Virus record (IMG/VR): IMGVR_UViG_3300044633_000899
Span: 62,001 to 126,000 of that record
Direction: 5' to 3' (one strand)
DNA: 64,000 nucleotides
Shown here: positions 1 through 64,000 of the stretch, one piece after another
Layout of the letters: each line of letters starts with the position of its first letter
Position numbering within the stretch: the first letter of the stretch is position 1
Notes under the pieces: generated by a model
Seen by the model: the letters and a program-made list of their open reading frames with translations, nothing else
Told to the model about the DNA's origin: nothing
Databases searched by the model: none
Position numbers and translations under genes: made by a program

Positions 1-185
1 TTAGAAAGGGAACGAATTAACAAAATTGAATGTCCACTTTGTAAGTCAACCGATAAAATTCATCATATTAAAATAAATAATAATGGTATTATCGGTTCAG
101 GGTATTCTTCCTGGGTGACAGATGAATACTTAATTTGTAAAAGTTGTGGAATACATTATAGTGATAAAACAAAGTTAAAATAGAT

Positions 186-614
186 ATGGAAGGTTTAAAC
201 GTTAAAGATTTAAGATTTGGTAATTTAGTTAAAACAGTTTTGACCGATGAATATCATATACTTGATATATACGATTTAAGAGTTATTTCAGAAGGTAATT
301 ATCAAAATTCTTATAATCCAGATATTAAAGTTTTCAAACCGATTAGATTAAATAGAGATTATCTATTAAATTTAGGTTTTGAACAATGTGGTTATGATTT
401 GTTATATTGGAGACATCCAAGGTTATATAATATTGAGTTTGTTGGAATTAATTGGGCTGATGAGGAATTTCCAGAATATCAATTTTTAAATGCTGAGATT
501 TATGGTAATTTAATTAAAATTGATTATGTTCACCAAATTCAAAACTTTTTTAATATATTGACTGACGAAGAATTGGATATATCATTATTTTCTGTTGATG
601 ATTTAGATAATTAA
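186..614 (+). CDS. hypothetical phage protein
   Basis: 142-aa ORF, co-oriented with its neighbours. Confidence 0.65.
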   Translation: MEGLNVKDLRFGNLVKTVLTDEYHILDIYDLRVISEGNYQNSYNPDIKVFKPIRLNRDYLLNLGFEQCGYDLLYWRHPRLYNIEFVGINWADEEFPEYQFLNAEIYGNLIKIDYVHQIQNFFNILTDEELDISLFSVDDLDN

Positions 615-625
615 AATAATATTCA

Positions 626-633
626 TATATTTG
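626..633 (+). promoter_or_regulatory. Bacteroidota-type sigma-A -7 element (TATATTTG)
   Basis: Matches TAnnTTTG about 20 nt upstream of the ATG at 653. Confidence 0.6.
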
Positions 634-652
634 CAAAACAAAAATTAGTAAA

Positions 653-1561
653 ATGGAAAAAGAATTTGTACCATATAATATTGCCGTTAGATTAAAAGAA
701 CTTGGGTTTAATGATGAATGTTTTGGTTCTTATTATTTAGATAAAGATGAAAATCACCAGGAAGGTAAATTTGATTATAGAGGTGAACTTAATATTGAAT
801 ATTCAATATATAAAGAAAATACATATTACATTTTAGCACCAATTTACCAACAAGCATTTTCATTTCTAATCCCACTTCAAGATGAATTTAAAGTTTGTCT
901 AGATGAAAATGGTTGGTACATATATAATCTGGAAAGTCAAACATATTCAAGTAACGCATTAGAAAAACTATTATCAACAGTTGAGTTAAACCTGATAGTA
1001 AAACCCGATATTGATATAGTGATTGAAAATAAATCAGATTATTTTGAATATTTTATTTATCAATTGTTAACCAAATATAACAAAACTGAAGATAACGATT
1101 TTAGCCGAGTAAAAACATTGTTATTATTAACCTTTTTGGTTCATACAGACTCTGGTAGGGATGAATCAAATAAACTTATAAAAATATTATTTAATAATAT
1201 TGGCGCAAGACCACACGGTGCTTATGATTTTAATATCAGCAAAATAATGAACGAAAATAAACTAAAATATTTGGATATATCAACATCAAAAACAACAATA
1301 GCAAAAACTCCAGATTTTAGTGATTTAAATGTTGAATTAAAAAGAATAATTGATAAATCAATAGAGAAGTTATTAAATTATAACCCAGAGATTCTTGATT
1401 ATAACGTTAATCTGTTAATGGAAGTAAACAAGGACCATCGTTATTGGGATAGAAATTATCACCAAAATAGGGAAGTTTGGGACTTTGATAAACCGATTCC
1501 AATTAAAGAAATAATTGAATCTGAAAAATATTATAAATACAACATTTTTAAACTAATATAA
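653..1561 (+). CDS. hypothetical protein
   Basis: 302-aa ORF, no motif recognised. Confidence 0.65.
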   Translation: MEKEFVPYNIAVRLKELGFNDECFGSYYLDKDENHQEGKFDYRGELNIEYSIYKENTYYILAPIYQQAFSFLIPLQDEFKVCLDENGWYIYNLESQTYSSNALEKLLSTVELNLIVKPDIDIVIENKSDYFEYFIYQLLTKYNKTEDNDFSRVKTLLLLTFLVHTDSGRDESNKLIKILFNNIGARPHGAYDFNISKIMNENKLKYLDISTSKTTIAKTPDFSDLNVELKRIIDKSIEKLLNYNPEILDYNVNLLMEVNKDHRYWDRNYHQNREVWDFDKPIPIKEIIESEKYYKYNIFKLI

Positions 1562-1567
1562 AACAAT

Positions 1568-2644
1568 ATGAACAACAATTTAGATAAACAATACACAGAT
1601 TTATTACAGGATATTTTAGAGAATGGTACAAAAAAAGAAACTAGAAATGGTGGAACACTTTCAGTATTCGGAAGACAAATACGTCACAATATGAAAGATG
1701 GGTTTCCAGCCATTACTACCAAAAAAATGGTATTTAAGACAATGGTAACCGAATTGTTATGGTTCTTACGTGGTAGTTCAGATATTAGGTTTTTATGGGA
1801 AAACAATTGTAAAATCTGGGATGGTGATTGGGAAAAAAATTACAAAACTACTTGTTCAGAACCATATACAATAGAAGAAGTTAAACAAAAAGTAAAAGAT
1901 GGTAACCACCATTTTAACGATTCAATGTTTGATATGGGATTAATTTACGGTAAGCAGTGGAGAAGTTGGAGAGGAAAAAATGGTATGATTGGCGAGAAAG
2001 ATGAAGATGGGGTAAGAGTAATTAATTGGGAGAAAATAGATCAAATTGCAAACCTAATCAACGACCTTAAAACAAACCCAGATTCACGTAGGTTACTTGT
2101 GTCAGCGTGGAATCCCGCAGATTTACCACATCAAGTCCTTCCACCTTGTCATTATGGATTTCAAGTTTATACAAGAGAGTTGAGTGAGAAAGAAAGGTAT
2201 AATCTTTTAAAAAATTACAAAGGGTTATTATGTTATGATGGTATAGGAAATGTTATGGAATATTATGATTCTATTAATATTCCTAAACGAGCAATCTCAT
2301 TAATGTATAATTGCAGAAGCCAGGACGTACCATTAGGAACCCCATTTAATTTAGCATCTTACGGATTGTTATTAGAAATCATTGCAAAAACCGTTAATAT
2401 GGTTCCTGACGAATTGATTACAAATATGGGTGATTGTCATATCTATCTAAATCAAATTGATGGTGTTAAAGAACAATTAACAAGAGAACCTTATCCACTA
2501 CCAACCCTAAAACATATGAAAACTGATGAGTTTTATAAATCATTAGGTGAGGATTTATCATTGTTATCACATTTAACAGTTGATGATTTTGTTTTGGAAA
2601 ACTATAAGTCACACCCAAAAATTTATTTTCCGCTTTCAAATTAA
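1568..2644 (+). CDS. thyA: thymidylate synthase
   Basis: TTKK..K....ELLWFLRG, MGLIYGKQWR, DSRRLLVSAWNP, LPPCH, RSQDVPLGTPFN, GDCHIY motifs. Confidence 0.97.
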   Translation: MNNNLDKQYTDLLQDILENGTKKETRNGGTLSVFGRQIRHNMKDGFPAITTKKMVFKTMVTELLWFLRGSSDIRFLWENNCKIWDGDWEKNYKTTCSEPYTIEEVKQKVKDGNHHFNDSMFDMGLIYGKQWRSWRGKNGMIGEKDEDGVRVINWEKIDQIANLINDLKTNPDSRRLLVSAWNPADLPHQVLPPCHYGFQVYTRELSEKERYNLLKNYKGLLCYDGIGNVMEYYDSINIPKRAISLMYNCRSQDVPLGTPFNLASYGLLLEIIAKTVNMVPDELITNMGDCHIYLNQIDGVKEQLTREPYPLPTLKHMKTDEFYKSLGEDLSLLSHLTVDDFVLENYKSHPKIYFPLSN

Positions 2645-2647
2645 ATT

Positions 2648-3472
2648 ATGACTAAATTTATTACAATATTTAAACAGTATAAGCGAGAACTAACATGGGT
2701 ATACTTATTTATGCTACTTGCCGAACTATCTATACTATCAACACCGTTTTTACTTGGTAAAAGTATTGACGGATTGATTTCTGGTAATTGGTATTGGATA
2801 TGTCTATTAGGTTTGTCGTATTGTATATCCAATTTTTTCATATATAAAAGAATGGTATATGATACAAAAATATACAGTAAAATTTATAACGGTATAGTAT
2901 TACCTTTTCTTGAAAAGACTAACGTGGATGTTTCAACTAAAATTGCTAGAACCGATATGGCGCATGATGTTGTTGGTGTGTTGGAAGGACACGTTCATTA
3001 TTATATCGCAACAATTGTTACGATTATTGGTTCACTAGTTTTTATATATACAGAAAACTGGAAAGTGGGATTGTTAGTTAGTATTTCAACAGTCTTTATT
3101 ATAGGAGCAGTATTTATACTATACAAAAAAATAAAACAAGTAATCATTGTAAGAAATAATCAACATGAAAAAAAATCTAAGTCTATAGAAGGTGGATATT
3201 CAAGTTCAGAAACATTTTTTAAGAGAAAAAGACGTATTGAAATTTATGACTCAACAATACAAGGTAAAAATTGGTTTCTAGTAAATAGTATTAAATATCT
3301 ATTTCTTTTATTATCAATCATATTATTAGTTACCACCACAAAAAATATCACAATAGGTAGTGTAATTACTGTCTACTCTTACGTTAATAATTTTCTCATA
3401 TCTATGATGTCAGCACCTGTTATAGTTGAGATGTATTTACGTATGACTGACATATTAAATAGATTAGATTAA
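2648..3472 (+). CDS. ABC-transporter-like six-TM membrane domain protein (no NBD)
   Basis: Several hydrophobic helices; TPFLLGKSIDGLI resembles the start of an ABC exporter TM domain. Confidence 0.5.
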   Translation: MTKFITIFKQYKRELTWVYLFMLLAELSILSTPFLLGKSIDGLISGNWYWICLLGLSYCISNFFIYKRMVYDTKIYSKIYNGIVLPFLEKTNVDVSTKIARTDMAHDVVGVLEGHVHYYIATIVTIIGSLVFIYTENWKVGLLVSISTVFIIGAVFILYKKIKQVIIVRNNQHEKKSKSIEGGYSSSETFFKRKRRIEIYDSTIQGKNWFLVNSIKYLFLLLSIILLVTTTKNITIGSVITVYSYVNNFLISMMSAPVIVEMYLRMTDILNRLD

Positions 3473-3491
3473 AATTTTAAAAAATTAAGTT

Positions 3492-3860
3492 ATGGCAACA
3501 TTAACAACACAATATAAAAATTATCTTAAAGATAATCATAAAACATCTGACGATCTATCATATAATGATTGGGTAACAAATGTGTTTTTACCAAAATTTA
3601 CAGGGATTGAAACTATGTTTATAGATATTGAAACGGAACACTTAACATTAAAACCAGATGGTAAAAACAGATATTTGGTTTATTTCAAACAGAATATGAA
3701 ATGTCTAGGTGCGTTCTCAATGGATGTTGACGGGTATTATTATTTTTGGTCAAATAATGATAGTGGTTGTTGGGGTTCGTATGAATTAAGAATGATAGCA
3801 GATGCTTTGGACAAAGTTAATAAACCTTATGACGATCACATTAAAGAAAATTTGAAATGA
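3492..3860 (+). CDS. hypothetical protein
   Basis: 122-aa ORF in operon. Confidence 0.6.
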   Translation: MATLTTQYKNYLKDNHKTSDDLSYNDWVTNVFLPKFTGIETMFIDIETEHLTLKPDGKNRYLVYFKQNMKCLGAFSMDVDGYYYFWSNNDSGCWGSYELRMIADALDKVNKPYDDHIKENLK

Positions 3861-3940
3861 TAGAAGAAACCTTGAGTTTAGCCATTGGACTTTTTGCGGC
3901 AACAATGGTATTATTAATATTAATAACAGATTTTGAATAA
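3857..3940 (+). CDS. small single-TM peptide (27 aa, not in ORF track)
   Basis: MIEETLSLAIGLFAATMVLLILITDFE; ATGA overlap upstream and TAATG overlap downstream. Confidence 0.5.
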   Translation: MIEETLSLAIGLFAATMVLLILITDFE

Positions 3941-4740
3941 TGATTGAAACCCCCTTTAATTACACAGGATCCAAGTATAAATTACTGGATCAGATATTAC
4001 CCCACTTTAATTATAATAAATCAAATTTTGTTGATGTGTTTTGTGGTGGTGGATCCGTATATACCAATGTTTTGGGCAAATACGAGAAAATTATAATCAA
4101 CGATATTATTTCCGACTTGATTGGAATTCATTGTGGTTTAATGGTTGACGATAATATTATTGAGTTAACAAAGGGATTATGTCCAGGTAAAGAAAACCCA
4201 GAAGGTTATTCAATTTTAAGGACTGATTATAATGAAATGCCGACACCAGAAAAACTATGGGCATTAATGTTGAGTTGTACTAATAATATGATGAGGTTTA
4301 ATCAAAAATTTAAGTTTAATCAGACGTACGGGAATAGAGGTTGGAATCAAAATACAGATAAAAAAGTTAATAATTTCATTAACCACATTAGGGAATATAA
4401 GAACAAGATTGAATATTCATCAACACATTTTGAAAATTTGAACTTTAATGAAAATCATATGTTATATGTTGATCCACCATATTCAAATACGGAAGCAGGA
4501 TATAACGCTTTTTGGAAAAAAGATGATGATCTTAAACTGTATGACTGGTTAGTTGATAATGATAAAAATGGCTTATCATTTGTTGTGTCAGGAACATTAA
4601 TCCACGATGGTAAATCTTGTGTGTTACTTGACAAGTTAATTTCAGATGGTTATAATTTGGTTGAGTTAGATTTTGATTACAATAAAGTTTCAAGAAAGGG
4701 TGACAAAATAACAAAAGAAATATTAATTAAAAATTATTGA
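3940..4740 (+). CDS. dam: Dam-like DNA adenine methyltransferase
   Basis: PFNYTGSK, DVFCGGGSV (motif I), YVDPPY (motif IV). Confidence 0.88.
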   Translation: MIETPFNYTGSKYKLLDQILPHFNYNKSNFVDVFCGGGSVYTNVLGKYEKIIINDIISDLIGIHCGLMVDDNIIELTKGLCPGKENPEGYSILRTDYNEMPTPEKLWALMLSCTNNMMRFNQKFKFNQTYGNRGWNQNTDKKVNNFINHIREYKNKIEYSSTHFENLNFNENHMLYVDPPYSNTEAGYNAFWKKDDDLKLYDWLVDNDKNGLSFVVSGTLIHDGKSCVLLDKLISDGYNLVELDFDYNKVSRKGDKITKEILIKNY

Positions 4741-4949
4741 TTATGGAAAAAAAATTAACTGGTAGACTAATGATTCAGTTTGGTGATAACGAACCAACAA
4801 AGGTTAAAGATGTTTACAATTATGAATGTGTTGATTTTGGGATAAAACAAAGTCCAATTTTAAATGATGATATGCAAAGGAAGTTAACAAGAAAAGAATT
4901 TAAGGACAATTCTGGTAATTCGGTCGTATTTTTTATTGAGAATATATGA
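4737..4949 (+). CDS. hypothetical protein
   Basis: Coupled ORF in operon. Confidence 0.55.
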   Translation: MIMEKKLTGRLMIQFGDNEPTKVKDVYNYECVDFGIKQSPILNDDMQRKLTRKEFKDNSGNSVVFFIENI

Positions 4950-5218
4950 GAAAATTAAACGCACTTAAAAATACATTTCCGGATATTATTAAACAATGGG
5001 ACGACCTCAAAGTGGTAGACAACTCAAACAAACCCAATATAGCAGAATTAATGGGAAGTGAAGCCGGTAAACTTTTAAAAGAAGAGTTTAACCAACTTGA
5101 TGATTTGAATGACTATTTGAGAATGTTGGCCGATATGGATAAGATTGGAATTAGAAGAAAGATTGTTCTTATTGAAGGATATATAGATAATTTAAAAAAA
5201 AATAAACAAGTAAAATAA
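4946..5218 (+). CDS. hypothetical protein
   Basis: Coupled ORF in operon. Confidence 0.55.
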   Translation: MRKLNALKNTFPDIIKQWDDLKVVDNSNKPNIAELMGSEAGKLLKEEFNQLDDLNDYLRMLADMDKIGIRRKIVLIEGYIDNLKKNKQVK

Positions 5219-5222
5219 AGAA

Positions 5223-5855
5223 ATGAAATTAGAAGAATTTGTTACAAAACTTTGTGATGAAAAAACTGCGTTAAACCAAAAAAATGAGGAATCAACGATT
5301 GATTACCTTAAAGGTATTGTTCCAATCTTAAATTCAAAAGTACTTGAAGAAGTTAAAGATGAACTATTAAAACTTGACGTGTTTTCAGAATGTGAGGATT
5401 TGGAAATAGTACATATTCCAACATTTGTATTGGAAGATGGTAAACCAGTATTGGTACAAAGTTTTAAGTATGGAGAAGGAATGAAACTCAAAGGTAAGTG
5501 TTATTTGTATTCAATATCTCTAACACCCGAAATGTATGATCCAATAAAGGCGTTTGAACCGGTTAAAAATGGGGCATCAATATCACGAACAATATATGAC
5601 CCAATGACATTTGAACCAAGAAAACATATTTTATTAACTTGGTCACCAGAAATGGCTCAAGATTTAAGAGGATCTAATGATGAAAAAACATTAAGAAACG
5701 ATATTCACAAATTATTGGATGATGTGTTAGATAATCCTGAAGAGTATAGGACCAAAGGAACTAGACACGTTTTAATAAGAGGTGTGTTTGAAACCGTTGA
5801 GAACAAAAGACGTGAACCAAGTTATTTGGTTGGTGAAGAACTTAAATCCGAATAA
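5223..5855 (+). CDS. hypothetical protein
   Basis: 210-aa ORF. Confidence 0.65.
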   Translation: MKLEEFVTKLCDEKTALNQKNEESTIDYLKGIVPILNSKVLEEVKDELLKLDVFSECEDLEIVHIPTFVLEDGKPVLVQSFKYGEGMKLKGKCYLYSISLTPEMYDPIKAFEPVKNGASISRTIYDPMTFEPRKHILLTWSPEMAQDLRGSNDEKTLRNDIHKLLDDVLDNPEEYRTKGTRHVLIRGVFETVENKRREPSYLVGEELKSE

Positions 5856-5889
5856 TAAAGTAAAATAGTTTTTACAAAAACTGATTAAT

Positions 5890-6123
5890 ATGAAAACAAG
5901 GATTCACGTAAACCAGCACCACGTTAGATCTAACAAAACCAAAGATACTGATCTTCCTGTTATAACCATTAAACAAGGTAGGAAGAACACCTATTGTAAT
6001 GAAGTAGAAATACTTGGACCAAGTAAAATAAAGTATTGTGGGAGTGGGGATAAAAAACCAATTCTTAGTTGTGGAGCAAGAGTGGTTATTGAAACAGAAA
6101 GTGAAATAAAGATTATAAGTTAA
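5890..6123 (+). CDS. conserved small phage protein
   Basis: IHVNQH..R.N....LPVIT.K.G..N.YC.EV.I.GPS pattern, recalled from large phages. Confidence 0.6.
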   Translation: MKTRIHVNQHHVRSNKTKDTDLPVITIKQGRKNTYCNEVEILGPSKIKYCGSGDKKPILSCGARVVIETESEIKIIS

Positions 6124-6132
6124 ATTAAATAT

Positions 6133-6867
6133 ATGAATTACGGAAAAGAATTTAAAAGTTTTGCAAAGAGCGAAGGAATTTCATCATTAACGATGGATTA
6201 TTATCAAAAACATATTGAGAACTCATTGACACCATACATTTTGGAAGAACGTGAATTACGAGCAACACAGATGGATATTTTCTCAAGATTAATCTTGGAT
6301 AGGATTGTTTGGGCATCAGGTACCGTTGATTCAAAAATGGGAGACATTATACAAGCACAATTAATATTTTTGGACACAACAGATAAAAAGGACATTAATT
6401 TATATCTTAACACTGGTGGTGGATCCGTTATGGTTGGATTGGGAATTCGTGATGTAATGAATTATATTAATTCGGATGTTGCAACGACAAACCTCGGAAT
6501 GTGTGCGTCAATGGGATCAATATTATTATCATCTGGGACAAAGGGAAAACGAAGTTCGTTATTATCATCCAAAGTTATGACACACTTTGTTAGTCACGGA
6601 ACAAGTGGTAACATACAAGATACAAGAATTAATCAATTAGAGGCCGAAAAATACAATTATATGTTATTTAAAATTTTGGCCGAAAACTCTGGAAAAACTT
6701 TTGATGAAATATATGAATTGTCTAGACGAGACTGTTGGTTTAACTCAGATGAATCAAAAGAGATTGGTTTAATTGACAATATTATTGGTCTTGAAAAAGA
6801 TAAGTCAATAACCAATTATTTGGAAGGATTTGAAGAATATTACGCTAAAGAAGTTTTTAAATCTTAA
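6133..6867 (+). CDS. clpP: ATP-dependent Clp protease proteolytic subunit
   Basis: MDIFSRLILDRI, AQLIFLD, DINLYLNTGGGSV, GMCASMG (Ser), VMTH (His), RDCWF (Asp). Confidence 0.93.
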   Translation: MNYGKEFKSFAKSEGISSLTMDYYQKHIENSLTPYILEERELRATQMDIFSRLILDRIVWASGTVDSKMGDIIQAQLIFLDTTDKKDINLYLNTGGGSVMVGLGIRDVMNYINSDVATTNLGMCASMGSILLSSGTKGKRSSLLSSKVMTHFVSHGTSGNIQDTRINQLEAEKYNYMLFKILAENSGKTFDEIYELSRRDCWFNSDESKEIGLIDNIIGLEKDKSITNYLEGFEEYYAKEVFKS

Positions 6868-6868
6868 A

Positions 6869-7249
6869 TTATTTGTTTTTGATGATTATATCAGATATTA
6901 GGTCGTAATACATATCCGCGACAACATCTTCATCCATATCTTCATCTTTAACTTCGTTAAAACCAATTGCGTATAATAGGTTAATAATATCAAAATAATA
7001 GAATGGTAAATCAACAACACTAGGTAGCCCTTGAAGCCATTCTATTATTGCTTTTTTCTCACCCATTCTGTTAATCGCCCAACCGTACTCACTTTGGAAT
7101 ATATTATATAACGAACCAAATTTATCACTTGAATTTTCGTATTCATCATAACCAGTTAAATCAATACCTTCTTCAACAAAGGACTCCAATTCTTCAAAAG
7201 GTGTTTTTTCAATATATTCCAATAATATTCTTTTTATAATTTTTTTCAT
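6869..7249 (-). CDS. leader-bearing hypothetical protein (putative virion cargo)
   Basis: Starts MKKIIKRILLEYIE; TATTTAT just upstream on the minus strand. Confidence 0.6.
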   Translation of the reverse strand: MKKIIKRILLEYIEKTPFEELESFVEEGIDLTGYDEYENSSDKFGSLYNIFQSEYGWAINRMGEKKAIIEWLQGLPSVVDLPFYYFDIINLLYAIGFNEVKDEDMDEDVVADMYYDLISDIIIKNK

Positions 7250-7260
7250 ATCAATAAATA

Positions 7261-8082
7261 TTATCCAACTAACAAATTGTGATATTTTTTAAACTTTTCT
7301 AATCTATCGTCAATACCATTTTCACCACCATTGATACGTTTAGTAAGTTTTTTAACAACCTCATCTGTTGAACCAAGATCACATATTGACCAAAGTTTGT
7401 TTGACTCAAAGAAAAACCCAGCGGAAGCCAAAGGGTATTTTGTTGCAACAAGATCTGGATTAGCAACACAATCTTCACCAATAAAGTCAGAAAATTTTTT
7501 ATAATTGGACTTACCGGTCGCTTGTAGGTAACCTCGCCCACGAAATTTATATCCCTCTTTAGATACTTCATCTCCGTTATCCATACGGTTAGCATAAACC
7601 CTTGACGCAATCTTTTCTGGTTGTTTAGCATATGATTCAGCCAAGTTACCAGGAAAGTATTTACCAAACGTTCTTTTTAATCCGTCAACAGAATAATTTA
7701 AATTTTCTGATACTACTTTAAAATTACCTGACTCGTGGGCACATTGTGATAAAAAGTGAGCAAGTCTGAGATTTGTTGTGATATTAAATTTATTAGCGGC
7801 TTCTGGTATTTGGTTTAATACAACATCAGGGATATGACCCTTTAGTTTCTCAATGTTTAGTCCTGTTACTGGTTTGATTACTACATCTTCTTTAATTACA
7901 ATCGGAAACATTTTGTTCCACGTTATACTACCAACAACACCGTCATCTTTTAGTCCGTTTTCTTTTTGCCAAGACTTAATAGCACTTTCAGTTTTTGAAC
8001 CAAAACTACCGTCAGCAACTAGTCCTAATTTTTTTTGGATTTTTTTTACATCATCACCTTTTGAACCAATTTTAATTTCCAT
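7261..8082 (-). CDS. endolysin: peptidoglycan-binding domain + GH19 glycosidase
   Basis: N-terminal GSKGDDVKKIQ..ADG.FG..TE..IK.WQ..NGL..DG.VG; AHFLSQCAHESGNF, FRGRGYLQATG, TKRINGG. Confidence 0.9.
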   Translation of the reverse strand: MEIKIGSKGDDVKKIQKKLGLVADGSFGSKTESAIKSWQKENGLKDDGVVGSITWNKMFPIVIKEDVVIKPVTGLNIEKLKGHIPDVVLNQIPEAANKFNITTNLRLAHFLSQCAHESGNFKVVSENLNYSVDGLKRTFGKYFPGNLAESYAKQPEKIASRVYANRMDNGDEVSKEGYKFRGRGYLQATGKSNYKKFSDFIGEDCVANPDLVATKYPLASAGFFFESNKLWSICDLGSTDEVVKKLTKRINGGENGIDDRLEKFKKYHNLLVG

Positions 8083-8095
8083 AATATTTCTTTAG

Positions 8096-8111
8096 TTATA
8101 AATATTTATAA
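8096..8111. promoter_or_regulatory. palindromic bidirectional late-type promoter TTATAAATATTTATAA
   Basis: Perfect 16-bp palindrome giving the TATTTAT motif on both strands, between divergent genes. Confidence 0.55.
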
Positions 8112-8121
8112 ATAAAGAATT

Positions 8122-8730
8122 ATGAGTTATAGTAGAGAACAAATTGAAACGGCAGTTAAAGCCAAAGGATATAAGTGGTTTGAAGACGCTTCAAATAAAA
8201 CTTATGATGTAAACATTGTTGGAATAAGAAATAACACATCAACTGTTGCTGATAAAGTAACAAATGTATTTGACGATTTCATTACAATATCGTTTAAAAA
8301 TGAGAAAGGTTTTTGGGAATTTTATTGTTGGAACGCAACTACAGATCCAGGTAAAAAAGGTGTTGAAAAATTTACAAATAAAAATGGCGTTGCTAGATTA
8401 GTACCAAATCAATACAGAGGTGTTTGGATGATTGATAAACATCAAGGTAAATATGACGCATTATGTCAAAGATTAGATAACGTGACTGTATTTCGTGATG
8501 CTAACAAGGATATGACATATGATGAAAAAGTTACAGACACTGGTATGTTTGGTATTAACATACACAAGGCCGGTCAAGATTCCACATGGGTTGACGATTG
8601 GAGTCACGGATGTCAAGTGTTTAAAAGGGTTAAAGATTTTGATGTGTTTATGAAAATTTGTAAAAAAGCGGCTAAGATACACGGTAATAAATTCAGTTAT
8701 ACATTATTAGAAAGTACTGATATTATTTGA
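8122..8730 (+). CDS. YkuD/L,D-transpeptidase-like cysteine peptidase
   Basis: GINIHKAG-x9-WSHGCQV matches the H..S.GC catalytic signature. Confidence 0.55.
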   Translation: MSYSREQIETAVKAKGYKWFEDASNKTYDVNIVGIRNNTSTVADKVTNVFDDFITISFKNEKGFWEFYCWNATTDPGKKGVEKFTNKNGVARLVPNQYRGVWMIDKHQGKYDALCQRLDNVTVFRDANKDMTYDEKVTDTGMFGINIHKAGQDSTWVDDWSHGCQVFKRVKDFDVFMKICKKAAKIHGNKFSYTLLESTDII

Positions 8731-8757
8731 TATTTAAAATCTTTTTTATTACATTTG
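8726..8757 (+). promoter_or_regulatory. Bacteroidota-type promoter TTTG-N20-TACATTTG
   Basis: Both elements present, directly before the ATG at 8762. Confidence 0.7.
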
Positions 8758-8761
8758 TGGT

Positions 8762-9460
8762 ATGAAAAAAAGATTGACATTTATTTCGGATACACACACC
8801 AAACACGACAAACTAAATGGTTTCTTACCTAGTGGTGATATTTTATTGTGTGCCGGAGACATATCTAGTCGTGGATCTATAACTGAACTTGAAAATTTTT
8901 TCAAGTGGTTTGATGGTATTGACAATTATGATACCAAAGTATTTATTGCGGGTAATCACGACTTTGGTTTTCAAGATGAGAACGAAAAAATAAAAGGATT
9001 ACTTACTGGATATAAAACCATAGAATATCTTCAAGACGAAAGGTTGGATCTTTTTGATGAAGAAGATCAACAATTAGTAATTTATGGTTCGCCTTGGCAA
9101 CCAGAATTTAATAATTGGGCATTTAATTTACCTCGTGGTGAAAAGATAAAAGAAAAGTGGGATTTAATCCCAAATGATGTTGATATCTTAATAACGCATG
9201 GTCCACCATTTAGTAAATTGGATTATGTACCGTACAATAATATCAATGTTGGTTGTGAAGAATTATTATTAAAAGTTCAGGGAATTAAACCTAAAATTCA
9301 CCTCTTTGGCCATATTCACGAGGGTTCTGGATATGTTTTTGATGGAAATACCCACTATATCAATGCTGCCGTTTTAAATGGTCGTTACGAATTTAGAAAC
9401 AAACCAATAACTGTTGATTTTGATTTTGAAACCAATGAGATTGATTTCATTGATATTTAA
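8762..9460 (+). CDS. metallophosphoesterase (MPPED-like)
   Basis: SDTH, CAGD, AGNHD, THGPP, GHIHE motifs. Confidence 0.9.
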   Translation: MKKRLTFISDTHTKHDKLNGFLPSGDILLCAGDISSRGSITELENFFKWFDGIDNYDTKVFIAGNHDFGFQDENEKIKGLLTGYKTIEYLQDERLDLFDEEDQQLVIYGSPWQPEFNNWAFNLPRGEKIKEKWDLIPNDVDILITHGPPFSKLDYVPYNNINVGCEELLLKVQGIKPKIHLFGHIHEGSGYVFDGNTHYINAAVLNGRYEFRNKPITVDFDFETNEIDFIDI

Positions 9461-9505
9461 TTCACTTTTTTCTAAAAGTTCATAATATTTATATAAAAAA
9501 ATATT

Positions 9506-10039
9506 ATGGGAAAAAATGTAGATTTAACTGAACAATTGTATGAAGAGTTAAAAAAAAGAAATATGCTTGAACAAGAAGAAATTGAAGATCAGGATGACAC
9601 GGATGAAGAAGAAGAGACTATTTCTGATGAAGATAATGATGAAGATGACGATAATGAAGATGAGGTAGAATCAAATGATGATTTTTGTGAAATGGTTTGT
9701 AATATATTACACTCAAGAAATCAAGCGCATGTGTTTCACCTTCAGACACAATCATTCGCTGAACACAAAGCATTAAACGATTATTATGACGGTGTTGTTG
9801 ATTTATTTGATGGTATCATAGAGTCTTACCAAGGTAAGTATGGTATTATTAAAAATTTTAAAACTTTTAAAATTAATCAATACAAAAATAAAAATAAAAC
9901 AATTTCATATTTTGAAAGTTTATTAGATATCATTGAAAATAATAGAGATTCTGTTGATGATACATATATTCAGAATCAAATAGATACTGTCCAGGAATTA
10001 ATTAATTCAACAATATATAAATTAAAATATCTTAAATAA
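9506..10039 (+). CDS. ferritin/Dps-like protein (DUF5856-like) with acidic N-terminal tract
   Basis: HSRNQAHVFHLQT.S.AEHKALNDYY....DL.D...ESYQG; D/E-rich N-terminus. Confidence 0.55.
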   Translation: MGKNVDLTEQLYEELKKRNMLEQEEIEDQDDTDEEEETISDEDNDEDDDNEDEVESNDDFCEMVCNILHSRNQAHVFHLQTQSFAEHKALNDYYDGVVDLFDGIIESYQGKYGIIKNFKTFKINQYKNKNKTISYFESLLDIIENNRDSVDDTYIQNQIDTVQELINSTIYKLKYLK

Positions 10040-10368
10040 TGAGACAAAAAAACAACGAGAATCAACAAAACAATAAAGATTGTGAAATTGATTCTCGTGT
10101 TTTTAATTTTTTGATACGTAGATTAAACACTGAAGAAAAAATACATTTTTCAGATTTGAGAGTTGTTACCTATTCTTTTGAAGGTTACCCAAATTATGGG
10201 TTTACTAATTTTATGAATAAAAAACAAATGGAATCAAGAATTATTTTGTTATTGAGTGAAAACGATATTGTTGATATTGATTTATATTCCAGTTTTAAAA
10301 AATTCAATCCTGAAATACAAAAAATAATTAGAACTGTTCGGGTATTTTTAAATTCTATTTTGAGATAA
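10039..10368 (+). CDS. hypothetical protein
   Basis: TAATG-coupled ORF. Confidence 0.6.
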   Translation: MRQKNNENQQNNKDCEIDSRVFNFLIRRLNTEEKIHFSDLRVVTYSFEGYPNYGFTNFMNKKQMESRIILLLSENDIVDIDLYSSFKKFNPEIQKIIRTVRVFLNSILR

Positions 10369-10369
10369 T

Positions 10370-11344
10370 CTACCAAGTAACATTACAACCAGACATAGGT
10401 AAACCACTTTTATTACCAAAATCAATAACAAAACTACTAATAGTGTTCTCAATATAGTCTCTAAATTCAAAAGATTCTTCGAAATCATCAAATGGTGATT
10501 GTGTACTACTAAATCTAAGAGGTTCATCGTTTTCATCATAAACAACACCTTCGGTCACTGTTGCGTCAACGTAACAATATATTTTACCATCTTCATCATC
10601 AAAACGGATAGAATCTATAGTAAACCTAAGTTTACCTTCAAACCAATCATCAGAAAAATCATTTTCAGTGAAAACTTGATCCTCAAGTAATTCTTTAATA
10701 ATTTGTGCGCGACTATTGATATCACTATATTCGGCATAAAACTCCATAATATTTTTTAGTTTTGATTTTAAACCCATTCTTTTAATATCATTATAATTTA
10801 ATTTAACTTCTAAACCACTTTCTTTTTGTTTATCCCAAAGATTAAATAAGAACACTTTAAAAGGGTCATTATTTGTCTCAACAATTCTATTTTTTTTACG
10901 TAAAGTTTTTGACTCGTAATATTGATTAAATTTGTTTAACATTTTATAATATTGTTGTAACAAATCGTACCTATCAAATTTATTTGATAACCAGTTTTCA
11001 CCATTTCTATATTCGTTATTTTGGTCATCAAAAGTTATAAAGTTATTTGGGTTGTTACCATATAAACGATAAATAGCAAAAGCATTACTACCAAGTTTTT
11101 CTTTTATTTCTTTATTTCTAATTACGATATAACCTAAAACGCCCAATTTTATATGTTTATTAAAATCTTTATCACAATCTCGTTTTGTTGTACACCATTT
11201 TGTGTCGGATCCATATTTTCTTGAAGCACTATGTGTTAACGGAATTGTTAATATAAAGTCATCGTCACGATACAACTCAACGGATTCGTCGGTTGAAACT
11301 TTATGTACTTCTTTTAAAATTTTTTTAATAATCGTCTTCATCAT
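10370..11344 (-). CDS. leader-bearing protein with PLT..YG..TKWC domain
   Basis: M(M)KTIIKKILKE start; IPLTHSASRKYGSDTKWCTT. Confidence 0.65.
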   Translation of the reverse strand: MMKTIIKKILKEVHKVSTDESVELYRDDDFILTIPLTHSASRKYGSDTKWCTTKRDCDKDFNKHIKLGVLGYIVIRNKEIKEKLGSNAFAIYRLYGNNPNNFITFDDQNNEYRNGENWLSNKFDRYDLLQQYYKMLNKFNQYYESKTLRKKNRIVETNNDPFKVFLFNLWDKQKESGLEVKLNYNDIKRMGLKSKLKNIMEFYAEYSDINSRAQIIKELLEDQVFTENDFSDDWFEGKLRFTIDSIRFDDEDGKIYCYVDATVTEGVVYDENDEPLRFSSTQSPFDDFEESFEFRDYIENTISSFVIDFGNKSGLPMSGCNVTW

Positions 11345-11960
11345 CAAATTCTTCAATATCGTAAGTGTAATTTTGTTGAAACTCTATAATCCATATTGTG
11401 TCAAAATATTTATTTAATTGTTCGTCAGTTAAATCAACAATTGGTATATTTTCACCATCAATATACGCCATAGTACGACCAACAGATTTAAACCATTCAA
11501 TTTTTTGTTCTCTATTGTAATTCGGTATCTTTTTTTGAATTTCAGATTTACATAAACCACCTTTAAAATTATAAGGTGCAACACGATCAACATCAGTTAA
11601 TGAAAGTTTTGAACGACTATTAAAATCATCAAGATATGTCTCTTCAATGTAATCACCTATCATTTCAGTAACTAAACCCTTTCTAATTTTAAAATACTTA
11701 CTAACCTCATTGATTATTTTATCATCTATTAATATTTCAACATCTTTATCGGTACCCATAAATAGACCAATTTCTTTACCATTAGAACAAAATTCAACAC
11801 GATAGTCACCGTATGTTTGATCTTCAGTATAATGGTCTAAAGTATATCTCTTAAACACTAAGTTAATATACTTCATAATTATTGAATATAACTCTGGTGT
11901 TACTTTATTATAACGTTTTTTTATTTCTTCCCTTAAAATTTTTTTAATAATTGATCGCAT
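11325..11960 (-). CDS. leader-bearing hypothetical protein
   Basis: MRSIIKKILREE; TATTTAT upstream on the minus strand. Confidence 0.65.
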   Translation of the reverse strand: MRSIIKKILREEIKKRYNKVTPELYSIIMKYINLVFKRYTLDHYTEDQTYGDYRVEFCSNGKEIGLFMGTDKDVEILIDDKIINEVSKYFKIRKGLVTEMIGDYIEETYLDDFNSRSKLSLTDVDRVAPYNFKGGLCKSEIQKKIPNYNREQKIEWFKSVGRTMAYIDGENIPIVDLTDEQLNKYFDTIWIIEFQQNYTYDIEEFDDEDDY

Positions 11961-12016
11961 ATTTTTATAAATAGTGGTATTATTTGTAAATTTTTATTAT
12001 ATTTGTAAAAAAAACT

Positions 12017-12370
12017 ATGGCACATCCATTAATTCATGCAAAAAGTTCTGTCAAGAAAAATGGTGGTAAAATAGAAGATTATATTGATATCCATAATTGG
12101 TTTGATGAAACTAAAGCCTGGGTTGGTAATAGTACTCACAGAATGTTTAGACATCATTCTGAGGGGATTTTTGAGTGTGAGAGAATATTTGGAACGTCTT
12201 TTGAAAATAGTGACGGGAAAACCGTTTATACTAGGTATATTGGAGAACAACACGTTAAAGAGGATTGCTTCAACTATATCCCAACGGCTAAAGAATGGAT
12301 TATAGCGTTGGAATCAAAAGAAAAACCATTATGGATGATACGAACTTTGGAGTTAAAATTTGACGATTAG
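12017..12370 (+). CDS. DUF6915-like His-rich phage protein
   Basis: MAHP..HA.SS....GG..EDY..IH.WFDETK..HRMFRHHSEGIFECE..FG; TATATTTG promoter at 11998-12005. Confidence 0.55.
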   Translation: MAHPLIHAKSSVKKNGGKIEDYIDIHNWFDETKAWVGNSTHRMFRHHSEGIFECERIFGTSFENSDGKTVYTRYIGEQHVKEDCFNYIPTAKEWIIALESKEKPLWMIRTLELKFDD

Positions 12371-12385
12371 TCTATATTTATTTAT

Positions 12386-13027
12386 ATGAAACAAAAATTT
12401 AAAATATTACTAACATATTTAAAACCAATAAAAAAACCGATATCTGTTACTTGGTTTGTGTATGATGCAGAACCAGATTGGTTTGCACTATTAATATCGG
12501 ACAATTTAACTATACAACAAAATATATTAAATATAATAATTGAAATCGCTGAGGATAATTGGGAGGATGTGTTAGATAATGTTTATTCAGATATAAATAA
12601 CTATCAATACATCTTAACAATTGATCCTATTAATAATGAAATTAGATTAAACTGTTTGGTTGAAGAAGATGTTGATTCTGACGATTATAGAACATATCAG
12701 ATTAATGATGATGTGTTTTTAAAATATATGAAAGATAATAATATTACTGAAATTACTTGTGGGTATAATGGTAGTGGTGATGACGGATCAATAAATGATA
12801 TTATAGTTAATGGTGAAAAATCAGATGATACCAAGATTGATGAATTTTTATATAATCAATTAGAAAAAACATTTTTAGGTTGGGAAATGGATTCAGGTTC
12901 ATATGGTGATATAACAATTGATAATGAAGGGTTAATAACATTTAATCATATGTGGATGGAGAGAGATTGGTTTGAAGACGATTGGGAAAAAACATTAACG
13001 ATAAATAATATTGACGATGAGAGATAA
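12386..13027 (+). CDS. DUF6878-like acidic protein
   Basis: YNGSGDDGSI and GWEMDSGSYG motifs. Confidence 0.45.
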   Translation: MKQKFKILLTYLKPIKKPISVTWFVYDAEPDWFALLISDNLTIQQNILNIIIEIAEDNWEDVLDNVYSDINNYQYILTIDPINNEIRLNCLVEEDVDSDDYRTYQINDDVFLKYMKDNNITEITCGYNGSGDDGSINDIIVNGEKSDDTKIDEFLYNQLEKTFLGWEMDSGSYGDITIDNEGLITFNHMWMERDWFEDDWEKTLTINNIDDER

Positions 13028-13718
13028 ACTGAGAATGTTATTTGCCTATTTTAGAGGTTTTAAAAGTCAAACTGTAACAACTTCAATACTAATTGATGAC
13101 GCTGATAATGAGATTTTTGATTGGGATCAAAATTATTTTTTTGAACCTGATAAAAGATACACACCCATTCAACCGATAAATGATACAATTGAAAAACTTA
13201 TCAAAATTTATTATGATGAATTAACCAAACATAATACATATGAATGGGATACTTTATGGTCTTTAGATATAACAATATCACCATTTGAGAATAAAATATT
13301 ATTTGAAAGTGAATGTAAACAACCGCACGATATTGATATTGATAGAATGTTTGAGATTAAAGATATGAACTCAACTAGAAAACAACCAGTATTAGATTTC
13401 CAATCAAAGGTTGAAGCGACAATTATAGACATTCAGTTCTTTGGGAGTTATGATAGTGGTGAAGTTACAAATTTAGAGTTTGATAACCGAGAAAAACCTA
13501 TTAATGGACCAGATTGGGACGAAGACGATCTCCTTAATGTTGTTGATTCAATAATGACTTCGTTTGATAGTAGATATTGGAATGAAAGTGGGGGTTACAG
13601 TGGTGACATTAGAATATGGGGTGATGATATAATATTGAATTGTGTTAAGCATGAATTAGAGTATTCACCAACAGGATTGAATTTAGTAGTAACACCTGAA
13701 AATGTAAAAGATGAATAA
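13011..13718 (+). CDS. DUF6878-like acidic protein (paralog of upstream gene)
   Basis: FFGSYDSGEV and WNESGGYSG motifs. Confidence 0.45.
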   Translation: MTMRDKLRMLFAYFRGFKSQTVTTSILIDDADNEIFDWDQNYFFEPDKRYTPIQPINDTIEKLIKIYYDELTKHNTYEWDTLWSLDITISPFENKILFESECKQPHDIDIDRMFEIKDMNSTRKQPVLDFQSKVEATIIDIQFFGSYDSGEVTNLEFDNREKPINGPDWDEDDLLNVVDSIMTSFDSRYWNESGGYSGDIRIWGDDIILNCVKHELEYSPTGLNLVVTPENVKDE

Positions 13719-14562
13719 TGATCAAATAATTAGTGAAGTTAGAAACGAGTCAATGTTAAATAAAAAACAAGATCGTATAATAACGATTGATGACACAATA
13801 ATTAAAAAATACATCAATATTAACGTATATGGTTACGATAATGATTATAATAATTTAAATATTGATTATATCTCCAAACATAGAGGTTTTCCAAATTTAA
13901 TTAATAGGTTATTATATGAGGTTTATGTTGATTATTTAAATGATAATGAAGATAAAACAATGACTGGTATTGTAGGTATTTTTACACCAAATGAATATAC
14001 CAATTGGTCAATACTTAATTATTTTGGTGGACATAAATTTGTTAAAGACATTTTAATCCAGGAGTTTAAAAACGATAAAACAACACAAAAAACGCCAAAA
14101 GAATTTTACCGTTGGTTAATAACCAATAAGAGTATGTTGTTTGGTGAAAAATCACAGATTTTAAAAAAGTTGGTTAGAACAAACCTAAATACTTTTAATA
14201 AAGGAACAAAAACGGAATTATTTTTAACAAAAGTACTTAAAGAATCTGGATTTGATGTTAAGTACTTTCCGCCAGGTTCAACATATGATAGAAAATATGG
14301 TATTGATTTAATTATAAATAACACCTCATACCAAATTAAAGAATTAGTTGGGATTGAGGAATTAAATGATGGGTATTATTTAAAAACACCATTACCTAAA
14401 GAATATAAAAACCTTAATGTTAAACGAATAATGTTAGTTGATATCAATAATGGTGAGTTTGTATCGTTTCCGAATAAAGATTATGTTGTTAGTCAGAAAG
14501 ATAATGCTTTTATTGTTGATAAATCTACTAAACTAAAAGTTGGAAATATATTTAAACTATGA
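13711..14562 (+). CDS. putative PD-(D/E)xK nuclease-fold protein
   Basis: G..TE....L...GF.V..D..YGIDL.....YQIK pattern in the C-terminal half. Confidence 0.4.
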   Translation: MNNDQIISEVRNESMLNKKQDRIITIDDTIIKKYININVYGYDNDYNNLNIDYISKHRGFPNLINRLLYEVYVDYLNDNEDKTMTGIVGIFTPNEYTNWSILNYFGGHKFVKDILIQEFKNDKTTQKTPKEFYRWLITNKSMLFGEKSQILKKLVRTNLNTFNKGTKTELFLTKVLKESGFDVKYFPPGSTYDRKYGIDLIINNTSYQIKELVGIEELNDGYYLKTPLPKEYKNLNVKRIMLVDINNGEFVSFPNKDYVVSQKDNAFIVDKSTKLKVGNIFKL

Positions 14563-15065
14563 AAATAATTATAACCGAAAGCCAATATAAATTCTTAACT
14601 GAAAATTTTGATTCTGTTTTGGATATATACTCAAAGAAAAATAAAGGTGAAACATTAAAACCTTCCGAATTGGATGTGTTAAAAGTTTTTAATGATTATG
14701 TAAAAAAAGGTGGCACACCAGAAGAATTTGTTTTTAATCAAGACGATGTTTATGGATTTGATGAGAGAGAAGGTATGTTATTTAATTATAATCTAAAAGG
14801 TCGGCCATTACAATTTGAGTTCACTGAAGAAACTGAAACCGAAAATGATATTGACTATTTTGGTGAAATAACATTTGATGGTGATGAATACCTCGGCGTT
14901 ATTGTAACGGATAAAAATGGTTATTTAATTGATTATGATTTTTACTCAACGTTAACAAAAGGTGATGTTAGATTACAGGAATTATTAATTGTTGATAATA
15001 GTGATGCAGAATTTAGAAATTTTTTACAAGAAATGGTTATTAACGTTTTAATAAATGAAAAATAA
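14559..15065 (+). CDS. leader-bearing acidic hypothetical protein
   Basis: MKIIITESQYKFLTE start. Confidence 0.65.
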   Translation: MKIIITESQYKFLTENFDSVLDIYSKKNKGETLKPSELDVLKVFNDYVKKGGTPEEFVFNQDDVYGFDEREGMLFNYNLKGRPLQFEFTEETETENDIDYFGEITFDGDEYLGVIVTDKNGYLIDYDFYSTLTKGDVRLQELLIVDNSDAEFRNFLQEMVINVLINEK

Positions 15066-15453
15066 TTTAAAAGAAAAATTAAAGGACTTAATCAAAAAGG
15101 TTGGTTTTGAATCAACGATAAGAGTTGTCGGATCCTTGGATAAAACTTTTGAAATTTTTGACATTAAAAAGCCAATGGATTTCTTAAATTTATTTAATGA
15201 CCTAGAATCAGTTCAGAGTGAAGAACGTCAAGAGTGGACATTGTATAGATATAAAAAGGGACATAATTTAATGGTTTACAATAGAGAAAATGATTATGTT
15301 TATATCAATTATGATGAAATTTGGTCAGTTTTGGGAGATAAATTCGGTCTTAACTACTCTGAAATACAGGATCTTACAAAGAGATGGTTGGATGAGGTCT
15401 ACAATTTAAGGGGAGTCACACCTAACGAAGTATACTATTACGTTTGGTGCTAG
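15055..15453 (+). CDS. family-A paralog 1 with spacer-encoded C-terminus
   Basis: Close paralog of 16977-17426; ends WLDEVYNLRGVTP-NEVYYYVWC*. Confidence 0.7.
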   Translation: MKNNLKEKLKDLIKKVGFESTIRVVGSLDKTFEIFDIKKPMDFLNLFNDLESVQSEERQEWTLYRYKKGHNLMVYNRENDYVYINYDEIWSVLGDKFGLNYSEIQDLTKRWLDEVYNLRGVTPNEVYYYVWC

Positions 15454-15488
15454 TTGGATGAGGTCTACAATTTAAGGGGAGTCACACC
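15387..15488 (+). repeat. CRISPR-like repeat-spacer-repeat (36+30+36 nt) overlapping gene 3' end
   Basis: GTTGGATGAGGTCTACAATTTAAGGGGAGTCACACC exact at 15387-15422 and 15453-15488 (identity extends 3 nt, TAA); 30-nt unique spacer. Confidence 0.85.
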
Positions 15489-15536
15489 TAATACTAAATA
15501 TTTAAATTCTTATGATATTTATAAATAAATAATATT

Positions 15537-16973
15537 GTGAAAATTTTATTAAACGAGAAACAATTCAAAAATATTGTAGTTCTATTATCTGAAGATGACG
15601 ATAAAAAAATAAACGTAATGTTTGTTGGTGACAGCCATAGTGATGGCCAAGGGTACACCTGGAATTATGATTTAGAGAAACAACATCCAGAATGGAATGT
15701 AACACATATTGTAAAAGGTGGTAAAACAACAGAGTGGATGTTAGAAAATATGTTACCAGAATTATCAAAAAAACATTATGATTTAGTTTTCATATTAGGT
15801 GGTACAAATGATGTTATGTCACCATTACCAATAGAGACACCAATCAACAATATTCAAAAAATGGTTAATGCAGTCAACACCCAAGGTGGAAAAGCAATTG
15901 TTGTTATCGGATTTGATAGTGAATCTATTATGGATGTAAATAAATTACGAACAACGAAATATTGTGACAAAGAATGTTTAAAAAAGTTTAAACCAAAAAG
16001 AGTTGAATTCCAACGTAAATTAGAAAGTTCAATCCAAAACGCAACAATAGTACCACCACTTGTTGGTGATTACACTTGGGCAAATGATGGTATACACGTC
16101 GGCGGATCAAAACACAAACTATTATCAAGTACCGTTGAAAATTATATAACAAAAGGTGAGGTTAAAAACCAAAAAAAATCACTAATTAATCAACTATTAG
16201 ACAAGTATACAGAAGTAATCCAAAACAAAAGTACAATTGACGCAATAAGTCCAAGAAAAGAGATTAAATTATTACAAATACTTTTTTCAATTGCTGAAGG
16301 TCAAAAGAACAGAAATTTTTCTGGTACATTAGATTCTGACACCATTACTAGACTTAAAAAATATCAAACAACTAATAATTTACCGAATACAGGTATTTTT
16401 GATTATCAAACAATTTATAGTATAAACAACAAGATAAGCCCAAAATTAAATAAAGTTTTAAAACCAGAAATGGCAAAAGAAACAATATCAGATCCTGGAT
16501 CCTCAATTGTTAGTACGAGTAAATTAGTTAATGATTTAAAATCATTTGGTTTAACTGAAAATGCTGCAAAAGGTTTGACAGCAAACGCATATGGTGAAAG
16601 TGGTTTAAATTATAAAGCGAAAGGTGATTCGGGTTCCTATGCGAAGAACACTACAAAATCAATTGATATTGGTGGTAAAAAATATTGTTCATTTGGTTTA
16701 TGGCAATTTAATGTGTGTGGTGGGTTAGGTATTGAGTTTTTAAAAAAATACAATACACTTAACAGTGGTAATACGGATAAAATAGAAACTCTGTTTGATT
16801 ATAATAAACAATTAGAGATTATGGGTTCTAAGATAATGAAAGAACAATCTAAAGGTGATAAGAGTGTTAAAACTTGGATTGACTGGATTGTTGATAATGT
16901 TGAACGACCTGCTGACAAATCTGGTGCAAAACAAAAACGACAAAATTTTGCTAAACAACAAGGTTGGATATAA
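15537..16973 (+). CDS. leader + SGNH/GDSL esterase + PG-binding + phage tail lysozyme-like protein
   Basis: FVGDSHS, GGTND, DGIH; LKKYQTTNNLPNTGIFD; AAKGLTANAYGESGL..FGLWQF; GTG start after TATTTAT. Confidence 0.7.
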   Translation: MKILLNEKQFKNIVVLLSEDDDKKINVMFVGDSHSDGQGYTWNYDLEKQHPEWNVTHIVKGGKTTEWMLENMLPELSKKHYDLVFILGGTNDVMSPLPIETPINNIQKMVNAVNTQGGKAIVVIGFDSESIMDVNKLRTTKYCDKECLKKFKPKRVEFQRKLESSIQNATIVPPLVGDYTWANDGIHVGGSKHKLLSSTVENYITKGEVKNQKKSLINQLLDKYTEVIQNKSTIDAISPRKEIKLLQILFSIAEGQKNRNFSGTLDSDTITRLKKYQTTNNLPNTGIFDYQTIYSINNKISPKLNKVLKPEMAKETISDPGSSIVSTSKLVNDLKSFGLTENAAKGLTANAYGESGLNYKAKGDSGSYAKNTTKSIDIGGKKYCSFGLWQFNVCGGLGIEFLKKYNTLNSGNTDKIETLFDYNKQLEIMGSKIMKEQSKGDKSVKTWIDWIVDNVERPADKSGAKQKRQNFAKQQGWI

Positions 16974-16976
16974 GTG

Positions 16977-17426
16977 ATGAAAATAATAATAACTGAAAAT
17001 CAATATAAATTGATTAAAGAAAATATTTCTTTAAAAGAAAAATTATTGGGTTTAATCAAAAAAGTTGGATTTAAATCTGTTGTAAAAATTGTCGGATCTT
17101 TGGATAAAACATTTGAAATTTTTGATATCAAAAAACCAATGGATTTCTTAAACTTGTATAATGATTTGGAATCAGTTCAGAGTGAGGAACAACCTGATTG
17201 GACTTTATTTCGTTATGAAAAACACAAAAATTTAATGATTTACCATAGAAAAAATGACTACGTTTACATCAATTATGATGAAATTTGGTCAGTTTTGGAA
17301 GATAAATTTGGTCTTAACTACTCTGAAATACAAAAACTTACAGAGAGGTGGTTGGATGAGGTATACAATTTAAGGGGAGTCACACCAACGGAAGGAAATT
17401 GGAACCAAAAAGATTGGGTTGGATGA
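16977..17426 (+). CDS. family-A paralog 2 with leader and spacer-encoded C-terminus
   Basis: MKIIITENQYKLIKE; ends WLDEVYNLRGVTP-TEGNWNQKDWVG*. Confidence 0.7.
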   Translation: MKIIITENQYKLIKENISLKEKLLGLIKKVGFKSVVKIVGSLDKTFEIFDIKKPMDFLNLYNDLESVQSEEQPDWTLFRYEKHKNLMIYHRKNDYVYINYDEIWSVLEDKFGLNYSEIQKLTERWLDEVYNLRGVTPTEGNWNQKDWVG

Positions 17427-17450
17427 GGTCTACAATTAAAATAGCCACAC
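17351..17450 (+). repeat. second CRISPR-like repeat-spacer-degenerate repeat
   Basis: Repeat at 17351-17386 (1 mismatch), 31-nt spacer, copy at 17418 identical for 20 nt then degenerate. Confidence 0.8.
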
Positions 17451-17518
17451 AAATAACAATAATATAATTTGTTAATATCAAATTATATTATTATTTTTTT
17501 AATCAAAAGTTAATCATT

Positions 17519-17905
17519 ATGAATGAAAATAATAAATTATATTGTACTGACTGTAAAAAAATAACAAACCACATACCAAAATTATCAGCACTTATGGATG
17601 GTTGTATGGTCTGTGATAATTGTTCAAAGATGAATGGTTTTTGTTCTTTAATTAAAGTCGGTGACGATAATTTTCAAAAACATTCTAAAGAAGTACGTTG
17701 GGTTGAATTTAATGAAGAGGGTAAAGGTAAAGAACTACGTGATAAAGTCGTAGTCGGTTCTAGTTTAATTATGAGTCCATTTAATGAATCTTTCACCTGG
17801 ATGACAACAATAGTTACTGAGATCGTAGAAGAACGTGATAATTACGTACATTTCAAAACAGAAAATACTGAATACAAACTATACTATAACATACAAAATG
17901 TTTAG
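17519..17905 (+). CDS. hypothetical protein with N-terminal Zn finger
   Basis: CTDC..CDNC. Confidence 0.6.
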   Translation: MNENNKLYCTDCKKITNHIPKLSALMDGCMVCDNCSKMNGFCSLIKVGDDNFQKHSKEVRWVEFNEEGKGKELRDKVVVGSSLIMSPFNESFTWMTTIVTEIVEERDNYVHFKTENTEYKLYYNIQNV

Positions 17906-18006
17906 ATTTTCTTGGTTTGATATAAAATAATTAATTTTTTTTTTAAAAATGTTTTGTGGTTTGAAAAAAATGATTACATTTGTACTGTAATCTTAAATTA
18001 ATTATT

Positions 18007-18378
18007 ATGTCAAGAACAAAAACATTAGGTCTTCACGAGTGGTCAAAGGAAGACACAATCATTACTTTGTATTTCGCAAAGTTCGGTACTTTTGGGTTAT
18101 ATTTAAAAACCGAAAAAGCGCTTGCCGATTTTATTGGTACGTCAGTTTCATCGTTTAAGATGCAAGTGGCAAACGTTAGGACGTTGTTGGGTAAACACGA
18201 AGCAACATTATCCGATTATTCAAAACTACAAGAAGATGTTTTTTCTGAATTTAATCGTGTGTCACAACTTTCTTTGATGAATAAAGTACGATCCATTATT
18301 AATCACGATGAAAATGAGTTAAGAGAAATTTTCAGTAAGATGGGTAAGGACTTTAGTAAGATGAGGAAAATCTCGTGA
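18007..18378 (+). CDS. hypothetical protein
   Basis: Probable start MSRTK; TACATTTG promoter at 17975-17982. Confidence 0.6.
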   Translation: MSRTKTLGLHEWSKEDTIITLYFAKFGTFGLYLKTEKALADFIGTSVSSFKMQVANVRTLLGKHEATLSDYSKLQEDVFSEFNRVSQLSLMNKVRSIINHDENELREIFSKMGKDFSKMRKIS

Positions 18379-18638
18379 TGACTATCAGAAACTGGTGTAT
18401 TATGAATATGACTGATTTTAGAGAGTCCGAAAAGTTTTTATTATCCTTGAACGTTGGTGAGGGTTATAATGATATTATTGTAACCAAAAAAACAAAAAAA
18501 AGGATCCATTTATCAAACGGAAAAATTGTTACAATTAAAAATGGTGGTAATTTTTTATATTTGGACTCTGCTAAAAACGGTATCAATCAAATCCTAAGAG
18601 ATATTCAAGGGTTTTTAATTTATAAAATTCATTGCTAA
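18375..18638 (+). CDS. hypothetical protein
   Basis: Coupled ORF. Confidence 0.55.
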   Translation: MMTIRNWCIMNMTDFRESEKFLLSLNVGEGYNDIIVTKKTKKRIHLSNGKIVTIKNGGNFLYLDSAKNGINQILRDIQGFLIYKIHC

Positions 18639-18833
18639 ATGAAAAAACCTTGTAAAGAATGTCCCCACTTTAATAGAAATCGTCATAACGATATGATTGT
18701 TGGTTTTGCTGAGAGAATTGGTAAGAAACACAATTGTCATATGACTGAAGGAAAAAAAGATTTGTGGAATGTTACAGATAATAAAATAGAGTGTTATGGA
18801 TCAAGAAAAAATAAATTGGATTATATTATCTGA
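18639..18833 (+). CDS. small Cys/His protein
   Basis: PCKECP..HNCHM..C motif. Confidence 0.55.
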   Translation: MKKPCKECPHFNRNRHNDMIVGFAERIGKKHNCHMTEGKKDLWNVTDNKIECYGSRKNKLDYII

Positions 18834-19641
18834 CCCTTTAAACACACCACCTCATCACGGGGGACCACTGATATTACACTATATATCAAAAAAACTTTTA
18901 GAGTTTGGTGATAGAGTATGTATGAATCATCCGTTTTATGAGGGGTGTGAAAAAATAACTAAAGATTTTTTAAAAACTTTAAATACTAAAGAGTGGGTGC
19001 TTATAACAACAGAAAACGATTTTAGGTTGGAAGATTTTAAATTTAAAACAGTTAGACTCATATTATTTACAGGAAAAAATATGGAAAAATACGGGAGTGA
19101 TGAATTAATATTTCAGTATGGTAAATCGTTTACTGTTGGAACTAAATATGAAAACGCTTTATCTATAAGACCGATTGTAACAAATATAAGTTTTTGGAAA
19201 GATTTAGAATGTCAGAGATCTGAAACACCACTAATACTACTTAAAAAGGGTGTTATATCTAAAGACGATAAAATTATTGAAGGTCGGTTAATTGATGAAG
19301 TAATTAATATGAATGACACAAGGGAAGTCATTGATTTTGAATTACTAAAACTTTTTAATACACATAAGACTTTTATTACATATGATAACAATACATTCCA
19401 TTCAACACAGGCAGCATTATGTGGTGCAATATCTATTGTTATCCCCGATGGTAAATTAAATGAAAAAGAGTGGAGAAGGTCTACAAAAAGAGAATATGGT
19501 ATAGCATACGGGAATAATAAAGAACAAATTGATTTTGCTTTAAATACTATTGATAATTTAAAAGAATTAATTAAATCTGAATTAAATAGAAGTCACGAAG
19601 AAATTTCTTTTCTTAGAGAAAAAGTTTTATTAAGTTTTTAA
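18796..19641 (+). CDS. putative glycosyltransferase-like protein (WavQ-like)
   Basis: GG..ILH.I...L at the N-terminus and LFN....F..YD..TF....AALCG...IVIP at the C-terminus; heads a sugar cluster. Confidence 0.4.
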   Translation: MDQEKINWIILSDPLNTPPHHGGPLILHYISKKLLEFGDRVCMNHPFYEGCEKITKDFLKTLNTKEWVLITTENDFRLEDFKFKTVRLILFTGKNMEKYGSDELIFQYGKSFTVGTKYENALSIRPIVTNISFWKDLECQRSETPLILLKKGVISKDDKIIEGRLIDEVINMNDTREVIDFELLKLFNTHKTFITYDNNTFHSTQAALCGAISIVIPDGKLNEKEWRRSTKREYGIAYGNNKEQIDFALNTIDNLKELIKSELNRSHEEISFLREKVLLSF

Positions 19642-19655
19642 TACTTATATTATAT

Positions 19656-20480
19656 ATGAAGAAGATAATTAATTTTACCCCCACTGGTACTCAAACTACC
19701 AGAGAAAACTCATACGCACCACTTGAACCTAATGAGATTGTTGATTCGGTAATTGAAGCCAATGAATTAGGTATAACATTAGTTCATTTACATGCACGTG
19801 ACGAAAATCTTAAAAACACTTATGAAGTTAAACATTTTTCAAAAATTGTGGATGGTATTAGGAAGTATTGTCCAGAACTTGTCATATGTGTTTCAATGTC
19901 GGGTAGGAATTTCCCCGAAGTTGAAAAAAGAACGGAAGTTCTCCAACTTATGCCAGATATGGCTTCACTCACACTATCTTCACTTAATTTCCAAACAGGG
20001 GCTTCTATAAATGAACCTGATGTTATTATACAATTAATTAAAGAGATGGATAAGTGGGGGGTCATCCCTGAATTAGAATGTTTTGATACAGGTATGATAA
20101 ATATGACAAATAATTTAATTTCAAAAAACATTTTAAAACCACCATTTTATTTTAATGTTATTTTAGGTAATCTATATAATAGTCAATCAGATATTCTTTC
20201 TGTTGCCAATATGAAACACCAAATACCAAAAAACGCTATAACAACAATTGGTGGTATTGCGAGTCAACAATTAAAGAGTAATATTTACGGACTTATTGAT
20301 TTTGATGGGATCAGGATTGGTTTAGAAGATAATTTGATGTTTAGAAAAGGTGAGAAGGCAACAAATTCTGAATTAATAAAAAGAATACACCGAATTATGA
20401 CAGAACTAGATTTAGGTGTTATGAGTTCAAACGAATTTAGAAAATTAGGATATGAAAACAGAAACATTAATAATAGGTAA
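19656..20480 (+). CDS. beta-keto acid cleavage enzyme (BKACE/DUF849, Kce-like)
   Basis: FTPTG, VHLHAR, PDMASL, PELECFDTG, RIGLEDN. Confidence 0.88.
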   Translation: MKKIINFTPTGTQTTRENSYAPLEPNEIVDSVIEANELGITLVHLHARDENLKNTYEVKHFSKIVDGIRKYCPELVICVSMSGRNFPEVEKRTEVLQLMPDMASLTLSSLNFQTGASINEPDVIIQLIKEMDKWGVIPELECFDTGMINMTNNLISKNILKPPFYFNVILGNLYNSQSDILSVANMKHQIPKNAITTIGGIASQQLKSNIYGLIDFDGIRIGLEDNLMFRKGEKATNSELIKRIHRIMTELDLGVMSSNEFRKLGYENRNINNR

Positions 20481-21084
20481 AGGTGATGATATCATAACAA
20501 TGATATTAGATAACCTAAGTTCTGAAAATGAGACAGGTAAAATTACAATCTATAATAATTTAGATTTACCAATCAATAGTGATTTTTCTCATTCCGAATT
20601 TGAAATTAATCTGTTAAATGAATTAGAACTTTCTGATTATAACAAATGGGTTTTGGGGATTTACAAACCAAGTTTAAAAAAGAAAATTATTGATGGTTTA
20701 GAGATATATGGTCATATCAATTTTATTAATTGTATACATAAAGGTCTTGACATATCTAAAACCACAAAAGTCGGTGTAGGTTGTTTAATAAATTCTAAAG
20801 TTTCAATTGCTGCTCACACAATTATAAAAAACTATGTTTCCATTAATAGACATACGTCAATTGGTCACCACACAATTATTGAAGATTATGCCTCAATAAA
20901 TCCAGGATGTAATATTGCGGGTCATTGTCATATTGGGGAAGGGACAACAATCGGTATAGGATCTCAAATATTAGATGGTATAACAATTGGGAAAAACACA
21001 ATTATTGGTGCCGGTTCGGTTGTTACGAGAGATATACCAGATGGTGTTGTTGCCTGGGGGAGTCCTTGTAAAATTAAAAACTAA
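20452..21084 (+). CDS. hexapeptide-repeat sugar N/O-acetyltransferase (PglD/NeuD family)
   Basis: Left-handed beta-helix repeats, IGAGSVVTRDIP..VVAWGSP. Confidence 0.88.
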   Translation: MKTETLIIGKGDDIITMILDNLSSENETGKITIYNNLDLPINSDFSHSEFEINLLNELELSDYNKWVLGIYKPSLKKKIIDGLEIYGHINFINCIHKGLDISKTTKVGVGCLINSKVSIAAHTIIKNYVSINRHTSIGHHTIIEDYASINPGCNIAGHCHIGEGTTIGIGSQILDGITIGKNTIIGAGSVVTRDIPDGVVAWGSPCKIKN

Positions 21085-21086
21085 TT

Positions 21087-21734
21087 ATGGCTGAAGGTGT
21101 TCACAAAATAACTCAATCATTTGAGGAAGAAATTTCTAAATATACGGGCGCTAAATATACCGTTGCTTTAGACAATATGAGTAACGCGTTATTTTTGGCT
21201 CTCTATTATGAAAATAAAATCAAAAATAACACATCTGAAACAATAAGTATTCCTTGTAGAACCTACCCTTCTGTTCCGTGTGAAATTATACATGCCGGTT
21301 TAAAAGTTAATTTTTATGAAGTTAATGGTGATACAATCAAAGGGGCTTATCAACTGATAGGAAGTAAGGTATGGGATTCCGCTTTGAGGTTTACAAATGA
21401 TATGTATTTACCAAATACACATATGTGTTTATCGTTTACTGGGCCATATAAACAACTTAAATTAAGTAAAGGTGGTGCAATTTTAACCGACGACTATGAC
21501 GCTTATAAATGGTTTAAAAAGGCAAGATTTAGTGGTAGAGATGAATGTTCTTACCATATTGATAATTTTGACTTAAATCCTATTATTGGTTGGAATTTTT
21601 ATATGATGCCTGAAATATCCGCTAGAGGTTTATTACTTATGAGTCAATTTTATAATATGGATGGAAGTAAAAAACAAAATGAAGATTTGGAATTATCTTA
21701 TCCAGATTTATCCAAGTTTGAAATTTGGAGGTAA
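21087..21734 (+). CDS. DegT/DnrJ/EryC1/StrS-family PLP aminotransferase (short)
   Basis: FEEEISKYTGAKY.VA....S.ALFLAL, WDSA, SF...K.L....GGAILTDD, GWNFYM. Confidence 0.82.
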   Translation: MAEGVHKITQSFEEEISKYTGAKYTVALDNMSNALFLALYYENKIKNNTSETISIPCRTYPSVPCEIIHAGLKVNFYEVNGDTIKGAYQLIGSKVWDSALRFTNDMYLPNTHMCLSFTGPYKQLKLSKGGAILTDDYDAYKWFKKARFSGRDECSYHIDNFDLNPIIGWNFYMMPEISARGLLLMSQFYNMDGSKKQNEDLELSYPDLSKFEIWR

Positions 21735-21812
21735 CGAAACTTAAAAAAATAACTATTATATTCGTTTTTAATAAGTCAAATCTTAATCAAAGGTAATTTA
21801 TTTATTTAATTT

Positions 21813-21844
21813 TTTGTTTTATTCAAAAACATTACATATCTTTG
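21813..21844 (+). promoter_or_regulatory. Bacteroidota-type promoter TTTG-N20-TATCTTTG
   Basis: Both elements present, directly before the ATG at 21849. Confidence 0.7.
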
Positions 21845-21848
21845 CAAT

Positions 21849-22460
21849 ATGAAAACTGAATTGACATACGAAGAAAGAATCGCATGGTTTGTTGAAAACT
21901 ATTATGAGAGTGGTATGGAATACCAAAGTCTTTTAGTTACAATGAAGGAGGAGGATTTAGATAATTTTAAATGGTACGATGATTTCATATCAATACCAAA
22001 ACACAAAGTAGAATCAAAATTTGGAACATATATGGAAACAGAAAGTACAACAAAATTAACCAGTGATAAGATCACAAGGTTTGTTGAAAGGTTGAAAAAA
22101 ATTGGAATTGATGTGAAACTAATAGGAAACTTTCCTTGGGTTTATATTGATGAGATCTGTGGGATCAGAGTTACTGAAAGTTTTGCTGCGAACCACGGAT
22201 TTACTTTGATATTCCTTCCTGGTAGAAACGATAGTCCTGTGTCTGAATTTACAGACATTGAAGAGATTTTCAAACTTATACGAAAGTACGTTAAAGAAGC
22301 AAAATTTAGACAAATTGAAAAGTTAAAGGCTCAGATTGAAGTATTAGAAAGTATTTGTGATAATACTATGGAACAAGACGATGCAACTAAATACTTTGTG
22401 TTGTGTAAGTTATCTGATTTAAAAATAAAACTAAAAGAAATAAAAAATGAAAATCAATAA
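21849..22460 (+). CDS. hypothetical protein
   Basis: 203-aa ORF. Confidence 0.65.
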   Translation: MKTELTYEERIAWFVENYYESGMEYQSLLVTMKEEDLDNFKWYDDFISIPKHKVESKFGTYMETESTTKLTSDKITRFVERLKKIGIDVKLIGNFPWVYIDEICGIRVTESFAANHGFTLIFLPGRNDSPVSEFTDIEEIFKLIRKYVKEAKFRQIEKLKAQIEVLESICDNTMEQDDATKYFVLCKLSDLKIKLKEIKNENQ

Positions 22461-22860
22461 ATTATTTTTAGATGACGTAAGAATCCCAAAAGATGCGATA
22501 GGATTAATTCCGGATAAACATAATCAGTTTTACTTCTCTAACGATTGGGAGATAGTAACAAACTATGATGATTTCGTTCAACACATTGAACTTAACGGAG
22601 TTCCTAACTTTGTATCATTTGATCACGACCTGGGTGATACCGCAATGGATGAGTATTTTAGAAATGTTGCAACCAATGGAACTTTGGATTATGAAAACAT
22701 AGAAGAAAAAACTGGTCTTGACTGTGCAAAATTTCTTGTGGAATATTGTGTAGATAAAAACCAACCATTACCAGAGTATTTGGTTCATAGTGCAAACCCA
22801 GTTGGAAAAAGAAATATTGAAGGATTTTTAGAAAACGCAAAAAAACATTTAAGTATATAA
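22447..22860 (+). CDS. cyclic-phosphate-processing receiver domain protein
   Basis: LFLDDVR.P, SFDHDLG, TGLDCAKFL, VHSANPVG. Confidence 0.75.
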   Translation: MKINKLFLDDVRIPKDAIGLIPDKHNQFYFSNDWEIVTNYDDFVQHIELNGVPNFVSFDHDLGDTAMDEYFRNVATNGTLDYENIEEKTGLDCAKFLVEYCVDKNQPLPEYLVHSANPVGKRNIEGFLENAKKHLSI

Positions 22861-22863
22861 ATT

Positions 22864-23157
22864 ATGGAAGACATTACATTAAAAAGAGTTTGGACAATAG
22901 AAGGACATAAATTTGAAATAACCAGTTATTTAAAAAAATATGGTTTAACTATAACACATATTATTAAATATGAGGAAAAATCTGGGTACGCTAGCGGATT
23001 TCAAATGAATCATCATTATATTAACCTTGAAAATTTATCAGAAAATTATGATCAAATATTTGAAAAATGTGAGGCAATTGCTGAAAGATTATCCGGATGG
23101 AAAAATGTGATAGATAAGTTATCAGAAGATGGATTTGAAATTATAGAAAATATATAA
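22864..23157 (+). CDS. hypothetical protein
   Basis: ORF in operon. Confidence 0.6.
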   Translation: MEDITLKRVWTIEGHKFEITSYLKKYGLTITHIIKYEEKSGYASGFQMNHHYINLENLSENYDQIFEKCEAIAERLSGWKNVIDKLSEDGFEIIENI

Positions 23158-23160
23158 ATT

Positions 23161-23685
23161 ATGGATCTTACTAAATTAACAATGGACGAACTTATTTCAT
23201 TACGAAATAAAATTGAATATAAAATAAATTCTTATGAAGATGGATATTTGTATATCTGTTCTGTCCGTCAGTTCGGTAGTGTCTGGGAAGAAAGACCAAG
23301 TAGTTTATATGGTTTAAAAGAACTTTGTGATTCATATAATGGAGACAATGGTATTGTTGATGTCTATACCAACAACCCAAACTTAGAATTTCCCGAAATG
23401 GAGTTTGAAAACTATGGTGATGTTATGTTTATTAAATCTGAAGATGATTACAGAGAGTGGATTAAACACACTAAGGCTAAAAACCTTATTGAAGATGTAA
23501 CACAACGACTTGATGAGTGGGATGAAAGTAAAGATTTACCATTTAAGTATCGTCCTTCTTTTGCCCCACATTGGACAAGGGAACAAGTTAGTGAATGGGT
23601 TACAGAGTTTGAAAGTAAGAAGTGGGATTTTGTTGAACCAAGATCAATGAAAGTAAATTATTTTGAAGAAGATAGTGACGAATAG
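23161..23685 (+). CDS. hypothetical protein
   Basis: ORF in operon. Confidence 0.6.
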   Translation: MDLTKLTMDELISLRNKIEYKINSYEDGYLYICSVRQFGSVWEERPSSLYGLKELCDSYNGDNGIVDVYTNNPNLEFPEMEFENYGDVMFIKSEDDYREWIKHTKAKNLIEDVTQRLDEWDESKDLPFKYRPSFAPHWTREQVSEWVTEFESKKWDFVEPRSMKVNYFEEDSDE

Positions 23686-23709
23686 AAAAATAATTAATAT
23701 ATTTGCATT

Positions 23710-23958
23710 ATGGAAAATCAAACATTAGGTCAAATATTGGGTGCTAAGTCTAGTGGAATATTCATTAATGATAAACACGAGTATTGTTCGGTATATTCGT
23801 ATTACATCAGTAATAAACGGAAATTCCAGATAATCTTTTCAAAAGGGCTTACAAGTATTGCAACAAGACCAGCAATAAACTCAACATCAGAAAAAAAAAT
23901 ATTAAAGTTTTTGAGTTCTGAAAATTTTGTAATAGTAAAAACTGAAAATAATATATAA
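23710..23958 (+). CDS. hypothetical protein, paralog of 27883-28116
   Basis: TLGQ.L..KSSG.F.N...EYC.V..YYI.NK.KFQ.IFS...INSTSEKKI shared; TATATTTG at 23698-23705. Confidence 0.7.
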   Translation: MENQTLGQILGAKSSGIFINDKHEYCSVYSYYISNKRKFQIIFSKGLTSIATRPAINSTSEKKILKFLSSENFVIVKTENNI

Positions 23959-23959
23959 T

Positions 23960-25075
23960 ATGGAAAATCAAAATAGCGTAGCATACGTAGGAAAAATAGG
24001 TTCAGTATCTGAAATACCAGGCGCTGACAACATAGAATTAGTAACGATTGGTGGTTGGACTGCAATAACCAAAAAAGGTGAATATCGTATAGGATCTTTA
24101 GTAGTTGTTGCTACAACGGATGCTATAATACCACAGAAACTTTCTGATGGAATAGGTGTCACTAATTATTTAAGAAAGGGTCAAAGAGTAAGAACAGTTA
24201 AGTTACGTGGGGTTTATTCAGAATGTTTAATTATTCCAATATCAAATGTTCCCGATTCATATCGTTATGATGGATGTGACTGTATGGAATTGTTAGGTAT
24301 AAACAAGTATGAACCACCAGTTAAAACAATCACCTTATCATCTGGTGGTCGTAAGTTTAAATACCACCAAAACCCAAATTTCCACATTTACCATAAGTTT
24401 CCAAACCAAAAGAACGTACCAGATATGTTCAATGAGGACGATGCGGTTGTAATAACTCGTAAGTTACACGGAACTAATGCCAGATTCGGAATAATCAGAA
24501 AGAATAAACTTTCTTTATGGGATCGTGTTAAAATGTTCTTTGGTGATAAATGGGCCGGATTTGAATACGTCGCGGGCAGTCACAACGTAGAGAAAGGATC
24601 CGACTCGCAAGGTTTTTATGATACAAATGTTTGGTTTGAAATCGCTGATAAATACAATATCAAATCAAAACTCTTGGAACACGTAAAAGACACATATGAA
24701 TATCTTGAAAGTGGTTTTATTGTGTATGGTGAAATATATGGCGCTGGAATACAAAAAAACTATGACTATGGTTTAACTGAAATAAAGTTTGCTGGATTTG
24801 ATGTTGAGGTTGATGGAAAATACGAACCATATATGAGAGAAAAGGTACACTTTGAAGTAATGGATCTACCACAGGTTGAGGTATTATATAGTGGTAACTG
24901 GAATAAAGAAATGCAAGATAGTTTTGTGTTTGATAATTTCATAGAAGGAACAAAAGTTCCACACGAGGGTGTTGTTGTGAAAACTGTAACTGGTGTTCGT
25001 AGTAAAGTTTCAAAATGTATAAATCCTATGTATTTAATCTACGGAGAAAAACATAACGTTGGTGATTCACATTAA
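23960..25075 (+). CDS. ATP-dependent RNA ligase (Rnl2/DRB0094-like)
   Basis: N-terminal IPGADNIEL..IGGW....KKGEY; motif I KLHGTN; VYGEIYG; FDV; EGVVVK; K.IN..YL. Confidence 0.85.
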   Translation: MENQNSVAYVGKIGSVSEIPGADNIELVTIGGWTAITKKGEYRIGSLVVVATTDAIIPQKLSDGIGVTNYLRKGQRVRTVKLRGVYSECLIIPISNVPDSYRYDGCDCMELLGINKYEPPVKTITLSSGGRKFKYHQNPNFHIYHKFPNQKNVPDMFNEDDAVVITRKLHGTNARFGIIRKNKLSLWDRVKMFFGDKWAGFEYVAGSHNVEKGSDSQGFYDTNVWFEIADKYNIKSKLLEHVKDTYEYLESGFIVYGEIYGAGIQKNYDYGLTEIKFAGFDVEVDGKYEPYMREKVHFEVMDLPQVEVLYSGNWNKEMQDSFVFDNFIEGTKVPHEGVVVKTVTGVRSKVSKCINPMYLIYGEKHNVGDSH

Positions 25076-25088
25076 AATAAATTAAAAT

Positions 25089-25355
25089 ATGAGTTATATT
25101 AGAATTGATGTTGATTTAAGTAACATCTACGATGAAATGGATCGTAATGACAAACAAGTTATTACTGAATGGTTATATGAAGATGGGATAATCCAATCAC
25201 ACTCAAATCCAGAAATAAGAAGTCTAGTTAAAGGTACAGACGAATCAAATGGTGAAAAAGAATTGAGAGACGCTCTTACAAAATTATGGAATTCATATTA
25301 CCGATTATCAAATGAAGATGAATTATTAATTAAACAAATAACAGATAAATTATGA
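25089..25355 (+). CDS. hypothetical protein
   Basis: ORF in operon. Confidence 0.6.
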   Translation: MSYIRIDVDLSNIYDEMDRNDKQVITEWLYEDGIIQSHSNPEIRSLVKGTDESNGEKELRDALTKLWNSYYRLSNEDELLIKQITDKL

Positions 25356-25594
25356 AAAACGCAGCTAAAGAGATTATTTATGGTGTCTGTGATAAGACAA
25401 ACAAAAATGATTCGTATTTTGGGTTCTTTAAAAATCTTGAAGACGCACAAAAAGAAATATTAATACAAGCAAATAGATTAAAGGAAGATCTTGGGATTAT
25501 GGATATCACCATTAAAAATGATAGAGCATTTAAAACAATAGATGAGCGAGAAGAAGAGTTATTAATTGTTATACACCAATACGTTTTAAGATGA
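25352..25594 (+). CDS. hypothetical protein
   Basis: Coupled ORF. Confidence 0.6.
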   Translation: MKNAAKEIIYGVCDKTNKNDSYFGFFKNLEDAQKEILIQANRLKEDLGIMDITIKNDRAFKTIDEREEELLIVIHQYVLR

Positions 25595-25788
25595 AAGTAA
25601 ATTATATTGAATTTATCTCCAAAAATATATTTTGGTACTCACTTATGGTGTTTTTCAATAAATCATTTAACCCAACTGACTGGTGGATGTATCAATATTT
25701 TTGGGGTGGGGCCTTGTTTGTTATATTTGAATTTTTTATATTTAGTTCAAGTCTAAAAGAAATTAATACTGAAGAAAATGGGAATTAA
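25591..25788 (+). CDS. small membrane protein
   Basis: Two hydrophobic segments. Confidence 0.55.
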   Translation: MKVNYIEFISKNIFWYSLMVFFNKSFNPTDWWMYQYFWGGALFVIFEFFIFSSSLKEINTEENGN

Positions 25789-26785
25789 AAAATTAAAAAA
25801 AGAAAATGATTTCTTAAATATATCAATAATTGATATGTTAGGAAAGTTAGATACTAGTAAAACTAAAAAATACACACAATTTTTAGTTAAGATGGTAAAC
25901 AAAGATCGTAAAAATTTTGATGACGATCTTCTCCCAGACATATCAGGTCGTGAAAGTAGTCCTTTAACACAAACTTTACCACGGGATTCATACACTAATA
26001 ATATGATTAGAAATTTTCTTGACTATACTATCCAATATGAAAACTCAAAAATTTTTGTTGAATTTACAAAATTAATGGAAAAGGGTTTAGTTGACGAAAA
26101 TGATATTAGTAAGTATGACTCTTGGGATATGTTACACGAACAAACTTTTAAGGCAAAAAACCGAGAGATTTTAAAAAACTCAAAAAAAGTAATTCATACA
26201 ATATATGAAGATGATGATTATTTAATTTTCAAACCACTAACATATTTAACATCGGTAACATATGGATACCAAACAAAGTGGTGTACAGCAATGATTGATA
26301 ATCCAAATTATTTTTATAACCATTCTCTTGGTGTTTTGATTTATTTGATTGACAAAAAAAATACGAAAAAATTTGCCTTCCATAAATCAATTAGTTACCC
26401 TGGGCATTACTTTGTAGACTCACCAGATTCTGAAATGATTAAAACATATAATGAAAGTGATAAACAAATTGATACTTTTCAAACGGGGTTACCATATGAC
26501 ATTATAAAAATTGTTAGTGATAATATTTCTGACGAAGGTAATTATAAATTATTTTCTGAGGATGAGTTAACAGAAATGAGGAAACATACTCAAATACCTG
26601 GAGAAAATATACGCAGAGGATTGAAAGTAGTTTCTAATAGACCTTTAGATCGTTATTTTGGTGATGAAGTACAATATGATGATGATGAATCAGTACCAGT
26701 ACCAATGTCAGCACAAATTTCCTATGATGAATCACTAGTACCATTATCAGAACAATTTCCTTATTTGGATGATGAATTACCTTAA
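25778..26785 (+). CDS. protein with PLT..YG..TKWC domain
   Basis: KPLTYLTSVTYGYQTKWCTA. Confidence 0.65.
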   Translation: MGIKKLKKENDFLNISIIDMLGKLDTSKTKKYTQFLVKMVNKDRKNFDDDLLPDISGRESSPLTQTLPRDSYTNNMIRNFLDYTIQYENSKIFVEFTKLMEKGLVDENDISKYDSWDMLHEQTFKAKNREILKNSKKVIHTIYEDDDYLIFKPLTYLTSVTYGYQTKWCTAMIDNPNYFYNHSLGVLIYLIDKKNTKKFAFHKSISYPGHYFVDSPDSEMIKTYNESDKQIDTFQTGLPYDIIKIVSDNISDEGNYKLFSEDELTEMRKHTQIPGENIRRGLKVVSNRPLDRYFGDEVQYDDDESVPVPMSAQISYDESLVPLSEQFPYLDDELP

Positions 26786-26869
26786 AATTAATTGACATAG
26801 AAAAAACTGAAATGTACGTTAGATTTGCGGCAACGATTAAAGAATGATTAGAAATTAAAAATATTTAAT

Positions 26870-27811
26870 ATGAACAATAAAAAATTACAAAAAATAACCG
26901 ATGCTCTTAATGATAATCTTGTTGACGAAACAATACAAGATTTAGACTCGCCTTCTTGTTGGAGTAGTTTAAAGAACGATGAATACGCACCAGCATACTC
27001 AACGATTGAACAAGTACCGGCTGGTATTTATGAGGTCGCTTGGAATTCCTCATTATCCAATTACACATTAAAAAAACAACCATTTAAAACAGATGAGTTG
27101 TATCAGTTACCATCACCAGAAATTATTGATATTTTAACAGATATTGATAATTTCTGGGAACGACAACATAAGTATAAACAATATGGTTTTATACATAAAC
27201 GAGGTATTTTAATGTATGGTGATCCTGGATGTGGTAAATCGGGTATAATCCAATTAATATTACAAAAATTAATTGAAAGAAACGGTATCGTAATAAACAT
27301 CAAAGATCAAGAAGACATTGAAATGTTCTCATCATTTATTGGTACATTTCGTAAAGTTGAACCAAATAGATTTATTGTTGTAATATTGGAAGATATTGAT
27401 TCAATCGCGGGAGAATATACACATCAAACGTCAAGATTGTTAAATATATTGGATGGTGTAAAACAAATTGAAGGTGTTGTATATATCGCAACGACAAATT
27501 ATCCAGAGAAACTCCAGGAAAGGATTACAAATAGACCTTCTCGTTTTGATAGACGATACAAAGTTGAATTACCAAACTCAGAAATTAGACGTGCTTACAT
27601 TAAGTATAAGTTAACCAATAACGATATTGAGGGTATCAATATTGAAGAGTGGGTTGAAAAAACTGAAGGGATGTCATTATCACATCTAAAAGAAGTTATC
27701 ATTTCTGTTATAGTTATGGGCCGAACATTTGAGGAAACAATTGGTAATTTAGAAGAATTATCAGAACGACCAAGAATTAAAGGATCTGGAAATGTTGGTT
27801 TTGGAAAATAA
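26870..27811 (+). CDS. AAA+ ATPase (BCS1-like)
   Basis: GDPGCGKS, ILEDID, LLNILDG, TTNYPE, RPSRFDR. Confidence 0.9.
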   Translation: MNNKKLQKITDALNDNLVDETIQDLDSPSCWSSLKNDEYAPAYSTIEQVPAGIYEVAWNSSLSNYTLKKQPFKTDELYQLPSPEIIDILTDIDNFWERQHKYKQYGFIHKRGILMYGDPGCGKSGIIQLILQKLIERNGIVINIKDQEDIEMFSSFIGTFRKVEPNRFIVVILEDIDSIAGEYTHQTSRLLNILDGVKQIEGVVYIATTNYPEKLQERITNRPSRFDRRYKVELPNSEIRRAYIKYKLTNNDIEGINIEEWVEKTEGMSLSHLKEVIISVIVMGRTFEETIGNLEELSERPRIKGSGNVGFGK

Positions 27812-27856
27812 GTCTGGAGACTTATAATCGTGAAAAATAAGTCTGGAGACTTATAA
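27805..27856. repeat. two tandem palindromic operator-like sites ATAAGTCT-GG-AGACTTAT
   Basis: Palindromes at 27808-27825 and 27837-27854, 29-bp period. Confidence 0.75.
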
Positions 27857-27882
27857 AAAAAATTACTGAAAAAACAACAAAA

Positions 27883-28116
27883 ATGGAAAAGGATATTACA
27901 TTAGGTCAGTTACTACGAGGTAAATCATCTGGTAAGTTTGTTAATAATAATGGTGAATATTGTACCGTGTTAAGATATTACATAGGGAACAAACAAAAAT
28001 TTCAAGTAATTTTTAGTGAGAACTTATATAGTTTAGCAACAAGAGCTGTGATTAATTCAACATCCGAAAAAAAAATAATTAAATTATTGACGACTGAAAA
28101 CTTTATGTTAGTATAA
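27883..28116 (+). CDS. hypothetical protein, paralog of 23710-23958
   Basis: Direct sequence similarity. Confidence 0.7.
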   Translation: MEKDITLGQLLRGKSSGKFVNNNGEYCTVLRYYIGNKQKFQVIFSENLYSLATRAVINSTSEKKIIKLLTTENFMLV

Positions 28117-28197
28117 GTTATTAACTTTTTTGAAAAAAAATAGGATAATTAAAAAACTATATATACATTCGTGAAATAAATTTTAAAACAATATATT

Positions 28198-28494
28198 ATG
28201 ACTTCAAAATTTTATTCAAACAACAACAAAGGATTCCAAATGACATTTGGGAATGGTTGGTCAATTAGTGTTCAATTTGGTTATGGTAATTATTGTCAAA
28301 ATAATCACCACCCAATGGGTTTTTATTTCAGTAAAAATCAAGATACAACCACATCAGAAGATGCTGAAATTGCAATTTGGGATAAAGATGGGAATTGGTA
28401 CAATTTCGGAAATGACACTGTTAAAGGTTATTGTTCGGCAGATGATGTTGCTGGATGGATAAATAAAGTTTCTAACTTCACACAAGTAATTTAA
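28198..28494 (+). CDS. conserved hypothetical phage protein
   Basis: GFQMTFGNGW.ISVQFG.GNYC..AEIAIW. Confidence 0.65.
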   Translation: MTSKFYSNNNKGFQMTFGNGWSISVQFGYGNYCQNNHHPMGFYFSKNQDTTTSEDAEIAIWDKDGNWYNFGNDTVKGYCSADDVAGWINKVSNFTQVI

Positions 28495-28508
28495 GAAAAA
28501 CAATAAAT

Positions 28509-28673
28509 ATGGGAATAAGTCAAATTATAATGTTAGTATTATTAGGTATAAATCTATTATTAGGTGCAAACGAACACGGAAAAGAAAAAACAGGTAATCA
28601 CAATTTTTGGTTATCAGCAATTAGTGTTGGTTTGTATTTAACACTTTTAATAACCGGGGGATTTTTTAAATGA
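28509..28673 (+). CDS. small two-TM protein (54 aa, not in ORF track)
   Basis: MGISQIIMLVLLGINLLLGANEHGKEKTGNHNFWLSAISVGLYLTLLITGGFFK; ATGA-coupled to the next gene. Confidence 0.6.
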   Translation: MGISQIIMLVLLGINLLLGANEHGKEKTGNHNFWLSAISVGLYLTLLITGGFFK

Positions 28674-28855
28674 AAACTTATAAAAAAGTAATATGGGAAT
28701 GTTTATCTTGTAACAAACAACACGAATCATATTCACATAAAAGATGGGATATGCAAGTTTGTGAATGTGGTAAATCTGGTTATGATCTGGAAGAATTTTA
28801 TTCAAGAACAATGGGTGAAATAAAAATTATTAAAGAAGAAGAATATCAAAAATGA
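28670..28855 (+). CDS. Zn-ribbon protein
   Basis: CLSC..CECG. Confidence 0.6.
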   Translation: MKTYKKVIWECLSCNKQHESYSHKRWDMQVCECGKSGYDLEEFYSRTMGEIKIIKEEEYQK

Positions 28856-29262
28856 GACATCACGCAAATTTCTACACAAATAGACTAGTAACTGAGTGGT
28901 TAAAAAATGATAAAATCATAATTGCTTGTGATCTTGATGACACGATTATACCTTACAACGAAGAGATAAAAGACAATTGTAAAATAATGGTTGACTTAAT
29001 TTTAGAGTGTCAAAAAGAGGGTATTATTTTTTTAATTAACACGGCAAGAAGTGAATATCAATTACAGAAAGCAAAAGAACAAGTTGAGGAATTAGGAATT
29101 GTGGTCCACGGAATTAATAAAATGCACGAAGGTTGGGATAAACCATATGGATTAAACGGAAAATTATATGCGAATATATTTCTTGATGATCGTGGGGGAT
29201 TTTGGGAATGTTATTGGACTTTATCAAATGCTTTAACTATTGTTAAACAAAATAAAAATTAA
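28852..29262 (+). CDS. HAD-superfamily phosphatase-like protein
   Basis: IACDLDDTI, INTAR, LDDRG. Confidence 0.7.
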   Translation: MRHHANFYTNRLVTEWLKNDKIIIACDLDDTIIPYNEEIKDNCKIMVDLILECQKEGIIFLINTARSEYQLQKAKEQVEELGIVVHGINKMHEGWDKPYGLNGKLYANIFLDDRGGFWECYWTLSNALTIVKQNKN

Positions 29263-29272
29263 AAACATTATA

Positions 29273-29518
29273 ATGGATTTTAGACTTTTAATTGTAACTA
29301 TTTGTGTTATTATAATTTCAACACTTGGTGTGATACACTGGCAAATTAAAGAAAGTGAGATTTGTGATGAATTAGTCATATTAAATGATGGGTCACAATT
29401 TGGAGCAACTTATGTTGGAACAAGTGATAATGGTTTATGTTACATAAAACAATGTAATGGGGAAATAATTGAGATACCAACAGCACACATTAAAATTATT
29501 AAACATATTGAAAAATGA
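29273..29518 (+). CDS. membrane-anchored hypothetical protein
   Basis: N-terminal TM helix from MDFRLL. Confidence 0.55.
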   Translation: MDFRLLIVTICVIIISTLGVIHWQIKESEICDELVILNDGSQFGATYVGTSDNGLCYIKQCNGEIIEIPTAHIKIIKHIEK

Positions 29519-30087
29519 GAAAAAATAATAATTATTTATCGGATCAAGAATTTGAGGATTTCCTTGAACATATTGGTGGGATTAAATCTGGATATAGAAC
29601 AGATCTTGAACCGACAACAAAACGAGGTTCGGTTGGTGTTGAAAATGGATGGTTAGGAATATTACAACGTTTATTTGAAACACTAATTAAATTGGGTTGG
29701 AACAAAGAAGTTTTAAATATCAAGGAAAAATTTGGTGGTATGAGTATTTTTTTATCTGAAATACCAGAAAATTCACATAACTTTATAATTGAAGCCGAGC
29801 GACAATCTTTTAGTGTCTGTGAAGTTTGTGGTGAACCAGGTGAACATCACAGAATAAATGGTTGGATATTTACATTATGTGATGAACATAGGGATGAAAA
29901 ATTATATGTTGATTATGAAGGTAAAAAATATCTAAAAAAATTAAAAGAACCAGTTTTAAAGGGTGATATCTATTTCAACGCCTTAACAAATAAGATTGAA
30001 ATATGTGATAAGGACAATTTTTTTGATCCTTGGTCACTAAAAGTTGTTGAGGTTTTAACAATAAACGATAGTGATAATGTAAATTAG
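29515..30087 (+). CDS. conserved phage protein with C-terminal Zn site
   Basis: GW..IL..L...IKEKFGG..CEVCG.PG..TLC. Confidence 0.6.
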   Translation: MRKNNNYLSDQEFEDFLEHIGGIKSGYRTDLEPTTKRGSVGVENGWLGILQRLFETLIKLGWNKEVLNIKEKFGGMSIFLSEIPENSHNFIIEAERQSFSVCEVCGEPGEHHRINGWIFTLCDEHRDEKLYVDYEGKKYLKKLKEPVLKGDIYFNALTNKIEICDKDNFFDPWSLKVVEVLTINDSDNVN

Positions 30088-30198
30088 ATGTTAGGGTTGT
30101 TGTTTTTTTTCGTTGTGGTCTTTATATTTAGTTTTATATTCAAAGGAAAACGAATTACAGGTGAAACACACCCAATTTATATATTTTTTAGAAAAAAA

Positions 30199-30514
30199 TA
30201 TGGAAAAAAGAAAAAGGATACTGATTGAGAAGTTTTTAGATACACACGTTGGTTTTGATTTAATAAAAAATGAGGATGATCGTTCTATTGTTTTAACTCA
30301 AAAGACGAAAAATAGAGAAACAGATTATTTTGTTTATAATAATGTAAATGACACATTAGTCGTCAATTATGATGTGGTTATTTTAACATTGTCCAGTGTT
30401 TTTAATATTAAAGAAGGAATTGATGATGTTTATAATATTGTAAAAGATTGGGTTTTTACAAATTATAATATTAATGCACATACAATAATAGGGGCTATGA
30501 TATGGAAAATGTAA
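30199..30514 (+). CDS. hypothetical protein
   Basis: Probable start MEKRKR. Confidence 0.55.
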
Positions 30515-30807
30515 TAATTAATAGTTTTAATGAACTATATAAGGGAAAAGAGTTTGTTTACGATGGTAAATACGGACGTGTATTTGGTGTTGTTGATTCT
30601 ATATTTGTTTCTCAAACAATGATGTTTGACGAAAACCGTGAAAAATTATTAACTTATAAAGTTGATCATTCAGTAAAGGGAACACAGACAATGGAAAAAC
30701 CAGAATTAAAAGAGATGAAAGAATTTGTTGCAACACGTATGGAATTTCAGATACGTTCAACAAAGGGTGTATTATATGAATTTGATAAATGTTATATTAT
30801 TATTTAA
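30502..30807 (+). CDS. hypothetical protein
   Basis: Coupled ORF. Confidence 0.55.
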   Translation: MENVIINSFNELYKGKEFVYDGKYGRVFGVVDSIFVSQTMMFDENREKLLTYKVDHSVKGTQTMEKPELKEMKEFVATRMEFQIRSTKGVLYEFDKCYIII

Positions 30808-30810
30808 GAT

Positions 30811-31089
30811 ATGGGAAAGAGACTTACATACCAAGAAAAGATTGATCAATCAGTAGTTGATTTAATTAACGAGATGTTTAAAATCGCTGGACATACGATT
30901 ACATATGAAGATATTAAAGACAGAAAAGATCCGTGGTTTAAAGAATATACGATGACCGAAAAACAATATGATAAATGGAAAAAATTTGGGGTTAAATATT
31001 TGATTAAAAAATTAGATATGACAGAGTTCAAAGCCCAAAAAGAAATGGCAATGTTTGGTTTGATGTATGGTCTTACATTTAGTGAATAG
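30811..31089 (+). CDS. hypothetical protein
   Basis: ORF in operon. Confidence 0.6.
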   Translation: MGKRLTYQEKIDQSVVDLINEMFKIAGHTITYEDIKDRKDPWFKEYTMTEKQYDKWKKFGVKYLIKKLDMTEFKAQKEMAMFGLMYGLTFSE

Positions 31090-31310
31090 TTTAATTATGA
31101 AACAACCAAAAGTAAAAATAATTGATAACAACCAAAAGGATTGTGGTGTTAGACCTATTAGATCTTCACACTGGGACAATAATGGTTTTTGTTGGGTTAT
31201 AATGGTTGATTTTATGGGTGATAATAACTCAAACGAATATTTGGCGATGTATCAAGATACTGAGGGTAATTTCATAAGTTCAAATAAAAATTTAACAGGT
31301 AAAATACAAT

Positions 31311-31718
31311 ATGATTAGTAGTATTATTGAACAATGGGAAAATAATAAATCCAAGTTAGAAAACTATTTTAGAACTACGGACCAATATGAGTATTGTGGT
31401 TACAAACAAATCGTTGAGAAATTGTTTGAACTATGTATTACAAACGCGGACGAACATTGTGGATTTAATATTGAACGAATGATAGTTATTGATGATGGTG
31501 ATTACCAAGGAACAAAATTATTCATAATACCAAAAGATACATATCAACCATCCGTTGATGATTATATTACAACACATACGTATTACGGTAGTTGTTCTGG
31601 GTGTGATACCTTACAATCTATTTGTGGATATGATTATGGTTTACCAACAGAAGAACAAGTTAAGTTATATATGACTTTAGCGTTACACTTGGTACAAAAA
31701 CTTAGATGGTTAGAATGA
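31311..31718 (+). CDS. hypothetical protein
   Basis: YYGSCSGCD motif. Confidence 0.6.
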   Translation: MISSIIEQWENNKSKLENYFRTTDQYEYCGYKQIVEKLFELCITNADEHCGFNIERMIVIDDGDYQGTKLFIIPKDTYQPSVDDYITTHTYYGSCSGCDTLQSICGYDYGLPTEEQVKLYMTLALHLVQKLRWLE

Positions 31719-31748
31719 CAAAAGATATATAACCTATATTTATATGAT

Positions 31749-32126
31749 ATGGGAATGTATAACTTATCACCAGAGTTCATTAGGAGAATTGATTGGTCTA
31801 AAATTGACCAACACATCAATGATGTGATTGACTCTGAAATTAAGGTACTTAATCATACAACATCAACTAACGATCTTAAAACCTCCAAGAGTCATCTATA
31901 TCATATGATACTTAAAAAAGCCGCGGAAAATTTGGTATATACCGATGAATTTAGAAGTTTAACAGATAAACCCTGGGATTGGTATATAAAACATGTTGAT
32001 ACCCTAAAAGTATTTTTTAAAAACAAATATGGTAATTTAATAAGACGAAAGGTTAAAAAGGCTGTTGACACGCGATACAAATACCTTGATGATTATTATT
32101 GGGGAAAAACCACAGATATTAAGTAA
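31749..32126 (+). CDS. RR-family protein
   Basis: FIRRIDWSKID; TATTTAT upstream. Confidence 0.6.
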   Translation: MGMYNLSPEFIRRIDWSKIDQHINDVIDSEIKVLNHTTSTNDLKTSKSHLYHMILKKAAENLVYTDEFRSLTDKPWDWYIKHVDTLKVFFKNKYGNLIRRKVKKAVDTRYKYLDDYYWGKTTDIK

Positions 32127-32200
32127 TATTATTAAAAATCCTTGTATATTAGAGTATTAATTTATACATTTGTACCATTCGGAACAAAATTATAGGTTAT

Positions 32201-32518
32201 ATGGATAAATATGATATTGCATTACTTAGGAGATTGGTTATTATTGATGAATTGATTGATTCAAATTTAAATAGGAATAACAATAAAATAAAAATATTCT
32301 GTAACACAAATACTTTAACTCAGTTTATAGGATATGTGGTAGAGTATGTTAAAATTGAAATTATGAATACACATTTTAAGATACCACTTAGTATAATATT
32401 TTATGATATCACTGATGAACATAAAGAACTTGATCTTAAAGTAACAGACTTTATAAAAAACAAATATAAGAACAAACTCAACGAATACTATCACAACGTT
32501 AATATTGGTTTATATTAA
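32201..32518 (+). CDS. RR-family protein
   Basis: LLRRLVIID; CTTG-N20-TACATTTG promoter 32141-32172. Confidence 0.55.
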   Translation: MDKYDIALLRRLVIIDELIDSNLNRNNNKIKIFCNTNTLTQFIGYVVEYVKIEIMNTHFKIPLSIIFYDITDEHKELDLKVTDFIKNKYKNKLNEYYHNVNIGLY

Positions 32519-32544
32519 ACCTAATTTGTTCTATATTTATAATT

Positions 32545-33060
32545 ATGAATATACAAAAATCCATAAGAAAAATATTACGGGAATATTTAGAAGAAGCAAG
32601 ATTATCTGACCTTTTACGTGTTACTGGTAATAAAAATGAATTACACAAACAGATTGAGAAAGAGATTTCAAAAGAATTTGAAATAGATAGAGAACTCCCA
32701 ACACAATTAACATTAAAAAAAAGGTATAATAATAAAAAAATAAAAGTATATTTTAATTATTATGATAATTTAAAACATAATTTAAAACAAAGAATTAAAG
32801 AAAGAACAAGTTTCAAAAGTATTTCAGAGTTTGCCGAAATTATTACCGATGTTGTTAATTATGTTTTACCAGATGAACTTGGTGATAATATTAATCAAAA
32901 TGGTAAATACGCGGTTAAGTTAATGGAAAGACAACTGACTATTATATTTTCTGTTAATTTAAACAACATCAAAGATAATCAAATACAGATTAATATCATC
33001 ACAGTTTTATCAAAAACACAAATAGAAGAAAAAGATATAATACATTCTTTTATATATTAA
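32545..33060 (+). CDS. leader-bearing hypothetical protein
   Basis: MNIQKSIRKILREYLEE. Confidence 0.65.
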   Translation: MNIQKSIRKILREYLEEARLSDLLRVTGNKNELHKQIEKEISKEFEIDRELPTQLTLKKRYNNKKIKVYFNYYDNLKHNLKQRIKERTSFKSISEFAEIITDVVNYVLPDELGDNINQNGKYAVKLMERQLTIIFSVNLNNIKDNQIQINIITVLSKTQIEEKDIIHSFIY

Positions 33061-33083
33061 AATAGTAGTAACGAATTAATAAT

Positions 33084-33338
33084 ATGGTATTTAAAAACGA
33101 AGAGAAAGCAAAACAACTAATTGTGGAAATTGTATCAAGTGAATATGTAGACATTATTCCTGGTAAAGGGTTACATTTCAACGATGATATTGTTTATGAT
33201 AAAAACTTTTCACACATAACAAATGATGATGAATATTCATTAATTGAGGAAAAACTTAAATCAATTGTTAAGTTAATTAATGACGATCCAAATTTGGTAC
33301 ATAAAGATTTGGAAGACGAACTTTGGTATATGGTTTAA
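33084..33338 (+). CDS. hypothetical protein
   Basis: 84-aa ORF. Confidence 0.55.
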   Translation: MVFKNEEKAKQLIVEIVSSEYVDIIPGKGLHFNDDIVYDKNFSHITNDDEYSLIEEKLKSIVKLINDDPNLVHKDLEDELWYMV

Positions 33339-33497
33339 TATTAAAAAAGACACGAAAAAGATTTGAGATAATTCATATACCAAATGGTTTAAGTACACTT
33401 GAATTAATAGAAAATCGTGATGACTGGGTAAATATAATAAAATAATCAATTTAGAAATAAGTTGAGGATTTTTATATTTGATATATATTTATATTAT

Positions 33498-35048
33498 ATG
33501 AACCTACAACAAACCATAAGAAAAATATTAAGAGAAGAATTTAAATCACATAATAACTTACAAGAAACTGTAAGAAAAGTATTAAGAGAAAAACTTAGAC
33601 AAGAGAAAGTCGTGTTAAACGAACAGAAAATAAGTTTACCAATTATATTAAGAGATAGTTATACAGCACCAAAAGGTGATGGGGATGCTTTACACTCGTT
33701 TGAAAGACGTAAAAGTGATGGTTTTGGAGGAAAAATGACAACAAAGATTGATCAAAAATTAAAAGAGGTTTATGACTCGGGTATTAATCCAGATCTTGTT
33801 AGTTTAAAAATTGTTGTAGATTCATCACAATATAAAGTTACTTGGGAAGCAATAATTGATGAGAGTAAAGACGGTAAAGCATATATGGGTTCATCAACAA
33901 GAGGATCCGCTGGTGGTGGTGCCGACAGAAGAGCCTTAGGTCAATTAGATAAATTAAAAAGACAACTCAGCAGAAATGGCGCTGAGGATATAACAGAAGT
34001 GTTAGACTTTGTTAATCCAACAGGTGTCTATATTAGACAATATTTTTTTAAATATACATTACCAAAAAAATACCCACCATATACAACAAGTGGTGACTAT
34101 GATAGAACCCAAAAACCTTCAATTATCAATTTAAGTCTTGATGACCCAAGTAGTCAAACTGAGTTGGCATCTAACACACAGTATTCTGTGTGTGTTGGTG
34201 ACACATACAAAAAAGGATGTAAAGATATTGGAACTAAGTATAATCGTCCAAATTATGACGGTATTATTTATAAAGTACAAGGTTGTATTGGGACAATTCA
34301 AGATGGGTTTTTTGGTAAAAAAACGGAAAAGAGTTTAAAAGAGAAATTTGGAAAAAGTGAATTTAAATTGTCGGATGTTGATACAATATGTAAAGATTCG
34401 GAAACAGACAACATTAGTGGTTCACAAACTAATTTTAAAACTATCACTAAATTTATTATAGATAATTTTGAAGGTGGTTACTGGAATCCTTTTTGCAAAC
34501 ACCCAACGAGTAGTATGGGAAAATCAACAGAAACAATGTTTGGTTTGGATAGGTATAATGGAAATATTGAAAGTAAACCTGATGGTAAAAAGTTTTTTGA
34601 AATTATAGATAACGCAAAAACCGATGCGGGGGCAACATCTTCAGGAAGTGGAAAAAATATGACTTGGTCAAATATGTCAAAATTTTGTAAAACGTGGAAA
34701 TGGTTATATCGAGGTGGTGACAAAGAAGATGAACTTAAAGATTTAGCGGTAAACATTATGAAAACCGCTTACGACAGAAATATGTCAAATTATGTTAAAT
34801 CTGATAAAACAAGGGAAAAAATTGAAACAATTCCAGCGTTAACATTACATATGTCTTACGCTAGTTGGAACGGTCCTGGTTATTTTCAGACATTTGCAAA
34901 AGATTTAACAAACGCCGTTAATCAAGGTAAGTCCGATAAAGAATTAATTGATGTGGCACTTAAATCACGAACTGACGATCGTAGAATGAATAAACCAAAA
35001 GTTTTAGCTGCAATCTCAAAATTAAAAAATTCAAGTAATATTAGTTAA
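33498..35048 (+). CDS. double-leader protein with C-terminal lysozyme-like (GH108/T4-lysozyme-type) domain
   Basis: MNLQQTIRKILREE..NLQETVRKVLRE; IIDNFEGGY..ETMFGLDR. Confidence 0.55.
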   Translation: MNLQQTIRKILREEFKSHNNLQETVRKVLREKLRQEKVVLNEQKISLPIILRDSYTAPKGDGDALHSFERRKSDGFGGKMTTKIDQKLKEVYDSGINPDLVSLKIVVDSSQYKVTWEAIIDESKDGKAYMGSSTRGSAGGGADRRALGQLDKLKRQLSRNGAEDITEVLDFVNPTGVYIRQYFFKYTLPKKYPPYTTSGDYDRTQKPSIINLSLDDPSSQTELASNTQYSVCVGDTYKKGCKDIGTKYNRPNYDGIIYKVQGCIGTIQDGFFGKKTEKSLKEKFGKSEFKLSDVDTICKDSETDNISGSQTNFKTITKFIIDNFEGGYWNPFCKHPTSSMGKSTETMFGLDRYNGNIESKPDGKKFFEIIDNAKTDAGATSSGSGKNMTWSNMSKFCKTWKWLYRGGDKEDELKDLAVNIMKTAYDRNMSNYVKSDKTREKIETIPALTLHMSYASWNGPGYFQTFAKDLTNAVNQGKSDKELIDVALKSRTDDRRMNKPKVLAAISKLKNSSNIS

Positions 35049-35100
35049 AGAATTTAGAAATAAGTTGGGGATTTTTATGTTCGGGATATATTTATAAGAT

Positions 35101-35418
35101 ATGAACCTACAAGAACAAATATCAAGAATCCAGTCAATGATGGGGGTTAACGAATCATTTTTTGATTGGTTTAAATCGTCAGAAGAAAAACCAACTCAAT
35201 CAGAAGAAAGATTTACCTGTGAAGATTGTGGTGAACAAAACTACAATATGTATATGGTTAATGATGATTTATGGGATAAATATGGTAATGAAAAAATGAC
35301 TTTATGTAAAAGTTGTTTGGAACAAAGAATGGGTAGAGAATTAACCAAAGATGATATCTCACAACATAAAGACGCATTGACAAATATTCATAATCCAGAA
35401 TTAAAAAACTTTTACTGA
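35101..35418 (+). CDS. leader + Zn-finger protein
   Basis: MNLQEQISRIQSMMG; CEDC..CKSC. Confidence 0.65.
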   Translation: MNLQEQISRIQSMMGVNESFFDWFKSSEEKPTQSEERFTCEDCGEQNYNMYMVNDDLWDKYGNEKMTLCKSCLEQRMGRELTKDDISQHKDALTNIHNPELKNFY

Positions 35419-35420
35419 TT

Positions 35421-36713
35421 ATGAACTTACAAGAGCACATACGAAAAGTATTAAAGGAAATTAGAGTACCAAGAGAAGAAAGGGTACAGTTATATAAGGA
35501 CGATAATATTATCGTTGTAGTTCCGTTAACACATAGAGCCTTACAGAAATATGCCCACAGATGTCAGTGGTGTATTAATGATGATAAGGATGAGTGGGAA
35601 GATTACCATAAAGGATTACACGCGGTTATTATTCAAAGAAACCCCAAAAAAATAAAGATAGGGATCACAGGAAATCCAGTACCAACAGAAATTTTTATTA
35701 TGGATAGATGGGATGAAGGTGGTTACCGCTTTAAAGACGTTTGTGACATATTAAACCATAATTTCAAAGATGAGGTTGATATGAAAGATTATTATACGAC
35801 AATATTAAACGACATTAATAATTTTGGAACCAATATAGTTTATTATTCCCCTAGTAATGAGTTATATGATCAAGAAGATAATTATTTAGGTGGTTTTAAT
35901 TATAAAATATCAGACATACCAAATGTCACACCAGAAGTAATTAAGATTATGGATGAATATTTAACAAAAGAAGAGTTTGAAAGACCGGACGCACCAAAAA
36001 GAAATCAACAAGAACTTGATGAATACGCAAGAACATTAAAAAACGCAAGACAACAAGGTGTTGGATTAAGATTCCCAAAATCGGCAATAAAATCAAATCC
36101 ATCAAGATTTAGACCATATAATAGAAAAGGTGTTAATGAGTCAGACCTTGAAACAAAACAGAATGATAAAAGGATTGTTTGTGAGAAATGCGGATGGTCG
36201 TGGGATTTATCTGAAGGTGGTGATGATCCATATACGTGTCATAAGTGTGGAAACGAAAACCATAAATCTGAGTTAACGGAAAAGTGTTGGAAAGGTTACA
36301 CCCAGAAAGGAATGAAAACAATGTTTGGTAAAAAATACCCTAATTGTGTTAAAAATAAAAAATCCAAAACGAACCTACAAGAATCCATAAGAAGAATAAT
36401 ACGGGAAGAAACCAAACTTAACCCAATGATTCTACGTAGAGTCCGACGCGATGATTTAGAAAGAGAATTTGAGGAGTCTTTAGACGATACATCAAATAGT
36501 GTATTTCATTTAATTAGAAATGGTGGGGGTATTATGGTTTTAGATAGATTTAAATATATTACGGTGTCAAGATTAATAGATGGAATCCATTATGAAATAT
36601 ATAGTACAACACCAGAAGATTCAGAATGGTATGATGAAGTGTTTAATAGTTTAAAAGATTATTATACAGATAGAATTGAGGTTAGATATAAAAAATTAAT
36701 GTCAGAAATATAA
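35421..36713 (+). CDS. mosaic leader-linked polyprotein (WC domain, Zn ribbon, CWKGY module, RR domain)
   Basis: MNLQEHIRKVLKE; VPLTH..QWC; CEKCG..CHKCG; CWKGY..PNCV; internal TNLQESIRRIIREE. Confidence 0.7.
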   Translation: MNLQEHIRKVLKEIRVPREERVQLYKDDNIIVVVPLTHRALQKYAHRCQWCINDDKDEWEDYHKGLHAVIIQRNPKKIKIGITGNPVPTEIFIMDRWDEGGYRFKDVCDILNHNFKDEVDMKDYYTTILNDINNFGTNIVYYSPSNELYDQEDNYLGGFNYKISDIPNVTPEVIKIMDEYLTKEEFERPDAPKRNQQELDEYARTLKNARQQGVGLRFPKSAIKSNPSRFRPYNRKGVNESDLETKQNDKRIVCEKCGWSWDLSEGGDDPYTCHKCGNENHKSELTEKCWKGYTQKGMKTMFGKKYPNCVKNKKSKTNLQESIRRIIREETKLNPMILRRVRRDDLEREFEESLDDTSNSVFHLIRNGGGIMVLDRFKYITVSRLIDGIHYEIYSTTPEDSEWYDEVFNSLKDYYTDRIEVRYKKLMSEI

Positions 36714-36758
36714 TAAGAACCTACAATAAAACATAAGAAAAATATTATTTCGTAAAAG

Positions 36759-36790
36759 TTTGGTGTTTTAAATATAAATACATATATTTG
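36759..36790 (+). promoter_or_regulatory. Bacteroidota-type promoter TTTG-N20-TATATTTG
   Basis: Both elements present, directly before the ATG at 36795. Confidence 0.7.
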
Positions 36791-36794
36791 TCCT

Positions 36795-37208
36795 ATGAAA
36801 ACAAATAAGAACATAGCGGTTGTGGGAACACGTAACTTCACAGATAAAGATACCTTTAAAAGGATAATAAATGAGGTTATAACCATTGAAGGTATACCCA
36901 ATAAAATTGTATCTGGTGGTGCTATTGGTGCTGACACCTTAGCATTTGAATGGGCAATAGAAAATAGTACCGAGATTTTAGTGTTCAAACCAAGGTACGA
37001 GGACTTCCCCAAGAAAAAAAGATGGATGGCACCTAAAGAGAGAAATACGACAATCGTAGATAACTCAGACATAGTTTTGGCTTTTTGGGATATGGAATCT
37101 ACTGGTACTAAAGATACAATCAACAAATCAATAAAAAAAGGAAAAAAGATATATTTATACAATATAAAAGAAAATAATGTATCTTTAATTGGTGATGAAA
37201 TTGTATGA
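36795..37208 (+). CDS. SLOG-superfamily (YspA/DUF2493, DprA-like) protein
   Basis: IAVVGTR, IVSGGA.GAD, RN..IV..SD...AFWD..S.GT..TI. Confidence 0.8.
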   Translation: MKTNKNIAVVGTRNFTDKDTFKRIINEVITIEGIPNKIVSGGAIGADTLAFEWAIENSTEILVFKPRYEDFPKKKRWMAPKERNTTIVDNSDIVLAFWDMESTGTKDTINKSIKKGKKIYLYNIKENNVSLIGDEIV

Positions 37209-37941
37209 TGTTTTTAAGAAATGTGTTTATGAGGGTATTCGTTACGATAGTGAGGAATACAAGATAGATTACGAAAAAGATTTGGTTGACGATTTGATTA
37301 GATTCAGTGATAAAATATCTTTTAAAAAGGATGAATACGGGAATGTGGTCATCATAGGTATTCCAATTAAAAAATCAGAACATAAAAATAAGTTGTTAAA
37401 CGACATTAAAAAGGGTATTAATATTAACCCAGAGGATCTTTCAACCATTATTGACAAGATAGTTACTAATTTAACCGAATATGTAAATTTGGACGATTTT
37501 GATTATGTGGTTTCACCTAAAAGTTCCTCACTTTTAACAAAAAGTTTAATAGATAAACTAAATTCGTTGAGTAATAAACCAACCTTTATTAGTGATATGT
37601 TCTTAAAGAATGATATTGATAATATTTGGTTAGATATTGAGGCTGCGGAAAAAGAACTCAGCAATAAATTCTTAAAGAAATTGGTTAAGGATTTTGAACG
37701 ATCCAAGGGGATTGAAGGTCAGTCAATGAAACTACAGCCCTTAACAAACTTTCAAAGGAAATATGTTAGGGATATGTTAAAAGTAAATCCAAAACATAAT
37801 AATATTCTTACAGATATGTTGGATAAAAACATATTAGTTATTGACGACATATTAACAACGGGAAAGACTTTGAACGATATTCGGGATACGTTATCTAAAT
37901 TAAGTACTGGACAAATAAAATTATTTACAATGTTTGGATGA
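37195..37941 (+). CDS. phosphoribosyltransferase-domain protein
   Basis: ILVIDDILTTGKTL PRPP-binding motif. Confidence 0.75.
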   Translation: MKLYDVFKKCVYEGIRYDSEEYKIDYEKDLVDDLIRFSDKISFKKDEYGNVVIIGIPIKKSEHKNKLLNDIKKGININPEDLSTIIDKIVTNLTEYVNLDDFDYVVSPKSSSLLTKSLIDKLNSLSNKPTFISDMFLKNDIDNIWLDIEAAEKELSNKFLKKLVKDFERSKGIEGQSMKLQPLTNFQRKYVRDMLKVNPKHNNILTDMLDKNILVIDDILTTGKTLNDIRDTLSKLSTGQIKLFTMFG

Positions 37942-37942
37942 T

Positions 37943-38395
37943 ATGAATCTACAAGAATCCATAAGAAGAATATTACGGGAAGAAACAACACTCCAAAGTA
38001 GAGTAAACGAGTTGATTAACACAAAAGGGGTTGTTCTTGCATCAACAATGGTTGGTGGACTTGACACACTATCAAAGATATTAAACTTAGATTTAAATGA
38101 TGTGGACACACAAGAAAAATTAGTTAAAAACTTTATTAATTTTTATGATCTTAAAGAAGAAAGTATTATTATAGATTCTTTAGAAGTTAGGACAACGGTA
38201 AATAGGGGAAAGGTTATCAAAGTAAATGGAACGGTTAATGACGATTGGGAGAATTTTAGTTCGTGGTACGTTCTCCACATTTGTGGTGAGATGGAGAGAT
38301 TTTTCCCATTTAACACTCAACCTTATGATCACTCTGTTTTTACCAATAGTGGTGTTAAAATATTCATAGAATCGGAATTTTTATACGAAGAATAG
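37943..38395 (+). CDS. leader + family-A-like N-terminal module
   Basis: MNLQESIRRILREE; LI...G...A...VGG...L. Confidence 0.65.
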   Translation: MNLQESIRRILREETTLQSRVNELINTKGVVLASTMVGGLDTLSKILNLDLNDVDTQEKLVKNFINFYDLKEESIIIDSLEVRTTVNRGKVIKVNGTVNDDWENFSSWYVLHICGEMERFFPFNTQPYDHSVFTNSGVKIFIESEFLYEE

Positions 38396-38423
38396 AATAA
38401 GAAAAAATAGATATTTATAACAT

Positions 38424-39947
38424 ATGAACTTACAAAAATCCACAAGAATAATAAAAGAAGAATCTAAATTACCCATTAATATTTTGAGGAGGTTAGATTT
38501 ATCGGTTGGATTATTTGATAGGATGAAAAAAGCGGCATTAATTAAATCAATTGATGGACCATTTAACGTTCATAATGTTGCAAGATATGCCGCGGAAGAA
38601 ATTATACCTTGGCATGATGAGGATGGTAATGATTATGAGGATTTTGGTATTTGGGTTTACGATTTTAAAGATTTTTTAATTAACAAATATGGAGAACAGA
38701 CCAAAGAATATATAAACAAAGTATATCCTCAAGGTGGTTTTAAGAGTGATGGTTATGATTATATTTTCTTGAAACATTCCGATATAAATGGTGGAAGTGG
38801 ATTTAGTGAGAGTTATAATACTTGGGGTAATTTACTTTTAGGTCGTGGATGGCGGTTTCCATTGGATTGGTGGGAGATCAAAGCCGATTTGGATAAGATG
38901 GACGAGGGAAAAAAAATAATATTAAAACCAAACGACAAACATAATACTTATGGATATTATTTCTCAATTATAAAAAAGAATTCAAATGTACAAGAGACCA
39001 TCAAAAAAACATTAAGGGAAGAACTGGAATCAAAATGGAATATAGGAAACAAACACGGAAACAAATATAATTATCAACACGGGTTTTGTCATTACTTTGC
39101 ATATAATATTATTGGTAAATTAAAAAAATTATATCCAGATAGAAATATTAGATATTACTTAATACTGGCCGATGAGGTTTATGATTTTGACGAGGGGGAA
39201 GTGGAGCAATCATATCTTGTTCACGCTTATATAAAGATTGATGATTTATATTTAGATTCAAATGGGTTTGCAACAGAAGAAGAAATAAAACAGAGAACCC
39301 AGGGTTGGTATGATAGACAATTAAACCAATTACCAGAAGATTATAGGATAGATATTTGGCACGATGAATATAATAAAATACCAAAATATTATTTTAATAA
39401 CCAATTCTGTAATGTAGGTACAATAAAAAAAGATGTAGAAAAATTCTTATCACATCCAGAGGTAAAAGAACTATTACAAATTATTGATAATAATCAACAG
39501 ATAAAGGAGGGGTTACCAAACCGAACCAAAGAATTAATTTTAGATAAGATTAGGACAATGGGGTTTGACGATGCTGCAAGTATAGTTGGTGGAAAAGATA
39601 ACCTTTCAAAAATAACTGGGATAAATACGTATGAAGAATATCTTAACTTGTTTAATGATCTTACTATTTCAACCAGTCAAGAAAAACCATATATAACATT
39701 ATATAAGAATAACAAAGGTATAAATGTTTTCGTTAAGTATTATGAGGCTAAATCCAAAATGTCTTATATTTTTATTAATCACAACATACTTCAAAAACCA
39801 CTTAGTGAATATAACATACAAAAAAGTAGAGTATTAAGAAAATGGTTAAAAAATACTTATGATATAGAAGTTAAAAATACGGATTTTTTACAAGCATACT
39901 ACCCAGGTGAAGAAAATGCTGGGGGTTATTTAGAATATTTAACATAA
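38424..39947 (+). CDS. mosaic leader-linked polyprotein (RR domain, unknown domains, family-A domain)
   Basis: MNLQKSTRIIKEE; internal NVQETIKKTLREE; C-terminal LILDKIRTMGF..A..IVGG..FNDL..WLKNTY. Confidence 0.7.
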   Translation: MNLQKSTRIIKEESKLPINILRRLDLSVGLFDRMKKAALIKSIDGPFNVHNVARYAAEEIIPWHDEDGNDYEDFGIWVYDFKDFLINKYGEQTKEYINKVYPQGGFKSDGYDYIFLKHSDINGGSGFSESYNTWGNLLLGRGWRFPLDWWEIKADLDKMDEGKKIILKPNDKHNTYGYYFSIIKKNSNVQETIKKTLREELESKWNIGNKHGNKYNYQHGFCHYFAYNIIGKLKKLYPDRNIRYYLILADEVYDFDEGEVEQSYLVHAYIKIDDLYLDSNGFATEEEIKQRTQGWYDRQLNQLPEDYRIDIWHDEYNKIPKYYFNNQFCNVGTIKKDVEKFLSHPEVKELLQIIDNNQQIKEGLPNRTKELILDKIRTMGFDDAASIVGGKDNLSKITGINTYEEYLNLFNDLTISTSQEKPYITLYKNNKGINVFVKYYEAKSKMSYIFINHNILQKPLSEYNIQKSRVLRKWLKNTYDIEVKNTDFLQAYYPGEENAGGYLEYLT

Positions 39948-39949
39948 TA

Positions 39950-40456
39950 ATGAGAGAGAAACCAATTTTAACAAAAACAAATGTATTTTCCGATGATAGG
40001 GGAACGTTTTTTCCTTTAGACCTTAAAGAACCTAGGTGGATACAAAGTAACGTCAGTATAAGTAAAAAATGGACACTTAGAGGATTACACCACCAGATTG
40101 GTAACACAGCACAAAGTAAGTTGGTAACGGTGATTAAAGGGGAGATTTTGGACTTTATCGTTGATTTAAGAAAGGAAAGTTTCGGAGACGTGTTTTTCTT
40201 TAGGATGCAACCTGGGGATCAACTATACGTACCAAAAAGATTCGCACACGGATTCTTGGCACTTCAAGAAGATACAATTATCCAATACTTGGTGGATAAT
40301 GATTATTCACCAAAGACCGAAATGAGTTTTGACTGGAAATCAATACCAATGATTAAAGAATCAATATTAACTGAAGTTGGTGACAGTAATAATTTATATC
40401 TATCACCCAAAGATATGTTAGGTGAACCACTTGACAAAAAATGGATGGAAGAATAA
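39950..40456 (+). CDS. rmlC: dTDP-4-dehydrorhamnose 3,5-epimerase
   Basis: FSDDRG.F, Q.N.S.S....LRGLH.Q..Q.KLV.VI.G.I.D..VDLR, HGFL, Y.VDN.Y. Confidence 0.9.
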   Translation: MREKPILTKTNVFSDDRGTFFPLDLKEPRWIQSNVSISKKWTLRGLHHQIGNTAQSKLVTVIKGEILDFIVDLRKESFGDVFFFRMQPGDQLYVPKRFAHGFLALQEDTIIQYLVDNDYSPKTEMSFDWKSIPMIKESILTEVGDSNNLYLSPKDMLGEPLDKKWMEE

Positions 40457-40554
40457 ATATATTCAATGTGATCTCAACTTGTTCACCTCATAGTCCTACA
40501 CTTCGTTTCGGAATTCGCCTCACAAATTTACATCACATTGATATTTATTAGTAT

Positions 40555-40878
40555 ATGGAATACAAAGATAAAATAAGAGTAAGGAAATACAAAGATATAA
40601 TAAGAAGATACGATTTATCAAAGATTGACTATCAGTTTAAATTATTTTGTAGAAAATACTCACCTTGTCATTTTATTGATGAAGGATATAACTATTACTT
40701 CAAAGAAATGAAAAGAATGACTATCGGTACTATAATAACTAATATGTTATTCCAAGATTTAATAAGTGACGATGGAGATATAGCATCTAAAATGAAATTA
40801 TTAATAGATTATTATATTACTGAAGAATTATCAGAATATTGTGAAAGTTATTTTGATATAACGACAGAAAAATGTTAA
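40555..40878 (+). CDS. RR-family protein
   Basis: IIRRYDLSKID..MLFQDLISD; tandem paralog of the next gene. Confidence 0.65.
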   Translation: MEYKDKIRVRKYKDIIRRYDLSKIDYQFKLFCRKYSPCHFIDEGYNYYFKEMKRMTIGTIITNMLFQDLISDDGDIASKMKLLIDYYITEELSEYCESYFDITTEKC

Positions 40879-40906
40879 ATCCAACAACATTGATATTTAT
40901 TAACAT

Positions 40907-41194
40907 ATGAAATACTTACCATTAATAAGAAGAATTGATTTATCAACAATTGATCGTATTTTTAAAGACCTTTGTCGTAGATACTTTGTGTGTGGTGATA
41001 CATATGAGGATTTTACTAAAGACATTGTAAGAATGACAGGTAATAGAATATTACAAACTATGATATTCCAAGATTTAATAAGTGATAATGAAGAACAATT
41101 ATCTAAATTAAGACCAGAAATAGAATTCTATATTAAAGAAGAACTAGAAGATTATTTTAATGAATTTTGGGAAACAAGTAATAAGGATTGTTAA
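40907..41194 (+). CDS. RR-family protein
   Basis: LIRRIDLSTID..MIFQDLISD. Confidence 0.65.
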   Translation: MKYLPLIRRIDLSTIDRIFKDLCRRYFVCGDTYEDFTKDIVRMTGNRILQTMIFQDLISDNEEQLSKLRPEIEFYIKEELEDYFNEFWETSNKDC

Positions 41195-42400
41195 CCCCCC
41201 AATCTTACTACCAGTCTTATACCATTTAACACTACCACATAACACTACCATTTAATAAGCCAGTTATGGTACACATTTAAGTAACACGTTATTGTATAAT
41301 GATGAGGTGTTTTAAATTATATTCATTTAGATATAATTGATTATAAATGAGATGAATTATATGGTAAAACATATATGGTATTATATTAAGTTAATTTGTG
41401 ATGGGGATTACTAAATATATCACCATAGTTAGGTTTCACCTGGTTTAATTGATATAAATTATAATCCCACATTCTACCACTGACTTTACTATGTGTTCAT
41501 TATTGTGTATCATTTAAGGGTCAAAAGGTTAAAGGAAACCCCTTACGGGTCGTTGAAGAAATGATGATAAAGTGAACTACTAACAACATAAATGTCTTCT
41601 CGGGCCTCTGAAACCTAATTGTACATTTTTAGCGGGGAAATAGGTATAGTAATAAAAAGTGGTCATACAACACTCACAGAGGGGGTTATATTGGTCACAA
41701 GGTATCAGGAAGGACAATTTTGTATTACTGGTGTGGGAGAAAGTGGGAATGAATTGTGGTAAAAAGTGGGAGATATTACGGTGGGGGGGATTGTGTAGTC
41801 CTTAACGATCACCTGACATTTTGACATTTTCAAGTAAATTGATAAAAAGTTATTAACAAAAAATGATTATATGGAATCTGTATTAGACATTTTCAACCCC
41901 CAACTTACCAGATCTGGTAGTACTATAAGTGTGACATATTGTCACGGTGAGTATAGTGGAGTTTGTATTTACGAGGAGAGGATCCTTAGGGGACCAAAGT
42001 TAACACAAAATATTGTTATTTTGGTAAGTTGTGAGATGGGTGATGTTATTGAGTGGTTGTACCGAGAGGGTAAGATTTTTGGTTCTGGAGATATGGAATG
42101 GGTTAATCGTGAGATTCGGGATCATTCTTTGAGTTTGGTTGATTGTCATCGGACATCATCCAGATAAATGTGTAGACTAAAATAAAAGATATAATAAAAT
42201 CGTACATTATATGTTTTTTTATAAATATGTGTATATTTATAAAAGAGTTCATTTCCCCCACGTTGGGGATTGGTTGTCCAAAGTCCTGGTGACTTGTAAA
42301 GTTCAAGATGAATTTAACAACTTTAAAATATATCTTCACAACGGTGAGGGAAATGTGTTTATCTCCTTGATTTAATTATCTTGGGGGTTTTCTTGTGGAA
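41195..42400. other. long, mostly non-coding region with abrupt C-rich/G-rich switches and repeated motifs (candidate ori/pac region)
   Basis: GTGG(T/G)A(G/A)AA(T/A)GTGGGA-like motif at 41465-41480 (inverted), 41733-41748 and 41756-41771; TGACATTTTGACA at 41814. Confidence 0.4.
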
Positions 42401-42408
42401 TGATAATT

Positions 42409-42795
42409 TTATTCGTATGTTATTTCCACAACGACCCCATCATTATCAATCACATCAAATAAATGTGTCTTCTTCTTTTTGATGGGGATAAACAAGATAT
42501 CATATTTACCTTTAAATCTTACTATAACACCAATGTTTACCATACCTTTTGTTTCAGATTTAAATGAATCAAAGACTACCGGATTGTTCCCCCAATAAAT
42601 AACCATAGATGTTGTGTCAACCCCATTGGCGTCAATTACGGAACGATACCTTGTGATGGCCTCTTGTTCTGTATTAACTGTGGTTGAGAAAGAACCATCA
42701 TCAAACACATCAAATCCTGACATTCCCATTAATTGACCAAACGATGTTATGCTAATCATTAACATTAATCCAAACACTACTACCTTACTTTTCAT
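42409..42795 (-). CDS. secreted protein (Sec signal peptide, Gln at +1)
   Basis: MKSKVVVFGLMLMISITSFG|Q. Confidence 0.6.
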   Translation of the reverse strand: MKSKVVVFGLMLMISITSFGQLMGMSGFDVFDDGSFSTTVNTEQEAITRYRSVIDANGVDTTSMVIYWGNNPVVFDSFKSETKGMVNIGVIVRFKGKYDILFIPIKKKKTHLFDVIDNDGVVVEITYE

Positions 42796-42846
42796 ATGTA
42801 TAATTTAAATGATCCCCACGTTATTGGTTGGGGGATAAAACCATTG

Positions 42847-42918
42847 TAGTCCCACCGGGAATCGAACCCGACTTTCCAGGATGAAAACCTGACGACCTAA
42901 CCGATAGTCGATGGGACC
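42847..42918 (-). tRNA. trnE: tRNA-Glu (TTC), no encoded CCA
   Basis: Full cloverleaf: GGTCCCA/TGGGACT acceptor, TCAGG-TTTTCAT-CCTGG anticodon arm, GGTTCGATTCC T-arm. Confidence 0.92.
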
Positions 42919-42993
42919 ATAATAAAAGAGTCAATGTACAGTATCTACAATTTCCTTTTCATACATTTGTTATGCGAAACTTTCACTCTTCAT

Positions 42994-43101
42994 TAGTCAG
43001 GACAGGATTCAAACCTGTATGTTAATACCAAAGCTCCACGATATTAACCATTACTTTATAGGAACTTTCTAATGTGCGTCTACCAATTCCGCCACCTGAC
43101 T
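42994..43101 (-). ncRNA. tRNA-like RNA (Leu/Ser-type body, non-canonical anticodon arm, long extra arm)
   Basis: AGTCAGG/CCTGACT acceptor, GGCGGAATTGGTAGACGC D-arm, ACAGG-TTTGAAT-CCTGT T-arm; 108 nt. Confidence 0.7.
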
Positions 43102-43108
43102 ATATTAA

Positions 43109-43252
43109 CTACCTATTGTAATCAATTAAAAAGACCCCCACAATAACCGACATAATCCCCAACCCAATAATACCATTGACAAATAACAAGGGGGAAACAA
43201 TACCAACCAAACCAAAACCAATGATATCAATTACCAAATTATTTCTTCTCAT
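43109..43252 (-). CDS. small two-TM protein
   Basis: Hydrophobic; probable start MRRNNL. Confidence 0.45.
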   Translation of the reverse strand: MRRNNLVIDIIGFGLVGIVSPLLFVNGIIGLGIMSVIVGVFLIDYNR

Positions 43253-43323
43253 ATATAAAACTTTCAACAAAGATATATAAAATATTTGATTTACCAAAGA
43301 TATTTATAAATAAATTATTAATA

Positions 43324-43794
43324 ATGGAAAAATCAAAGTTAGAAACACTACCAGACAAACAATTAATACAATACCTAAAGTATCTACTAAAGATAATAAG
43401 TGATGATTACATACTACCCACATTAAATAGTTTCTATACATTGTTTGATGACCACGAACTATACGGTAAAGCCAAAGCCCCAATTGGGGGATCCTTATCC
43501 AGGTTGGATATTGAATACATATACTGGATACTAAAACATAATGACATTGATGAGACCAATGAACTAACAAGACCAAACATAGTAATGAAAGAAGTAACTC
43601 ACATTGAAGAATATAATGCAATACACACAATGCAAAGATCAACTTCATTACCAACATACGTAAACAAAGATATGACACCCCAATACTTAAACAACCTGGC
43701 ATTTAACGATGACATTGATGTATTCCAGTGGGATGATATAACAACCAACGTAAGTGATGACTTTGATCTTATACAAAATTACTTCATAGTATAA
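43324..43794 (+). CDS. hypothetical protein
   Basis: 156-aa ORF after TATTTAT. Confidence 0.6.
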   Translation: MEKSKLETLPDKQLIQYLKYLLKIISDDYILPTLNSFYTLFDDHELYGKAKAPIGGSLSRLDIEYIYWILKHNDIDETNELTRPNIVMKEVTHIEEYNAIHTMQRSTSLPTYVNKDMTPQYLNNLAFNDDIDVFQWDDITTNVSDDFDLIQNYFIV

Positions 43795-43996
43795 TTAATA
43801 CCTATACCCCCTTATCTCATTATGATCCCCCTGGAATGGGGGTGTATGACAATATGACCCCCCCGCCCCTCCCGTATCCCCCCCATATATGACATTTTGA
43901 CACCCAAAAAGGGGGCTCAGAGGTAAAGATAACATATTCGTAAAAAATTTTCTGGGAAAAATTTCCCAATTTTTGGGAGTATGATTTTTGTTTTTA

Positions 43997-44497
43997 TTAT
44001 AAGTTATTTCTTTTTTGGTTTATTTTATCATACTTTTCTTGTATACGTAAATCATTTTGACTAAGTGTCCTTTTTAGTTTATTGATTCTAGATTTTATTT
44101 TTTCTTCTTTTGATTTGGGGGGTGTTTTTTGTTTATACCCTACTGATTTTATTTTTGTGGTTCTATGTACTTCAGTATGACAATTCACACAGAGGGTAAT
44201 TAAATCCGAATTTCTATATTCCCAAGGTGGAACACCCCCAACTTTATATATTAAATGGTGTACTTGTAGGTTATGTTTTAACCCGCAATGTTGACAAGTG
44301 TGGTTATCTCTTTTAAGAATTATAAGACGTTTACGTTTCCATCTATCATCTAATAGTAGTTCGGCATATTGTTGTTTTCTATTCACATTCAAAGAATAGA
44401 AAATAATTTTAACATAAAAAAGTATTTTCCAGAAACACGACCGTATATTTAAGGTTAAGTCAAAATCTAAAAAAAATTTTCTGGGAAAAATTGACAT
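43997..44497 (-). CDS. HNH endonuclease (true start probably downstream of the annotated one)
   Basis: RW..KR..IL.RDNHTCQHCG...LQVHH..LITLCVNCH. Confidence 0.82.
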   Translation of the reverse strand: MSIFPRKFFLDFDLTLNIRSCFWKILFYVKIIFYSLNVNRKQQYAELLLDDRWKRKRLIILKRDNHTCQHCGLKHNLQVHHLIYKVGGVPPWEYRNSDLITLCVNCHTEVHRTTKIKSVGYKQKTPPKSKEEKIKSRINKLKRTLSQNDLRIQEKYDKINQKRNNL

Positions 44498-44536
44498 TAA
44501 TTTTAAATAGTATTATCATTAAATAAAATTTTAATT

Positions 44537-45004
44537 ATGGAATACAGTGAAGATAAAATAAATGATGGTTGGCGGACAGTACACAATAAATTAGGAATGA
44601 CAATATATTGGGATATCCAGAGTCTAAAAAAAAGATTCAAAAATGAAGAACCATTAAAATTAAAAATGGAATCAATGACAGATTCACTTATTAATCGACT
44701 TATAAAAAACCCAAAGATTGATTATTTTAGTGAAGACTTTATGTCTTACTACAATACAGACCCAACATTCTACAAAAAACTTATTACTGACGAATATATT
44801 AGAGAATATGAAAATAAATTCCACTTATTATATGATTTCCATAATGAATTGGAAACCCATAAAAACAATATTGAAGTTATTTTGAAAAGAATCAAAACTA
44901 AAAAAGATAAAACAGAAGAAGATTACAAATATGTTGAGTTTTTAAAAGATTACATTTTAACAATAAAAGAAAAGTTTTCAGACAAAATAAATGACCTAGT
45001 TTAA
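44537..45004 (+). CDS. hypothetical protein
   Basis: TTGACA-N17-TATCAT promoter at about 44491-44519. Confidence 0.6.
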   Translation: MEYSEDKINDGWRTVHNKLGMTIYWDIQSLKKRFKNEEPLKLKMESMTDSLINRLIKNPKIDYFSEDFMSYYNTDPTFYKKLITDEYIREYENKFHLLYDFHNELETHKNNIEVILKRIKTKKDKTEEDYKYVEFLKDYILTIKEKFSDKINDLV

Positions 45005-45017
45005 AGTTAATTAACCC

Positions 45018-45047
45018 CCCCACCTCATCAAGTGGGGTTTTTTATTT
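45018..45047 (+). terminator. intrinsic terminator, repeated at 52452-52478
   Basis: CCCCAC-CTCATCAA-GTGGGG followed by T-tract; 27 nt identical to the 52452 copy. Confidence 0.7.
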
Positions 45048-45161
45048 CCCTATAAACACAACCCCCCCCTTTCTAGAATAACTCCAATTTCTAAAAAAAA
45101 ATTTTTGGTATATAAGCCCCACCTCATCAATAGATTTTCACATCAACATATATTTATTAAT

Positions 45162-45560
45162 ATGAAAATTATTATTACTGAAGACCAACATAACAAATTA
45201 AAAGATAATTTAATGAAACTTATTAATCGTTCCGAATTTAGTGTTGGGGTTAAAGCGGTTGGTGGTTTAAAGAACTTGATTAAAATTTTATATGATGGTG
45301 ATTATAATTCATTTGTTAAATATGTGTCTGATGATTTAATTTACAACACACATAAAGTTAGACATCATTATTTTTTATTTGATTGTAACATCTCTATCTT
45401 TTTAGATCATTCAGAGAGATATAACCCTGTTTTTAGTTTTAGACCTAGTTGTTTTAATAGTGTTATGCGGGAGAAATATGGTGTGGACGATAAATATATT
45501 TCTTCCATATGGAAACAATATTCAAACTATGTTATTAATAGGTATTTAAAAGAGAATTAA
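45162..45560 (+). CDS. leader + family-A-like module
   Basis: MKIIITEDQHNKL; LI....F..GVKAVGGLKNL. Confidence 0.65.
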   Translation: MKIIITEDQHNKLKDNLMKLINRSEFSVGVKAVGGLKNLIKILYDGDYNSFVKYVSDDLIYNTHKVRHHYFLFDCNISIFLDHSERYNPVFSFRPSCFNSVMREKYGVDDKYISSIWKQYSNYVINRYLKEN

Positions 45561-45679
45561 TTTTTATTTCCCTATAAACACGACCCCCTCTTTTTATAAG
45601 GGTCAATTCCTCAAAAAAAATTTTTGATATTTTTTGGTTAAAATTTGATATTTTAATTTTTTATAATTACATTTACATT

Positions 45680-46615
45680 ATGAATAAAATAATGTCTGTA
45701 AGAATTATTATTAATATGCGTGACTTAAAACGTATAAAAGGTTCATTCAAGAAAAACTTTAACAATATTAATCTGTCTTTAGATATTTTAAAAGGTTTGC
45801 CATTTTTAGAGGAAGATACTAAAAATCGTATAGAGAATGGATTATTACCACAACCAGGTAAAATCTTTGAAACTATGGTAACCCAACAAATTGCAAACAT
45901 ATTAGAATGTAAATATGTTGGTAATGGTTGGTATCGTGGTGAGGATTATTCTCTATATCAAGATGGTGGATCAAATAAATCCGACTTAACCATATATAAT
46001 CATCTAAATGGTATATCATATAGAATAGAGATAAAGGAAAGTTTGTCATATGTAAAAACTTGTGGGTTCACCTATGACGATGATGGGGGCATACTTGAAT
46101 GTACCTCAAGAGATTTGGTTTTCAATAACTATGTTAAGTCTTTATTTAATGGTGGTGTTTTGTCTGACTATAACATATTGGATAATTTGGGTGTTAATAA
46201 GAGATATGAACTTAATGTTGGTATTGATAACATTACAACAACCAGATTTGATTACATTATATCACACAACGGTGACGGTGTATTAAATGTTATGACGATT
46301 GATGAGTATAATAGTAACCATTCATTTTTAATTGAAGTTAGAAGTTGTAGTAGAAACACCAAAAAAGTATTTACCCCAAATAAATTGGATATTATTGATG
46401 ATTTCTTATATTTGAATGTTGACGAAGTTTCTGAGATGAAACAGAGGGGTGGTAACAAATCATCAAGATATAAATACATAACAAAAAACACCACATTTTC
46501 ATTTAAAAAAAATAATATTGAGATGTTGGGTAATAATAACTTTCGTATTCACATTGGTAATGTTAATCAACACGTTGGGGATGTGTCTATAATCCAAAAA
46601 CCGTTATTTGTGTAA
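45680..46615 (+). CDS. putative type II restriction endonuclease
   Basis: FE..V...KSDLTI-x11-IEIKE PD-(D/E)xK pattern; convergent with an MTase. Confidence 0.55.
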   Translation: MNKIMSVRIIINMRDLKRIKGSFKKNFNNINLSLDILKGLPFLEEDTKNRIENGLLPQPGKIFETMVTQQIANILECKYVGNGWYRGEDYSLYQDGGSNKSDLTIYNHLNGISYRIEIKESLSYVKTCGFTYDDDGGILECTSRDLVFNNYVKSLFNGGVLSDYNILDNLGVNKRYELNVGIDNITTTRFDYIISHNGDGVLNVMTIDEYNSNHSFLIEVRSCSRNTKKVFTPNKLDIIDDFLYLNVDEVSEMKQRGGNKSSRYKYITKNTTFSFKKNNIEMLGNNNFRIHIGNVNQHVGDVSIIQKPLFV

Positions 46616-47773
46616 CCACAATAAATCAACATCAATAAATAAATCATTTAATTTAGACACCAGTTCCATTGGGTGTTTAATATTCTCTTGTTTTTTTCCC
46701 GCGTTCATCTTATATACTTTATTGATATTTTCACTTTCCAGTATTTCTTGAATTAACGACATATCAACTGGTACGTCAATCCAGGGTAATGATAATAAAG
46801 TCTTTTTGGTTAACGTCATTGAACTGTCGGATGTTCTCCACCACCAATATAAGTATGTACTATTTAATAGAATTAATGCTTTGTGGTAAGTCTCAAAATC
46901 CTTTAAATATATTACAATTTGACCAGACCTATCTAATTTTTTTGTTGATGCTGAAATAAAATATCTTGGTGTACTTGTAATATACAAGGGATAATCTGTT
47001 ATTTCTGTTGTATATTTTGATAATGTATCATTATGTATATATTTTGTTGTGTTCGGAGATGTTTTATAAAAAATTTCTTTTGTAAATAAACCATCATCAA
47101 GTTTATCATCAAGAGATAATATCATTTTATCCCTCTGGTTACTTTGCCATCTAATTTGTGTTGTTGTTTTTCTATTATTGTCTGTGTTATGAGCTATGAT
47201 TATTGATACCCTAACTGTTGCGTCATCAAAAATATGTCCTGGTATGTTATCAAAATGATATGTTGTTAGTGATGAATATGTTAATAAACCTTCTCGTGTT
47301 TTTTTAAAATCCCTACCATTTGAAAATGACATTGGGTTTATACTAATAAATCCCCTTGCTTTTTGAATCACCTCATCTAAAAAATATGCGTACATATCAT
47401 TGTCCATATATTTGAAATATGGGGGGTTCATTATTACGTAGTCATAATCAATTGTTAATGTTAAAAAATCCTCATTGTAACTACTTGGTACCACACCAAA
47501 CTTTTCCATAAAATTGTTTAATGCAATGGCTAACTGATATTCATCTTTCTCATTAATTATTAACCTATTTTTAATAAAATCAATCGGATCTTCTTGTATT
47601 GAGGCCAAAAGAATTGATAAAACACCCAAACCACAACAAGGATCAAACCATATTCCTTTACCATCATCAAACACTTTGGTTTTATTCACCATAAATAACG
47701 CAATATCTTCTGGTGTGTGAAAAATTCCCTCCTTCTTCTTCTTTTCTTGGTCGTACGGATTGATAAAATTCAT
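46604..47773 (-). CDS. N6-adenine/N4-cytosine DNA methyltransferase
   Basis: FHTPEDIA, FDPCCGLG (motif I), MNPPY (motif IV). Confidence 0.85.
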   Translation of the reverse strand: MNFINPYDQEKKKKEGIFHTPEDIALFMVNKTKVFDDGKGIWFDPCCGLGVLSILLASIQEDPIDFIKNRLIINEKDEYQLAIALNNFMEKFGVVPSSYNEDFLTLTIDYDYVIMNPPYFKYMDNDMYAYFLDEVIQKARGFISINPMSFSNGRDFKKTREGLLTYSSLTTYHFDNIPGHIFDDATVRVSIIIAHNTDNNRKTTTQIRWQSNQRDKMILSLDDKLDDGLFTKEIFYKTSPNTTKYIHNDTLSKYTTEITDYPLYITSTPRYFISASTKKLDRSGQIVIYLKDFETYHKALILLNSTYLYWWWRTSDSSMTLTKKTLLSLPWIDVPVDMSLIQEILESENINKVYKMNAGKKQENIKHPMELVSKLNDLFIDVDLLWLHK

Positions 47774-47955
47774 ATCATTAATAATACATCTTTTTTTCTA
47801 TTATGTAAACGTCTTGAACCATAGAACTTTGTTATCCCATTCTAAAACACGACGCCTTCTTTTTATAAATAGAAAATTCTAAAAAAAAAATTTTGATAAT
47901 TTTCTTGGAAAAACCGAAATTATTTATATCTTTGTTTATCATTAATCTAAAAACT

Positions 47956-48174
47956 ATGAAAAACTTTTTTATTTATCAGATTTATTTTATTTTAAACCTT
48001 CTTGTTTTAAAATTATTCATTGGGTTTCTTATTACCTATTTTATTGGTGGTAGTTATCTTTATGTCATTATGTGTTCGCTTGTTATTGCGATGGATTTGG
48101 ATGATATGATTGATCGTCAACGAAACTTTGATAGATATTATCCCCACTTCAGTAATAAGTGGTTGTATTTTTAA
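47956..48174 (+). CDS. small membrane protein
   Basis: Hydrophobic; CTTG-N19-TATCTTTG promoter 47904-47934. Confidence 0.55.
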   Translation: MKNFFIYQIYFILNLLVLKLFIGFLITYFIGGSYLYVIMCSLVIAMDLDDMIDRQRNFDRYYPHFSNKWLYF

Positions 48175-48220
48175 CCATTAATCCCCATTTTCTAATAAGA
48201 ATTTGGGGTTTTTATTTTTT
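48142..48220 (+). terminator. repeated intergenic hairpins/terminators
   Basis: CCCCACTTCAGTAATAAGTGGTT recurs at 48648; CCCCATT..TGGGGTTTTT recurs at 49010 and 50173. Confidence 0.65.
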
Positions 48221-48250
48221 GATATATTTATTAAATAAAACAAAGAATTT

Positions 48251-48628
48251 ATGAAAAAAGTAATAAGATTAACAGAATCTGATTTAACAAGAATTGTTAA
48301 ACGAGTAATTAAAGAAAATAGATTGACCTCTCCACCGAATGAAAATGTCCGAAAATTAATGTCATTACTTACCAAGAATAACTTAATTGATCTTGAATAT
48401 GTTAATGTGTATCAAGATTATATTGAGGTTTATAAAATAATTGGTTGCGACTCAGGTTATTTTATGGACAACTTTATTCGTCTTCATCCGGAAGATATTG
48501 ATAATGATGTTGTTTATGTTGATGGTGAACATTATGGGGAAGAAATTGATGAAGAGGAGTATGAGGAGGTTTTGGAATATATTATAGAAAATTGGGAACC
48601 ATTACTAAATCTTGAGTTTGTTGAGTAA
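48251..48628 (+). CDS. leader-bearing acidic protein
   Basis: MKKVIRLTESDLTRIVKRVIKE. Confidence 0.7.
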   Translation: MKKVIRLTESDLTRIVKRVIKENRLTSPPNENVRKLMSLLTKNNLIDLEYVNVYQDYIEVYKIIGCDSGYFMDNFIRLHPEDIDNDVVYVDGEHYGEEIDEEEYEEVLEYIIENWEPLLNLEFVE

Positions 48629-48741
48629 TTTAAAACACTTTATTTACCCCCACTTCAGTAATAAGTGGTTATATTTTTAATTTTTTTCAGAAAGTTCGGT
48701 TTTTTTATTAATGTATATATTTATATATAAATAAAAATATT

Positions 48742-48996
48742 ATGAAAAGAATAATTAGACTAACAGAATCCGATTTAACTAGGATTATTAAAAGAACCAT
48801 TATAGAGATGGAGGAAGATGACGACGAAGTTATTGTAAATGTTAACGACATCGCAAAAGAAGACATGGCCTGTTTTAATGATGTTGCAACACCTTCAGGA
48901 ATGAACGGAGGAAAATATAAGAGAAAAAAGAAAGGTTGTCAAACTAAAACAAGATATAAAAGTAAAACAAAATATTACGGAAACAATAGATTCTAA
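48742..48996 (+). CDS. leader-bearing protein with basic C-terminus
   Basis: MKRIIRLTESDLTRIIKRTIIE. Confidence 0.65.
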   Translation: MKRIIRLTESDLTRIIKRTIIEMEEDDDEVIVNVNDIAKEDMACFNDVATPSGMNGGKYKRKKKGCQTKTRYKSKTKYYGNNRF

Positions 48997-49111
48997 ATTA
49001 ACCATTAAACCCCATTTTAGAAATAATTTGGGGTTTTTTATTTTTCTTCCTTTCTGATTGGGTGTGTTAACCGAAATTCGTTTTTTTTGTTTTATATGAT
49101 ATTTATTGTAT

Positions 49112-49501
49112 ATGAAAAAAATTGTAAAACTAACCGAATCAGATTTAACAAGAATTGTTAAACGAGTACTTAAAGAGGAAGTTACCGAGACCAATATTCT
49201 TCACTGGGAGTTACCAAAAAAATTAGTTAAAGAGCTTGAGGATAGAGTACCAGATGGACTGAAATTATATAGGGATAATGATATTGTTTATGTTCAGGAA
49301 CTTTGGTTTGATACAAGAAAAATTATTTTTGCTCTTTACACACAAGAGCAATTTGGTGTTGAGATAAATTATGATGACTCATTTGATGTTCCGTCAGGTT
49401 ATAATGGGTATTATAGTGTTGATTTTGATAGTGTATCAAAAGACCTCAAAATTTTTATTTTAAGGAGATTAGAACATAACTATATTAGATATTTATTATA
49501 A
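49112..49501 (+). CDS. leader-bearing hypothetical protein
   Basis: MKKIVKLTESDLTRIVKRVLKE. Confidence 0.7.
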   Translation: MKKIVKLTESDLTRIVKRVLKEEVTETNILHWELPKKLVKELEDRVPDGLKLYRDNDIVYVQELWFDTRKIIFALYTQEQFGVEINYDDSFDVPSGYNGYYSVDFDSVSKDLKIFILRRLEHNYIRYLL

Positions 49502-49502
49502 T

Positions 49503-49694
49503 ATGAAAATCATTATAACGGAACAACAATACAAATACATATCAGAAATGATTAAACTTGACATTAAAGTTGGGGATGTGATTATGGGTGGTAAATTTAA
49601 AAACAAAAAGATTGTTGTTAAAACCATTGGTAAAAATGATAAGGGGGATATTACAATTAATGGTAAACCACTATTAAGATTTAGACTATTATGA
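49503..49694 (+). CDS. leader + small conserved beta-domain
   Basis: MKIIITEQQY; IKVGDVIMGGKFKNKKIVVK.IG. Confidence 0.65.
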   Translation: MKIIITEQQYKYISEMIKLDIKVGDVIMGGKFKNKKIVVKTIGKNDKGDITINGKPLLRFRLL

Positions 49695-50161
49695 AAAAAA
49701 TTATTATTACAGAAGAACAAAAGGAAACCTTGGTTGATAAATTATTATATATGATTGACCTTCACGGTTTTGATGTTGCGGTATCCACCGTTGGGTCGGT
49801 TAAAAACTTGGTTAAAGTGATTGGTAAAGATAATTTTGAAACCGTTTTAATTGACCGTAAATTTGATCCAAATGAAATTAAACTGGTAACATCAACTTAT
49901 GATGTTCCGGATACTTTCACTAGATTTGGTGGTGTTGACCGTAATAAATTACTTAGGTTTCTCAATAGGTTTGGTCCAATGTATCTACTCACTATTGGTG
50001 ATGATAGTGTCTTATACCAAAACCAAGATGATACCGAATATTTCACAACAGCATTTGGGTTTTCACCAATGGAACGAACCCTTGACAGAGTTGGGTTAAC
50101 CAAACTGAAAATTAAAGATGTTATAACCATATTTGACGATAAAATTGATGAACAATATTAA
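49691..50161 (+). CDS. leader + family-A-like module
   Basis: MKKIIITEEQ; MID..GF.VA...VGS..NL. Confidence 0.65.
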   Translation: MKKIIITEEQKETLVDKLLYMIDLHGFDVAVSTVGSVKNLVKVIGKDNFETVLIDRKFDPNEIKLVTSTYDVPDTFTRFGGVDRNKLLRFLNRFGPMYLLTIGDDSVLYQNQDDTEYFTTAFGFSPMERTLDRVGLTKLKIKDVITIFDDKIDEQY

Positions 50162-50226
50162 ATTTTTTTAAACCCCATTCCTAATAAGAACTTGGGGTTT
50201 TTTGTTTTCCCATATATTTATTTAAT

Positions 50227-50592
50227 ATGAAATTTATTATATCAGAATCTCAATATGAAAGATTATTTGGTGAACTTCCACTTTCTCTTAAAAGAAGGAT
50301 AACTCGGAGTGACCTAGAATTTTTGGATGGTGAGTTGGTCTATTATATTGCAAATACCCGGCCTATGAATAAATTTGAAGACTTCTTAGAACATGTCATC
50401 AATAACCTTCTATATGAATTTATTATGAATATTAAAAGTGATGAGATTGATGTTGATGAGGATGATGAATACATTGAGACCAGCCGAGATAAAGTTATGG
50501 GTGTATATTGGCAAATAAAACCATTTCTTGAAAAAAGATATAATGATTGGATACATAGGGCTTGGGAAAAAAAGAAAAGTCTATTTTTATAA
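50227..50592 (+). CDS. leader + RR-family domain
   Basis: MKFIISESQYERL; LKRRIT. Confidence 0.65.
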   Translation: MKFIISESQYERLFGELPLSLKRRITRSDLEFLDGELVYYIANTRPMNKFEDFLEHVINNLLYEFIMNIKSDEIDVDEDDEYIETSRDKVMGVYWQIKPFLEKRYNDWIHRAWEKKKSLFL

Positions 50593-50642
50593 AATTCTTC
50601 CTTTCTGATTGGACGTTTTAACAAAAAAAATATGTTATATAT
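50591..50642 (+). repeat. 52-bp exact duplication of a promoter-upstream block (second copy 52822-52873)
   Basis: AAAATTCTTCCTTTCTGATTGGACGTTTTAACAAAAAAAATATGTTATATAT; partial third copy near 49043. Confidence 0.8.
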
Positions 50643-50659
50643 TTATATATAAAACCAGT

Positions 50660-52441
50660 ATGAAAAAAATAATTAGATTAACAGAATTGGATTTGGTATC
50701 AACGATAAATAAAATTATCACTGAACATAAATTTATTACTGAAATAGGTGATTTACAATCACCATATGAAAAATTAATGACTTGCAAATTCACATCTGAT
50801 GGTAAACATGTTGTTTATGAAGGTAAAGCATACTCAACAATAAATGGGAACGAAGTCTTAATTAATGAAAATTGGAGTTTGAGTGATATATTACATACTG
50901 GTGCGGATCTTTTATCTGCTGGTATGGATTTTGTAATCCCAGGTTCTGGTGCTGTTATTGATGTTTTAAATGCACTTAGTTATATTATTGAAGCACAATT
51001 TAAATCTGAAAAAGAAAGAGATTCACTATATATTATGGCGGCAATAACATTCGCTTTTGTTATATTGCCTGGACCATTACAAGCAATTGCAATACCACTT
51101 AAACGAGCAGTTAAGACTGGTGTTGGTTTGGCGTCAAAAATTGTTGTTAAGGGTTTAAAAATTGTTGGTGGAATTTTGGATACAATATTACTTAAATTAC
51201 CAAGTAAAATAAAATCTGCATTACAATCAACTTTGGCAAAAAAGATTCTCGGTAGATTTAGAGGTAAAATTACTGGATTTATTGATAAGTTTACATCAAG
51301 GATTAAACAAATATTATCAACAATTACAGGTAAAACCGGTAAGAAGGGTGTTGAAAATTCAGTAAATGTTAGTTCCGATCAATTTAAAAAAATGTTTGAT
51401 ATTGATAGAACTCTTGGTAAATATGGTTTCAAGGAAACTCCTGAAACAATAAACGCAACATTAAAAAATGTTAACTTTACCAAAGATGGAATAAAAGTTG
51501 TTAATAAAACAACACACAGTCAAGGTCAAGAAGCGTTTTCGGCGGTATTACCTAATAATGTGAGAATGATATTTTATAATAGTAGTAAAGGCTGGATTCC
51601 AATAAAAGGATATAATGGAAAAAAAGCAATACAAATGACAGATATAGACTCAAAGTATGTTAAAGATTTAATATCGGTTTTGAACCGTGAGGGACTGAGT
51701 GGGTTAGGTAAACAAGTTGGTAAACAAGTTGGTAAAAATACCATTACTCCTGTTGCGATACAAGCAGCAAAAAACTTTTTTAGTAGAATACCAAAAATTT
51801 CACAAGGAGCAAAAGTTTTAAGAAAAGCGGGCTTTGCTAAAGGTTATACGTATAAATATATGGGTCCTAAAGGTCCTTTAAAGGGAACAATTTCGGAAAT
51901 AACGGACAGTGGCGTTAAGATATTATTTGAGAAAAACGGTAGGAAATTCACAACAATGGTTCCTGTTGAAACCTTCATTAATAAGGCTGTGGGTGCACCT
52001 TGGTTGAGAAGAGGGTGGGGAGTAACAGTTCCGTTGTTTGTTAAAAGATTTAGTGATATGTTATTAGCTGACGGATCAAATATTGATTATAATAAGTTAG
52101 ATTCTATTCCAGATTTAGATCCCAAACAAACATCATCAGAAACAGAAACTTTTTTACAAGGTGAAGTTGCGGAGTATGAAGGTGAAAGTGATTACACAGT
52201 AAATACAAACGTCCAAAATATCCAAAACGCATTACTAGCATTAGGATATCAATTACCTAATGCAGGTGCTGATGGTAAATTTGGTCCAGAAACAAAAACT
52301 GCTTTAGAGAAATTCCAAAAGGATAATGGTTTAACAACATCCGTAGGAAAAATGGATAGATTAACAACTAAAAAATTGGCGGAAAAATTAAAGGGTAAAA
52401 ACCTTGAACCCGATTTACAAAATAATTTAAACAAAATGTAA
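50660..52441 (+). CDS. leader + pre-toxin-like helical segment + C-terminal PG-binding domain
   Basis: MKKIIRLTELDL; LHTGADLLSAGMDFVIPGSGAVIDVLNALSY; IQNALLALGY....ADGKFGPETK.AL..FQ..NGL. Confidence 0.6.
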   Translation: MKKIIRLTELDLVSTINKIITEHKFITEIGDLQSPYEKLMTCKFTSDGKHVVYEGKAYSTINGNEVLINENWSLSDILHTGADLLSAGMDFVIPGSGAVIDVLNALSYIIEAQFKSEKERDSLYIMAAITFAFVILPGPLQAIAIPLKRAVKTGVGLASKIVVKGLKIVGGILDTILLKLPSKIKSALQSTLAKKILGRFRGKITGFIDKFTSRIKQILSTITGKTGKKGVENSVNVSSDQFKKMFDIDRTLGKYGFKETPETINATLKNVNFTKDGIKVVNKTTHSQGQEAFSAVLPNNVRMIFYNSSKGWIPIKGYNGKKAIQMTDIDSKYVKDLISVLNREGLSGLGKQVGKQVGKNTITPVAIQAAKNFFSRIPKISQGAKVLRKAGFAKGYTYKYMGPKGPLKGTISEITDSGVKILFEKNGRKFTTMVPVETFINKAVGAPWLRRGWGVTVPLFVKRFSDMLLADGSNIDYNKLDSIPDLDPKQTSSETETFLQGEVAEYEGESDYTVNTNVQNIQNALLALGYQLPNAGADGKFGPETKTALEKFQKDNGLTTSVGKMDRLTTKKLAEKLKGKNLEPDLQNNLNKM

Positions 52442-52504
52442 ATACCAACCACACCTCATCAAGTGGGGTTTTTTATTTTGTAATTTTTTCATATATTTAT
52501 TACA

Positions 52505-52819
52505 ATGAAAAATATAAACCAATTATTTCGTAGAAACCCCGGACTACTTGATGAACCTGAAGTAAAACAATTAATTGAATACACCCAGGATCTTGAAGGT
52601 CAAGTTATGGAAAATAAAGTTGATGATGATTATAACAAAGAACATATGTTAAAATCAATGTTATCAGATATTCTATTAAGTTGTAGAGAATATGAAGAGA
52701 ATAAACTTCTACAAGACCGTTACCCAGATTTATATAAGAATCTTGATCCAGACACTTTGGTTAAGAACTTAATGGTTTATATTTTGGATATGAACCGTAA
52801 AAATAATTTAAAACTATGA
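52505..52819 (+). CDS. hypothetical protein
   Basis: TATTTAT upstream. Confidence 0.6.
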   Translation: MKNINQLFRRNPGLLDEPEVKQLIEYTQDLEGQVMENKVDDDYNKEHMLKSMLSDILLSCREYEENKLLQDRYPDLYKNLDPDTLVKNLMVYILDMNRKNNLKL

Positions 52820-52893
52820 AAAAAATTCTTCCTTTCTGATTGGACGTTTTAACAAAAAAAATATGTTATATATATTTATATATAAACATCAAT

Positions 52894-53124
52894 ATGAAAA
52901 GAATAATAAAACTAACAGAGTCTGATGTAACAAGAATTGTTAACAAAATTATAACCGAATCTGAAACAACAGAAATGATGGCACACACTCAAAAATCGTT
53001 AAGACATGAGGCCGTTTTTTTATTAAAAAATTTAGGGTTAAAAACTGAAGATGAAACCGTCAGTGATGTTACAGATATAATTAAATTCATAATACAAAAA
53101 TATGGTGGTAAGGTTTTAGATTAA
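52894..53124 (+). CDS. leader-bearing small protein
   Basis: MKRIIKLTESDVTRIVNKIITE. Confidence 0.65.
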   Translation: MKRIIKLTESDVTRIVNKIITESETTEMMAHTQKSLRHEAVFLLKNLGLKTEDETVSDVTDIIKFIIQKYGGKVLD

Positions 53125-53164
53125 TTACCATTTCCTTTTTTTATAATATGTTTATATATAAATT

Positions 53165-53344
53165 ATGGATAATCAAGAAAAAGCACAAAAGTATAATCAA
53201 CTTATGTATGTTTATACAAAAATACAAAACCAAATTTCATCAATTAAAGGTGAATCATTAGAGTTAAACAATGTACAACTCAGAGAAATTAGTTTATTGG
53301 AAAATAAACTAAGAACCATAATGGAAGAAGCATCACGTTTATAA
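53165..53344 (+). CDS. small coiled-coil protein (59 aa, not in ORF track)
   Basis: MDNQEKAQKYNQLMY...EEASRL; followed by a terminator hairpin. Confidence 0.6.
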   Translation: MDNQEKAQKYNQLMYVYTKIQNQISSIKGESLELNNVQLREISLLENKLRTIMEEASRL

Positions 53345-53350
53345 TTAAAG

Positions 53351-53378
53351 AACTCACAATTAATTTGTGAGTTTTTTT
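53351..53378 (+). terminator. intrinsic terminator
   Basis: AACTCACAA-TTAAT-TTGTGAGTT plus T-tract. Confidence 0.7.
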
Positions 53379-53399
53379 GTTTAATAACTATTTATGTTT

Positions 53400-53699
53400 A
53401 TGGCAAAAGAACTTATTAGACGACATAGACAAATTAAAGATGAACTCATTTTTTTATTATCTGATAATGGACTTGTCTCGTCGTTTAATTTGGGTGATAG
53501 AGACGCTATGACTGATTTTAGGTATATTATGTCAAACATTGTTGCAAGTAAAATTGTGTCCATTGAATTTCCAGATAATTCAAATTTACCTGGTAATTAT
53601 GTTATGCTTAGAAATCAAATCGCAAATTATATTAGGAATGAATTTTATGATGAACTTAATTCAACGTTTAAAAAAACAAAATTCCAATCTGATAATTAA
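53400..53699 (+). CDS. RR-family-like protein
   Basis: ELIRRH; TATTTAT upstream. Confidence 0.55.
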   Translation: MAKELIRRHRQIKDELIFLLSDNGLVSSFNLGDRDAMTDFRYIMSNIVASKIVSIEFPDNSNLPGNYVMLRNQIANYIRNEFYDELNSTFKKTKFQSDN

Positions 53700-54460
53700 T
53701 TAATATTAAGTTCTTTTATCTTATCAAGATCAACAACTGGAATCCATTTGGAAATACCAAGTGTTGGTGAATCTTTATCTTCAGCCCATTTTAAGTAAAA
53801 TTCAAAATTACTACTTTCTCTAAAATCTTCTTCATCCCAAAGATCAAATTTTGAGTAACGCATATTAGGGTTAATTGTTTTATAATATCTATCCATAAAA
53901 TCTCTCAAATCATAGTCAAGTTTATTTATTTCATCATAAAAAACTGAATCGGTATATGTAAATAAATAATGATTTTTATCATTCAACAAATCTAATAGAT
54001 GGTCTTTATGTTGATAATCACTATCATAATGTGTGTTTGTAAATTTATAAAATTTATATAAATCAAAAACAATATCAAAACTTAATAAAGTACCATATTT
54101 TTTTAATGACTCAAGTTTTGGTATAATATCAATAATAAACGGATAACGACCTTTTAATGTTTTAAATAACATATAAAACCCAATATCCTTTTTTTCCTTC
54201 GGCATTTTGTCGTAAGTAGATTCGTTAATGGTTTCTGAAACGTCATCATCAATATCCATATCACCAATTAATACCACATTTGATTTTAAATTATCTTTCC
54301 AGTTATTAAAGTCGTCTTCAGATTTAAACTCTTTAATTATTGATTTATAAAATTCACCATTCTCATCTTGAACCTTTAGTGCTAACCCTTTTTTTATGTT
54401 TGTAGATTCTTTTAACATTATTCGTGTCATTTGATCTTCAGTAATAAGGTATTTTTTCAT
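53696..54460 (-). CDS. leader-bearing two-module protein
   Basis: MKKYLITEDQMTRIMLKE; internal TINES. Confidence 0.65.
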   Translation of the reverse strand: MKKYLITEDQMTRIMLKESTNIKKGLALKVQDENGEFYKSIIKEFKSEDDFNNWKDNLKSNVVLIGDMDIDDDVSETINESTYDKMPKEKKDIGFYMLFKTLKGRYPFIIDIIPKLESLKKYGTLLSFDIVFDLYKFYKFTNTHYDSDYQHKDHLLDLLNDKNHYLFTYTDSVFYDEINKLDYDLRDFMDRYYKTINPNMRYSKFDLWDEEDFRESSNFEFYLKWAEDKDSPTLGISKWIPVVDLDKIKELNIN

Positions 54461-54520
54461 TTTTTATTTCTTTATAAATAAATATCAATAAATTATGTTA
54501 TGTAAATATATTTATAGGAT

Positions 54521-54814
54521 ATGACTAAAGAAGAATTAAAACGATTAAGACGTATTCACGAGGTTAGAGACACAATTGAATTTCAGATGGAAATTCAGGA
54601 TCCTTGTAATTTTGAGGATGGTGATGAGTATGCTGACTTTTGTATTGGTGAGGGTATTAGTTTTTTTTATGGTGATGAAGGTTACGAAAGAACTGATGAT
54701 ACTTTTAATGACGAAACTGAAGACTATCTACGTGATTATATAACCGAGATGATGTATGCCGAATACTTTGATGAATTGGTTACACTTTGGGATGAAAATA
54801 ATGATGAGTGTTAA
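54521..54814 (+). CDS. acidic RR-family-like protein
   Basis: LRRIHEVRD..DPC.F; TATTTAT upstream. Confidence 0.6.
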   Translation: MTKEELKRLRRIHEVRDTIEFQMEIQDPCNFEDGDEYADFCIGEGISFFYGDEGYERTDDTFNDETEDYLRDYITEMMYAEYFDELVTLWDENNDEC

Positions 54815-55239
54815 TGAAAATAATAATAACTGAAAACCAGTATAATATAATTAAAGAAAATATTTCTTTAAAGAAAAAACTACTTAACGTGGTTAAAGAG
54901 TATGGGTTTGATACGGGTATTATTATCACTAGATCAGCCGATAAATTAAAGGAGTTAGCATTTAACAATGATCCGATGGAGTTTTTAAATATATATAACG
55001 ATTTAAAGTCCGTTCAAAGTAAAGAGAGTTCAGATTGGGTTTTATTTTCAAATAAGAAAGATGAAAAATTTATCTTTTACTCAGTGTCAAAAAATATCGC
55101 GTATATTGATTATATTAAAATCTGGTCAATCTTGGAGGACGAATTTAAATTAACTTACATTGAAACTGAAGACTTGACGCAAAAATGGTTATCAACCACT
55201 TACGGATTAACTGGTGTTAAAACAGCACAAATAACATAA
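54814..55239 (+). CDS. family-A paralog 3 (no repeat cassette)
   Basis: MKIIITENQYNIIKENISLK; ends WLSTTYGLTGVKTAQIT. Confidence 0.7.
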   Translation: MKIIITENQYNIIKENISLKKKLLNVVKEYGFDTGIIITRSADKLKELAFNNDPMEFLNIYNDLKSVQSKESSDWVLFSNKKDEKFIFYSVSKNIAYIDYIKIWSILEDEFKLTYIETEDLTQKWLSTTYGLTGVKTAQIT

Positions 55240-55245
55240 TAAGAT

Positions 55246-55788
55246 ATGAAAAAAACTATTAAATTAACAGAATCTGAATTAAAAACTGTAATAACAAAAA
55301 TTATTGAGCAGGCCGCTGGTTATGATGATTTCCAGGTAATGAATCACCACGGAAGAATATCATTGAGAGTGTTAATAACGACTTTGTCTGATTTATTAAG
55401 TGTCTTCAGATCAATTATGAATATCATTGATTCTGAATCACTTGAATATAATACAATTGTAGGTCTATTATATAAAGCAATTGGCATTATAACAGACATT
55501 AATAGTGTTATGGGTGTTGTCTTTAAAGATTTCACTGATAGAGATGTTGTTAGAAAGGGAAAACTATTGGGTAGAGCACTAGAATCTTATCAGGAAAAAC
55601 TAATTACGTTTATGGATATGGGTGAAGAATTAGTAACTAAAGATATGTTACTAACTAAACTGGTTGAGCTAACAGATATTGTGACAATAAAAACCAAAGA
55701 ATATGCTATTGAGTTAACAAATTATCAAAAACGATTTAAATCTAGAATTGATTTTGGTAAAGATGAACCCAAGGGTAGTTTTAACTAA
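55246..55788 (+). CDS. leader-bearing helical protein
   Basis: MKKTIKLTESELKTVITKIIEQ. Confidence 0.65.
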   Translation: MKKTIKLTESELKTVITKIIEQAAGYDDFQVMNHHGRISLRVLITTLSDLLSVFRSIMNIIDSESLEYNTIVGLLYKAIGIITDINSVMGVVFKDFTDRDVVRKGKLLGRALESYQEKLITFMDMGEELVTKDMLLTKLVELTDIVTIKTKEYAIELTNYQKRFKSRIDFGKDEPKGSFN

Positions 55789-55829
55789 GTTTTTTTTGAA
55801 TTAGGGTATATTTATAAAAAAAGAATATT

Positions 55830-57101
55830 ATGGACTTAAAGAAATTATTATTAAGTGAAGGTCAACGTACTAATACAAGAAAAGGTTTGACTAAAAACCT
55901 TATGGAACAGGTTAGTTCTGAATCACAATTTAAATTATCCGAAACAATAACCTTAAAGTCAGCCCAAGCTGCTGGTCAGGATGAATTGAAGTTGTTCAAG
56001 GGGGCTTTGTTCAAAGTAGGAAAAAATAGAATTTTAGTTTCTAATACAAAATACCAAATGGTTAAATCAGATAATGGTAATCCAACAACAGGTACGATAG
56101 AAGGAACAGTACATTATAATTGTAAAGCTGGTAAATTTTATATACCTGGAAAACAAAATACTTATTATAATAAAAACTATGATAATATAAGACCAGATTT
56201 TAAGAAATTCTGTGCTGTTGCTAAACAAACTAAATCAATTGGTGGTGGTGGTAATAAAGTAAATGATCAAAAATTAAATGATTACCCTTGTGTTACAAAA
56301 TTATTAAAAGACGGGAAAGGTAAAGTTTTTGATCAAGAAACGTCAGGTGTAAACCCTATAAAAGACGGTAGTCAATATATTAGTTTTGGTACTTTTCCAA
56401 ACGAGATCAAATTTTTTAACAATGGTCGTTATTACAACGATAAAACCAATAAAGGGGGTGATTATCATTGTGATGGTAATAAAATAATATGGTCTAAAAA
56501 ACAAACAACACCAGAACGTACACCAGGTAGTGGTGGTGCACCAACTACACAATCTCAAACACCAACATTAATTAAACAAATACAAAAAACAATTGGTGTT
56601 ACAGAAACTGGTAAACTTACCGATACTGAAATTCAAACAATATATGATAAGTTAAATCCGTCAGAACAACAAGTTCCAACACCTAGTAACACATCAGATA
56701 ATCAAGCACTAAAAAAGGCACTTGGTGGTAGTTTGGACGCAAAACCATTTGCGTTTGATTATAAAAAGAAGATGGTTAGTGAAGAAATCAATAGAATTAA
56801 AGAAATGATGGGTATTGTTTTAAATGAACAAACGACAACACCAACAGAACAACCAGAAAAGACACCAACAAAAAAATTACAAGAATTATTAAATACTAAA
56901 TTTAGTGCAGGTTTAACTGTTGATGGTAAAATGGGACCAAAAACGGCTCAAGCGATTATAAATGCGTTAGGTAAAGCAACTGTAACAACACCGACACCAA
57001 GTTCCACAAATCAAACGTCAAGTGGTACACCAGTAGATACTAAACCAACTGATAATACGTCATTAGGAACTCCTGAACAAGAGACGTTTACAACATTTTA
57101 A
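55830..57101 (+). CDS. leader-linked multi-module protein with PG-binding-like segments
   Basis: MDLKKLLLSE; internal EEINRIKEMMGIVLNEQ; LQELLN....GLTVDGKMGPKT; T/P-rich linkers. Confidence 0.6.
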   Translation: MDLKKLLLSEGQRTNTRKGLTKNLMEQVSSESQFKLSETITLKSAQAAGQDELKLFKGALFKVGKNRILVSNTKYQMVKSDNGNPTTGTIEGTVHYNCKAGKFYIPGKQNTYYNKNYDNIRPDFKKFCAVAKQTKSIGGGGNKVNDQKLNDYPCVTKLLKDGKGKVFDQETSGVNPIKDGSQYISFGTFPNEIKFFNNGRYYNDKTNKGGDYHCDGNKIIWSKKQTTPERTPGSGGAPTTQSQTPTLIKQIQKTIGVTETGKLTDTEIQTIYDKLNPSEQQVPTPSNTSDNQALKKALGGSLDAKPFAFDYKKKMVSEEINRIKEMMGIVLNEQTTTPTEQPEKTPTKKLQELLNTKFSAGLTVDGKMGPKTAQAIINALGKATVTTPTPSSTNQTSSGTPVDTKPTDNTSLGTPEQETFTTF

Positions 57102-57104
57102 AAA

Positions 57105-57127
57105 ATGGGGATTATGAAATCCCCATT
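57105..57127. terminator. bidirectional terminator between convergent genes
   Basis: ATGGGGAT-TATGAA-ATCCCCAT hairpin. Confidence 0.6.
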
Positions 57128-57537
57128 ACTTCTAATTCAAAAATTAACTTCTCACCAGCTAAAGGATGATTTGCATCAATCACAACTGATTCGTCTTTAA
57201 TTTCCAAAACTTTAACTAACGCTGGACCTTCAGGACCAAATGTTTGTAAAAGCATACCAACCTCAACATTTTCAGGTACGTTTGTTTTTACAACGTCAAG
57301 AATTAATTCCTCATTTCTTTCACCATACGCTTCTCTAGGATCAATCTCAACGGTTTTTTTATCACCAACCATCATTCCAATTAGTCCTGTTTCAAAACCA
57401 GGGATTAATTGTCCTTCACCTAATTTAGCGTTCAAAGGTTCTCTACCTTCTAATAATGAAGAATCAAATACGGATCCGTCAGTTAATTTTCCTGTGTAAT
57501 TCACAACTACACTACTACTTTCTGTTACTTTACTCAT
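57112..57537 (-). CDS. FKBP-type peptidyl-prolyl isomerase (SlyD/FkpB-like)
   Basis: V.VNYTGKL.DGSVFDSS, LG.GQLIPGFE.GL, D.NHPLAG..L.FE. Confidence 0.92.
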   Translation of the reverse strand: MSKVTESSSVVVNYTGKLTDGSVFDSSLLEGREPLNAKLGEGQLIPGFETGLIGMMVGDKKTVEIDPREAYGERNEELILDVVKTNVPENVEVGMLLQTFGPEGPALVKVLEIKDESVVIDANHPLAGEKLIFELEVMGIS

Positions 57538-57602
57538 TTTCTTTTGTTTTGTGAAATCATAATTTATTTTTTCTGTGTTGTCAAATATTTATATCAAAAA
57601 AA

Positions 57603-57818
57603 ATGAAATTTGTAAAATACCTCATCATACAATTAATGAACAAGTATGGTTCATTTATATGGTTTGGTACACATTTATCAATGACACAAACAAATTGGCA
57701 TTACTTACTAGAAACTTTTTTATGTATTATTGCTAACTTTTTAATTATTTTTTCGTTATACTTACAATATAAAGATGAACAATATGAAAAACTACAAAAA
57801 ACTAACAATTCCCAATGA
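57603..57818 (+). CDS. small membrane protein
   Basis: Hydrophobic segments. Confidence 0.55.
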   Translation: MKFVKYLIIQLMNKYGSFIWFGTHLSMTQTNWHYLLETFLCIIANFLIIFSLYLQYKDEQYEKLQKTNNSQ

Positions 57819-58374
57819 ACCAATTTGGGATAGAAAAACACCATTAGCATGGTTAAGACGAAATGTTCACTGGCGGATTAGGTATTTCATCGTCGGTTGT
57901 AAGAACGTTGTTAGATGGTTTCCAACAATATTTAAAGATAGAAACTGGGATGGTTGGTTTATATATACAATACTACAAAAAAAAATTGAATACCAAAGAG
58001 AAGAAATAATCTATACGAATAGACACGTTGATGTTGATCGTGATAATCGTGATATGACAATCGTTCTTAATCTACTTGAACGAGTTAAAGAAGACTATTA
58101 TGGTATTGAGTATATTGATTATTATACAAGTAATTACCGTTTTGAACCTATTGAAGGTAAAAAAGAATTATATTCATTAGAAGAAGATTTAATTTCTGAG
58201 AGATATGATGAATTTTTAAAGAAATACCCATCAACAGTTCGTAAGGTTTTAAAAAAGAAAGGTGATTTAGATAAAAAAATATTATGTCATCACGTTGCAC
58301 AATATAATCAAGAAAAAGCACATAACCTATTATTTAAAATCCTAAATGAACGAATGGAATGGTGGTGGGACTAA
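57781..58374 (+). CDS. conserved hypothetical protein
   Basis: RWFP.I.KDR.WD..F. Confidence 0.6.
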   Translation, partial: NMKNYKKLTIPNEPIWDRKTPLAWLRRNVHWRIRYFIVGCKNVVRWFPTIFKDRNWDGWFIYTILQKKIEYQREEIIYTNRHVDVDRDNRDMTIVLNLLERVKEDYYGIEYIDYYTSNYRFEPIEGKKELYSLEEDLISERYDEFLKKYPSTVRKVLKKKGDLDKKILCHHVAQYNQEKAHNLLFKILNERMEWWWD

Positions 58375-58649
58375 GGTATTAGGTCAAAGGATGAGGAAAT
58401 TGTTAGTTGGGTTTTATCCCCAACCACAGACCAAGCACTAACGACTAAAGTTTCTAAACCAATAGGGTATAAATCCACGATGTAATTTGGTTCTGAAACA
58501 AATAATGTTAAATTAATTGTTGTTGCTTTATTACTTCTAACATAAAACAAATTTGTTATAACAACATATGACCCCTCACCAAACATTTTATGTAGTTCTT
58601 TTTTTAACACGGTGTCAAAGAACAATTGAAGATATTTTTTTCGTACCAT
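58371..58649 (-). CDS. hypothetical protein
   Basis: 92-aa ORF. Confidence 0.55.
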   Translation of the reverse strand: MVRKKYLQLFFDTVLKKELHKMFGEGSYVVITNLFYVRSNKATTINLTLFVSEPNYIVDLYPIGLETLVVSAWSVVGDKTQLTISSSFDLIP

Positions 58650-58698
58650 TTAATAAAATATAATTGATTTTTAAAACATTTCAAGGTAATATTTATAT

Positions 58699-59295
58699 AT
58701 GATGAAACATACATTAACTATATTATTAATTTTATTTAATTTGTACACATTTGGACAATGTAATGGTACAACGTCTTTTACATTAACACCACAACCAGTG
58801 AATAACACCTATCAATCAGGTCAAACCGTCACTATGTGTTTTACAATGAATGGCTATACACAAGCAGGGACAAATTGGTTTGAAGGTTTTGACCTTAACT
58901 TGGGTGTTGGTTGGCAAAGTGTGTCACCACAAACAACACCAGCAAACTGTGGTGGTAATAACAGTGGTGGACAATGGGTATGGAGAACCTCCGTGACATC
59001 AACGACAACACCAATTACAACTGTTGGTCCTGGTTATTTCTTTGATTTAAACAACGATGGTAATCCAGGTAATGATTTTGGTGATTCAGGATCTTGTATT
59101 TGGTCGTTTTGTGTTACATTAGTTGTTGCAAACACTTGTACAACACAAAGTTTATTAATCCAAGTAACACCAGGTTCCGATGGTGTATGGGGAAGTTACA
59201 ATAGTTCATCGTGTGATAATGTTACACCAATAAATGTCTTTAACGGAACAATAAACTCGGTACCAATAACACTTGGGCCAATAACACATAATTAA
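58699..59295 (+). CDS. secreted beta-rich protein ending GPITHN
   Basis: Signal peptide ..LYTFG|Q; Thr/Gly/Cys-rich. Confidence 0.7.
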   Translation: MMKHTLTILLILFNLYTFGQCNGTTSFTLTPQPVNNTYQSGQTVTMCFTMNGYTQAGTNWFEGFDLNLGVGWQSVSPQTTPANCGGNNSGGQWVWRTSVTSTTTPITTVGPGYFFDLNNDGNPGNDFGDSGSCIWSFCVTLVVANTCTTQSLLIQVTPGSDGVWGSYNSSSCDNVTPINVFNGTINSVPITLGPITHN

Positions 59296-59297
59296 TT

Positions 59298-59876
59298 ATG
59301 AAAAAACTATTAGTATTTTTAATGATAATGATATCGGGAATAGCATTATCACAATCAACGGTAAACCCAGACACAGTTTGTTATCAATCAACAGCGTTAT
59401 CAACGTATTCCGTACCAAATATTGGTGCTGGAACATACACTTGGACTGTAACAACACCGGGGGTAATAACAAGTGGGCAAGGAACAAGTACAATTTCTGT
59501 TAATTGGTCTACAGCAGCACCTGGATTAATACCAAATGGTGTTTCTGTGACGTATTCATCACCACCACCAGCCAATTGTCCAGCAACACCTGTTACTCTA
59601 AACGTTTTAATCTATAATATTACACCAACAATAACACAAATTGGCCCTTTTTGTGAGTCAGATCCTTGTGTTACATTAAATGGAACACCAATTGGTGGTG
59701 TTTTTAGTGGTGTTGGGGTCAATGGTACACAGTTTTGTCCTGATTTAGTTGCTAATGGTACAAATAATACCTCAACAATAACATATACAATAACATCTGG
59801 TGGTTGTACATTCTCAACACAATCAACTGTTGGGGTTTATGGTACGCCATCATTATCACCAATACAACATAACTAA
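59298..59876 (+). CDS. secreted PKD/Ig-like protein ending SPIQHN
   Basis: Signal peptide ..GIALS|Q; YTWTV..G.ITSGQGT..I.V.W. Confidence 0.7.
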   Translation: MKKLLVFLMIMISGIALSQSTVNPDTVCYQSTALSTYSVPNIGAGTYTWTVTTPGVITSGQGTSTISVNWSTAAPGLIPNGVSVTYSSPPPANCPATPVTLNVLIYNITPTITQIGPFCESDPCVTLNGTPIGGVFSGVGVNGTQFCPDLVANGTNNTSTITYTITSGGCTFSTQSTVGVYGTPSLSPIQHN

Positions 59877-60439
59877 TGAAACTCATTATTTTTATATTAT
59901 TCTTTTGTTCATTTACCTTATTAGGGCAACAAACCTTTGAATTATGTCCTGGTGAGTTAAAAACTGTTAGTTATTTCTCAGAAACTAATAGTATTGGTAT
60001 AAATATATGGTCAGTTAACGGATTAACATACATTGGAGACACCTTAGTATACAGTTTTAATCAACCAGGTGTGTATAATATTGATTTAGTTAGGGAAAAT
60101 GTACTATGTAGGACTGAAGAGTCGTACAATGTCACAATAACACCCTGTATTGGGGTCATTTATTGGATTCCAAACGCATTTACACCAGATAATAACGAAT
60201 TTAATCAAACATTTAGACCTATTTTTAATGATGGGATAGATATTGATGGTTTTTCGTTCACTATTTATAACAGATGGGGTCAATTAATCTGGGAAACAGA
60301 GGATTTGAACGTAAATTGGGATGGAACATACAATAATACTATATGTTCGGATGGTATTTATATCTGGAATCTTAAATTTAACGTAAAAAACAACGATGAA
60401 AAGAGAAATGACCACGGACATATTGTAATAATACGTTAA
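59876..60439 (+). CDS. T9SS type-B sorting domain (gliding motility-associated CTD) protein
   Basis: IPNAFTPDN...N..F.P..F.IYNRWG..I.ET....WDG....DG.Y.W..GHI..IR; signal ..TLLG|Q. Confidence 0.85.
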   Translation: MKLIIFILFFCSFTLLGQQTFELCPGELKTVSYFSETNSIGINIWSVNGLTYIGDTLVYSFNQPGVYNIDLVRENVLCRTEESYNVTITPCIGVIYWIPNAFTPDNNEFNQTFRPIFNDGIDIDGFSFTIYNRWGQLIWETEDLNVNWDGTYNNTICSDGIYIWNLKFNVKNNDEKRNDHGHIVIIR

Positions 60440-60491
60440 AAGTTGACATTTACTCAATTTTTACCTATTTTTTAATAAAAAAGTAATAATT

Positions 60492-60710
60492 ATGGCAGTT
60501 TTAATCGTTTTATGTGTGTTTATGGTAATTTTAATAGGTATGTCAGTGGTTTTTTACCTATGGTGGAAGAAATATGGTAAAAAAATCTTTGATATGGTCA
60601 TAAATCTTAAAAATATCCAAAAAAATACAATGAATACCTTTGATTCTTCTCATTTTAATCAAGAAATGGAAAGAATTAAGAAAATTATGGATAAATATCA
60701 GAAAAAATAG
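60492..60710 (+). CDS. membrane-anchored small protein
   Basis: N-terminal TM; TTGACA-N17-TATTTT upstream. Confidence 0.55.
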   Translation: MAVLIVLCVFMVILIGMSVVFYLWWKKYGKKIFDMVINLKNIQKNTMNTFDSSHFNQEMERIKKIMDKYQKK

Positions 60711-61141
60711 TCGTTTTCAGTGTCAATTTCTTCAATTCTAACGATTTTTACGTTTTTTCCGTTGTTTTTGACTGTAATTTCTCTTTCGTGAGGGTAAAGT
60801 ATGTTATTTTCTATGGTTTCAGACACATTTATTTCATTTTTAGGGATTTTTACCGTAATTATGAAGTATTTTTCACCAAAACCAGTCAAATATGAGTGAT
60901 TTCTTAACAAATCATCCTTATTTTCACCAAAATGTGACCCAATTTCCTTTAAATTGATATCTTTTTCATCATCAACACGTAAAATTCGGTAACCTTTAAC
61001 GATTTCTGGTAGGTTTTTTAACCTATTTATGTGGTATTTTAACTCTTTTTGAGCCTCTTTTTCACTAAAATCCATCGTTTTTAGTGCCGAAATAAGGGTT
61101 TCTCTATTAATAATTTCACTTAAAACAGGTAGTAACTTCAT
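60698..61141 (-). CDS. putative ADP-ribosyltransferase-fold protein with leader-like N-terminus
   Basis: GYRILR (R), IGSHF (S), PHEREI (ExE) in R-S-E order. Confidence 0.4.
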   Translation of the reverse strand: MKLLPVLSEIINRETLISALKTMDFSEKEAQKELKYHINRLKNLPEIVKGYRILRVDDEKDINLKEIGSHFGENKDDLLRNHSYLTGFGEKYFIITVKIPKNEINVSETIENNILYPHEREITVKNNGKNVKIVRIEEIDTENDYFF

Positions 61142-61158
61142 AATATTAAATATAATGA

Positions 61159-61314
61159 TTAAACGGTTTTCTTTAATTGTTTAATTTCAACCTCATATGG
61201 TCCTGTATTTGTTTTATAATTATCATATTTCCAAATCATAATACAATCAGTCATCACATATGTTCGTTCAAACTTCTTTTGTTCTATTGTTTTTTTAGTT
61301 TTTTTATCGTTCAT
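61159..61314 (-). CDS. small protein (51 aa, not in ORF track)
   Basis: MNDKKTKKTIEQKKFERTYVMTDCIMIWKYD..GPYEVEIK. Confidence 0.55.
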   Translation of the reverse strand: MNDKKTKKTIEQKKFERTYVMTDCIMIWKYDNYKTNTGPYEVEIKQLKKTV

Positions 61315-61377
61315 AGTACAAATATAGTAAAAAAAATAAAACCCCTCTTATGGAGGGGAGTAAAATTTAATAAAATG

Positions 61378-61611
61378 TTAATCTTGTGACTCTTTTGTGT
61401 CGTCTTTAAAGAAATTTGTCAGAAATTTACCGACTACACCAAAAACGATTGAGGATACAATCATAATTTTTAATTCGCCAGTACTGAAAATTTCCTTTAG
61501 ACTGTCATATTGCCAAATACCACCAATTGCAATAACTGTTGCTACAGCCAATAAAGAGTCTCCTAACCTTCTCCATTTTTTTGGAGTTGGAGTCCAATAA
61601 TTCTTCATCAT
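61378..61611 (-). CDS. two-TM holin-like membrane protein
   Basis: MMKNYWTPTPKKWRRLGDSLL followed by two TM helices; TATTTAT upstream. Confidence 0.5.
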   Translation of the reverse strand: MMKNYWTPTPKKWRRLGDSLLAVATVIAIGGIWQYDSLKEIFSTGELKIMIVSSIVFGVVGKFLTNFFKDDTKESQD

Positions 61612-61707
61612 ATTTTTATTTATAAATAGTTTGAAAATAAAAAAGGGACAGTAGCGAATTGTCCCCTTTAACATTACCATAACCAGTAATGGTCCTAAGC
61701 AAAATTA

Positions 61708-62238
61708 TTATTGTCCTTTGACTAAATTAATACATTGTTTTAAATATTCTTTTGTTCTTGGTGATGGTGTAAATTCGTCATCCTTTGTTTGTAGATTTAA
61801 AACACGTTCAATATCTTTAACTAATTCTGTACCATGCTCATTTTCCTTATATAACTCAGTAACTTTATCCATCGCCTTACGACATTCATTTGTTGTTTCG
61901 TCATAATAGTGTTTATTTCTAAAACGATTTAAACCATTCATCATTTCGTAAGCCAAATGTGATCCACCATCTTTTATATCTTTAAATAATCTTACATTAT
62001 TTAATATACCTAAAGTATCAACCATTGAGTTAACACCACTTCTTCTTTTTGTCACACCTGGACCATATTTAATATATTCATCTGCAAACCCAACAATTTC
62101 TGTTAAGGGTACAACGTTTTCAGGTAAACATCTTGGTTGTACATCTGTTTTTTTAGGTGATTTTTTTTCTGATTGTTCGGATAAAACTTTACCAATAATT
62201 CTATTAATATCACTCTCGTTTAATCTATATTTTTTCAT
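61708..62238 (-). CDS. leader-bearing hypothetical protein
   Basis: MKKYRLNESDINRIIGKVLSEQ. Confidence 0.65.
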   Translation of the reverse strand: MKKYRLNESDINRIIGKVLSEQSEKKSPKKTDVQPRCLPENVVPLTEIVGFADEYIKYGPGVTKRRSGVNSMVDTLGILNNVRLFKDIKDGGSHLAYEMMNGLNRFRNKHYYDETTNECRKAMDKVTELYKENEHGTELVKDIERVLNLQTKDDEFTPSPRTKEYLKQCINLVKGQ

Positions 62239-62305
62239 AGTAATAATTTAATATGTTTGTTTATTCTACTTTTAAATGTATTTATATTAATAAATATCTG
62301 TTATT

Positions 62306-62920
62306 ATGAGAATTTTAGAAAATATTATTAAAAGAGTTATAAAGGAAGAACTTAGCCCAAAATTAACATTATTAGAAAATGTTGGAATATCGGATAATTT
62401 AAAATATCATATTGATAATAATATTAATCTTTCTGAAACTATCTTTAGAGTTTATTCTGATTCTTATTTTAGTTTAATAAATGAAGTTAGAGAGTTGTAT
62501 TTTAATGATCAGATTAGAGTCCCTAATCGTGATCTTTGGATTATTGAAAGTGATTTAGGTAAATCAGTAATACTTGAAGATGGTAGAAAGATCTGGTTAG
62601 ACGTACCATTTGAAATTGATGAACAATTGAATGAGGCAAAACATAGAGGTAGGGATGTCAAACTAAATAAACCTTTTAGAACACCAGGTGGGTCTAAGAA
62701 ATTTGCTGTTTACGTTAAAACACCTAGAGGAACAATAAAAAAAGTAACATTTGGTGACCCAAATTTAAGAGTTAGAAACGCTAACAAAAAAGCCGCAAAA
62801 TCATTTAGGGCTAGACATAAATGTGACCAGAAAAAAGACAGAACAACCGCAGGATACTGGTCGTGTAATGTGGGTAGATATGCTAAGTCACTTGGGATTG
62901 TATCTAAGAACAAATGGTAG
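62306..62920 (+). CDS. leader + conserved basic phage domain
   Basis: MRILENIIKRVIKEE; KKFAVYVK..KKVTFGDP..SFRARH.C..AGYWSC. Confidence 0.65.
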   Translation: MRILENIIKRVIKEELSPKLTLLENVGISDNLKYHIDNNINLSETIFRVYSDSYFSLINEVRELYFNDQIRVPNRDLWIIESDLGKSVILEDGRKIWLDVPFEIDEQLNEAKHRGRDVKLNKPFRTPGGSKKFAVYVKTPRGTIKKVTFGDPNLRVRNANKKAAKSFRARHKCDQKKDRTTAGYWSCNVGRYAKSLGIVSKNKW

Positions 62921-62959
62921 TGATAAAATCAAATAATTTTTTTTTCAAAAAAATGTAAT

Positions 62960-63241
62960 ATGAACGAAAATTTTCCGTTTAAGGAGATAAATAGGAATGG
63001 TATAAAAAAAAGAACATTTGACGAATCTATTGATGATCACGAATTAAAATGGCATTTTGATGCTAAAGATAGAAAAGTTAAAATTCTTGAATCAGATGGT
63101 TGGCAAATCCAAATGGATAATCAACTACCGAAAATATTAAGTGAGGGTGATACTTTATTTATACCGAAAGGTGTATATCATAGGGTTATTAAAGGTAATG
63201 GTAAACTTGTTATTTTAATTAAAGAAAATGAAAACAGATAA
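62960..63241 (+). CDS. small cupin-fold protein
   Basis: ELKWH.D..DR..GD.LFIPKG.YHRVIKG. Confidence 0.65.
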   Translation: MNENFPFKEINRNGIKKRTFDESIDDHELKWHFDAKDRKVKILESDGWQIQMDNQLPKILSEGDTLFIPKGVYHRVIKGNGKLVILIKENENR

Positions 63242-63578
63242 TTTGGTTGTAAAAAATTTTGATTATTATGAAGAAATAATTAATAAATTTTTAGAAAATA
63301 ACAACTTAGGTATTAATGATGATAATTTTATCGGATTTAAAGTAATTGTTGGTTCACAATATGATGAAATGTCTATTAAGTTGACTGGTGTGTTTAAAGA
63401 TGTATTTAATGAGAAATCCTCAGATACTGCGATGCGTAAAGGTAATGAAGTAAAAAATCTTCTGCACTCTGTGTTCCCATTCACAAAAAATTCTAGAATA
63501 AATTGTAATGCGACATCAACAATCACTCATTATAAAAAATCTTCAGAATGGGAACGAAAGTACCTTAAAGAGTTTTAA
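63228..63578 (+). CDS. hypothetical protein
   Basis: 116-aa ORF. Confidence 0.5.
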   Translation: MKTDNLVVKNFDYYEEIINKFLENNNLGINDDNFIGFKVIVGSQYDEMSIKLTGVFKDVFNEKSSDTAMRKGNEVKNLLHSVFPFTKNSRINCNATSTITHYKKSSEWERKYLKEF

Positions 63579-64000
63579 TCGTTTAATACATACTCAACAG
63601 TACAAAAACAGTCAATTGTATTTGGGTTGCCCCCAGCGTAGGATATGGCACTCTGTATTGATTCTTCAATTTCTGTTAACTTATTAAAAATTGAAACTTC
63701 TTTACAAGGTACTAATTTTTTAATCCCCTCAATTCTATTTGTTTTACCCAATTGTGATGATGATGCGCTACCCCAAAACTCCTTATGACAATCTCCATAT
63801 ATTGCGTTCTTAACCCTTTTACCTGGTGATTCATTGTATCCTGCTAACATACCACCAACCATAACCATTGATGCACCAAGAACAAGACTTTTAATGATAT
63901 CACAATGTTCTTTTATTGAGCCATCAGCGATAATTGGTTTTTTAGCAACCTTAACACAATCTGAAATCATTGCCGCTTGCCACCCACGATTACCAAAACC
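63575..64000 (-). CDS. guaC: GMP reductase (5' part lies outside the window)
   Basis: GFGNRGWQAA, KPIIADG.IK..DI.K....GA.MVM.G.MLAG..ESPG. Confidence 0.8.
   Translation of the reverse strand, partial: GFGNRGWQAAMISDCVKVAKKPIIADGSIKEHCDIIKSLVLGASMVMVGGMLAGYNESPGKRVKNAIYGDCHKEFWGSASSSQLGKTNRIEGIKKLVPCKEVSIFNKLTEIEESIQSAISYAGGNPNTIDCFCTVEYVLND

What the first reader, a model, noticed from the sequence alone, without database searches (positions are those of the whole stretch)
6869..62920. At least 25 unrelated proteins share N-terminal Glu-containing leaders: a candidate genome-wide capsid-loading tag
Seen, three leader classes: MK(I/F)I(I/L)TExQY..L (14559, 15537, 16977, 45162, 49503, 49691, 50227, 54460-minus, 54814); MKKxI(R/K)LTESDLxRIVKxVIxE (48251, 48742, 49112, 50660, 52894, 55246, 62238-minus); and MNLQExIR(K/R)ILREE or its variants (32545, 33498, 35101, 35421, 37943, 38424, 7249-minus, 11344-minus, 11960-minus, 62306). 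What follows the leader is unrelated from gene to gene: esterase-lysozyme, Zn fingers, PG-binding domains, an ART-like fold, acidic domains. Known: T4 internal proteins carry a short capsid-targeting sequence that prohead protease gp21 removes after Glu. Inference: these amphipathic helices ending in (L/I)xE dock many cargo proteins onto the prohead scaffold for injection into the host, so any domain fused to the tag becomes a virion-delivered effector.
Basis: partly seen in the sequence, partly recalled or inferred. Interest (0 to 1): 0.85.

Follow-up and report, generated by a model that had tools for sequence, protein, structure and literature searches.

The report
Likely capsid-loading tags on phage proteins
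In this 64-kb piece of an uncultured 296-kb T4-like phage, 26 mostly unrelated proteins begin with the same few short Glu-containing peptides, which most likely load them into the phage head before a head protease cuts the tag off; this extends a known T4 mechanism and is not yet shown by experiment.

Summary
All 26 N-termini are at the stated coordinates, and profile searches find these 26 gene starts and no others.

The three classes are related. Class B is an A-like half (MKxIIxLTE) joined to a C-like half (xRIVKRVIKE). Orthologous cargo carries different classes in different phages.

The window is bases 62,001-126,000 of IMG/VR contig 3300044633_000899. About 44 kb downstream, that contig encodes a T4-type portal, an S77 (gp21-like) prohead protease, a very acidic scaffold and a gp23-like capsid protein.

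- Every leader contains (L/I)-x-E, the T4 gp21 cleavage motif.
- In one conserved family the leader ends in (I/L)xE|ATSDS. This matches the predicted capsid maturation site, FLINE|ATSD.
- Leader genes share the upstream motif ATATTTAT with the protease, scaffold and prohead-core genes.
- Synonymous codons vary, so selection acts on the peptide.
- The class B leader alone matches 8,368 protein clusters in public data.

The T4-like capsid-targeting reading is well supported by sequence analysis, but no proteomic or cleavage data exist. I rate it a new, greatly expanded variant of a known kind, with confidence of about 0.6.

The parts
14559..15065 (+). class A leader gene (MKIIITESQYKFL...), 168 aa, cargo unknown
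15537..16973 (+). class A-like leader (GTG start, VKILLNEKQFK...) + GDSL esterase + PG_binding_1 + Phage_lysozyme2, 478 aa
   Evidence: ATATTTAT 14 nt upstream
16977..17426 (+). class A leader gene, 149 aa; paralogue of 54814, of leaderless 15055 and of L109:6198 in the head module
45162..45560 (+). class A leader gene, 132 aa
49503..49694 (+). class A leader gene, 63 aa
49691..50161 (+). class A leader gene (MKKIIITEEQ...), 156 aa
50227..50592 (+). class A leader gene (MKFIISESQY...), 121 aa
53696..54460 (-). class A leader gene (MKKYLITEDQ...), 254 aa
54814..55239 (+). class A leader gene, 141 aa
48251..48628 (+). class B leader gene (MKKVIRLTESDLTRIVKRVIKE), 125 aa, acidic C-terminus
48742..48996 (+). 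class B leader gene, 84 aa
49112..49501 (+). class B leader gene, 129 aa; its orthologues carry a short C-type leader
50660..52441 (+). class B leader + hydrophobic segments + C-terminal PG_binding_1, 593 aa
52894..53124 (+). class B leader gene, 76 aa
55246..55788 (+). class B leader gene, 180 aa
61708..62238 (-). class B-like leader gene (MKKYRLNESDINRIIGKVLSE), 176 aa
32545..33060 (+). class C leader gene (MNIQKSIRKILRE), 171 aa
33498..35048 (+). class C leader gene, 516 aa, with a tandem second leader copy at 33555-33590; the C-terminal part looks like a muramidase/PG-binding region by eye only
35101..35418 (+). class C variant leader (MNLQEQISRIQSMMGVNES) + Cys-pair zinc-ribbon-like domain, 105 aa
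35421..36713 (+). class C leader gene, 430 aa, with an internal second leader copy (TNLQESIRRIIREE) at about 36369-36419: a tag-cargo-tag-cargo fusion
37943..38395 (+). class C leader gene (MNLQESIRRILREE), 150 aa
38424..39947 (+). class C-like leader gene, 507 aa, with an internal leader-like copy at about 38985-39032
6869..7249 (-). class C variant leader gene (MKKIIKRILLE), 126 aa
10370..11344 (-). class C variant leader gene (MMKTIIKKILKE), 324 aa; cargo paralogous to 35421
11325..11960 (-). class C variant leader gene (MRSIIKKILREE), 211 aa
62306..62920 (+). class C variant leader gene (MRILENIIKRVIKEE), 204 aa; C-terminus matches phrog_7595
48171..48250 (+). example of the intergenic cassette upstream of leader genes: G/C hairpin + T-run (terminator-like), then ATATATTTAT (promoter-like), then a short untranslated stretch. 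Similar copies at 48998-49111, 50160-50226, 50585-50659 and 52816-52893

Best explanation
The leaders are capsid-targeting propeptides of the T4 kind.

Proposed mechanism (inferred unless marked shown):
1. Leader-bearing genes are transcribed together with the head-morphogenesis genes.
2. The N-terminal peptide binds a component of the assembling prohead core. The peptide is a hydrophobic stretch ending in I/L-T-E (classes A and B), a basic amphipathic helix ending in (I/L)-x-E (classes B and C), or both. The very acidic gp22-like scaffold is the obvious candidate partner.
3. The cargo is thereby enclosed in the prohead.
4. The gp21-like S77 prohead protease cuts after the Glu of (L/I)-x-E, removes the tag and frees the mature protein inside the head.
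5. The cargo is then ejected with the DNA at the next infection.

Shown here: the leaders and their modularity, selection on the peptide, the T4-type head gene set in the same genome, the cleavage-type motif, and the shared upstream motif.
For: 1. Same genome: the window is bases 62,001-126,000 of a 296,330-bp contig. Bases 160,515-182,341 of that contig encode Portal_T4, Peptidase_S77 (79 bits), a 508-aa scaffold with 154 acidic residues, and Gp23 (251 bits).

2. Cleavage motif: T4 gp21 cuts after L/I-X-E, and the T4 CTS is the first 10 residues of IPIII (PMC9026906). Real T4 sequences are IPII/IPIII MKTYQEFIAE|A, gp24 MAKINELLRE|S and gp23 ..SFLTE|A. All 26 leaders have [LI]xE. In 84/84 class B leaders from metagenomes, LTE is invariant and [LIV]xE sits at residues 20-22. 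The Glu ending the leader is invariant across 32 aligned orthologues (of 35 distinct found) that carry different leader classes.

3. Junction mimicry: the clade's capsid protein has FLINE|A in the 57 capsid sequences where the site motif was found, mostly |ATSD, aligned with T4's SFLTE|A. A conserved structural-module family has leader-(I/L)xE|AT(S/G)DS.

4. Co-regulation: WTATTTAT lies within 45 nt upstream of 15/26 leader genes and 15/92 other genes (p=6e-5), in 30 genes in sense orientation and 9 in antisense. Across the clade it precedes the prohead-core gene (44/49), the protease (45/60) and the scaffold (28/33).

5. Location: a class A gene sits between the portal/core genes and the protease in this genome. 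33/34 capsid-centred loci of at least 15 kb hold at least one leader gene.

6. Modularity: one cargo family carries B, C or A-like leaders in different phages. A leaderless paralogue exists at 15055.

7. Peptide-level selection: identical residues share a codon in 64-76% of pairs, against 50-56% expected from codon usage.

8. Cargo type: the recognisable cargo acts on the cell wall (GDSL esterase + lysozyme, PG-binding, M23 peptidase in relatives), as expected for ejected proteins.

9. Structure: AF2 models the leader as a separate N-terminal helix ahead of the folded core.
Against: - There is no proteomic, cleavage or packaging evidence. No cultured relative exists: the nearest cultured capsid protein is 43% identical and the leaders are absent from 50,697 GenBank phages.
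- The leaders have no significant sequence similarity to the T4 CTS.
- A 22-residue tag that is nearly identical across thousands of families is more conserved than T4's CTS needs to be. The partner could therefore be something other than the scaffold.
- 22% of the window's genes carry a tag. That is a large load for one capsid unless copy numbers are low.
- The motif [LI]xE is short and fairly common: about 0.36 are expected in 23 residues, and 21% of non-leader N-termini have one.
- Late timing is only inferred from a shared AT-rich motif in an AT-rich genome.
- Well-conserved internal copies show that a free N-terminus is not required.
- The ubiquitous RYMFF family lacks the upstream motif (0/38).
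Confidence: 0.6

Rival explanations
1. The leader is a retained docking or adaptor helix for another conserved partner. Candidates are a tail or baseplate component, a hub protein that gathers many enzymes, or an unknown sorting or export route in the infected cell. In this reading it is not removed by the prohead protease.
For: - The 22-residue sequence is extremely conserved across 8,368 clusters, which suggests a precise protein-protein interface.
- Internal copies are conserved as well as N-terminal ones.
- The amphipathic helix has a high hydrophobic moment of 0.75.
- Cell-wall-active cargo must reach the periplasm somehow.
- The lysozyme domain is of the 'phage tail lysozyme' type.
Against: - It does not explain the invariant Glu in an (L/I)xE context at the leader end.
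- It does not explain the ATSD junction shared with the capsid maturation site.
- There is no hydrophobic signal-peptide core.
- No candidate partner gene was identified.
- The short polar or acidic linkers after the Glu look like propeptide junctions.
Confidence: 0.2
2. The leaders are N-terminal degradation or regulation tags. The phage ClpP (window 6133-6867), with a host unfoldase, would recognise them and give timed turnover of many accessory proteins.
For: - A true ClpP (PF00574, 159 bits) is encoded in the window, next to a leader gene.
- N-terminal ClpX recognition motifs of the form Met-basic-hydrophobic are known (my own knowledge, not tested here).
Against: - Conserved internal copies would not work as N-degrons.
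- Leader genes lie inside head modules and share the head-gene motif.
- ClpP genes are common in large phages that lack such leaders.
- No co-occurrence test was possible.
Confidence: 0.06
3. The conservation lies in the nucleic acid or arises from gene shuffling. It would then be a translation-initiation element for mRNAs with very short 5' UTRs, or recombination sites that spread a promoter-plus-5'-end cassette, with no function for the peptide itself.
For: - Very short gaps of 4-6 nt separate the promoter-like motif from the ATG.
- Hairpin-plus-promoter cassettes flank the genes much as T4 PeSLs do (PMC2839356).
- Codon identity is slightly above expectation.
Against: - Synonymous codons vary freely. 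DNA identity between class B copies is only 68-88%.
- The peptide stays nearly invariant across thousands of distant families.
- Internal, in-frame copies are conserved as peptides.
- Cassette-mediated shuffling may well explain how the tags spread, but not why the peptide is kept.
Confidence: 0.04

Closest known systems
Capsid targeting sequence (CTS) of T4 internal proteins IPI-III, and the gp21-removed propeptides of gp24 and Alt
   Same: - A short N-terminal peptide on otherwise unrelated, fast-evolving proteins.
- It ends in L/I-x-E.
- The phage has an S77 prohead protease, a gp22-like scaffold and a gp23 capsid protein.
- The T4 gp24 propeptide MAKINELLRE|S resembles class C (..IRRILRE|E) in format.
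- The genes lie in plastic regions of a T4-type genome.
   Different: - No significant sequence similarity to MKTYQEFIAE.
- The leaders are longer (13-24 residues, against 10) and bipartite.
- There are several interchangeable classes, and internal copies occur.
- The scale differs greatly: 26 genes in 64 kb and 8,368 clusters, against a handful in T-even phages.
- The function is untested.
Propeptides of the head and ejection proteins of giant phages phiKZ, 201phi2-1 and SPN3US
   Same: Many head proteins (about 19 or more) are processed after Glu by a gp21-related protease. Large numbers of proteins are packaged and ejected (PMC9026906; PMC5694885).
   Different: Their motif is S/A/G-x-E and they have no shared conserved leader sequence. 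Here P3 is L/I/V and the leader itself is highly conserved. The capsid gene set here is T4-like, not phiKZ-like.
PeSL mobile regulatory cassettes of T4-type phages (Arbiol et al. 2010, PMC2839356)
   Same: G/C-rich stem-loop plus promoter cassettes flank orphan genes in hyperplastic regions and may drive modular shuffling.
   Different: PeSLs carry sigma-70-like early promoters and do not include a coding leader. Here the promoter-like motif is shared with head genes, and the conserved unit extends into the first 13-24 codons.
Cargo-loading peptides of encapsulins (analogy only, from my own knowledge)
   Same: A short, transferable peptide directs diverse cargo into an HK97-fold protein shell.
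   Different: Encapsulin peptides are usually C-terminal, are not cleaved, and bind the shell protein directly. There is no homology.

Membership tests
T4-type capsid-targeting propeptide (CTS) | Short N-terminal peptide shared by otherwise unrelated proteins | tested here: met
   26 proteins; cargo mostly unrelated by BLASTP
T4-type capsid-targeting propeptide (CTS) | Peptide ends in the gp21 cleavage motif L/I-X-E | tested here: met
   26/26 in the window; 84/84 class B leaders have LTE, 74/84 have [LI]xE at the second site (the other 10 have V); Glu invariant in alignment A3
T4-type capsid-targeting propeptide (CTS) | Genome encodes an S77 (gp21) prohead protease, a scaffold core and a gp23-type capsid protein | tested here: met
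   L109 lies on the same contig: Peptidase_S77 79 bits, Gp23 251 bits, Portal_T4 230 bits, acidic 508-aa scaffold
T4-type capsid-targeting propeptide (CTS) | Made at the same time as the prohead (late expression) | tested here: inconclusive
   The upstream motif is shared with the protease, scaffold and core genes. No expression data exist.
T4-type capsid-targeting propeptide (CTS) | Sequence homology to the T4 IP CTS (MKTYQEFIAE) | tested here: not met
   Only the format is shared; tblastn of two representative leader proteins (class B and class C) finds nothing in 50,697 GenBank phages
T4-type capsid-targeting propeptide (CTS) | Tag is sufficient for incorporation into proheads and is removed by the protease; cargo is ejected | not testable with these tools
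   Needs virion proteomics or N-terminomics, or reconstitution
phiKZ-type head propeptides | Cleavage motif S/A/G-X-E | tested here: not met
   P3 is L, I or V in all leaders examined
Sec/Tat/lipoprotein signal peptides | Hydrophobic h-region of 10-20 residues, followed by a signal-peptidase site | tested here: not met
   The leaders are charged and amphipathic (net +4 for B; K/R/E/D throughout). True signal peptides in the window (58699-60439) look different.
RiPP leader peptides | Conserved leader on short core peptides, next to modifying enzymes | tested here: not met
   Cargo is 60-600 aa with enzyme or binding domains, and no maturase genes were seen
PeSL regulatory cassette | Stem-loop terminator plus promoter flanking orphan genes in plastic regions | tested here: inconclusive
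   Hairpin + T-run + ATATATTTAT cassettes at 48.1-52.9 kb. The promoter type differs from the sigma-70-like PeSLs, and no recombination products were examined.

The most novel reading that the evidence does not exclude
The leaders may be a general, bipartite address code rather than a simple copy of the T4 CTS. The A-half and C-half could specify different docking sites, ejection orders or destinations. The tag could work internally as well as N-terminally, so that fused tag-cargo-tag-cargo proteins are processed like polyproteins. On this reading, an abundant uncultured clade of T4-like phages delivers a repertoire of thousands of protein families with its DNA. That would be the largest virion-delivered effector set known, and it could be read directly from sequence.
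Probability: 0.2. Interest if true: 0.9.

Novelty: new variant of a known kind. Interest (0 to 1): 0.72.

Why it matters
If the tags work as proposed, proteins that these phages carry in the capsid and inject with their DNA could be recognised from sequence alone. The clade is very abundant and uncultured: more than 8,000 capsid-protein clusters and 8,368 clusters tagged with class B.

Such injected proteins act first in an infection. They include cell-wall breachers and probably counter-defence proteins, and they are usually impossible to predict.

The finding would also give a ready-made, short, transferable loading tag for a large-capsid phage. It would show that T4's CTS principle has been scaled up by orders of magnitude in nature. 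The swapping of leader classes on the same cargo, and the tag-cargo-tag-cargo fusions, offer natural experiments on what the tag needs in order to work.

Tried and rejected
- tblastn of class B and class C proteins against 50,697 GenBank phages gave no match, so there is no cultured carrier.
- Pfam and PHROGs on all 26 proteins left most cargo unannotated, with no 'internal head protein' family.
- I first suspected the ClpP at 6133-6867 of being the head protease because of its PHROG name. It is an ordinary ClpP. The real S77 protease lies elsewhere on the contig.
- AF2 of the 49112 protein was too poor to use (pLDDT 55).
- AF2 of the RYMFF family was usable (pLDDT 71.6), but it had no significant match in BFVD. 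The family's sequence profile also had no significant match to PDB sequences (E=0.32 to the HK97 delta domain).
- The protein atlas search on the 35421 N-domain gave only weak leads (PcfJ, PBECR4).
- A full-text search for the leader motifs found 0 papers.
- A host-type Bacteroidota -7 box (TAnnTTTG) upstream of the non-leader genes appeared in 10 sense and 7 antisense cases, so it is not decisive.
- A DNA-level element was rejected on codon evidence.
- I could not scan the remaining roughly 200 kb of the contig, so the genome-wide count of leader genes is unknown.

Full report

- Class A: MK(I/F)I(I/L)(T/S)ExQ(Y/F).
- Class B: MK(K/R)xI(K/R)LTESDLTRIVKRVIxE.
- Class C: MNLQExIR(K/R)ILREE, with shorter variants such as xIIK(K/R)ILxE.

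Only 15537 uses GTG as its start codon. I built profile HMMs from the leaders and ran them over every stop-to-stop frame of the window. They recover exactly these 26 gene starts. They also find three internal copies: a tandem one in the 33498 ORF, one near residue 318 of the 35421 ORF, and one near residue 189 of the 38424 ORF. Reversed-sequence controls peak at 14 bits, against 15-50 bits for the leaders. The 26 genes make up 22% of the 118 ORFs I called in the window.

Two points of the description need correcting.
- The classes are not independent. The A model also scores the first half of B, and the C model scores the second half. Class B is therefore an A-like half joined to a C-like half.
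- The cargo is mostly but not wholly unrelated. After removing 28 N-terminal residues, BLASTP links only {11344, 35421, leaderless 25778} and {16977, 54814, 38424, leaderless 15055}.

Pfam confirms GDSL esterase + PG_binding_1 + Phage_lysozyme2 in 15537, and PG_binding_1 in 50660. No tool supported an ART-like fold.

**2. Peptide or nucleic acid?**

Within the leaders, synonymous codons vary freely: Thr uses ACA/ACC/ACT/ACG, Ser uses TCT/TCC/TCA/AGT, and Arg uses CGA/AGA/AGG. Identical residues share a codon in 64-76% of pairs, where genome codon usage predicts 50-56%. DNA identity between class B copies is only 68-88%. Selection therefore acts on the peptide.

**3. How widespread is it?**

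A search with the 49112 protein found more than 80 metagenomic proteins with a nearly identical class B leader and unrelated C-termini.

A 30-column profile of the class B leader was scored against 1.84 billion cluster representatives. It gave 8,368 hits at E<=0.001 and 490 at E<=1e-10. Among the 150 hits listed, almost all matches are at residue 1. Some proteins carry two copies, one N-terminal and one internal. The part after the internal copy is sometimes a family that also exists as a stand-alone leader protein. These proteins are therefore tag-cargo-tag-cargo fusions.

None of 50,697 GenBank phage genomes has the leaders, and a full-text search for the motifs found no paper.

**4. Modularity.**

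- Close orthologues of the 49112 protein (69-87% identical in the cargo) carry MGTELINIIKRVLKEE or MKTNLKNIIKRVLNEE in place of the class B leader.
- A conserved 150-180-aa family (..RYMFFSNLEQMRRQC..) carries class B, class C or A-like leaders of 15-30 residues in 35 distinct orthologues. The Glu that ends the leader is invariant in the 32 that I aligned.
- Homologues of the lysozyme domain of 15537 in related phages all have a leader, again of varying type: MKLKITESQLKKL.., MSKRFIISEDEKKQIRGMYNL.., and MKGLLNEHLTRIRSLMSINES.. followed by an M23-like domain.
- A leaderless paralogue of 16977 lies at 15055.

**5. What genome is this?**

The window contains thymidylate synthase, a Dam-like methylase, an RNA ligase, ClpP and one tRNA-Glu.

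The 15537 gene matches IMG/VR contig IMGVR_UViG_3300044633_000899 (296,330 bp) at 100% identity. This places the window at bases 62,001-126,000 of that contig.

Bases 160,515-182,341 of the same contig (locus L109) hold these genes in order:
- a T4-type portal with an intein;
- a 238-aa protein;
- a class A leader gene (MKIIITENQYKLIKENISLKEKL.., a paralogue of 16977);
- a 155-aa protein;
- a Peptidase_S77 protease (79 bits);
- a DUF4494-like protein;
- a 508-aa scaffold with 154 acidic and 66 basic residues;
- a Gp23-type capsid protein (251 bits);
- further on, a class C-tagged member of the RYMFF family.

This capsid protein has more than 8,000 relatives in public data, on contigs of up to 321 kb. 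The closest cultured phages are only about 43% identical: Microcystis phage Mel-JY01 and Flavobacterium phage immuto. The phage is therefore an uncultured, abundant, distant T4 relative with a jumbo genome. The host is unknown; Bacteroidota is only a guess.

**6. Does the T4 precedent fit?**

In T4, gp21 cuts after L/I-X-E. The first 10 residues of IPIII are a capsid-targeting sequence that is sufficient to load foreign proteins. Reviewers have suggested the CTS is how T4-like phages load diverse proteins (PMC9026906; PMC3012670).

From the T4 record itself, IPII and IPIII start MKTYQEFIAE|A, gp24 starts MAKINELLRE|S, and gp23 is cut at ..SFLTE|AEIGG.

Here:
- All 26 leaders contain [LI]xE, against 19/92 other N-termini.
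- All 84 class B leaders from metagenomes have LTE at residues 7-9 and [LIV]xE at residues 20-22.
- The clade's capsid protein aligns with T4 gp23 so that ..ASFLINE|AT.. falls at T4's ..GSFLTE|AE.. In the 57 capsid sequences where the site motif was found, all read INE|A and 28 read INE|ATSD.
- A conserved structural-module family has a class C-type leader that ends (I/L)xE and is followed directly by AT(S/G)DS, for example MLSEIIKKVLRE|ATSDSGG.

That a leader/cargo junction copies the predicted capsid maturation site is the most specific sequence-based sign that the same protease removes the leader.

**7. Co-regulation.**

ATATTTAT sits 4-19 nt upstream of the start codon of about 30 genes. 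WTATTTAT lies within 45 nt upstream of 30 genes in sense orientation and 9 in antisense. It precedes 15/26 leader genes and 15/92 others (Fisher p=6e-5). Most of the remaining leader genes directly follow a motif-bearing gene or have one-base variants of the motif.

Across more than 100 related loci, the motif precedes the 238-aa prohead-core gene (44/49), the S77 protease (45/60) and the scaffold (28/33). It rarely precedes the capsid gene itself, and it never precedes the RYMFF gene. The nucleotide-metabolism block at 12-31 kb almost lacks it.

Leader genes thus belong to the same promoter class as the head-morphogenesis genes, which is what a prohead-loading tag requires. Actual expression timing is not shown.

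Each leader gene at 48-53 kb is preceded by a G/C hairpin with a T-run and then this motif. The arrangement recalls the PeSL shuffling cassettes of T4-type phages (PMC2839356) and may explain how tagged genes spread.

**8. Shape of the tag.**

The B second half and class C have helical hydrophobic moments of about 0.75, and class B carries a net charge of +4. AF2 of the RYMFF protein (mean pLDDT 71.6) models the leader as a separate helix at residues 3-16, with lower confidence than the following helical bundle at residues 20-78. A basic amphipathic helix binding a very acidic scaffold is plausible, but this is inference only.

**9. Verdict.**

The best explanation is a T4-style capsid-targeting propeptide system, much expanded and using new sequences (confidence about 0.6).

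Rivals:
- A retained docking helix for another partner or destination (about 0.2).
- A ClpP-related degradation tag (about 0.06). Conserved internal copies and the link to head modules argue against it.
- A nucleic-acid or recombination artefact (about 0.04). The codon data argue against it.

The main weaknesses are the lack of any proteomic or cleavage evidence, the shortness of the [LI]xE motif, the number of tagged genes per genome, and promoter timing that rests on inference alone. It is a new variant of a known kind, of clear interest because it would allow injected proteins to be predicted from sequence in a very abundant uncultured phage group.

Noticed in passing
L109:2359-5454 (same contig as the window, about bases 162.9-166.0 kb): The T4-type portal gene is 1,031 aa long. 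It contains an intein (Pfam Intein_splicing, residues 159-542) inserted ahead of the Portal_T4 domain.
   Followed up: partly
window 6133-6867 (+): A bona fide ClpP protease (PF00574, 159 bits). PHROGs labels it 'head maturation protease', but the real S77 prohead protease is elsewhere on the contig. Its role is unknown.
   Followed up: partly
window 42846-42918 (-): The tRNA-Glu(UUC) is 95% identical to the tRNA-Glu of Flavobacterium phage vB_FspM_immuto. It lies in a gene-poor stretch of higher GC (0.34), about 41.2-44.5 kb, with no convincing ORFs and no Rfam match other than the tRNA.
   Followed up: partly
window 48171-48250, 48998-49111, 50160-50226, 50585-50659, 52816-52893: Repeated intergenic cassettes: a CCCCA..TGGGG hairpin, a T-run, then ATATATTTAT. 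The copies at 50591-50673 and 52822-52904 are 87% identical over 83 nt. They resemble the PeSL shuffling cassettes of T4-type phages.
   Followed up: partly
window 58699-60439 (+): Three tandem genes of about 190 aa (198, 192 and 187 aa), each with a classical hydrophobic signal peptide. They are unlike the leaders and their function is unknown.
   Followed up: no
window 31749, 32201, 40555, 40907, 53394, 54521 and several leader proteins (38424, 50227; L001 and L006 relatives): Many small proteins share a second motif, (I/L)RRR(I/L/V)xxxD(L/F), either at the very N-terminus or just after a leader. BLAST does not detect this possible remote paralogue family.
   Followed up: no
L109:11960-13684 and L008:13602-15215: A large homing-endonuclease-like gene (phrog_3339/559) sits directly beside the major capsid gene in several members of the clade, much as segD sits beside gene 23 in T4.
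   Followed up: no
window 19656-20480 (+): A beta-keto acid cleavage enzyme (BKACE, PF05853, 206 bits) lies within a block of metabolic-looking genes. It may be an auxiliary metabolic gene.
   Followed up: no
A3 alignment, columns about 140-150 (L109:20911-21357 residues about 90-100): The RYMFF family has a conserved internal (V/M)M(M/S)EG|RKK site between its helical bundle and a small Cys-containing C-terminal domain. It might be a second processing site.
   Followed up: no
window 23710-23958 and 27883-28116 (+): Two paralogous genes of about 80 aa lie near the RNA ligase (23960-25075) and the AAA ATPase (26870-27811). Function unknown.
   Followed up: no

Follow-up and report, generated by a model that had tools for sequence, protein, structure and literature searches.

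Anatomy of the two loci

The window, i.e., the whole stretch of 64,000 nt that was analyzed, corresponds to positions 62001-126000 of a 296-kb metagenomic contig, and the source is a T4-like jumbo phage from freshwater metagenomes. Two paralogous genes of the window, 81% identical to each other, end in a 36-nt repeat and a spacer, which are followed by a further, full-length or truncated, copy of the repeat. The features of both loci are the following:

15055..15453, + strand: family gene paralog 1, 132 aa, the final 22 codons being repeat plus spacer (ORF list, translation)
15387..15422, + strand: repeat 1a, gene-embedded and leader-proximal, encoding (W)LDEVYNLRGVT(P), exact match
15423..15452, + strand: spacer 1, 30 nt, translated NEVYYYVWC
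15453..15488, + strand: repeat 1b, full-length copy, exact match
15489..15528, + strand: displaced ancestral C-terminal tail NTKYLNSYDIYK plus stop, intact and in frame after repeat 1b, now untranslated
15537..16973, + strand: intervening gene with GDSL lipase, peptidoglycan-binding and phage tail lysozyme domains (Pfam), outside the arrays
16974..17426, + strand: family gene paralog 2, 150 aa from a GTG, with an ATG at 16977
17351..17386, + strand: repeat 2a, gene-embedded, 1 mismatch (GTA for GTC, synonymous)
17387..17417, + strand: spacer 2, 31 nt, translated TEGNWNQKDW, the protein ending with VG and a stop inside the next repeat
17418..17458, + strand: truncated terminal repeat, the first 20 nt kept, then leftover sequence similar to the 3' end of paralog 3
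17451..17500, + strand: A+T-only inverted repeat and then a T run, which may terminate transcription of the gene-plus-array unit (self inverted match 17451-17499)

The first-pass annotation of this DNA had located the 36-nt repeat at 15387, 15453, 17351 (1 mismatch) and, as a partial copy of 20 nt, at 17418; these positions are correct and beyond chance, the repeat having 0 matches in 100 shuffles. Its claim that the first repeat of each pair lies in frame and that the spacers (30 and 31 nt, without relation to each other) encode the last residues agrees with the ORFs 15055-15453 and 16974-17426. Translation ends at locus 1 with a TAG composed of the last TA of spacer 1 and the first G of repeat 1b, and at locus 2 inside the second repeat, which is read GTT-GGA-TGA.

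The downstream copy at locus 1 had been described as a silent alternative tail, and the second repeat is indeed followed by the intact in-frame tail, as is expected for a first integration. The same tail (NIKNLNSYDIYK) can be found after the last repeat at the syntenic locus of a relative (L036), which has two spacers, both different from the locus 1 spacer. Locus 1 can be regarded as an instance of an array arising in nature on coding sequence. At locus 2, the likeness that had been pointed out between 17436-17458 and the end of an array-free paralog at 55217-55236 is real. The inverted repeat at 17451..17500 falls below the G+C criterion of the terminator scan, and the promoter and terminator scan of the window was uninformative, with counts lower than in shuffles.

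A gene family with a repeat-encoded C-terminus

Both genes belong to a multi-copy family encoding proteins of ~130-150 aa, with 655 close homologues and 518 clusters at 50% identity. The family protein has no match in Pfam or PHROGs, the family was not found in GenBank phages, and no invariant polar residues suggestive of catalysis can be seen. Two more members are present in the window:

38424..39947, + strand: 507-aa ORF, the C-terminal ~125 residues of which are a diverged family domain (tblastn, 30% identity, E=1e-11)
54811..55239, + strand: paralog 3, without array, C-terminus WLSTTYGLTGVKTAQIT plus stop

The repeat is the coding sequence of the conserved C-terminal helix of the family (W-LDEVYNLRGVT-P). 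Since paralog 3 has its C-terminus WLSTTYGLTGVKTAQIT without an array, the repeat-encoded motif is an ancestral protein sequence, and array-free paralogs keep this motif as protein despite different DNA, which indicates that the repeat sequence is first of all a protein motif. It is also the most conserved DNA stretch of the family gene, the codon identity at identical residues being 0.73 in the repeat vs 0.60 upstream. Eight or more dispersed paralogs per genome carry the repeat, and one family member sits between the portal and prohead-protease genes. In the AlphaFold2 model of paralog 2 (pLDDT 90.4), the counterpart of repeat 1a is predicted to form helix 115-130 and the start of a β-strand, 136-140, which is modeled with confidence and spans the repeat/spacer junction; no fold in the PDB matches this model with an E below 0.3.

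Recurrence and polarity of the arrays in related phages

A search of IMG/VR with the repeat core recovered 25 loci having 1-6 copies at a spacing of 64-69 nt. The count of repeat units per locus in related phage contigs that the first-pass annotation had proposed was made on a protein-based collection of loci, seeded from a closer alignment of the family and unbiased for the repeat; two or more copies (2-6) were found in 121 of its 182 distinct gene ends. With arrays on two thirds of the gene ends, the arrangement is common among freshwater T4-like jumbo phages of an uncultured clade. The 121 arrays have a period of 65-68 nt, and 97 of their 109 unique spacers, among which no similarity can be detected, measure 29-32 nt. 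Internal repeat copies retain an identity of 0.85-0.97 per position (0.78 at position 28), while in the terminal copy of the 121 arrays positions 1-23 are kept (~0.9 identity) and positions 24-36 are lost (0.25-0.5). Many family genes display only a single repeat copy and decayed arrays are common; the association of arrays with the family persists down to ~35-50% protein identity. Divergent lineages have their own repeat variant in both copies, which argues for local duplication.

Spacer gain is ongoing and polarized, occurring at the gene-proximal end. Two loci whose flanks are 100% and 99.9% identical (L007 and L025) have four distal spacers in common and differ in the gene-proximal spacer, and the comparison of L007 with L025 and L004 reveals polarized gain at this end. 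At the loci syntenic with those of the window (L017/L036 and L005), the flanks are 90-97% identical and the spacers unrelated. Near-identical and regularly spaced repeats, unique spacers of near-constant length, and polarized gain together with a degenerate terminal repeat are the features of CRISPR arrays, and the loci of the window are genuine mini-arrays of the CRISPR type, composed of repeats and spacers and located at the 3' end of genes from a multi-copy phage family. The suggestion of cas-less mini-arrays embedded in coding sequence is therefore borne out by the variable copy number, the polarized gain, the truncated terminal repeat and the lack of a nearby cas gene.

Translation of the spacers

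That the spacer writes the C-terminus, as had been proposed, holds true and has an evolutionary consequence, namely a strong depletion of early in-frame stops in the spacers. Read in the gene frame, 4/101 spacers meet a stop within their codons 1-5; the corresponding counts are 34 and 30 for the two remaining sense frames and 26, 26, and 31 for the three antisense ones (each out of 101; gene frame vs the other five, Fisher p=4e-9), and the frames no longer differ in codons 6-8. Since inner spacers show the same depletion as first-position spacers, each spacer was once translated as a protein tail, truncating spacers having been purged; the spacers constitute a built-in record of polarized acquisition in which each bears the footprint of its former position as protein tail. 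The first spacer is always translated in the arrays examined, about a quarter of the spacers impose a stop after 5-9 codons, and the length and ending of the tail are set only by spacer length modulo 3. Beyond stop avoidance no clear frame-specific residue preference emerges, the hydrophobicity by position being the same in the one other frame compared. With 3.53 of six frames open per spacer vs 2.99 in shuffled sequences, and a G+C content of 35% vs 29% for the phage, the spacers look like natural DNA.

A diversity-generating retroelement (DGR), which had been put forward as a source of the variable tails, was rejected: no reverse transcriptase family was found in the parts of the genome examined, and the spacers are unrelated sequences, not mutated copies of each other or of any template. 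The Tyr/Trp/Cys-rich tail that had been taken as a hint of a DGR is a one-off, tails elsewhere resembling translated random DNA.

Cas genes, host repeats, and spacer matches

In agreement with the earlier statement that the window has no cas gene, no cas family was detected in its scanned ORFs of at least 140 aa (53/57; PADLOC, Pfam). The reverse transcriptase, Cas1, or recombinase that was to be sought elsewhere in the genome did not appear either: the window and ~80% of the 296-kb genome, the latter covered in part through syntenic relatives, yielded no cas gene, reverse transcriptase, or recombinase. Families of Cas1, Cas2, Cas4, Cas9, Cas12, Cas13, transposase, and reverse transcriptase gave no match in the parts examined (PADLOC, Pfam), with the reservation that one PADLOC list was dominated by methyltransferases, which makes its negative weak. 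For cas13b, there was no PADLOC or Pfam match and the four largest unannotated ORFs checked are devoid of RxxxxH motifs. Most ORFs of the phage genome are without annotation, and the large ones among them encode T/S/N-rich, fibre-like proteins. As for a tracrRNA-like anti-repeat, no repeat-complementary sequence was detected outside the arrays (ten loci of the phage's own contig).

In scans with a pattern in which 28/36 positions of the repeat were fixed, the repeat was carried by no bacterial genome among 185,579 species representatives and by no non-phage metagenome contig, both scans returning phage contigs only. MAGs rarely retain CRISPR arrays. The search for spacer matches to phage DNA, also suggested at the outset, was negative in an exact scan of IMG/VR with five spacers, including spacers 1 and 2, as well as for two arrays against GenBank phages and one array against plasmids. 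When the 109 spacers were compared with 1.7 Mb of related phage DNA, 16 of them gave weak matches vs a mean of 10 (range 5-17) for shuffled controls, so matches to related viruses are not above chance.

Relation to known arrays and diversification systems

The repeat folds at -2.1 kcal/mol, worse than shuffles, neither strand being structured, and in an Rfam search of two arrays, run with a permissive threshold, the repeats matched neither a CRISPR-DR family nor any other RNA family. The earlier remark that the repeat is without a strong hairpin is therefore right. It had been used, together with the end of the repeat, to argue against a Cas13b-type repeat; the missing hairpin and the CACC end stand for the window, but the argument is weakened by relatives (L030, L033, and L034) in which the same repeat ends in CACAAC and by a match of 21-23/36 positions to the PspCas13b direct repeat in the sense orientation (p=0.006-0.05). 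Bacteroidota VI-B and II-C arrays resemble those of the window in having a 36-nt repeat, spacers of ~30 nt, a GTTG start, and the CAAC end found in the relatives. In Flavobacterium columnare, VI-B/II-C spacers are gained without a cas1/cas2 of their own, similar to what is proposed here, and adaptation in trans has been documented between arrays of these two types with 36-bp repeats (PMC8092290). Unlike in VI-B/II-C systems, no cas13b, cas9, or tracrRNA-like anti-repeat was found in the examined parts of the phage genome, the repeat ends in CACC, and the terminal repeat is cut at position 23.

Virus-borne mini-arrays are already known. Like the arrays described here, those of the archaeal portogloboviruses SPV1/SPV2 and of phages and prophages have 1-5 spacers, no cas in cis, and a fast turnover between close relatives, and both presumably depend on host machinery (PMC11656645). 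Unlike them, the present arrays have a protein-coding first repeat and leader and a translated first spacer, occupy eight or more dispersed paralogous loci per genome, and possess a repeat that varies together with the gene from lineage to lineage; the searches above gave neither an identical host repeat nor spacer matches to related viruses. The novelty lies in the protein-coding first repeat and leader and in the captured spacer that doubles as protein tail. To our knowledge, a CRISPR array with an ORF as leader, and with its first repeat and newest spacer translated, has no previous description.

Solitary repeat units, RNA anti-CRISPRs, and extraneous crRNAs also have a repeat outside a cas locus (PMC11656645, PMC13187072), but the phage repeat lies inside an ORF and encodes a conserved helix, and two thirds of its copies grew real spacers. 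In array neogenesis from a single repeat or an off-target site, one leader-adjacent repeat suffices for Cas1-Cas2 to start an array, and locus 1, with its intact ancestral tail after the second copy, looks as a first integration should; neogenesis was described on bacterial chromosomes in the laboratory, whereas the phage case is natural, recurrent, and on phage coding sequence (PMC12477760). Huge phages are likewise jumbo phages with CRISPR components, although their arrays are intergenic and adjoin phage cas genes while the present ones are fused to genes, with no cas found (PMC7162821). DGRs, shufflons, and pilin silent cassettes share with the phage arrays a variable C-terminal segment on a conserved protein and silent alternatives downstream; the phage arrays differ from them in that neither a reverse transcriptase nor a template repeat, an invertase, or homologous cassettes accompany them in the parts examined, and in that the inserts are unrelated, foreign-looking DNA of fixed length.

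Origin and possible role of the arrays

The reading that we favor, with some reserve, is that a host CRISPR-Cas system of Bacteroidota II-C/VI-B geometry, acting in trans, both builds the arrays and makes use of them, with the 3' end of the phage gene as leader. A CRISPR-adaptation-type integrase would insert a spacer of ~30 nt and duplicate the repeat directly after the gene-embedded copy, so that the family gene would act as the leader. Each new spacer would become the last 5-12 codons of the protein, older spacers would be pushed into the 3' untranslated region, and insertions truncating the protein within five codons would be lost. Because the phage has no recognizable cas genes, the integrase and any effector would most likely be supplied in trans by the host CRISPR-Cas system. 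The arrays are probably co-transcribed with the gene, and their transcripts may provide crRNAs for a host effector or repeat decoys soaking it up. The anatomy of the arrays, their variability and polarity, the footprint of translation, and the lack of cas in cis (in the parts examined) are direct observations, whereas we infer that the machinery comes from the host, that the arrays are transcribed along with the gene, and that they may have a crRNA function. For the start of acquisition, one repeat next to a leader has been found sufficient (PMC12477760).

Several points weigh against such a dependence on the host. Known viral mini-arrays have repeats identical to those of host arrays and spacers mostly directed against related viruses, and for the present arrays the searches gave neither a host-identical repeat nor matches to related viruses above chance. 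Host enzymes are not known to add spacers frequently to the genome of a T4-like phage, which is presumably lytic. The persistence of the array-family association to ~35-50% identity is less easily explained by host dependence than by a phage-encoded mechanism. Moreover, a Cas13b-type crRNA consists of the spacer and then the full repeat, and the cut at position 23, with which most arrays end, would leave the last, often only, spacer unusable in such a crRNA.

A phage-autonomous system, in which a phage integrase installs ~30 nt of DNA plus a repeat duplication to rewrite the C-termini of virion or injected proteins, is unlikely though it deserves serious attention; it would amount to a CRISPR-adaptation-like mechanism, repurposed or independently evolved, with the downstream units as a stack of silent tails, and, if true, would be the first spacer acquisition used for protein diversification rather than guide RNAs. 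Only a shade less credible is selection for diversified tails as such, where the arrays would be stacks of alternative C-terminal peptides of a virion or injected protein and RNA guides would play no role; acquisition would write a new tail, deletion between repeats could re-expose older ones, and the phage could vary an epitope recognized by host defence. The constant translation of the first spacer and the strong selection on spacer codons 1-5 argue for it, as do the modeled β-strand across the repeat/spacer junction, the old and lineage-specific association of arrays with a multi-copy family, the member located between portal and prohead-protease genes, and the failure to find protospacers or a host repeat in the scans made. 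But residue preference beyond stop avoidance is not clear (with one other frame compared for hydrophobicity), about a quarter of the spacers end the tail after 5-9 codons, the length and ending of the tail depend only on spacer length modulo 3, and stops would be avoided just as much if the protein simply had to stay functional. The ruler-like spacer of 29-32 nt and the 36-nt duplication are hallmarks of Cas1-Cas2, and we know of no protein-diversifying system having both. Machinery encoded by the phage or a co-resident element (an integrase, with or without an effector, independent of host CRISPR-Cas) is improbable: the presence of arrays in phages whose family proteins are only 35-50% identical, the lack of a host counterpart of the repeat in the scans, the mostly unannotated ORFs, and the coverage of ~80% of the contig leave room for it, and huge phages encode compact or partial CRISPR systems (PMC7162821, PMC11656645), but the parts examined yielded none of the Cas, transposase, and reverse transcriptase families listed above, the large ORFs without annotation look fibre-like and have no RxxxxH, and the family protein shows no residues pointing to catalysis.

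The arrays might also be a by-product of decoys, the gene end mimicking a host CRISPR repeat so that abundant phage mRNAs titrate the effector, in the manner of an RNA anti-CRISPR or extraneous crRNA, while host Cas1-Cas2 mistakenly integrates functionless spacers at the mimic. This is rather unlikely, even if the many dispersed copies per genome, the short arrays with fast turnover and frequent decay, and the absence of spacer matches to competitors in the searches made are in its favor, and even if an overexpressed extraneous crRNA reportedly raises plaque formation ~1000-fold in a Cas13b system (PMC13187072) and arrays are seeded by a single repeat in Neisseria (PMC12477760). Neither genome nor metagenome scans yielded the host repeat to be mimicked, the strict polarity of insertion points to a leader-like determinant within the gene, which accidental mimicry does not explain, and array-free paralogs whose DNA differs still conserve the motif at the protein level. 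Finally, an origin with nothing CRISPR-like about it, by plain tandem duplication or by unequal recombination of the ends of paralogous genes, is most improbable and was rejected as contradicted by the spacer statistics. In its favor, the terminal partial repeat of locus 2 runs into leftover sequence similar to the end of paralog 3, and the sharp truncation at position 23 suggests that recombination spreads arrays between paralogs; but the spacers are unique, tightly sized, and unrelated to paralog tails or each other, up to six units occur, and near-identical genomes differ by exactly one proximal repeat-spacer unit.

If the phage itself builds the arrays, they represent a new mechanism of protein diversification. 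If host enzymes do so, the adaptation machinery of the host often acts on phage genomes, and Cas13b or Cas9 may be exploited or jammed by phages. With regard to the host, hints can be found in the presence of CHU_C, PKD, and Ig_7 domains, in one array-bearing contig binned with a Flavobacterium MAG, and in a capsid protein ~43% identical to that of a Flavobacterium phage.

Repeat Copies and Gene Ends in the Window

A search of the window with the 36-mer GTTGGATGAGGTCTACAATTTAAGGGGAGTCACACC finds exact copies at 15387 and 15453 and one with a single mismatch at 17351, and shuffles of the window contain no match; of a fourth copy at 17418, only the first 20 nt are kept. The first full copy of each locus lies in frame at the 3' end of an ORF. 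The ORFs concerned are paralogs (81% identical), and a third member of the family is array-free:

15055-15453: paralog 1, 132 aa (locus 1)
16974-17426: paralog 2, 150 aa (locus 2)
54811-55239: paralog 3, array-free

The spacers that follow the first repeats are of 30 nt (locus 1) and 31 nt (locus 2) and have no mutual similarity. The reading-frame analysis of the first-pass annotation, which had described CRISPR-like cassettes writing the C-terminus of two paralogs, proved right in all details. The silent downstream tail that it proposed for locus 1, NTKYLNSYDIYK*, can be found intact after the second repeat, and the likeness that it saw between the sequence beyond the truncated repeat of locus 2 and the end of the array-free paralog 54811-55239 holds. 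Locus 1 looks like a first-generation event, since a full second repeat is followed by the intact ancestral tail, while the array of locus 2 looks to have arrived in paralog 2 by recombination, because a partial repeat is joined to a remnant resembling the end of paralog 3. Immediately 3' of the locus 2 array, a perfect inverted repeat made of A+T only and followed by a T run (17451-17500) is a probable terminator, missed by the G+C-based scan.

Recurrence and Turnover of the Arrays

The wider search for the repeat suggested by the first-pass annotation was productive. Searching IMG/VR with the repeat core recovered 25 loci with 1-6 copies spaced 64-69 nt apart, and at least eight dispersed loci with arrays or single repeats can be found in the 296-kb genome alone. 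Two of the related loci, L011 and L007, are textbook repeat-spacer arrays that start inside a family gene and finish in a degenerate repeat. A second fetch, made with patterns taken from the central part of the family protein and hence unbiased for the repeat, gave 79 loci. With all loci pooled, 2-6 repeat copies are present at 121 of 182 distinct gene ends, the array period peaks at 65-68 nt, and 97 of the 109 unique spacers measure 29-32 nt. Judged from these counts, the arrays are a widespread system rather than a local duplication; the phenomenon is real and more general than the window sequence alone could reveal.

Comparison of nearly identical loci indicates how the arrays change. L007 and L025, from different samples, match at every one of 1500 nt upstream and at 99.9% of 2659 nt downstream, and have four distal spacers in common, but their gene-proximal spacers (31 and 33 nt) differ. 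Likewise, L017/L036 and L005, which are syntenic with the window loci and have flanks 90-97% identical, carry unrelated spacers in differing numbers. Thus neither an invariant tail nor a single fixed duplication, either of which the first-pass annotation had held to speak against its reading, was seen in relatives. In the terminal repeat, only positions 1-23 still resemble the first repeat (identity about 0.9), positions 24-36 being lost (0.25-0.5); internal copies are conserved over their full length. Repeat variants peculiar to divergent lineages, e.g., GGTGGGTGAAGCATACAATTTAAGGGGAGTCACAAT, are found in both copies, and it is therefore the local repeat that gets duplicated. In decayed arrays, fossil second repeats are visible in the protein tails. 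On the strength of such comparisons, the arrays are both active and polarized.

Spacers as Translated Sequence

Stops within the first five spacer codons are present in only 4 of 101 spacers in the frame of the gene; the two remaining sense frames give 34 and 30 such spacers, and the three antisense ones 26, 26 and 31 (Fisher p = 4e-9). Over codons 6-8, there is no difference between frames. As a consequence of this depletion, the protein would require at least about five residues beyond GVTP, truncating spacers being eliminated, which is consistent with the modelled final strand of the protein. The depletion is as strong in non-first spacers (2 of 38 with early gene-frame stops); these must therefore once have been first, which independently confirms polarized insertion on the gene side. 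Beyond stops, a partial check gave no clear frame-specific residue preference, and the tails otherwise look like a translation of random DNA. How they end (in VG*, in WMRSTI* or by read-through into the following repeat) is fixed by spacer length modulo 3.

Regarding their origin, spacers have 3.53 open frames of six, against 2.99 after shuffling, and a G+C content of 35%, against 29% for the phage, and so look like natural, largely coding DNA. The protospacers that the first-pass annotation proposed to seek in phage databases did not emerge: matches in 1.7 Mb of sequence from related phages did not go beyond chance, GenBank phages and plasmids had none for the arrays tested, and IMG/VR had none for five spacers.

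The Protein Family

The family is large, with 655 close homologues and, at the 50% identity level, 518 clusters. When the alignment is extended to members only 30% identical, Met1 and Trp125 alone are invariant, the latter being the W that stands directly ahead of the repeat. At the protein level, W-L-x-x-x-Y-N-L-x-G-V is kept as a motif despite differing DNA, as in the array-free paralog 3 (WLSTTYGLTGVKT). In an AlphaFold2 model (pLDDT 90.4), the repeat residues form part of a helix (115-130) and the start of the final strand (136-140), which crosses the repeat/spacer junction; the PDB contains no matching fold, and Pfam and PHROG give the family no assignment. No other part of the gene is as well conserved in its DNA as the repeat. 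Where two proteins of less than 65% identity share a residue, the codon is also shared at a rate of 0.73 within the repeat, the rare codons TTG and AGG included, and of 0.60 upstream, a modest excess measured on non-independent pairs.

The family domain can also be found as the C-terminal module of bigger proteins, at L019:689-2209 (minus strand) and at window 38424-39947. The former is a fusion to an Fe/Mn superoxide dismutase, with an exact repeat, a single spacer and a second repeat that is degenerate. The 760-aa database protein P0134 has five tandem copies of the domain. Another family member, L123:1864-2310, sits between the portal gene and the gene for a T4-type prohead protease (Peptidase_S77). 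Several otherwise different genes of the window have an N-terminal MKIIITENQYKLIKE in common:

16977-17030: N-terminal MKIIITENQYKLIKE
54814-54870: N-terminal MKIIITENQYKLIKE
14559-14609: N-terminal MKIIITENQYKLIKE
45162-45287: N-terminal MKIIITENQYKLIKE
49503-49643: N-terminal MKIIITENQYKLIKE

Ending in I-K-E, the motif fits the rule for cleavage by the T4 protease; it may serve as a propeptide for capsid targeting, in which case its bearers would be packaged or injected proteins.

Relation to Known CRISPR Arrays and Possible Origin

In Bacteroidota, type VI-B and II-C arrays have 36-bp repeats and 30-bp spacers, the same geometry as the phage arrays, and VI-B arrays gain spacers in trans via the II-C adaptation module (PMC8092290, PMC13187072). 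In sense orientation, 21-23 of the 36 positions of the phage repeat agree with the PspCas13b direct repeat (p = 0.006-0.05, interior shuffles; sequence checked in 10.1101/2023.03.10.532141), a likeness that is suggestive only. A terminal repeat cut at position 23 would be in keeping with a crRNA of Cas9 type, made of a spacer and the 5' portion of the following repeat, and fits Cas13b awkwardly. The repeat recurs in the window phage's close relatives with the ending CACAAC. The reverse complement of this CAAC variant starts GTTGTGACTCCCC, presumably akin to the 5' end of II-C repeats such as that of Neisseria, a likeness judged by eye against a Neisseria repeat of which only the first 24 nt were confirmed in papers. 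Virus-borne mini-arrays are the closest known kind. Unlike these, the phage arrays have a repeat and leader that code for protein and a newest spacer that is translated and selected upon, they are spread over many paralogous loci, and no cognate host repeat or target came up in the searches made.

In agreement with the first-pass annotation, which saw no cas gene in the window, the 53 window ORFs scanned, out of 57 with at least 140 aa, gave no hit to a cas family, reverse transcriptase, transposase or recombinase. Its suggestion that a reverse transcriptase, Cas1 or recombinase be looked for elsewhere likewise yielded none in the other loci of the contig and a walk along the contig and syntenic relatives, together roughly 80% of the genome, with about 60 kb outside this coverage, around contig positions 0-21, 215-229 and 250-264 kb, and the PADLOC list of one batch dominated by methyltransferases. 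Large unannotated ORFs are T/S/N-rich and fibre-like, the four largest checked being without HEPN motifs. No anti-repeat was found in ten loci of the phage's own contig, nor the repeat in bacterial genomes and non-phage metagenome contigs.

The reading with most support is that these are mini-arrays of CRISPR type that started on the coding 3' end of a phage gene present in many copies. They would be extended at the gene-proximal repeat by an activity of Cas1-Cas2 type provided in trans, and the spacers would be filtered by selection on the last strand of the protein. We infer dependence on the host because no machinery was found in the phage parts covered; a host repeat was likewise not found. 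A phage-autonomous mechanism building the arrays is kept alive by the gene-array association, which lasts across deep divergence of the family. As for what mini-arrays of this kind might do, they could act as guides for a host effector or as decoys titrating one, could be a device varying the protein tail, or could be mere by-products.

Phage Genome and Host

The window (G+C 29%) covers positions 62001-126000 of the 296,330-bp metagenomic contig IMGVR_UViG_3300044633_000899. By its gene content, the phage is a T4-like jumbo myovirus, with structural genes for a T4-type portal with intein, a prohead protease (family S77), Gp23 capsid, tail sheath and baseplate J and W, and with genes for a family B DNA polymerase, ribonucleotide reductase, DnaB, ThyA and RNA ligase. 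The gene family was not found among GenBank phages. Three observations hint at a Bacteroidota host. The phage encodes CHU_C, PKD and Ig_7 domain proteins; a 1.8-kb contig bearing an array is binned with a Flavobacterium MAG; and the capsid protein shares about 43% of its residues with its counterpart in Flavobacterium phage immuto, although a Microcystis phage capsid scores equally well. The strongest in-window pointer is the adjacent ORF pair at 59298-60436, with PKD and CHU_C (type IX secretion C-terminal) domains.

The portal intein can be found in several relatives (L052:5676-8768, L077:15-2213, L123:1-1120), and the SNF2 helicase at L074:7113-9968 has a LAGLIDADG homing-endonuclease insertion absent from the 585-aa version of L019. 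DNA methyltransferases of C5 and N6 types are unusually many (L067, L071, L128, window 46604-47773), and many PADLOC methyltransferase models are matched by at least three members of one ORF batch. The sole tRNA of the window is a tRNA-Glu (anticodon TTC; 42846-42918, minus strand). An SmpB homologue (tmRNA-binding protein; L122:6097-6507, contig ~138.2-138.6 kb) is noteworthy because early-stop spacers or array processing would yield truncated or non-stop messages. Finally, a 2233-aa ORF (L128:1-3637, contig ~260.8-267.5 kb) has no Pfam match and probably encodes a virion protein; the 1211 residues visible at its C-terminus are rich in N and T and contain short internal repeats (INGTCSV.D.TM).

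What the first reader, a model, noticed from the sequence alone, without database searches (positions are those of the whole stretch)
18796..21734. BKACE enzyme embedded in an amino-sugar acylation/glycosylation cluster
Seen: a GT-like gene, a DUF849/BKACE, a PglD/NeuD-type acyltransferase and a DegT-type aminotransferase, tightly packed; rmlC lies at 39950. Known: BKACEs convert a beta-keto acid plus acetyl-CoA into an acyl-CoA plus acetoacetate, and DegT plus PglD make N-acyl-4-amino-deoxysugars. Inference: the BKACE supplies an unusual acyl-CoA for N-acylating a nucleotide sugar that is then transferred to phage DNA, virion proteins or the host surface. This would be a potentially new modification pathway.
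Basis: partly seen in the sequence, partly recalled or inferred. Interest (0 to 1): 0.62.

Follow-up and report, generated by a model that had tools for sequence, protein, structure and literature searches.

The report
Phage BKACE paired with sugar N-acyltransferase

Summary
The four genes are real and sit exactly at the stated coordinates. They are a compact GT-B-fold protein (18796-19641), a BKACE (19656-20480), a PglD/PerB-type hexapeptide N-acyltransferase, here HEX (20452-21084), and a 215-aa miniature DegT-fold protein that keeps the PLP lysine and aspartate (21087-21734).

HEX sits beside BKACE in 36 of 36 viral loci found with BKACE, directly downstream in 35 and one WbqC gene away in L032. 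Of 48 judgeable loci found with HEX, 47 have BKACE beside it. BKACE-linked HEX proteins form one supported clade, and the two proteins co-diverge (r = 0.71).

The same module (BKACE-HEX-miniDegT-small GT2) occurs in Bacteroidota chromosomes. In four Cytophagales it is followed by an Amj-type flippase.

The most likely function is that BKACE makes a non-acetyl acyl-CoA for this HEX clade. The chemistry is inferred, not shown.

Caveats:
- The catalytic-site Tyr of canonical BKACEs is an invariant Phe here.
- The "DegT" is not a standard aminotransferase.
- rmlC is unlinked.
- The phage encodes no NDP-sugar dehydratase or nucleotidyltransferase.
- The acyl group and the glycosylation target are unknown.

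None of 50,697 GenBank phage records has a BKACE, and no paper found describes the pairing. I rate it a new variant of a known kind.

The parts
18796..19641 (+). U281: a 281-aa compact GT-B-fold protein, a putative glycosyltransferase or related group transferase. It is an accessory, variable member of the cassette.
   Evidence: No Pfam or PHROG hit. The AF2 model has pLDDT 75 and its Foldseek top hits are all GT-B enzymes (Pvg1p, WaaG, BshA, AviGT4). Homologues of 50-96% identity exist only in metagenomes. They lie next to BKACE-HEX in L044-L046, and next to a mini-DegT plus a PglD-like gene without BKACE in an NCBI contig. U281 is absent from the 36 IMG/VR BKACE loci.
19656..20480 (+). BKACE (DUF849), a Zn-dependent TIM-barrel beta-keto acid cleavage enzyme of 274 aa. 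Proposed to supply an acyl-CoA.
   Evidence: PF05853, E 8e-61. The best solved relative is Kce 2Y7D, E 1e-32. H44, H46, E224 (Zn ligands by alignment), E141 (catalytic base) and R220 are invariant in 23 homologues. Kce Tyr145 is an invariant Phe143 here, and Kce Glu14 is Gln13 (residue roles).
20452..21084 (+). HEX: a PglD/PerB-type left-handed beta-helix N-acyltransferase of 210 aa. Its start overlaps the BKACE stop by 29 nt.
   Evidence: Hexapep, E 7e-17. Solved relatives are PerB 4EA7 (E 5e-20), PglB 4M98, VioB and PglD. The invariant His139 aligns with the PerB residue that is His in 4EA7 and Asn in the variant 4EAA. HEX belongs to a clade made up only of BKACE-adjacent proteins (SH-aLRT 96).
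21087..21734 (+). mini-DegT: a 215-aa miniature DegT/DnrJ/EryC1-fold, PLP-type protein. Putative sugar aminotransferase.
   Evidence: PF01041, 46.6 bits, covering profile positions 26-103 and 167-246 only. AF2 pLDDT is 90. Foldseek and VIA top hits are sugar aminotransferases, Z 19. D97 and K122 are invariant and align with the PLP Asp and Lys of a full-length DegT. A 75%-identical paralogue lies at genome 198850-199491.

Best explanation
The window carries a mobile four-gene sugar-tailoring cassette from a lake-water jumbo phage, probably of a Bacteroidota host.

Proposed mechanism (the enzyme activities below are inferred):
1. The mini-DegT aminates a keto-sugar nucleotide supplied by the host.
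2. BKACE uses acetyl-CoA to cleave a beta-keto acid into acetoacetate plus a shortened, non-acetyl acyl-CoA.
3. The dedicated PglD/PerB-type acyltransferase (HEX), translationally coupled to BKACE, transfers that acyl group to the sugar's amino group.
4. The GT-B-like protein (U281), or other phage glycosyltransferases, pass the N-acylated amino sugar to an acceptor.

Shown here: family and fold assignments, intact catalytic residues, near-obligate co-occurrence and co-divergence of BKACE and HEX, and association with glycosyltransferases (with a flippase in bacteria).

Inferred: the enzyme activities, the acyl-CoA hand-off, the acyl group and the acceptor. Candidate acyl groups from known BKACE chemistry are 3-hydroxybutyryl, glyceryl, formyl and 3-aminobutyryl. 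For the acceptor, my ranking by judgement is virion proteins or a host envelope glycan ahead of DNA.
For: - Family assignments and intact active sites.
- HEX lies directly downstream of BKACE, usually overlapping it, in 35 of 36 IMG/VR loci found with BKACE. In the 36th it is one WbqC gene away.
- Converse test: of 49 loci found with the HEX clade, 47 have BKACE beside it (directly upstream on the same strand in 44, one WbqC gene away in L184, on the opposite strand in L182 and L186). One is cut by a contig end and one lacks BKACE.
- All 36 distinct HEX sequences immediately beside BKACE (viral and bacterial together) form one clade, SH-aLRT 96, with no unlinked HEX inside. The label needs 3 changes on the tree against 28 in shuffles.
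- BKACE and HEX identity matrices correlate at r = 0.71 (Mantel p 0.0005). BKACE against mini-DegT gives 0.24.
- mini-DegT plus a generic PglD-like HEX is the common core in phages: at least 598 hits, and HEX next door in 66 of the best 80. Only 1 of those 80 has BKACE, and that one carries the BKACE-type HEX. BKACE therefore marks a specialised sub-variant, as expected if it changes the acyl donor.
- The glycan context recurs. The module sits inside the large glycosyltransferase cluster of related 274-290 kb phages. In Bacteroidota chromosomes it is BKACE-HEX-(miniDegT)-small GT2, followed by Amj in Emticicia, Aquirufa, Arcicella and a Cytophagaceae MAG.
- Known BKACEs do release unusual acyl-CoAs: glyceryl-CoA (proposed, bioRxiv 10.1101/205583) and formyl-CoA (PMC11961710).
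- A divergent BKACE (35% identity) sits near a PglD_N-containing HEX in another viral contig, L190, so the pairing recurs beyond the core family.
Against: - No biochemical data exist for any member.
- Position Tyr145 of Kce (Tyr173 of PdKce), implicated in canonical catalysis, is an invariant Phe here. The same is true of BsfD, which does not release an acyl-CoA.
- No gene that would make a free beta-keto acid is visible in the cassette.
- The phage encodes no NDP-sugar dehydratase, epimerase or nucleotidyltransferase. The sugar substrate is therefore assumed to come from the host.
- mini-DegT lacks about 40% of a normal DegT. Its activity is unproven, and it is absent from 8 of 36 viral loci and several bacterial loci.
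- Co-evolution of HEX with BKACE could reflect a special sugar substrate rather than a special acyl donor.
- One HEX-clade locus has no BKACE (L168).
- A structural test of BKACE-HEX binding could not be run.
Confidence: 0.5

Rival explanations
1. Non-canonical BKACE chemistry. The enzyme does not make an acyl-CoA. Like BsfD, it acetylates the alpha-carbon of a beta-keto-acid substrate, which then decarboxylates. That substrate could be a sugar-nucleotide keto-uronic acid, giving a carbon-extended keto sugar. The mini-DegT then aminates this sugar and HEX N-acetylates it with ordinary acetyl-CoA. HEX co-evolves with BKACE because its sugar substrate is unusual.
For: An invariant Phe143 replaces the canonical Tyr, as in BsfD (F166). 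The BKACE-type HEX differs most from generic phage HEX in the N-terminal, sugar-nucleotide-binding half: generic relatives match only from about residue 50-105 onward. BsfD shows that the family can carry out biosynthetic C-C chemistry.
Against: The phage BKACE is short (274 aa) and looks too short to carry BsfD's roughly 20-residue insertion after strand beta-3; I did not align it to BsfD column by column. 3NO5 also has Phe at this position and its activity is unknown, so Phe is not diagnostic. No BKACE is known to act on a nucleotide sugar. No enzyme that forms a keto-uronic acid is encoded by the phage.
Confidence: 0.15
2. The BKACE-HEX pair acts on a small molecule rather than a sugar. It could be an auxiliary metabolic module handling an amino or keto acid, for example N-acylating an amino-keto-acid or beta-amino acid. 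Its position next to glycosyltransferases would then be incidental.
For: All characterised BKACEs work in small-molecule catabolism or natural-product synthesis. The cassette also occurs as an isolated block in variable surroundings.
Against: The closest solved relatives of HEX are all nucleotide-amino-sugar N-acetyltransferases, and the catalytic His is conserved. A DegT-fold protein whose nearest structures are sugar aminotransferases accompanies the pair in 28 of 36 viral loci. A glycosyltransferase (c3, c5 or U281) lies next to the pair in most loci, and an Amj flippase follows in four bacteria.
Confidence: 0.1
3. Ordinary acetylation. HEX is a plain acetyl-CoA-dependent N-acetyltransferase. 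BKACE only adjusts the CoA or acetoacetate pools, or is a decaying passenger gene.
For: Every solved close relative of HEX uses acetyl-CoA.
Against: BKACE active-site residues are invariant across homologues of 56-80% identity, so purifying selection is acting. BKACE is tied to one HEX clade only, while hundreds of phage mini-DegT/HEX pairs do without it. The genes overlap in a way that suggests translational coupling.
Confidence: 0.1

Closest known systems
PglE/PglD (Campylobacter bacillosamine) and Per/PerB (GDP-perosamine synthase plus N-acetyltransferase) pairs
   Same: A DegT-fold PLP enzyme sits next to a two-domain LbH N-acyltransferase with a catalytic His. PerB, PglB and PglD are the best solved matches of HEX, and perosamine synthase, PseC and DesI are the best structural matches of mini-DegT.
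   Different: The known pairs use acetyl-CoA and full-length (about 360-390 aa) aminotransferases, and no BKACE is involved. Here the aminotransferase-like protein has 215 aa, and HEX belongs to a separate clade locked to a BKACE.
Anthrose operon antABCD of Bacillus anthracis (from my own knowledge, not tested here)
   Same: The logic is the same. One operon encodes an enzyme that prepares an unusual acyl-CoA (AntA), a glycosyltransferase (AntB), a sugar aminotransferase (AntC) and an LbH N-acyltransferase (AntD) that installs the unusual acyl group.
   Different: The acyl-CoA there is made by an enoyl-CoA hydratase, not a BKACE. AntD belongs to a different LbH subclass. The system is bacterial (spore glycan), not phage.
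Kce and other characterised BKACEs (Kce 2Y7D, PdKce/BKACE15 8RIP, deoxyribonate-pathway BKACE)
   Same: Same Pfam family. The Zn ligands, catalytic Glu and Arg are conserved. The canonical reaction gives acetoacetate plus an acyl-CoA: 3-aminobutyryl-CoA (Kce, by my recall), formyl-CoA or glyceryl-CoA.
   Different: All known members are catabolic or engineered; none is in a phage or a glycan cluster. Here Tyr145 is Phe and Glu14 is Gln. Best full-length bit scores to solved BKACEs are 117.2 (Kce), 104.7 (3NO5) and 102.2 (9ZSC); identity was not computed.
BsfD (flavophos biosynthesis), a non-canonical BKACE homologue
   Same: It has a biosynthetic rather than catabolic role, and it has Phe at the canonical Tyr position.
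   Different: BsfD has a roughly 20-residue insertion with Arg91 for a phosphonate substrate, and it releases no acyl-CoA. The phage enzyme is short (274 aa), which leaves little room for such an insertion; no direct alignment to BsfD was examined.
Arn (L-Ara4N) pathway and phage Gtr seroconversion modules (from my own knowledge)
   Same: The bacterial version of the module (aminotransferase-like, N-acyltransferase, small GT2, flippase) has the same outline as ArnB / ArnA formyltransferase / ArnC / ArnEF. GtrB/GtrA also use a GT2 plus a flippase to deliver a sugar on a lipid carrier.
   Different: The flippase here is Amj-type, not ArnEF or GtrA. N-acylation is by an LbH enzyme, not a formyltransferase. 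The phage copies lack any flippase. Lipid-carrier use was not tested.

Membership tests
BKACE (PF05853 / DUF849) | Full-length match to the family profile above the curated cut-off | tested here: met
   206 bits against a cut-off of 24.8, residues 3-264 on profile positions 2-271 of 274. Kce 2Y7D E 1e-32.
BKACE (PF05853 / DUF849) | Zn-binding His-x-His and Glu, catalytic-base Glu (Kce E143 / PdKce E171), and Arg (Kce R226 / PdKce R254) | tested here: met
   H44, H46, E224, E141 and R220 are invariant in 23 sequences and align with the Kce residues. Residue roles come from PMC11961710; the Kce ligand identities are from my own knowledge.
BKACE (PF05853 / DUF849) | Active-site Tyr (Kce Y145 / PdKce Y173 / ObcA Y322) implicated in canonical catalysis | tested here: not met
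   An invariant Phe143 occupies this position. The same substitution is found in BsfD and in 3NO5. The role of this residue is stated to be unclear.
BKACE (PF05853 / DUF849) | Acetyl-CoA-dependent cleavage of a beta-keto acid to acetoacetate plus an acyl-CoA | not testable with these tools
   Needs an enzyme assay.
PglD/PerB/NeuD-type sugar N-acyltransferase | C-terminal left-handed beta-helix of hexapeptide repeats with a catalytic His | tested here: met
   Hexapep E 7e-17. The invariant H139 aligns with the PerB residue that differs between 4EA7 (His) and the variant 4EAA (Asn).
PglD/PerB/NeuD-type sugar N-acyltransferase | N-terminal Rossmann-like nucleotide-sugar-binding domain (PglD_N) | tested here: inconclusive
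   The window's protein has no PF17836 hit. Alignments to PglD, WeeI, VioB and 7L7Z start at residues 63-67, so residues 1-62 remain unassigned. A distant paired HEX (L190) does hit PglD_N.
PglD/PerB/NeuD-type sugar N-acyltransferase | Acyl donor is acetyl-CoA | not testable with these tools
   This is the central open question. Co-inheritance with BKACE suggests a different donor.
DegT/DnrJ/EryC1/StrS sugar aminotransferase | PLP Schiff-base Lys and the Asp that binds the pyridine nitrogen | tested here: met
   K122 and D97 are invariant in 19 sequences. They align with the Lys and Asp of a full-length DegT and with ColD position 188.
DegT/DnrJ/EryC1/StrS sugar aminotransferase | Complete two-domain architecture of about 360-400 aa | tested here: not met
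   The protein has 215 aa. The Pfam match covers only profile positions 26-103 and 167-246 of 360. About 24 N-terminal residues, an internal segment of about 36 residues and most of the C-terminal domain are missing. The remaining fold still aligns at Z 19.
GT-B glycosyltransferase (U281) | Two Rossmann-like domains with a C-terminal nucleotide-sugar-binding motif | tested here: inconclusive
   AF2 pLDDT 75 and pTM 0.65. All top Foldseek hits have the GT-B fold (prob about 1.0), but TM is 0.3-0.49 and rmsd 9-14 A. No sequence-family hit.
RmlC as a member of this cluster | Co-location or co-conservation with the BKACE/HEX genes | tested here: not met
   The PF00908 match is genuine. It lies 18 kb away and is absent from the flanks of all related viral loci. 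One RmlC-like ORF lies about 5 kb from the module in Aquirufa, next to housekeeping genes.

The most novel reading that the evidence does not exclude
The BKACE-HEX pair is a previously unrecognised route for tailoring glycans. [quoted passage not shown] A dedicated PglD-clade enzyme puts that group on an amino sugar. Freshwater Bacteroidota and their phages use the sugar to decorate cell-surface glycans, virion proteins or possibly DNA. In the more radical version, the Phe-variant BKACE performs BsfD-like C-C chemistry on a sugar-linked beta-keto acid and creates a new carbon-extended amino sugar.
Probability: 0.4. Interest if true: 0.75.

Novelty: new variant of a known kind. Interest (0 to 1): 0.64.

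Why it matters
BKACEs are known only from catabolism, one phosphonate antibiotic pathway and synthetic biology. A BKACE tied to a sugar N-acyltransferase would give the family a new biological role and add a new way of generating acyl diversity on amino sugars.

The module is abundant in lake metagenomes and is shared by jumbo phages and their likely Bacteroidota hosts. It may therefore affect phage-host recognition, either through surface glycan variation or virion glycosylation.

The widespread 215-aa mini-DegT (at least 598 viral hits) is interesting in its own right as a minimal PLP sugar-aminotransferase scaffold.

Two cultured bacteria, Emticicia sp. CRIBPO and Aquirufa sp. 1-SAACH-A3, carry the module, so the hypothesis can be tested directly by genetics and glycan analysis.

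Tried and rejected
- **Split DegT.** I asked whether 21087-21734 plus 21849-22460 is a broken full-length DegT. Rejected: the 215-aa form is conserved as such in hundreds of contigs, and the downstream gene belongs to another family.
- **U281 and c3 as homologues.** c3 is the roughly 320-aa gene upstream of BKACE in 24 loci. BLASTP found no similarity to U281. In L044-L046 both are present side by side.
- **Promoter and terminator scan of 17.0-23.2 kb.** Promoter-like sites were at chance level and no terminators were found. This is uninformative, and the sigma-70 consensus is not appropriate for Bacteroidota.
- **Single-sequence HEX scan of viral contigs.** It found only one locus. I repeated it with an alignment.
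- **BKACE in GenBank phages.** No match.
- **Literature searches** for BKACE or DUF849 together with phage, acyltransferase, O-antigen or glycosyltransferase found nothing relevant. The NetSyn BKACE context study covers 725 mostly proteobacterial sequences, and the passages I read describe no sugar context.
- **Kce structure paper.** It could not be read. Kce residue roles other than E143, Y145 and R226 therefore rest on my memory.
- **Complex prediction for BKACE + HEX.** There is no verdict on physical binding.
- **RNA evidence.** Metatranscriptome-library contigs of a 92-97% relative cover parts of all four genes. The tool warns that this does not prove transcription, so I do not count it as expression.
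- **DNA modification as the target.** The phage has no TGT/DpdA and does have a ThyA-family gene. This neither supports nor excludes DNA as the target.


Full report
**Setting.** The window is bases 62001-126000 of a 296,330-bp IMG/VR virus record that CheckV rates complete. GC content is about 29%. The stretch recurs in lake-water metagenomes from many studies, and exact contigs occur in two runs other than the likely source sample. The only cultured relatives for any of the four genes are the Flavobacterium phages vB_FspM_immuto. All bacterial homologues of the module are Bacteroidota, apart from one Cloacimonadota MAG. The likely host is therefore a freshwater Bacteroidota.

**Observation.**
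- 18796-19641 (281 aa)
- 19656-20480 (274 aa)
- 20452-21084 (210 aa)
- 21087-21734 (215 aa)

They are separated by a 14-nt gap, a 29-nt overlap and a 2-nt gap.

The second ORF is a full-length BKACE (PF05853, E 8e-61). Aligned with Kce (2Y7D, E 1e-32), it keeps His44/His46/Glu224, the catalytic-base Glu141 and Arg220. All are invariant in 23 homologues. The roles of the Glu and Arg come from PMC11961710.

Two positions differ from Kce. Glu14 is Gln13; by my recollection this residue binds the substrate's amino group. The active-site Tyr145 is an invariant Phe143. The same change is seen in the non-canonical homologue BsfD and in the uncharacterised 3NO5.

The third ORF is a hexapeptide-repeat acyltransferase (HEX). 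Its best solved relatives are PerB, Neisseria PglB, VioB and PglD. Its invariant His139 aligns with the PerB residue that is His in 4EA7 and Asn in the variant 4EAA.

The fourth ORF is not a normal DegT. It has 215 aa and matches PF01041 only at profile positions 26-103 and 167-246. Its AF2 model (pLDDT 90) still aligns to sugar aminotransferases at Z 19 over 195 residues. Asp97 and Lys122 are invariant and align with the PLP Asp and Lys of a full-length DegT.

The first ORF has no family hit. It models as a compact GT-B fold (pLDDT 75; all top Foldseek hits are GT-B enzymes, TM 0.4-0.49).

The rmlC-like cupin at 39950 is real but lies 18 kb away. It is not found in the flanks of any related viral locus.

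- Searching IMG/VR with the BKACE gave 36 loci at 56-80% identity. HEX lies directly downstream in 35 of them, usually overlapping. In the 36th it is one WbqC gene away. mini-DegT lies within the flank in 28, before or after the pair.
- The converse search, using an alignment of BKACE-type HEX, gave 49 loci with a full-length match. Of these, 47 have BKACE beside HEX: directly upstream on the same strand in 44, one WbqC gene away in L184, and on the opposite strand in L182 and L186. One locus is cut by a contig end and one (L168) lacks BKACE.
- Searching with mini-DegT gave at least 598 viral hits. Of the best 80, 66 have a PglD-like HEX next door but only one has BKACE.
- On a tree of 84 HEX proteins, the 36 that are immediately BKACE-adjacent (viral and bacterial) form one clade (SH-aLRT 96) with no unlinked member inside.
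- Pairwise identities of BKACE and HEX correlate at r = 0.71 (Mantel p 0.0005). BKACE against mini-DegT gives 0.24, and mini-DegT comes in two subtypes that are swapped independently.

mini-DegT plus a PglD-like acyltransferase is therefore a common phage core. BKACE plus its own HEX clade is a specialised, tightly co-inherited variant of it.

**Wider context.** Two architectures exist.
- In 24 loci the genes form a small cassette, c3-BKACE-HEX-(miniDegT), in variable surroundings. c3 is a roughly 320-aa protein without a Pfam hit. Its Atlas structural look-alikes are GT domains of phage Aah/TibC-type and other glycosyltransferases.
- In related 274-290 kb phages the module sits inside a large glycosyltransferase cluster. 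That cluster is syntenic with a second cluster of this genome at 189-204 kb, outside the window. There, a 75%-identical mini-DegT paralogue sits with WbqC, a methyltransferase, another HEX, a PhyH dioxygenase and several GT2/GT1 genes.

U281 homologues flank BKACE-HEX in L044-L046. They also occur next to mini-DegT plus a PglD-like gene without BKACE in an NCBI contig.

In bacteria the order is BKACE-HEX-(miniDegT)-c5. c5 is a small GT2-like protein with a DxD motif. In Emticicia, Aquirufa, Arcicella and a Cytophagaceae MAG an Amj (lipid II flippase family) gene follows. Emticicia also has a sulfotransferase between them. The flanking genes are housekeeping genes, not prophage genes. The phage has no Amj homologue. 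It also has no NDP-sugar dehydratase, epimerase or nucleotidyltransferase, so any keto-sugar substrate must come from the host.

**Mechanism.** A BKACE and an LbH N-acyltransferase have one metabolite class in common: CoA thioesters. Canonical BKACEs turn a beta-keto acid plus acetyl-CoA into acetoacetate plus a shortened acyl-CoA. Documented or proposed products include glyceryl-CoA and formyl-CoA.

The simplest reading of the near-obligate, translationally coupled, co-diverging pair is that BKACE supplies a non-acetyl acyl-CoA to its own HEX clade. HEX would then N-acylate the amino sugar made by mini-DegT or by a host aminotransferase, and glycosyltransferases would pass the sugar on. I give this about 0.5.

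The main rival (0.15) is BsfD-like chemistry. It is suggested by the Tyr-to-Phe change. In that case no acyl-CoA is released, and HEX co-evolves because the sugar is unusual. A small-molecule role and plain acetylation are less likely (about 0.1 each). The remaining weight is unassigned.

The target is unresolved. The bacterial GT2-plus-flippase context points to a lipid-linked envelope glycan. The phage lacks a flippase and carries many soluble GTs, which fits virion-protein glycosylation or hijacking of host machinery. DNA is neither supported nor excluded: the phage has no TGT/DpdA but does have a ThyA-family gene.

**Comparison and novelty.** The closest known systems are PglE/PglD and Per/PerB, which share the enzyme folds but use acetyl-CoA, a full-length aminotransferase and no BKACE. 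The anthrose operon shares the logic of an acyl-CoA-preparing enzyme plus aminotransferase, LbH acyltransferase and GT, but uses different enzymes (from my own knowledge). Characterised BKACEs share the family but act in catabolic or natural-product contexts.

None of 50,697 GenBank phage records has a BKACE. Full-text searches found no paper linking BKACE/DUF849 to phages or glycan synthesis. Close metagenomic homologues are numerous, at least 120 clusters at 65% identity or more, and carry only automatic names. I rate it a new variant of a known kind, interest 0.64.

**Limits.**
- No activity was measured.
- Kce residue roles other than those quoted rest on my memory, because the Kce paper was not available.
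- RNA-library contigs of a close relative cover the four genes, but this does not prove transcription.

Noticed in passing
genome 189000-204300 (outside the window; locus L007 = genome 190001-208000): A second, much larger sugar cluster lies on the minus strand. It holds GT1-like genes, GT2 genes, a PhyH dioxygenase, a GH130-like protein, a second PglD-like HEX, a methyltransferase, WbqC, a second mini-DegT (75% identical to the window's copy) and a 503-aa double GT2. It sits next to a dUTPase-like gene, a PolB-exonuclease-like gene and PhoH. In related jumbo phages the BKACE-HEX pair sits inside this cluster.
   Followed up: partly
It is usually followed by a PglD-like acyltransferase. Among GenBank phages it occurs only in Flavobacterium phage immuto (annotated WecE), in two uncultured megaphages, and distantly in Synechococcus phage S-SCSM2R. 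A minimal PLP sugar-aminotransferase scaffold would merit its own study.
   Followed up: partly
L052 10912-11727, L053 10843-11643, L051 3765-4529, L058 10209-11000: In four Cytophagales genomes the BKACE-HEX-(miniDegT)-GT2 module is followed directly by an Amj (PF10997, 'alternate to MurJ') homologue. This suggests an Amj-type protein flipping a lipid-linked sugar other than lipid II.
   Followed up: partly
window 18800 joined to 22048 (DNA run X2); 18799 joined to 22006 (RNA-library run X24): Contigs in other lake samples join the sequence just before U281 to the sequence just after mini-DegT, skipping about 3.2 kb (what lies between is not known). This may be a strain variant in which the whole four-gene cassette is absent or replaced. 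The joints have short sides (43 and 27 nt).
   Followed up: no
L190 2154-3977 (IMGVR_UViG_3300009506_000084): A divergent BKACE (35% identity, PF05853 E 7e-76) is followed by a 112-aa ORF and a PglD_N-containing hexapeptide transferase, in a viral contig with many overlapping ORFs (GC not measured). The BKACE/PglD pairing may therefore extend beyond the Bacteroidota-phage family.
   Followed up: partly
window 21849-25075 and genome 50856-51410: Directly downstream of the cassette lie a phrog_38683 protein, a cREC_REC (cyclic-phosphate-processing receiver) protein at 22447-22860, and an RNA ligase with a PHA02142 OB domain at 23960-25075. A HAD_SAK_2 ('Swiss Army Knife RNA repair') protein lies at genome 50.9 kb. 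Together these look like an RNA-repair toolkit.
   Followed up: no
window 1568-2644: A 358-aa thymidylate-synthase-family protein (PF00303, E 2e-87), longer than a typical ThyA. I did not determine whether it is a ThyA or a pyrimidine hydroxymethylase. The answer bears on whether the phage DNA could be a glycosylation target.
   Followed up: no
window 38424-39947, 15055-15453, 16974-17426 and at least 9 other genome sites: The roughly 125-residue C-terminal part of the 507-aa protein just upstream of the rmlC-like gene is repeated in a dozen proteins across the genome (28-37% identity). Two of them are small ORFs a few kb upstream of the cassette. This is a multi-copy domain of unknown function.
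   Followed up: no
window 36795-37941: A SLOG/DprA-like protein (YAcAr/YpsA-type, 137 aa) is followed by a protein with R3H and phosphoribosyltransferase domains (250 aa), 2 kb upstream of the rmlC-like cupin. In Aquirufa (L053) an RmlC-like ORF also sits next to a PRTase.
   Followed up: no
window 15537-16973: A 478-aa fusion of a GDSL lipase/acylhydrolase domain, a peptidoglycan-binding domain and a phage tail lysozyme domain. It may be a virion-associated or lysis enzyme with an esterase module that deacylates glycans.
   Followed up: no
L026, L027, L035, L043, L052 (c70 family): A Sulfotransfer_4-family protein is inserted next to BKACE-HEX in several phage loci and in Emticicia. Some versions of the product may therefore also be sulfated.
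   Followed up: no
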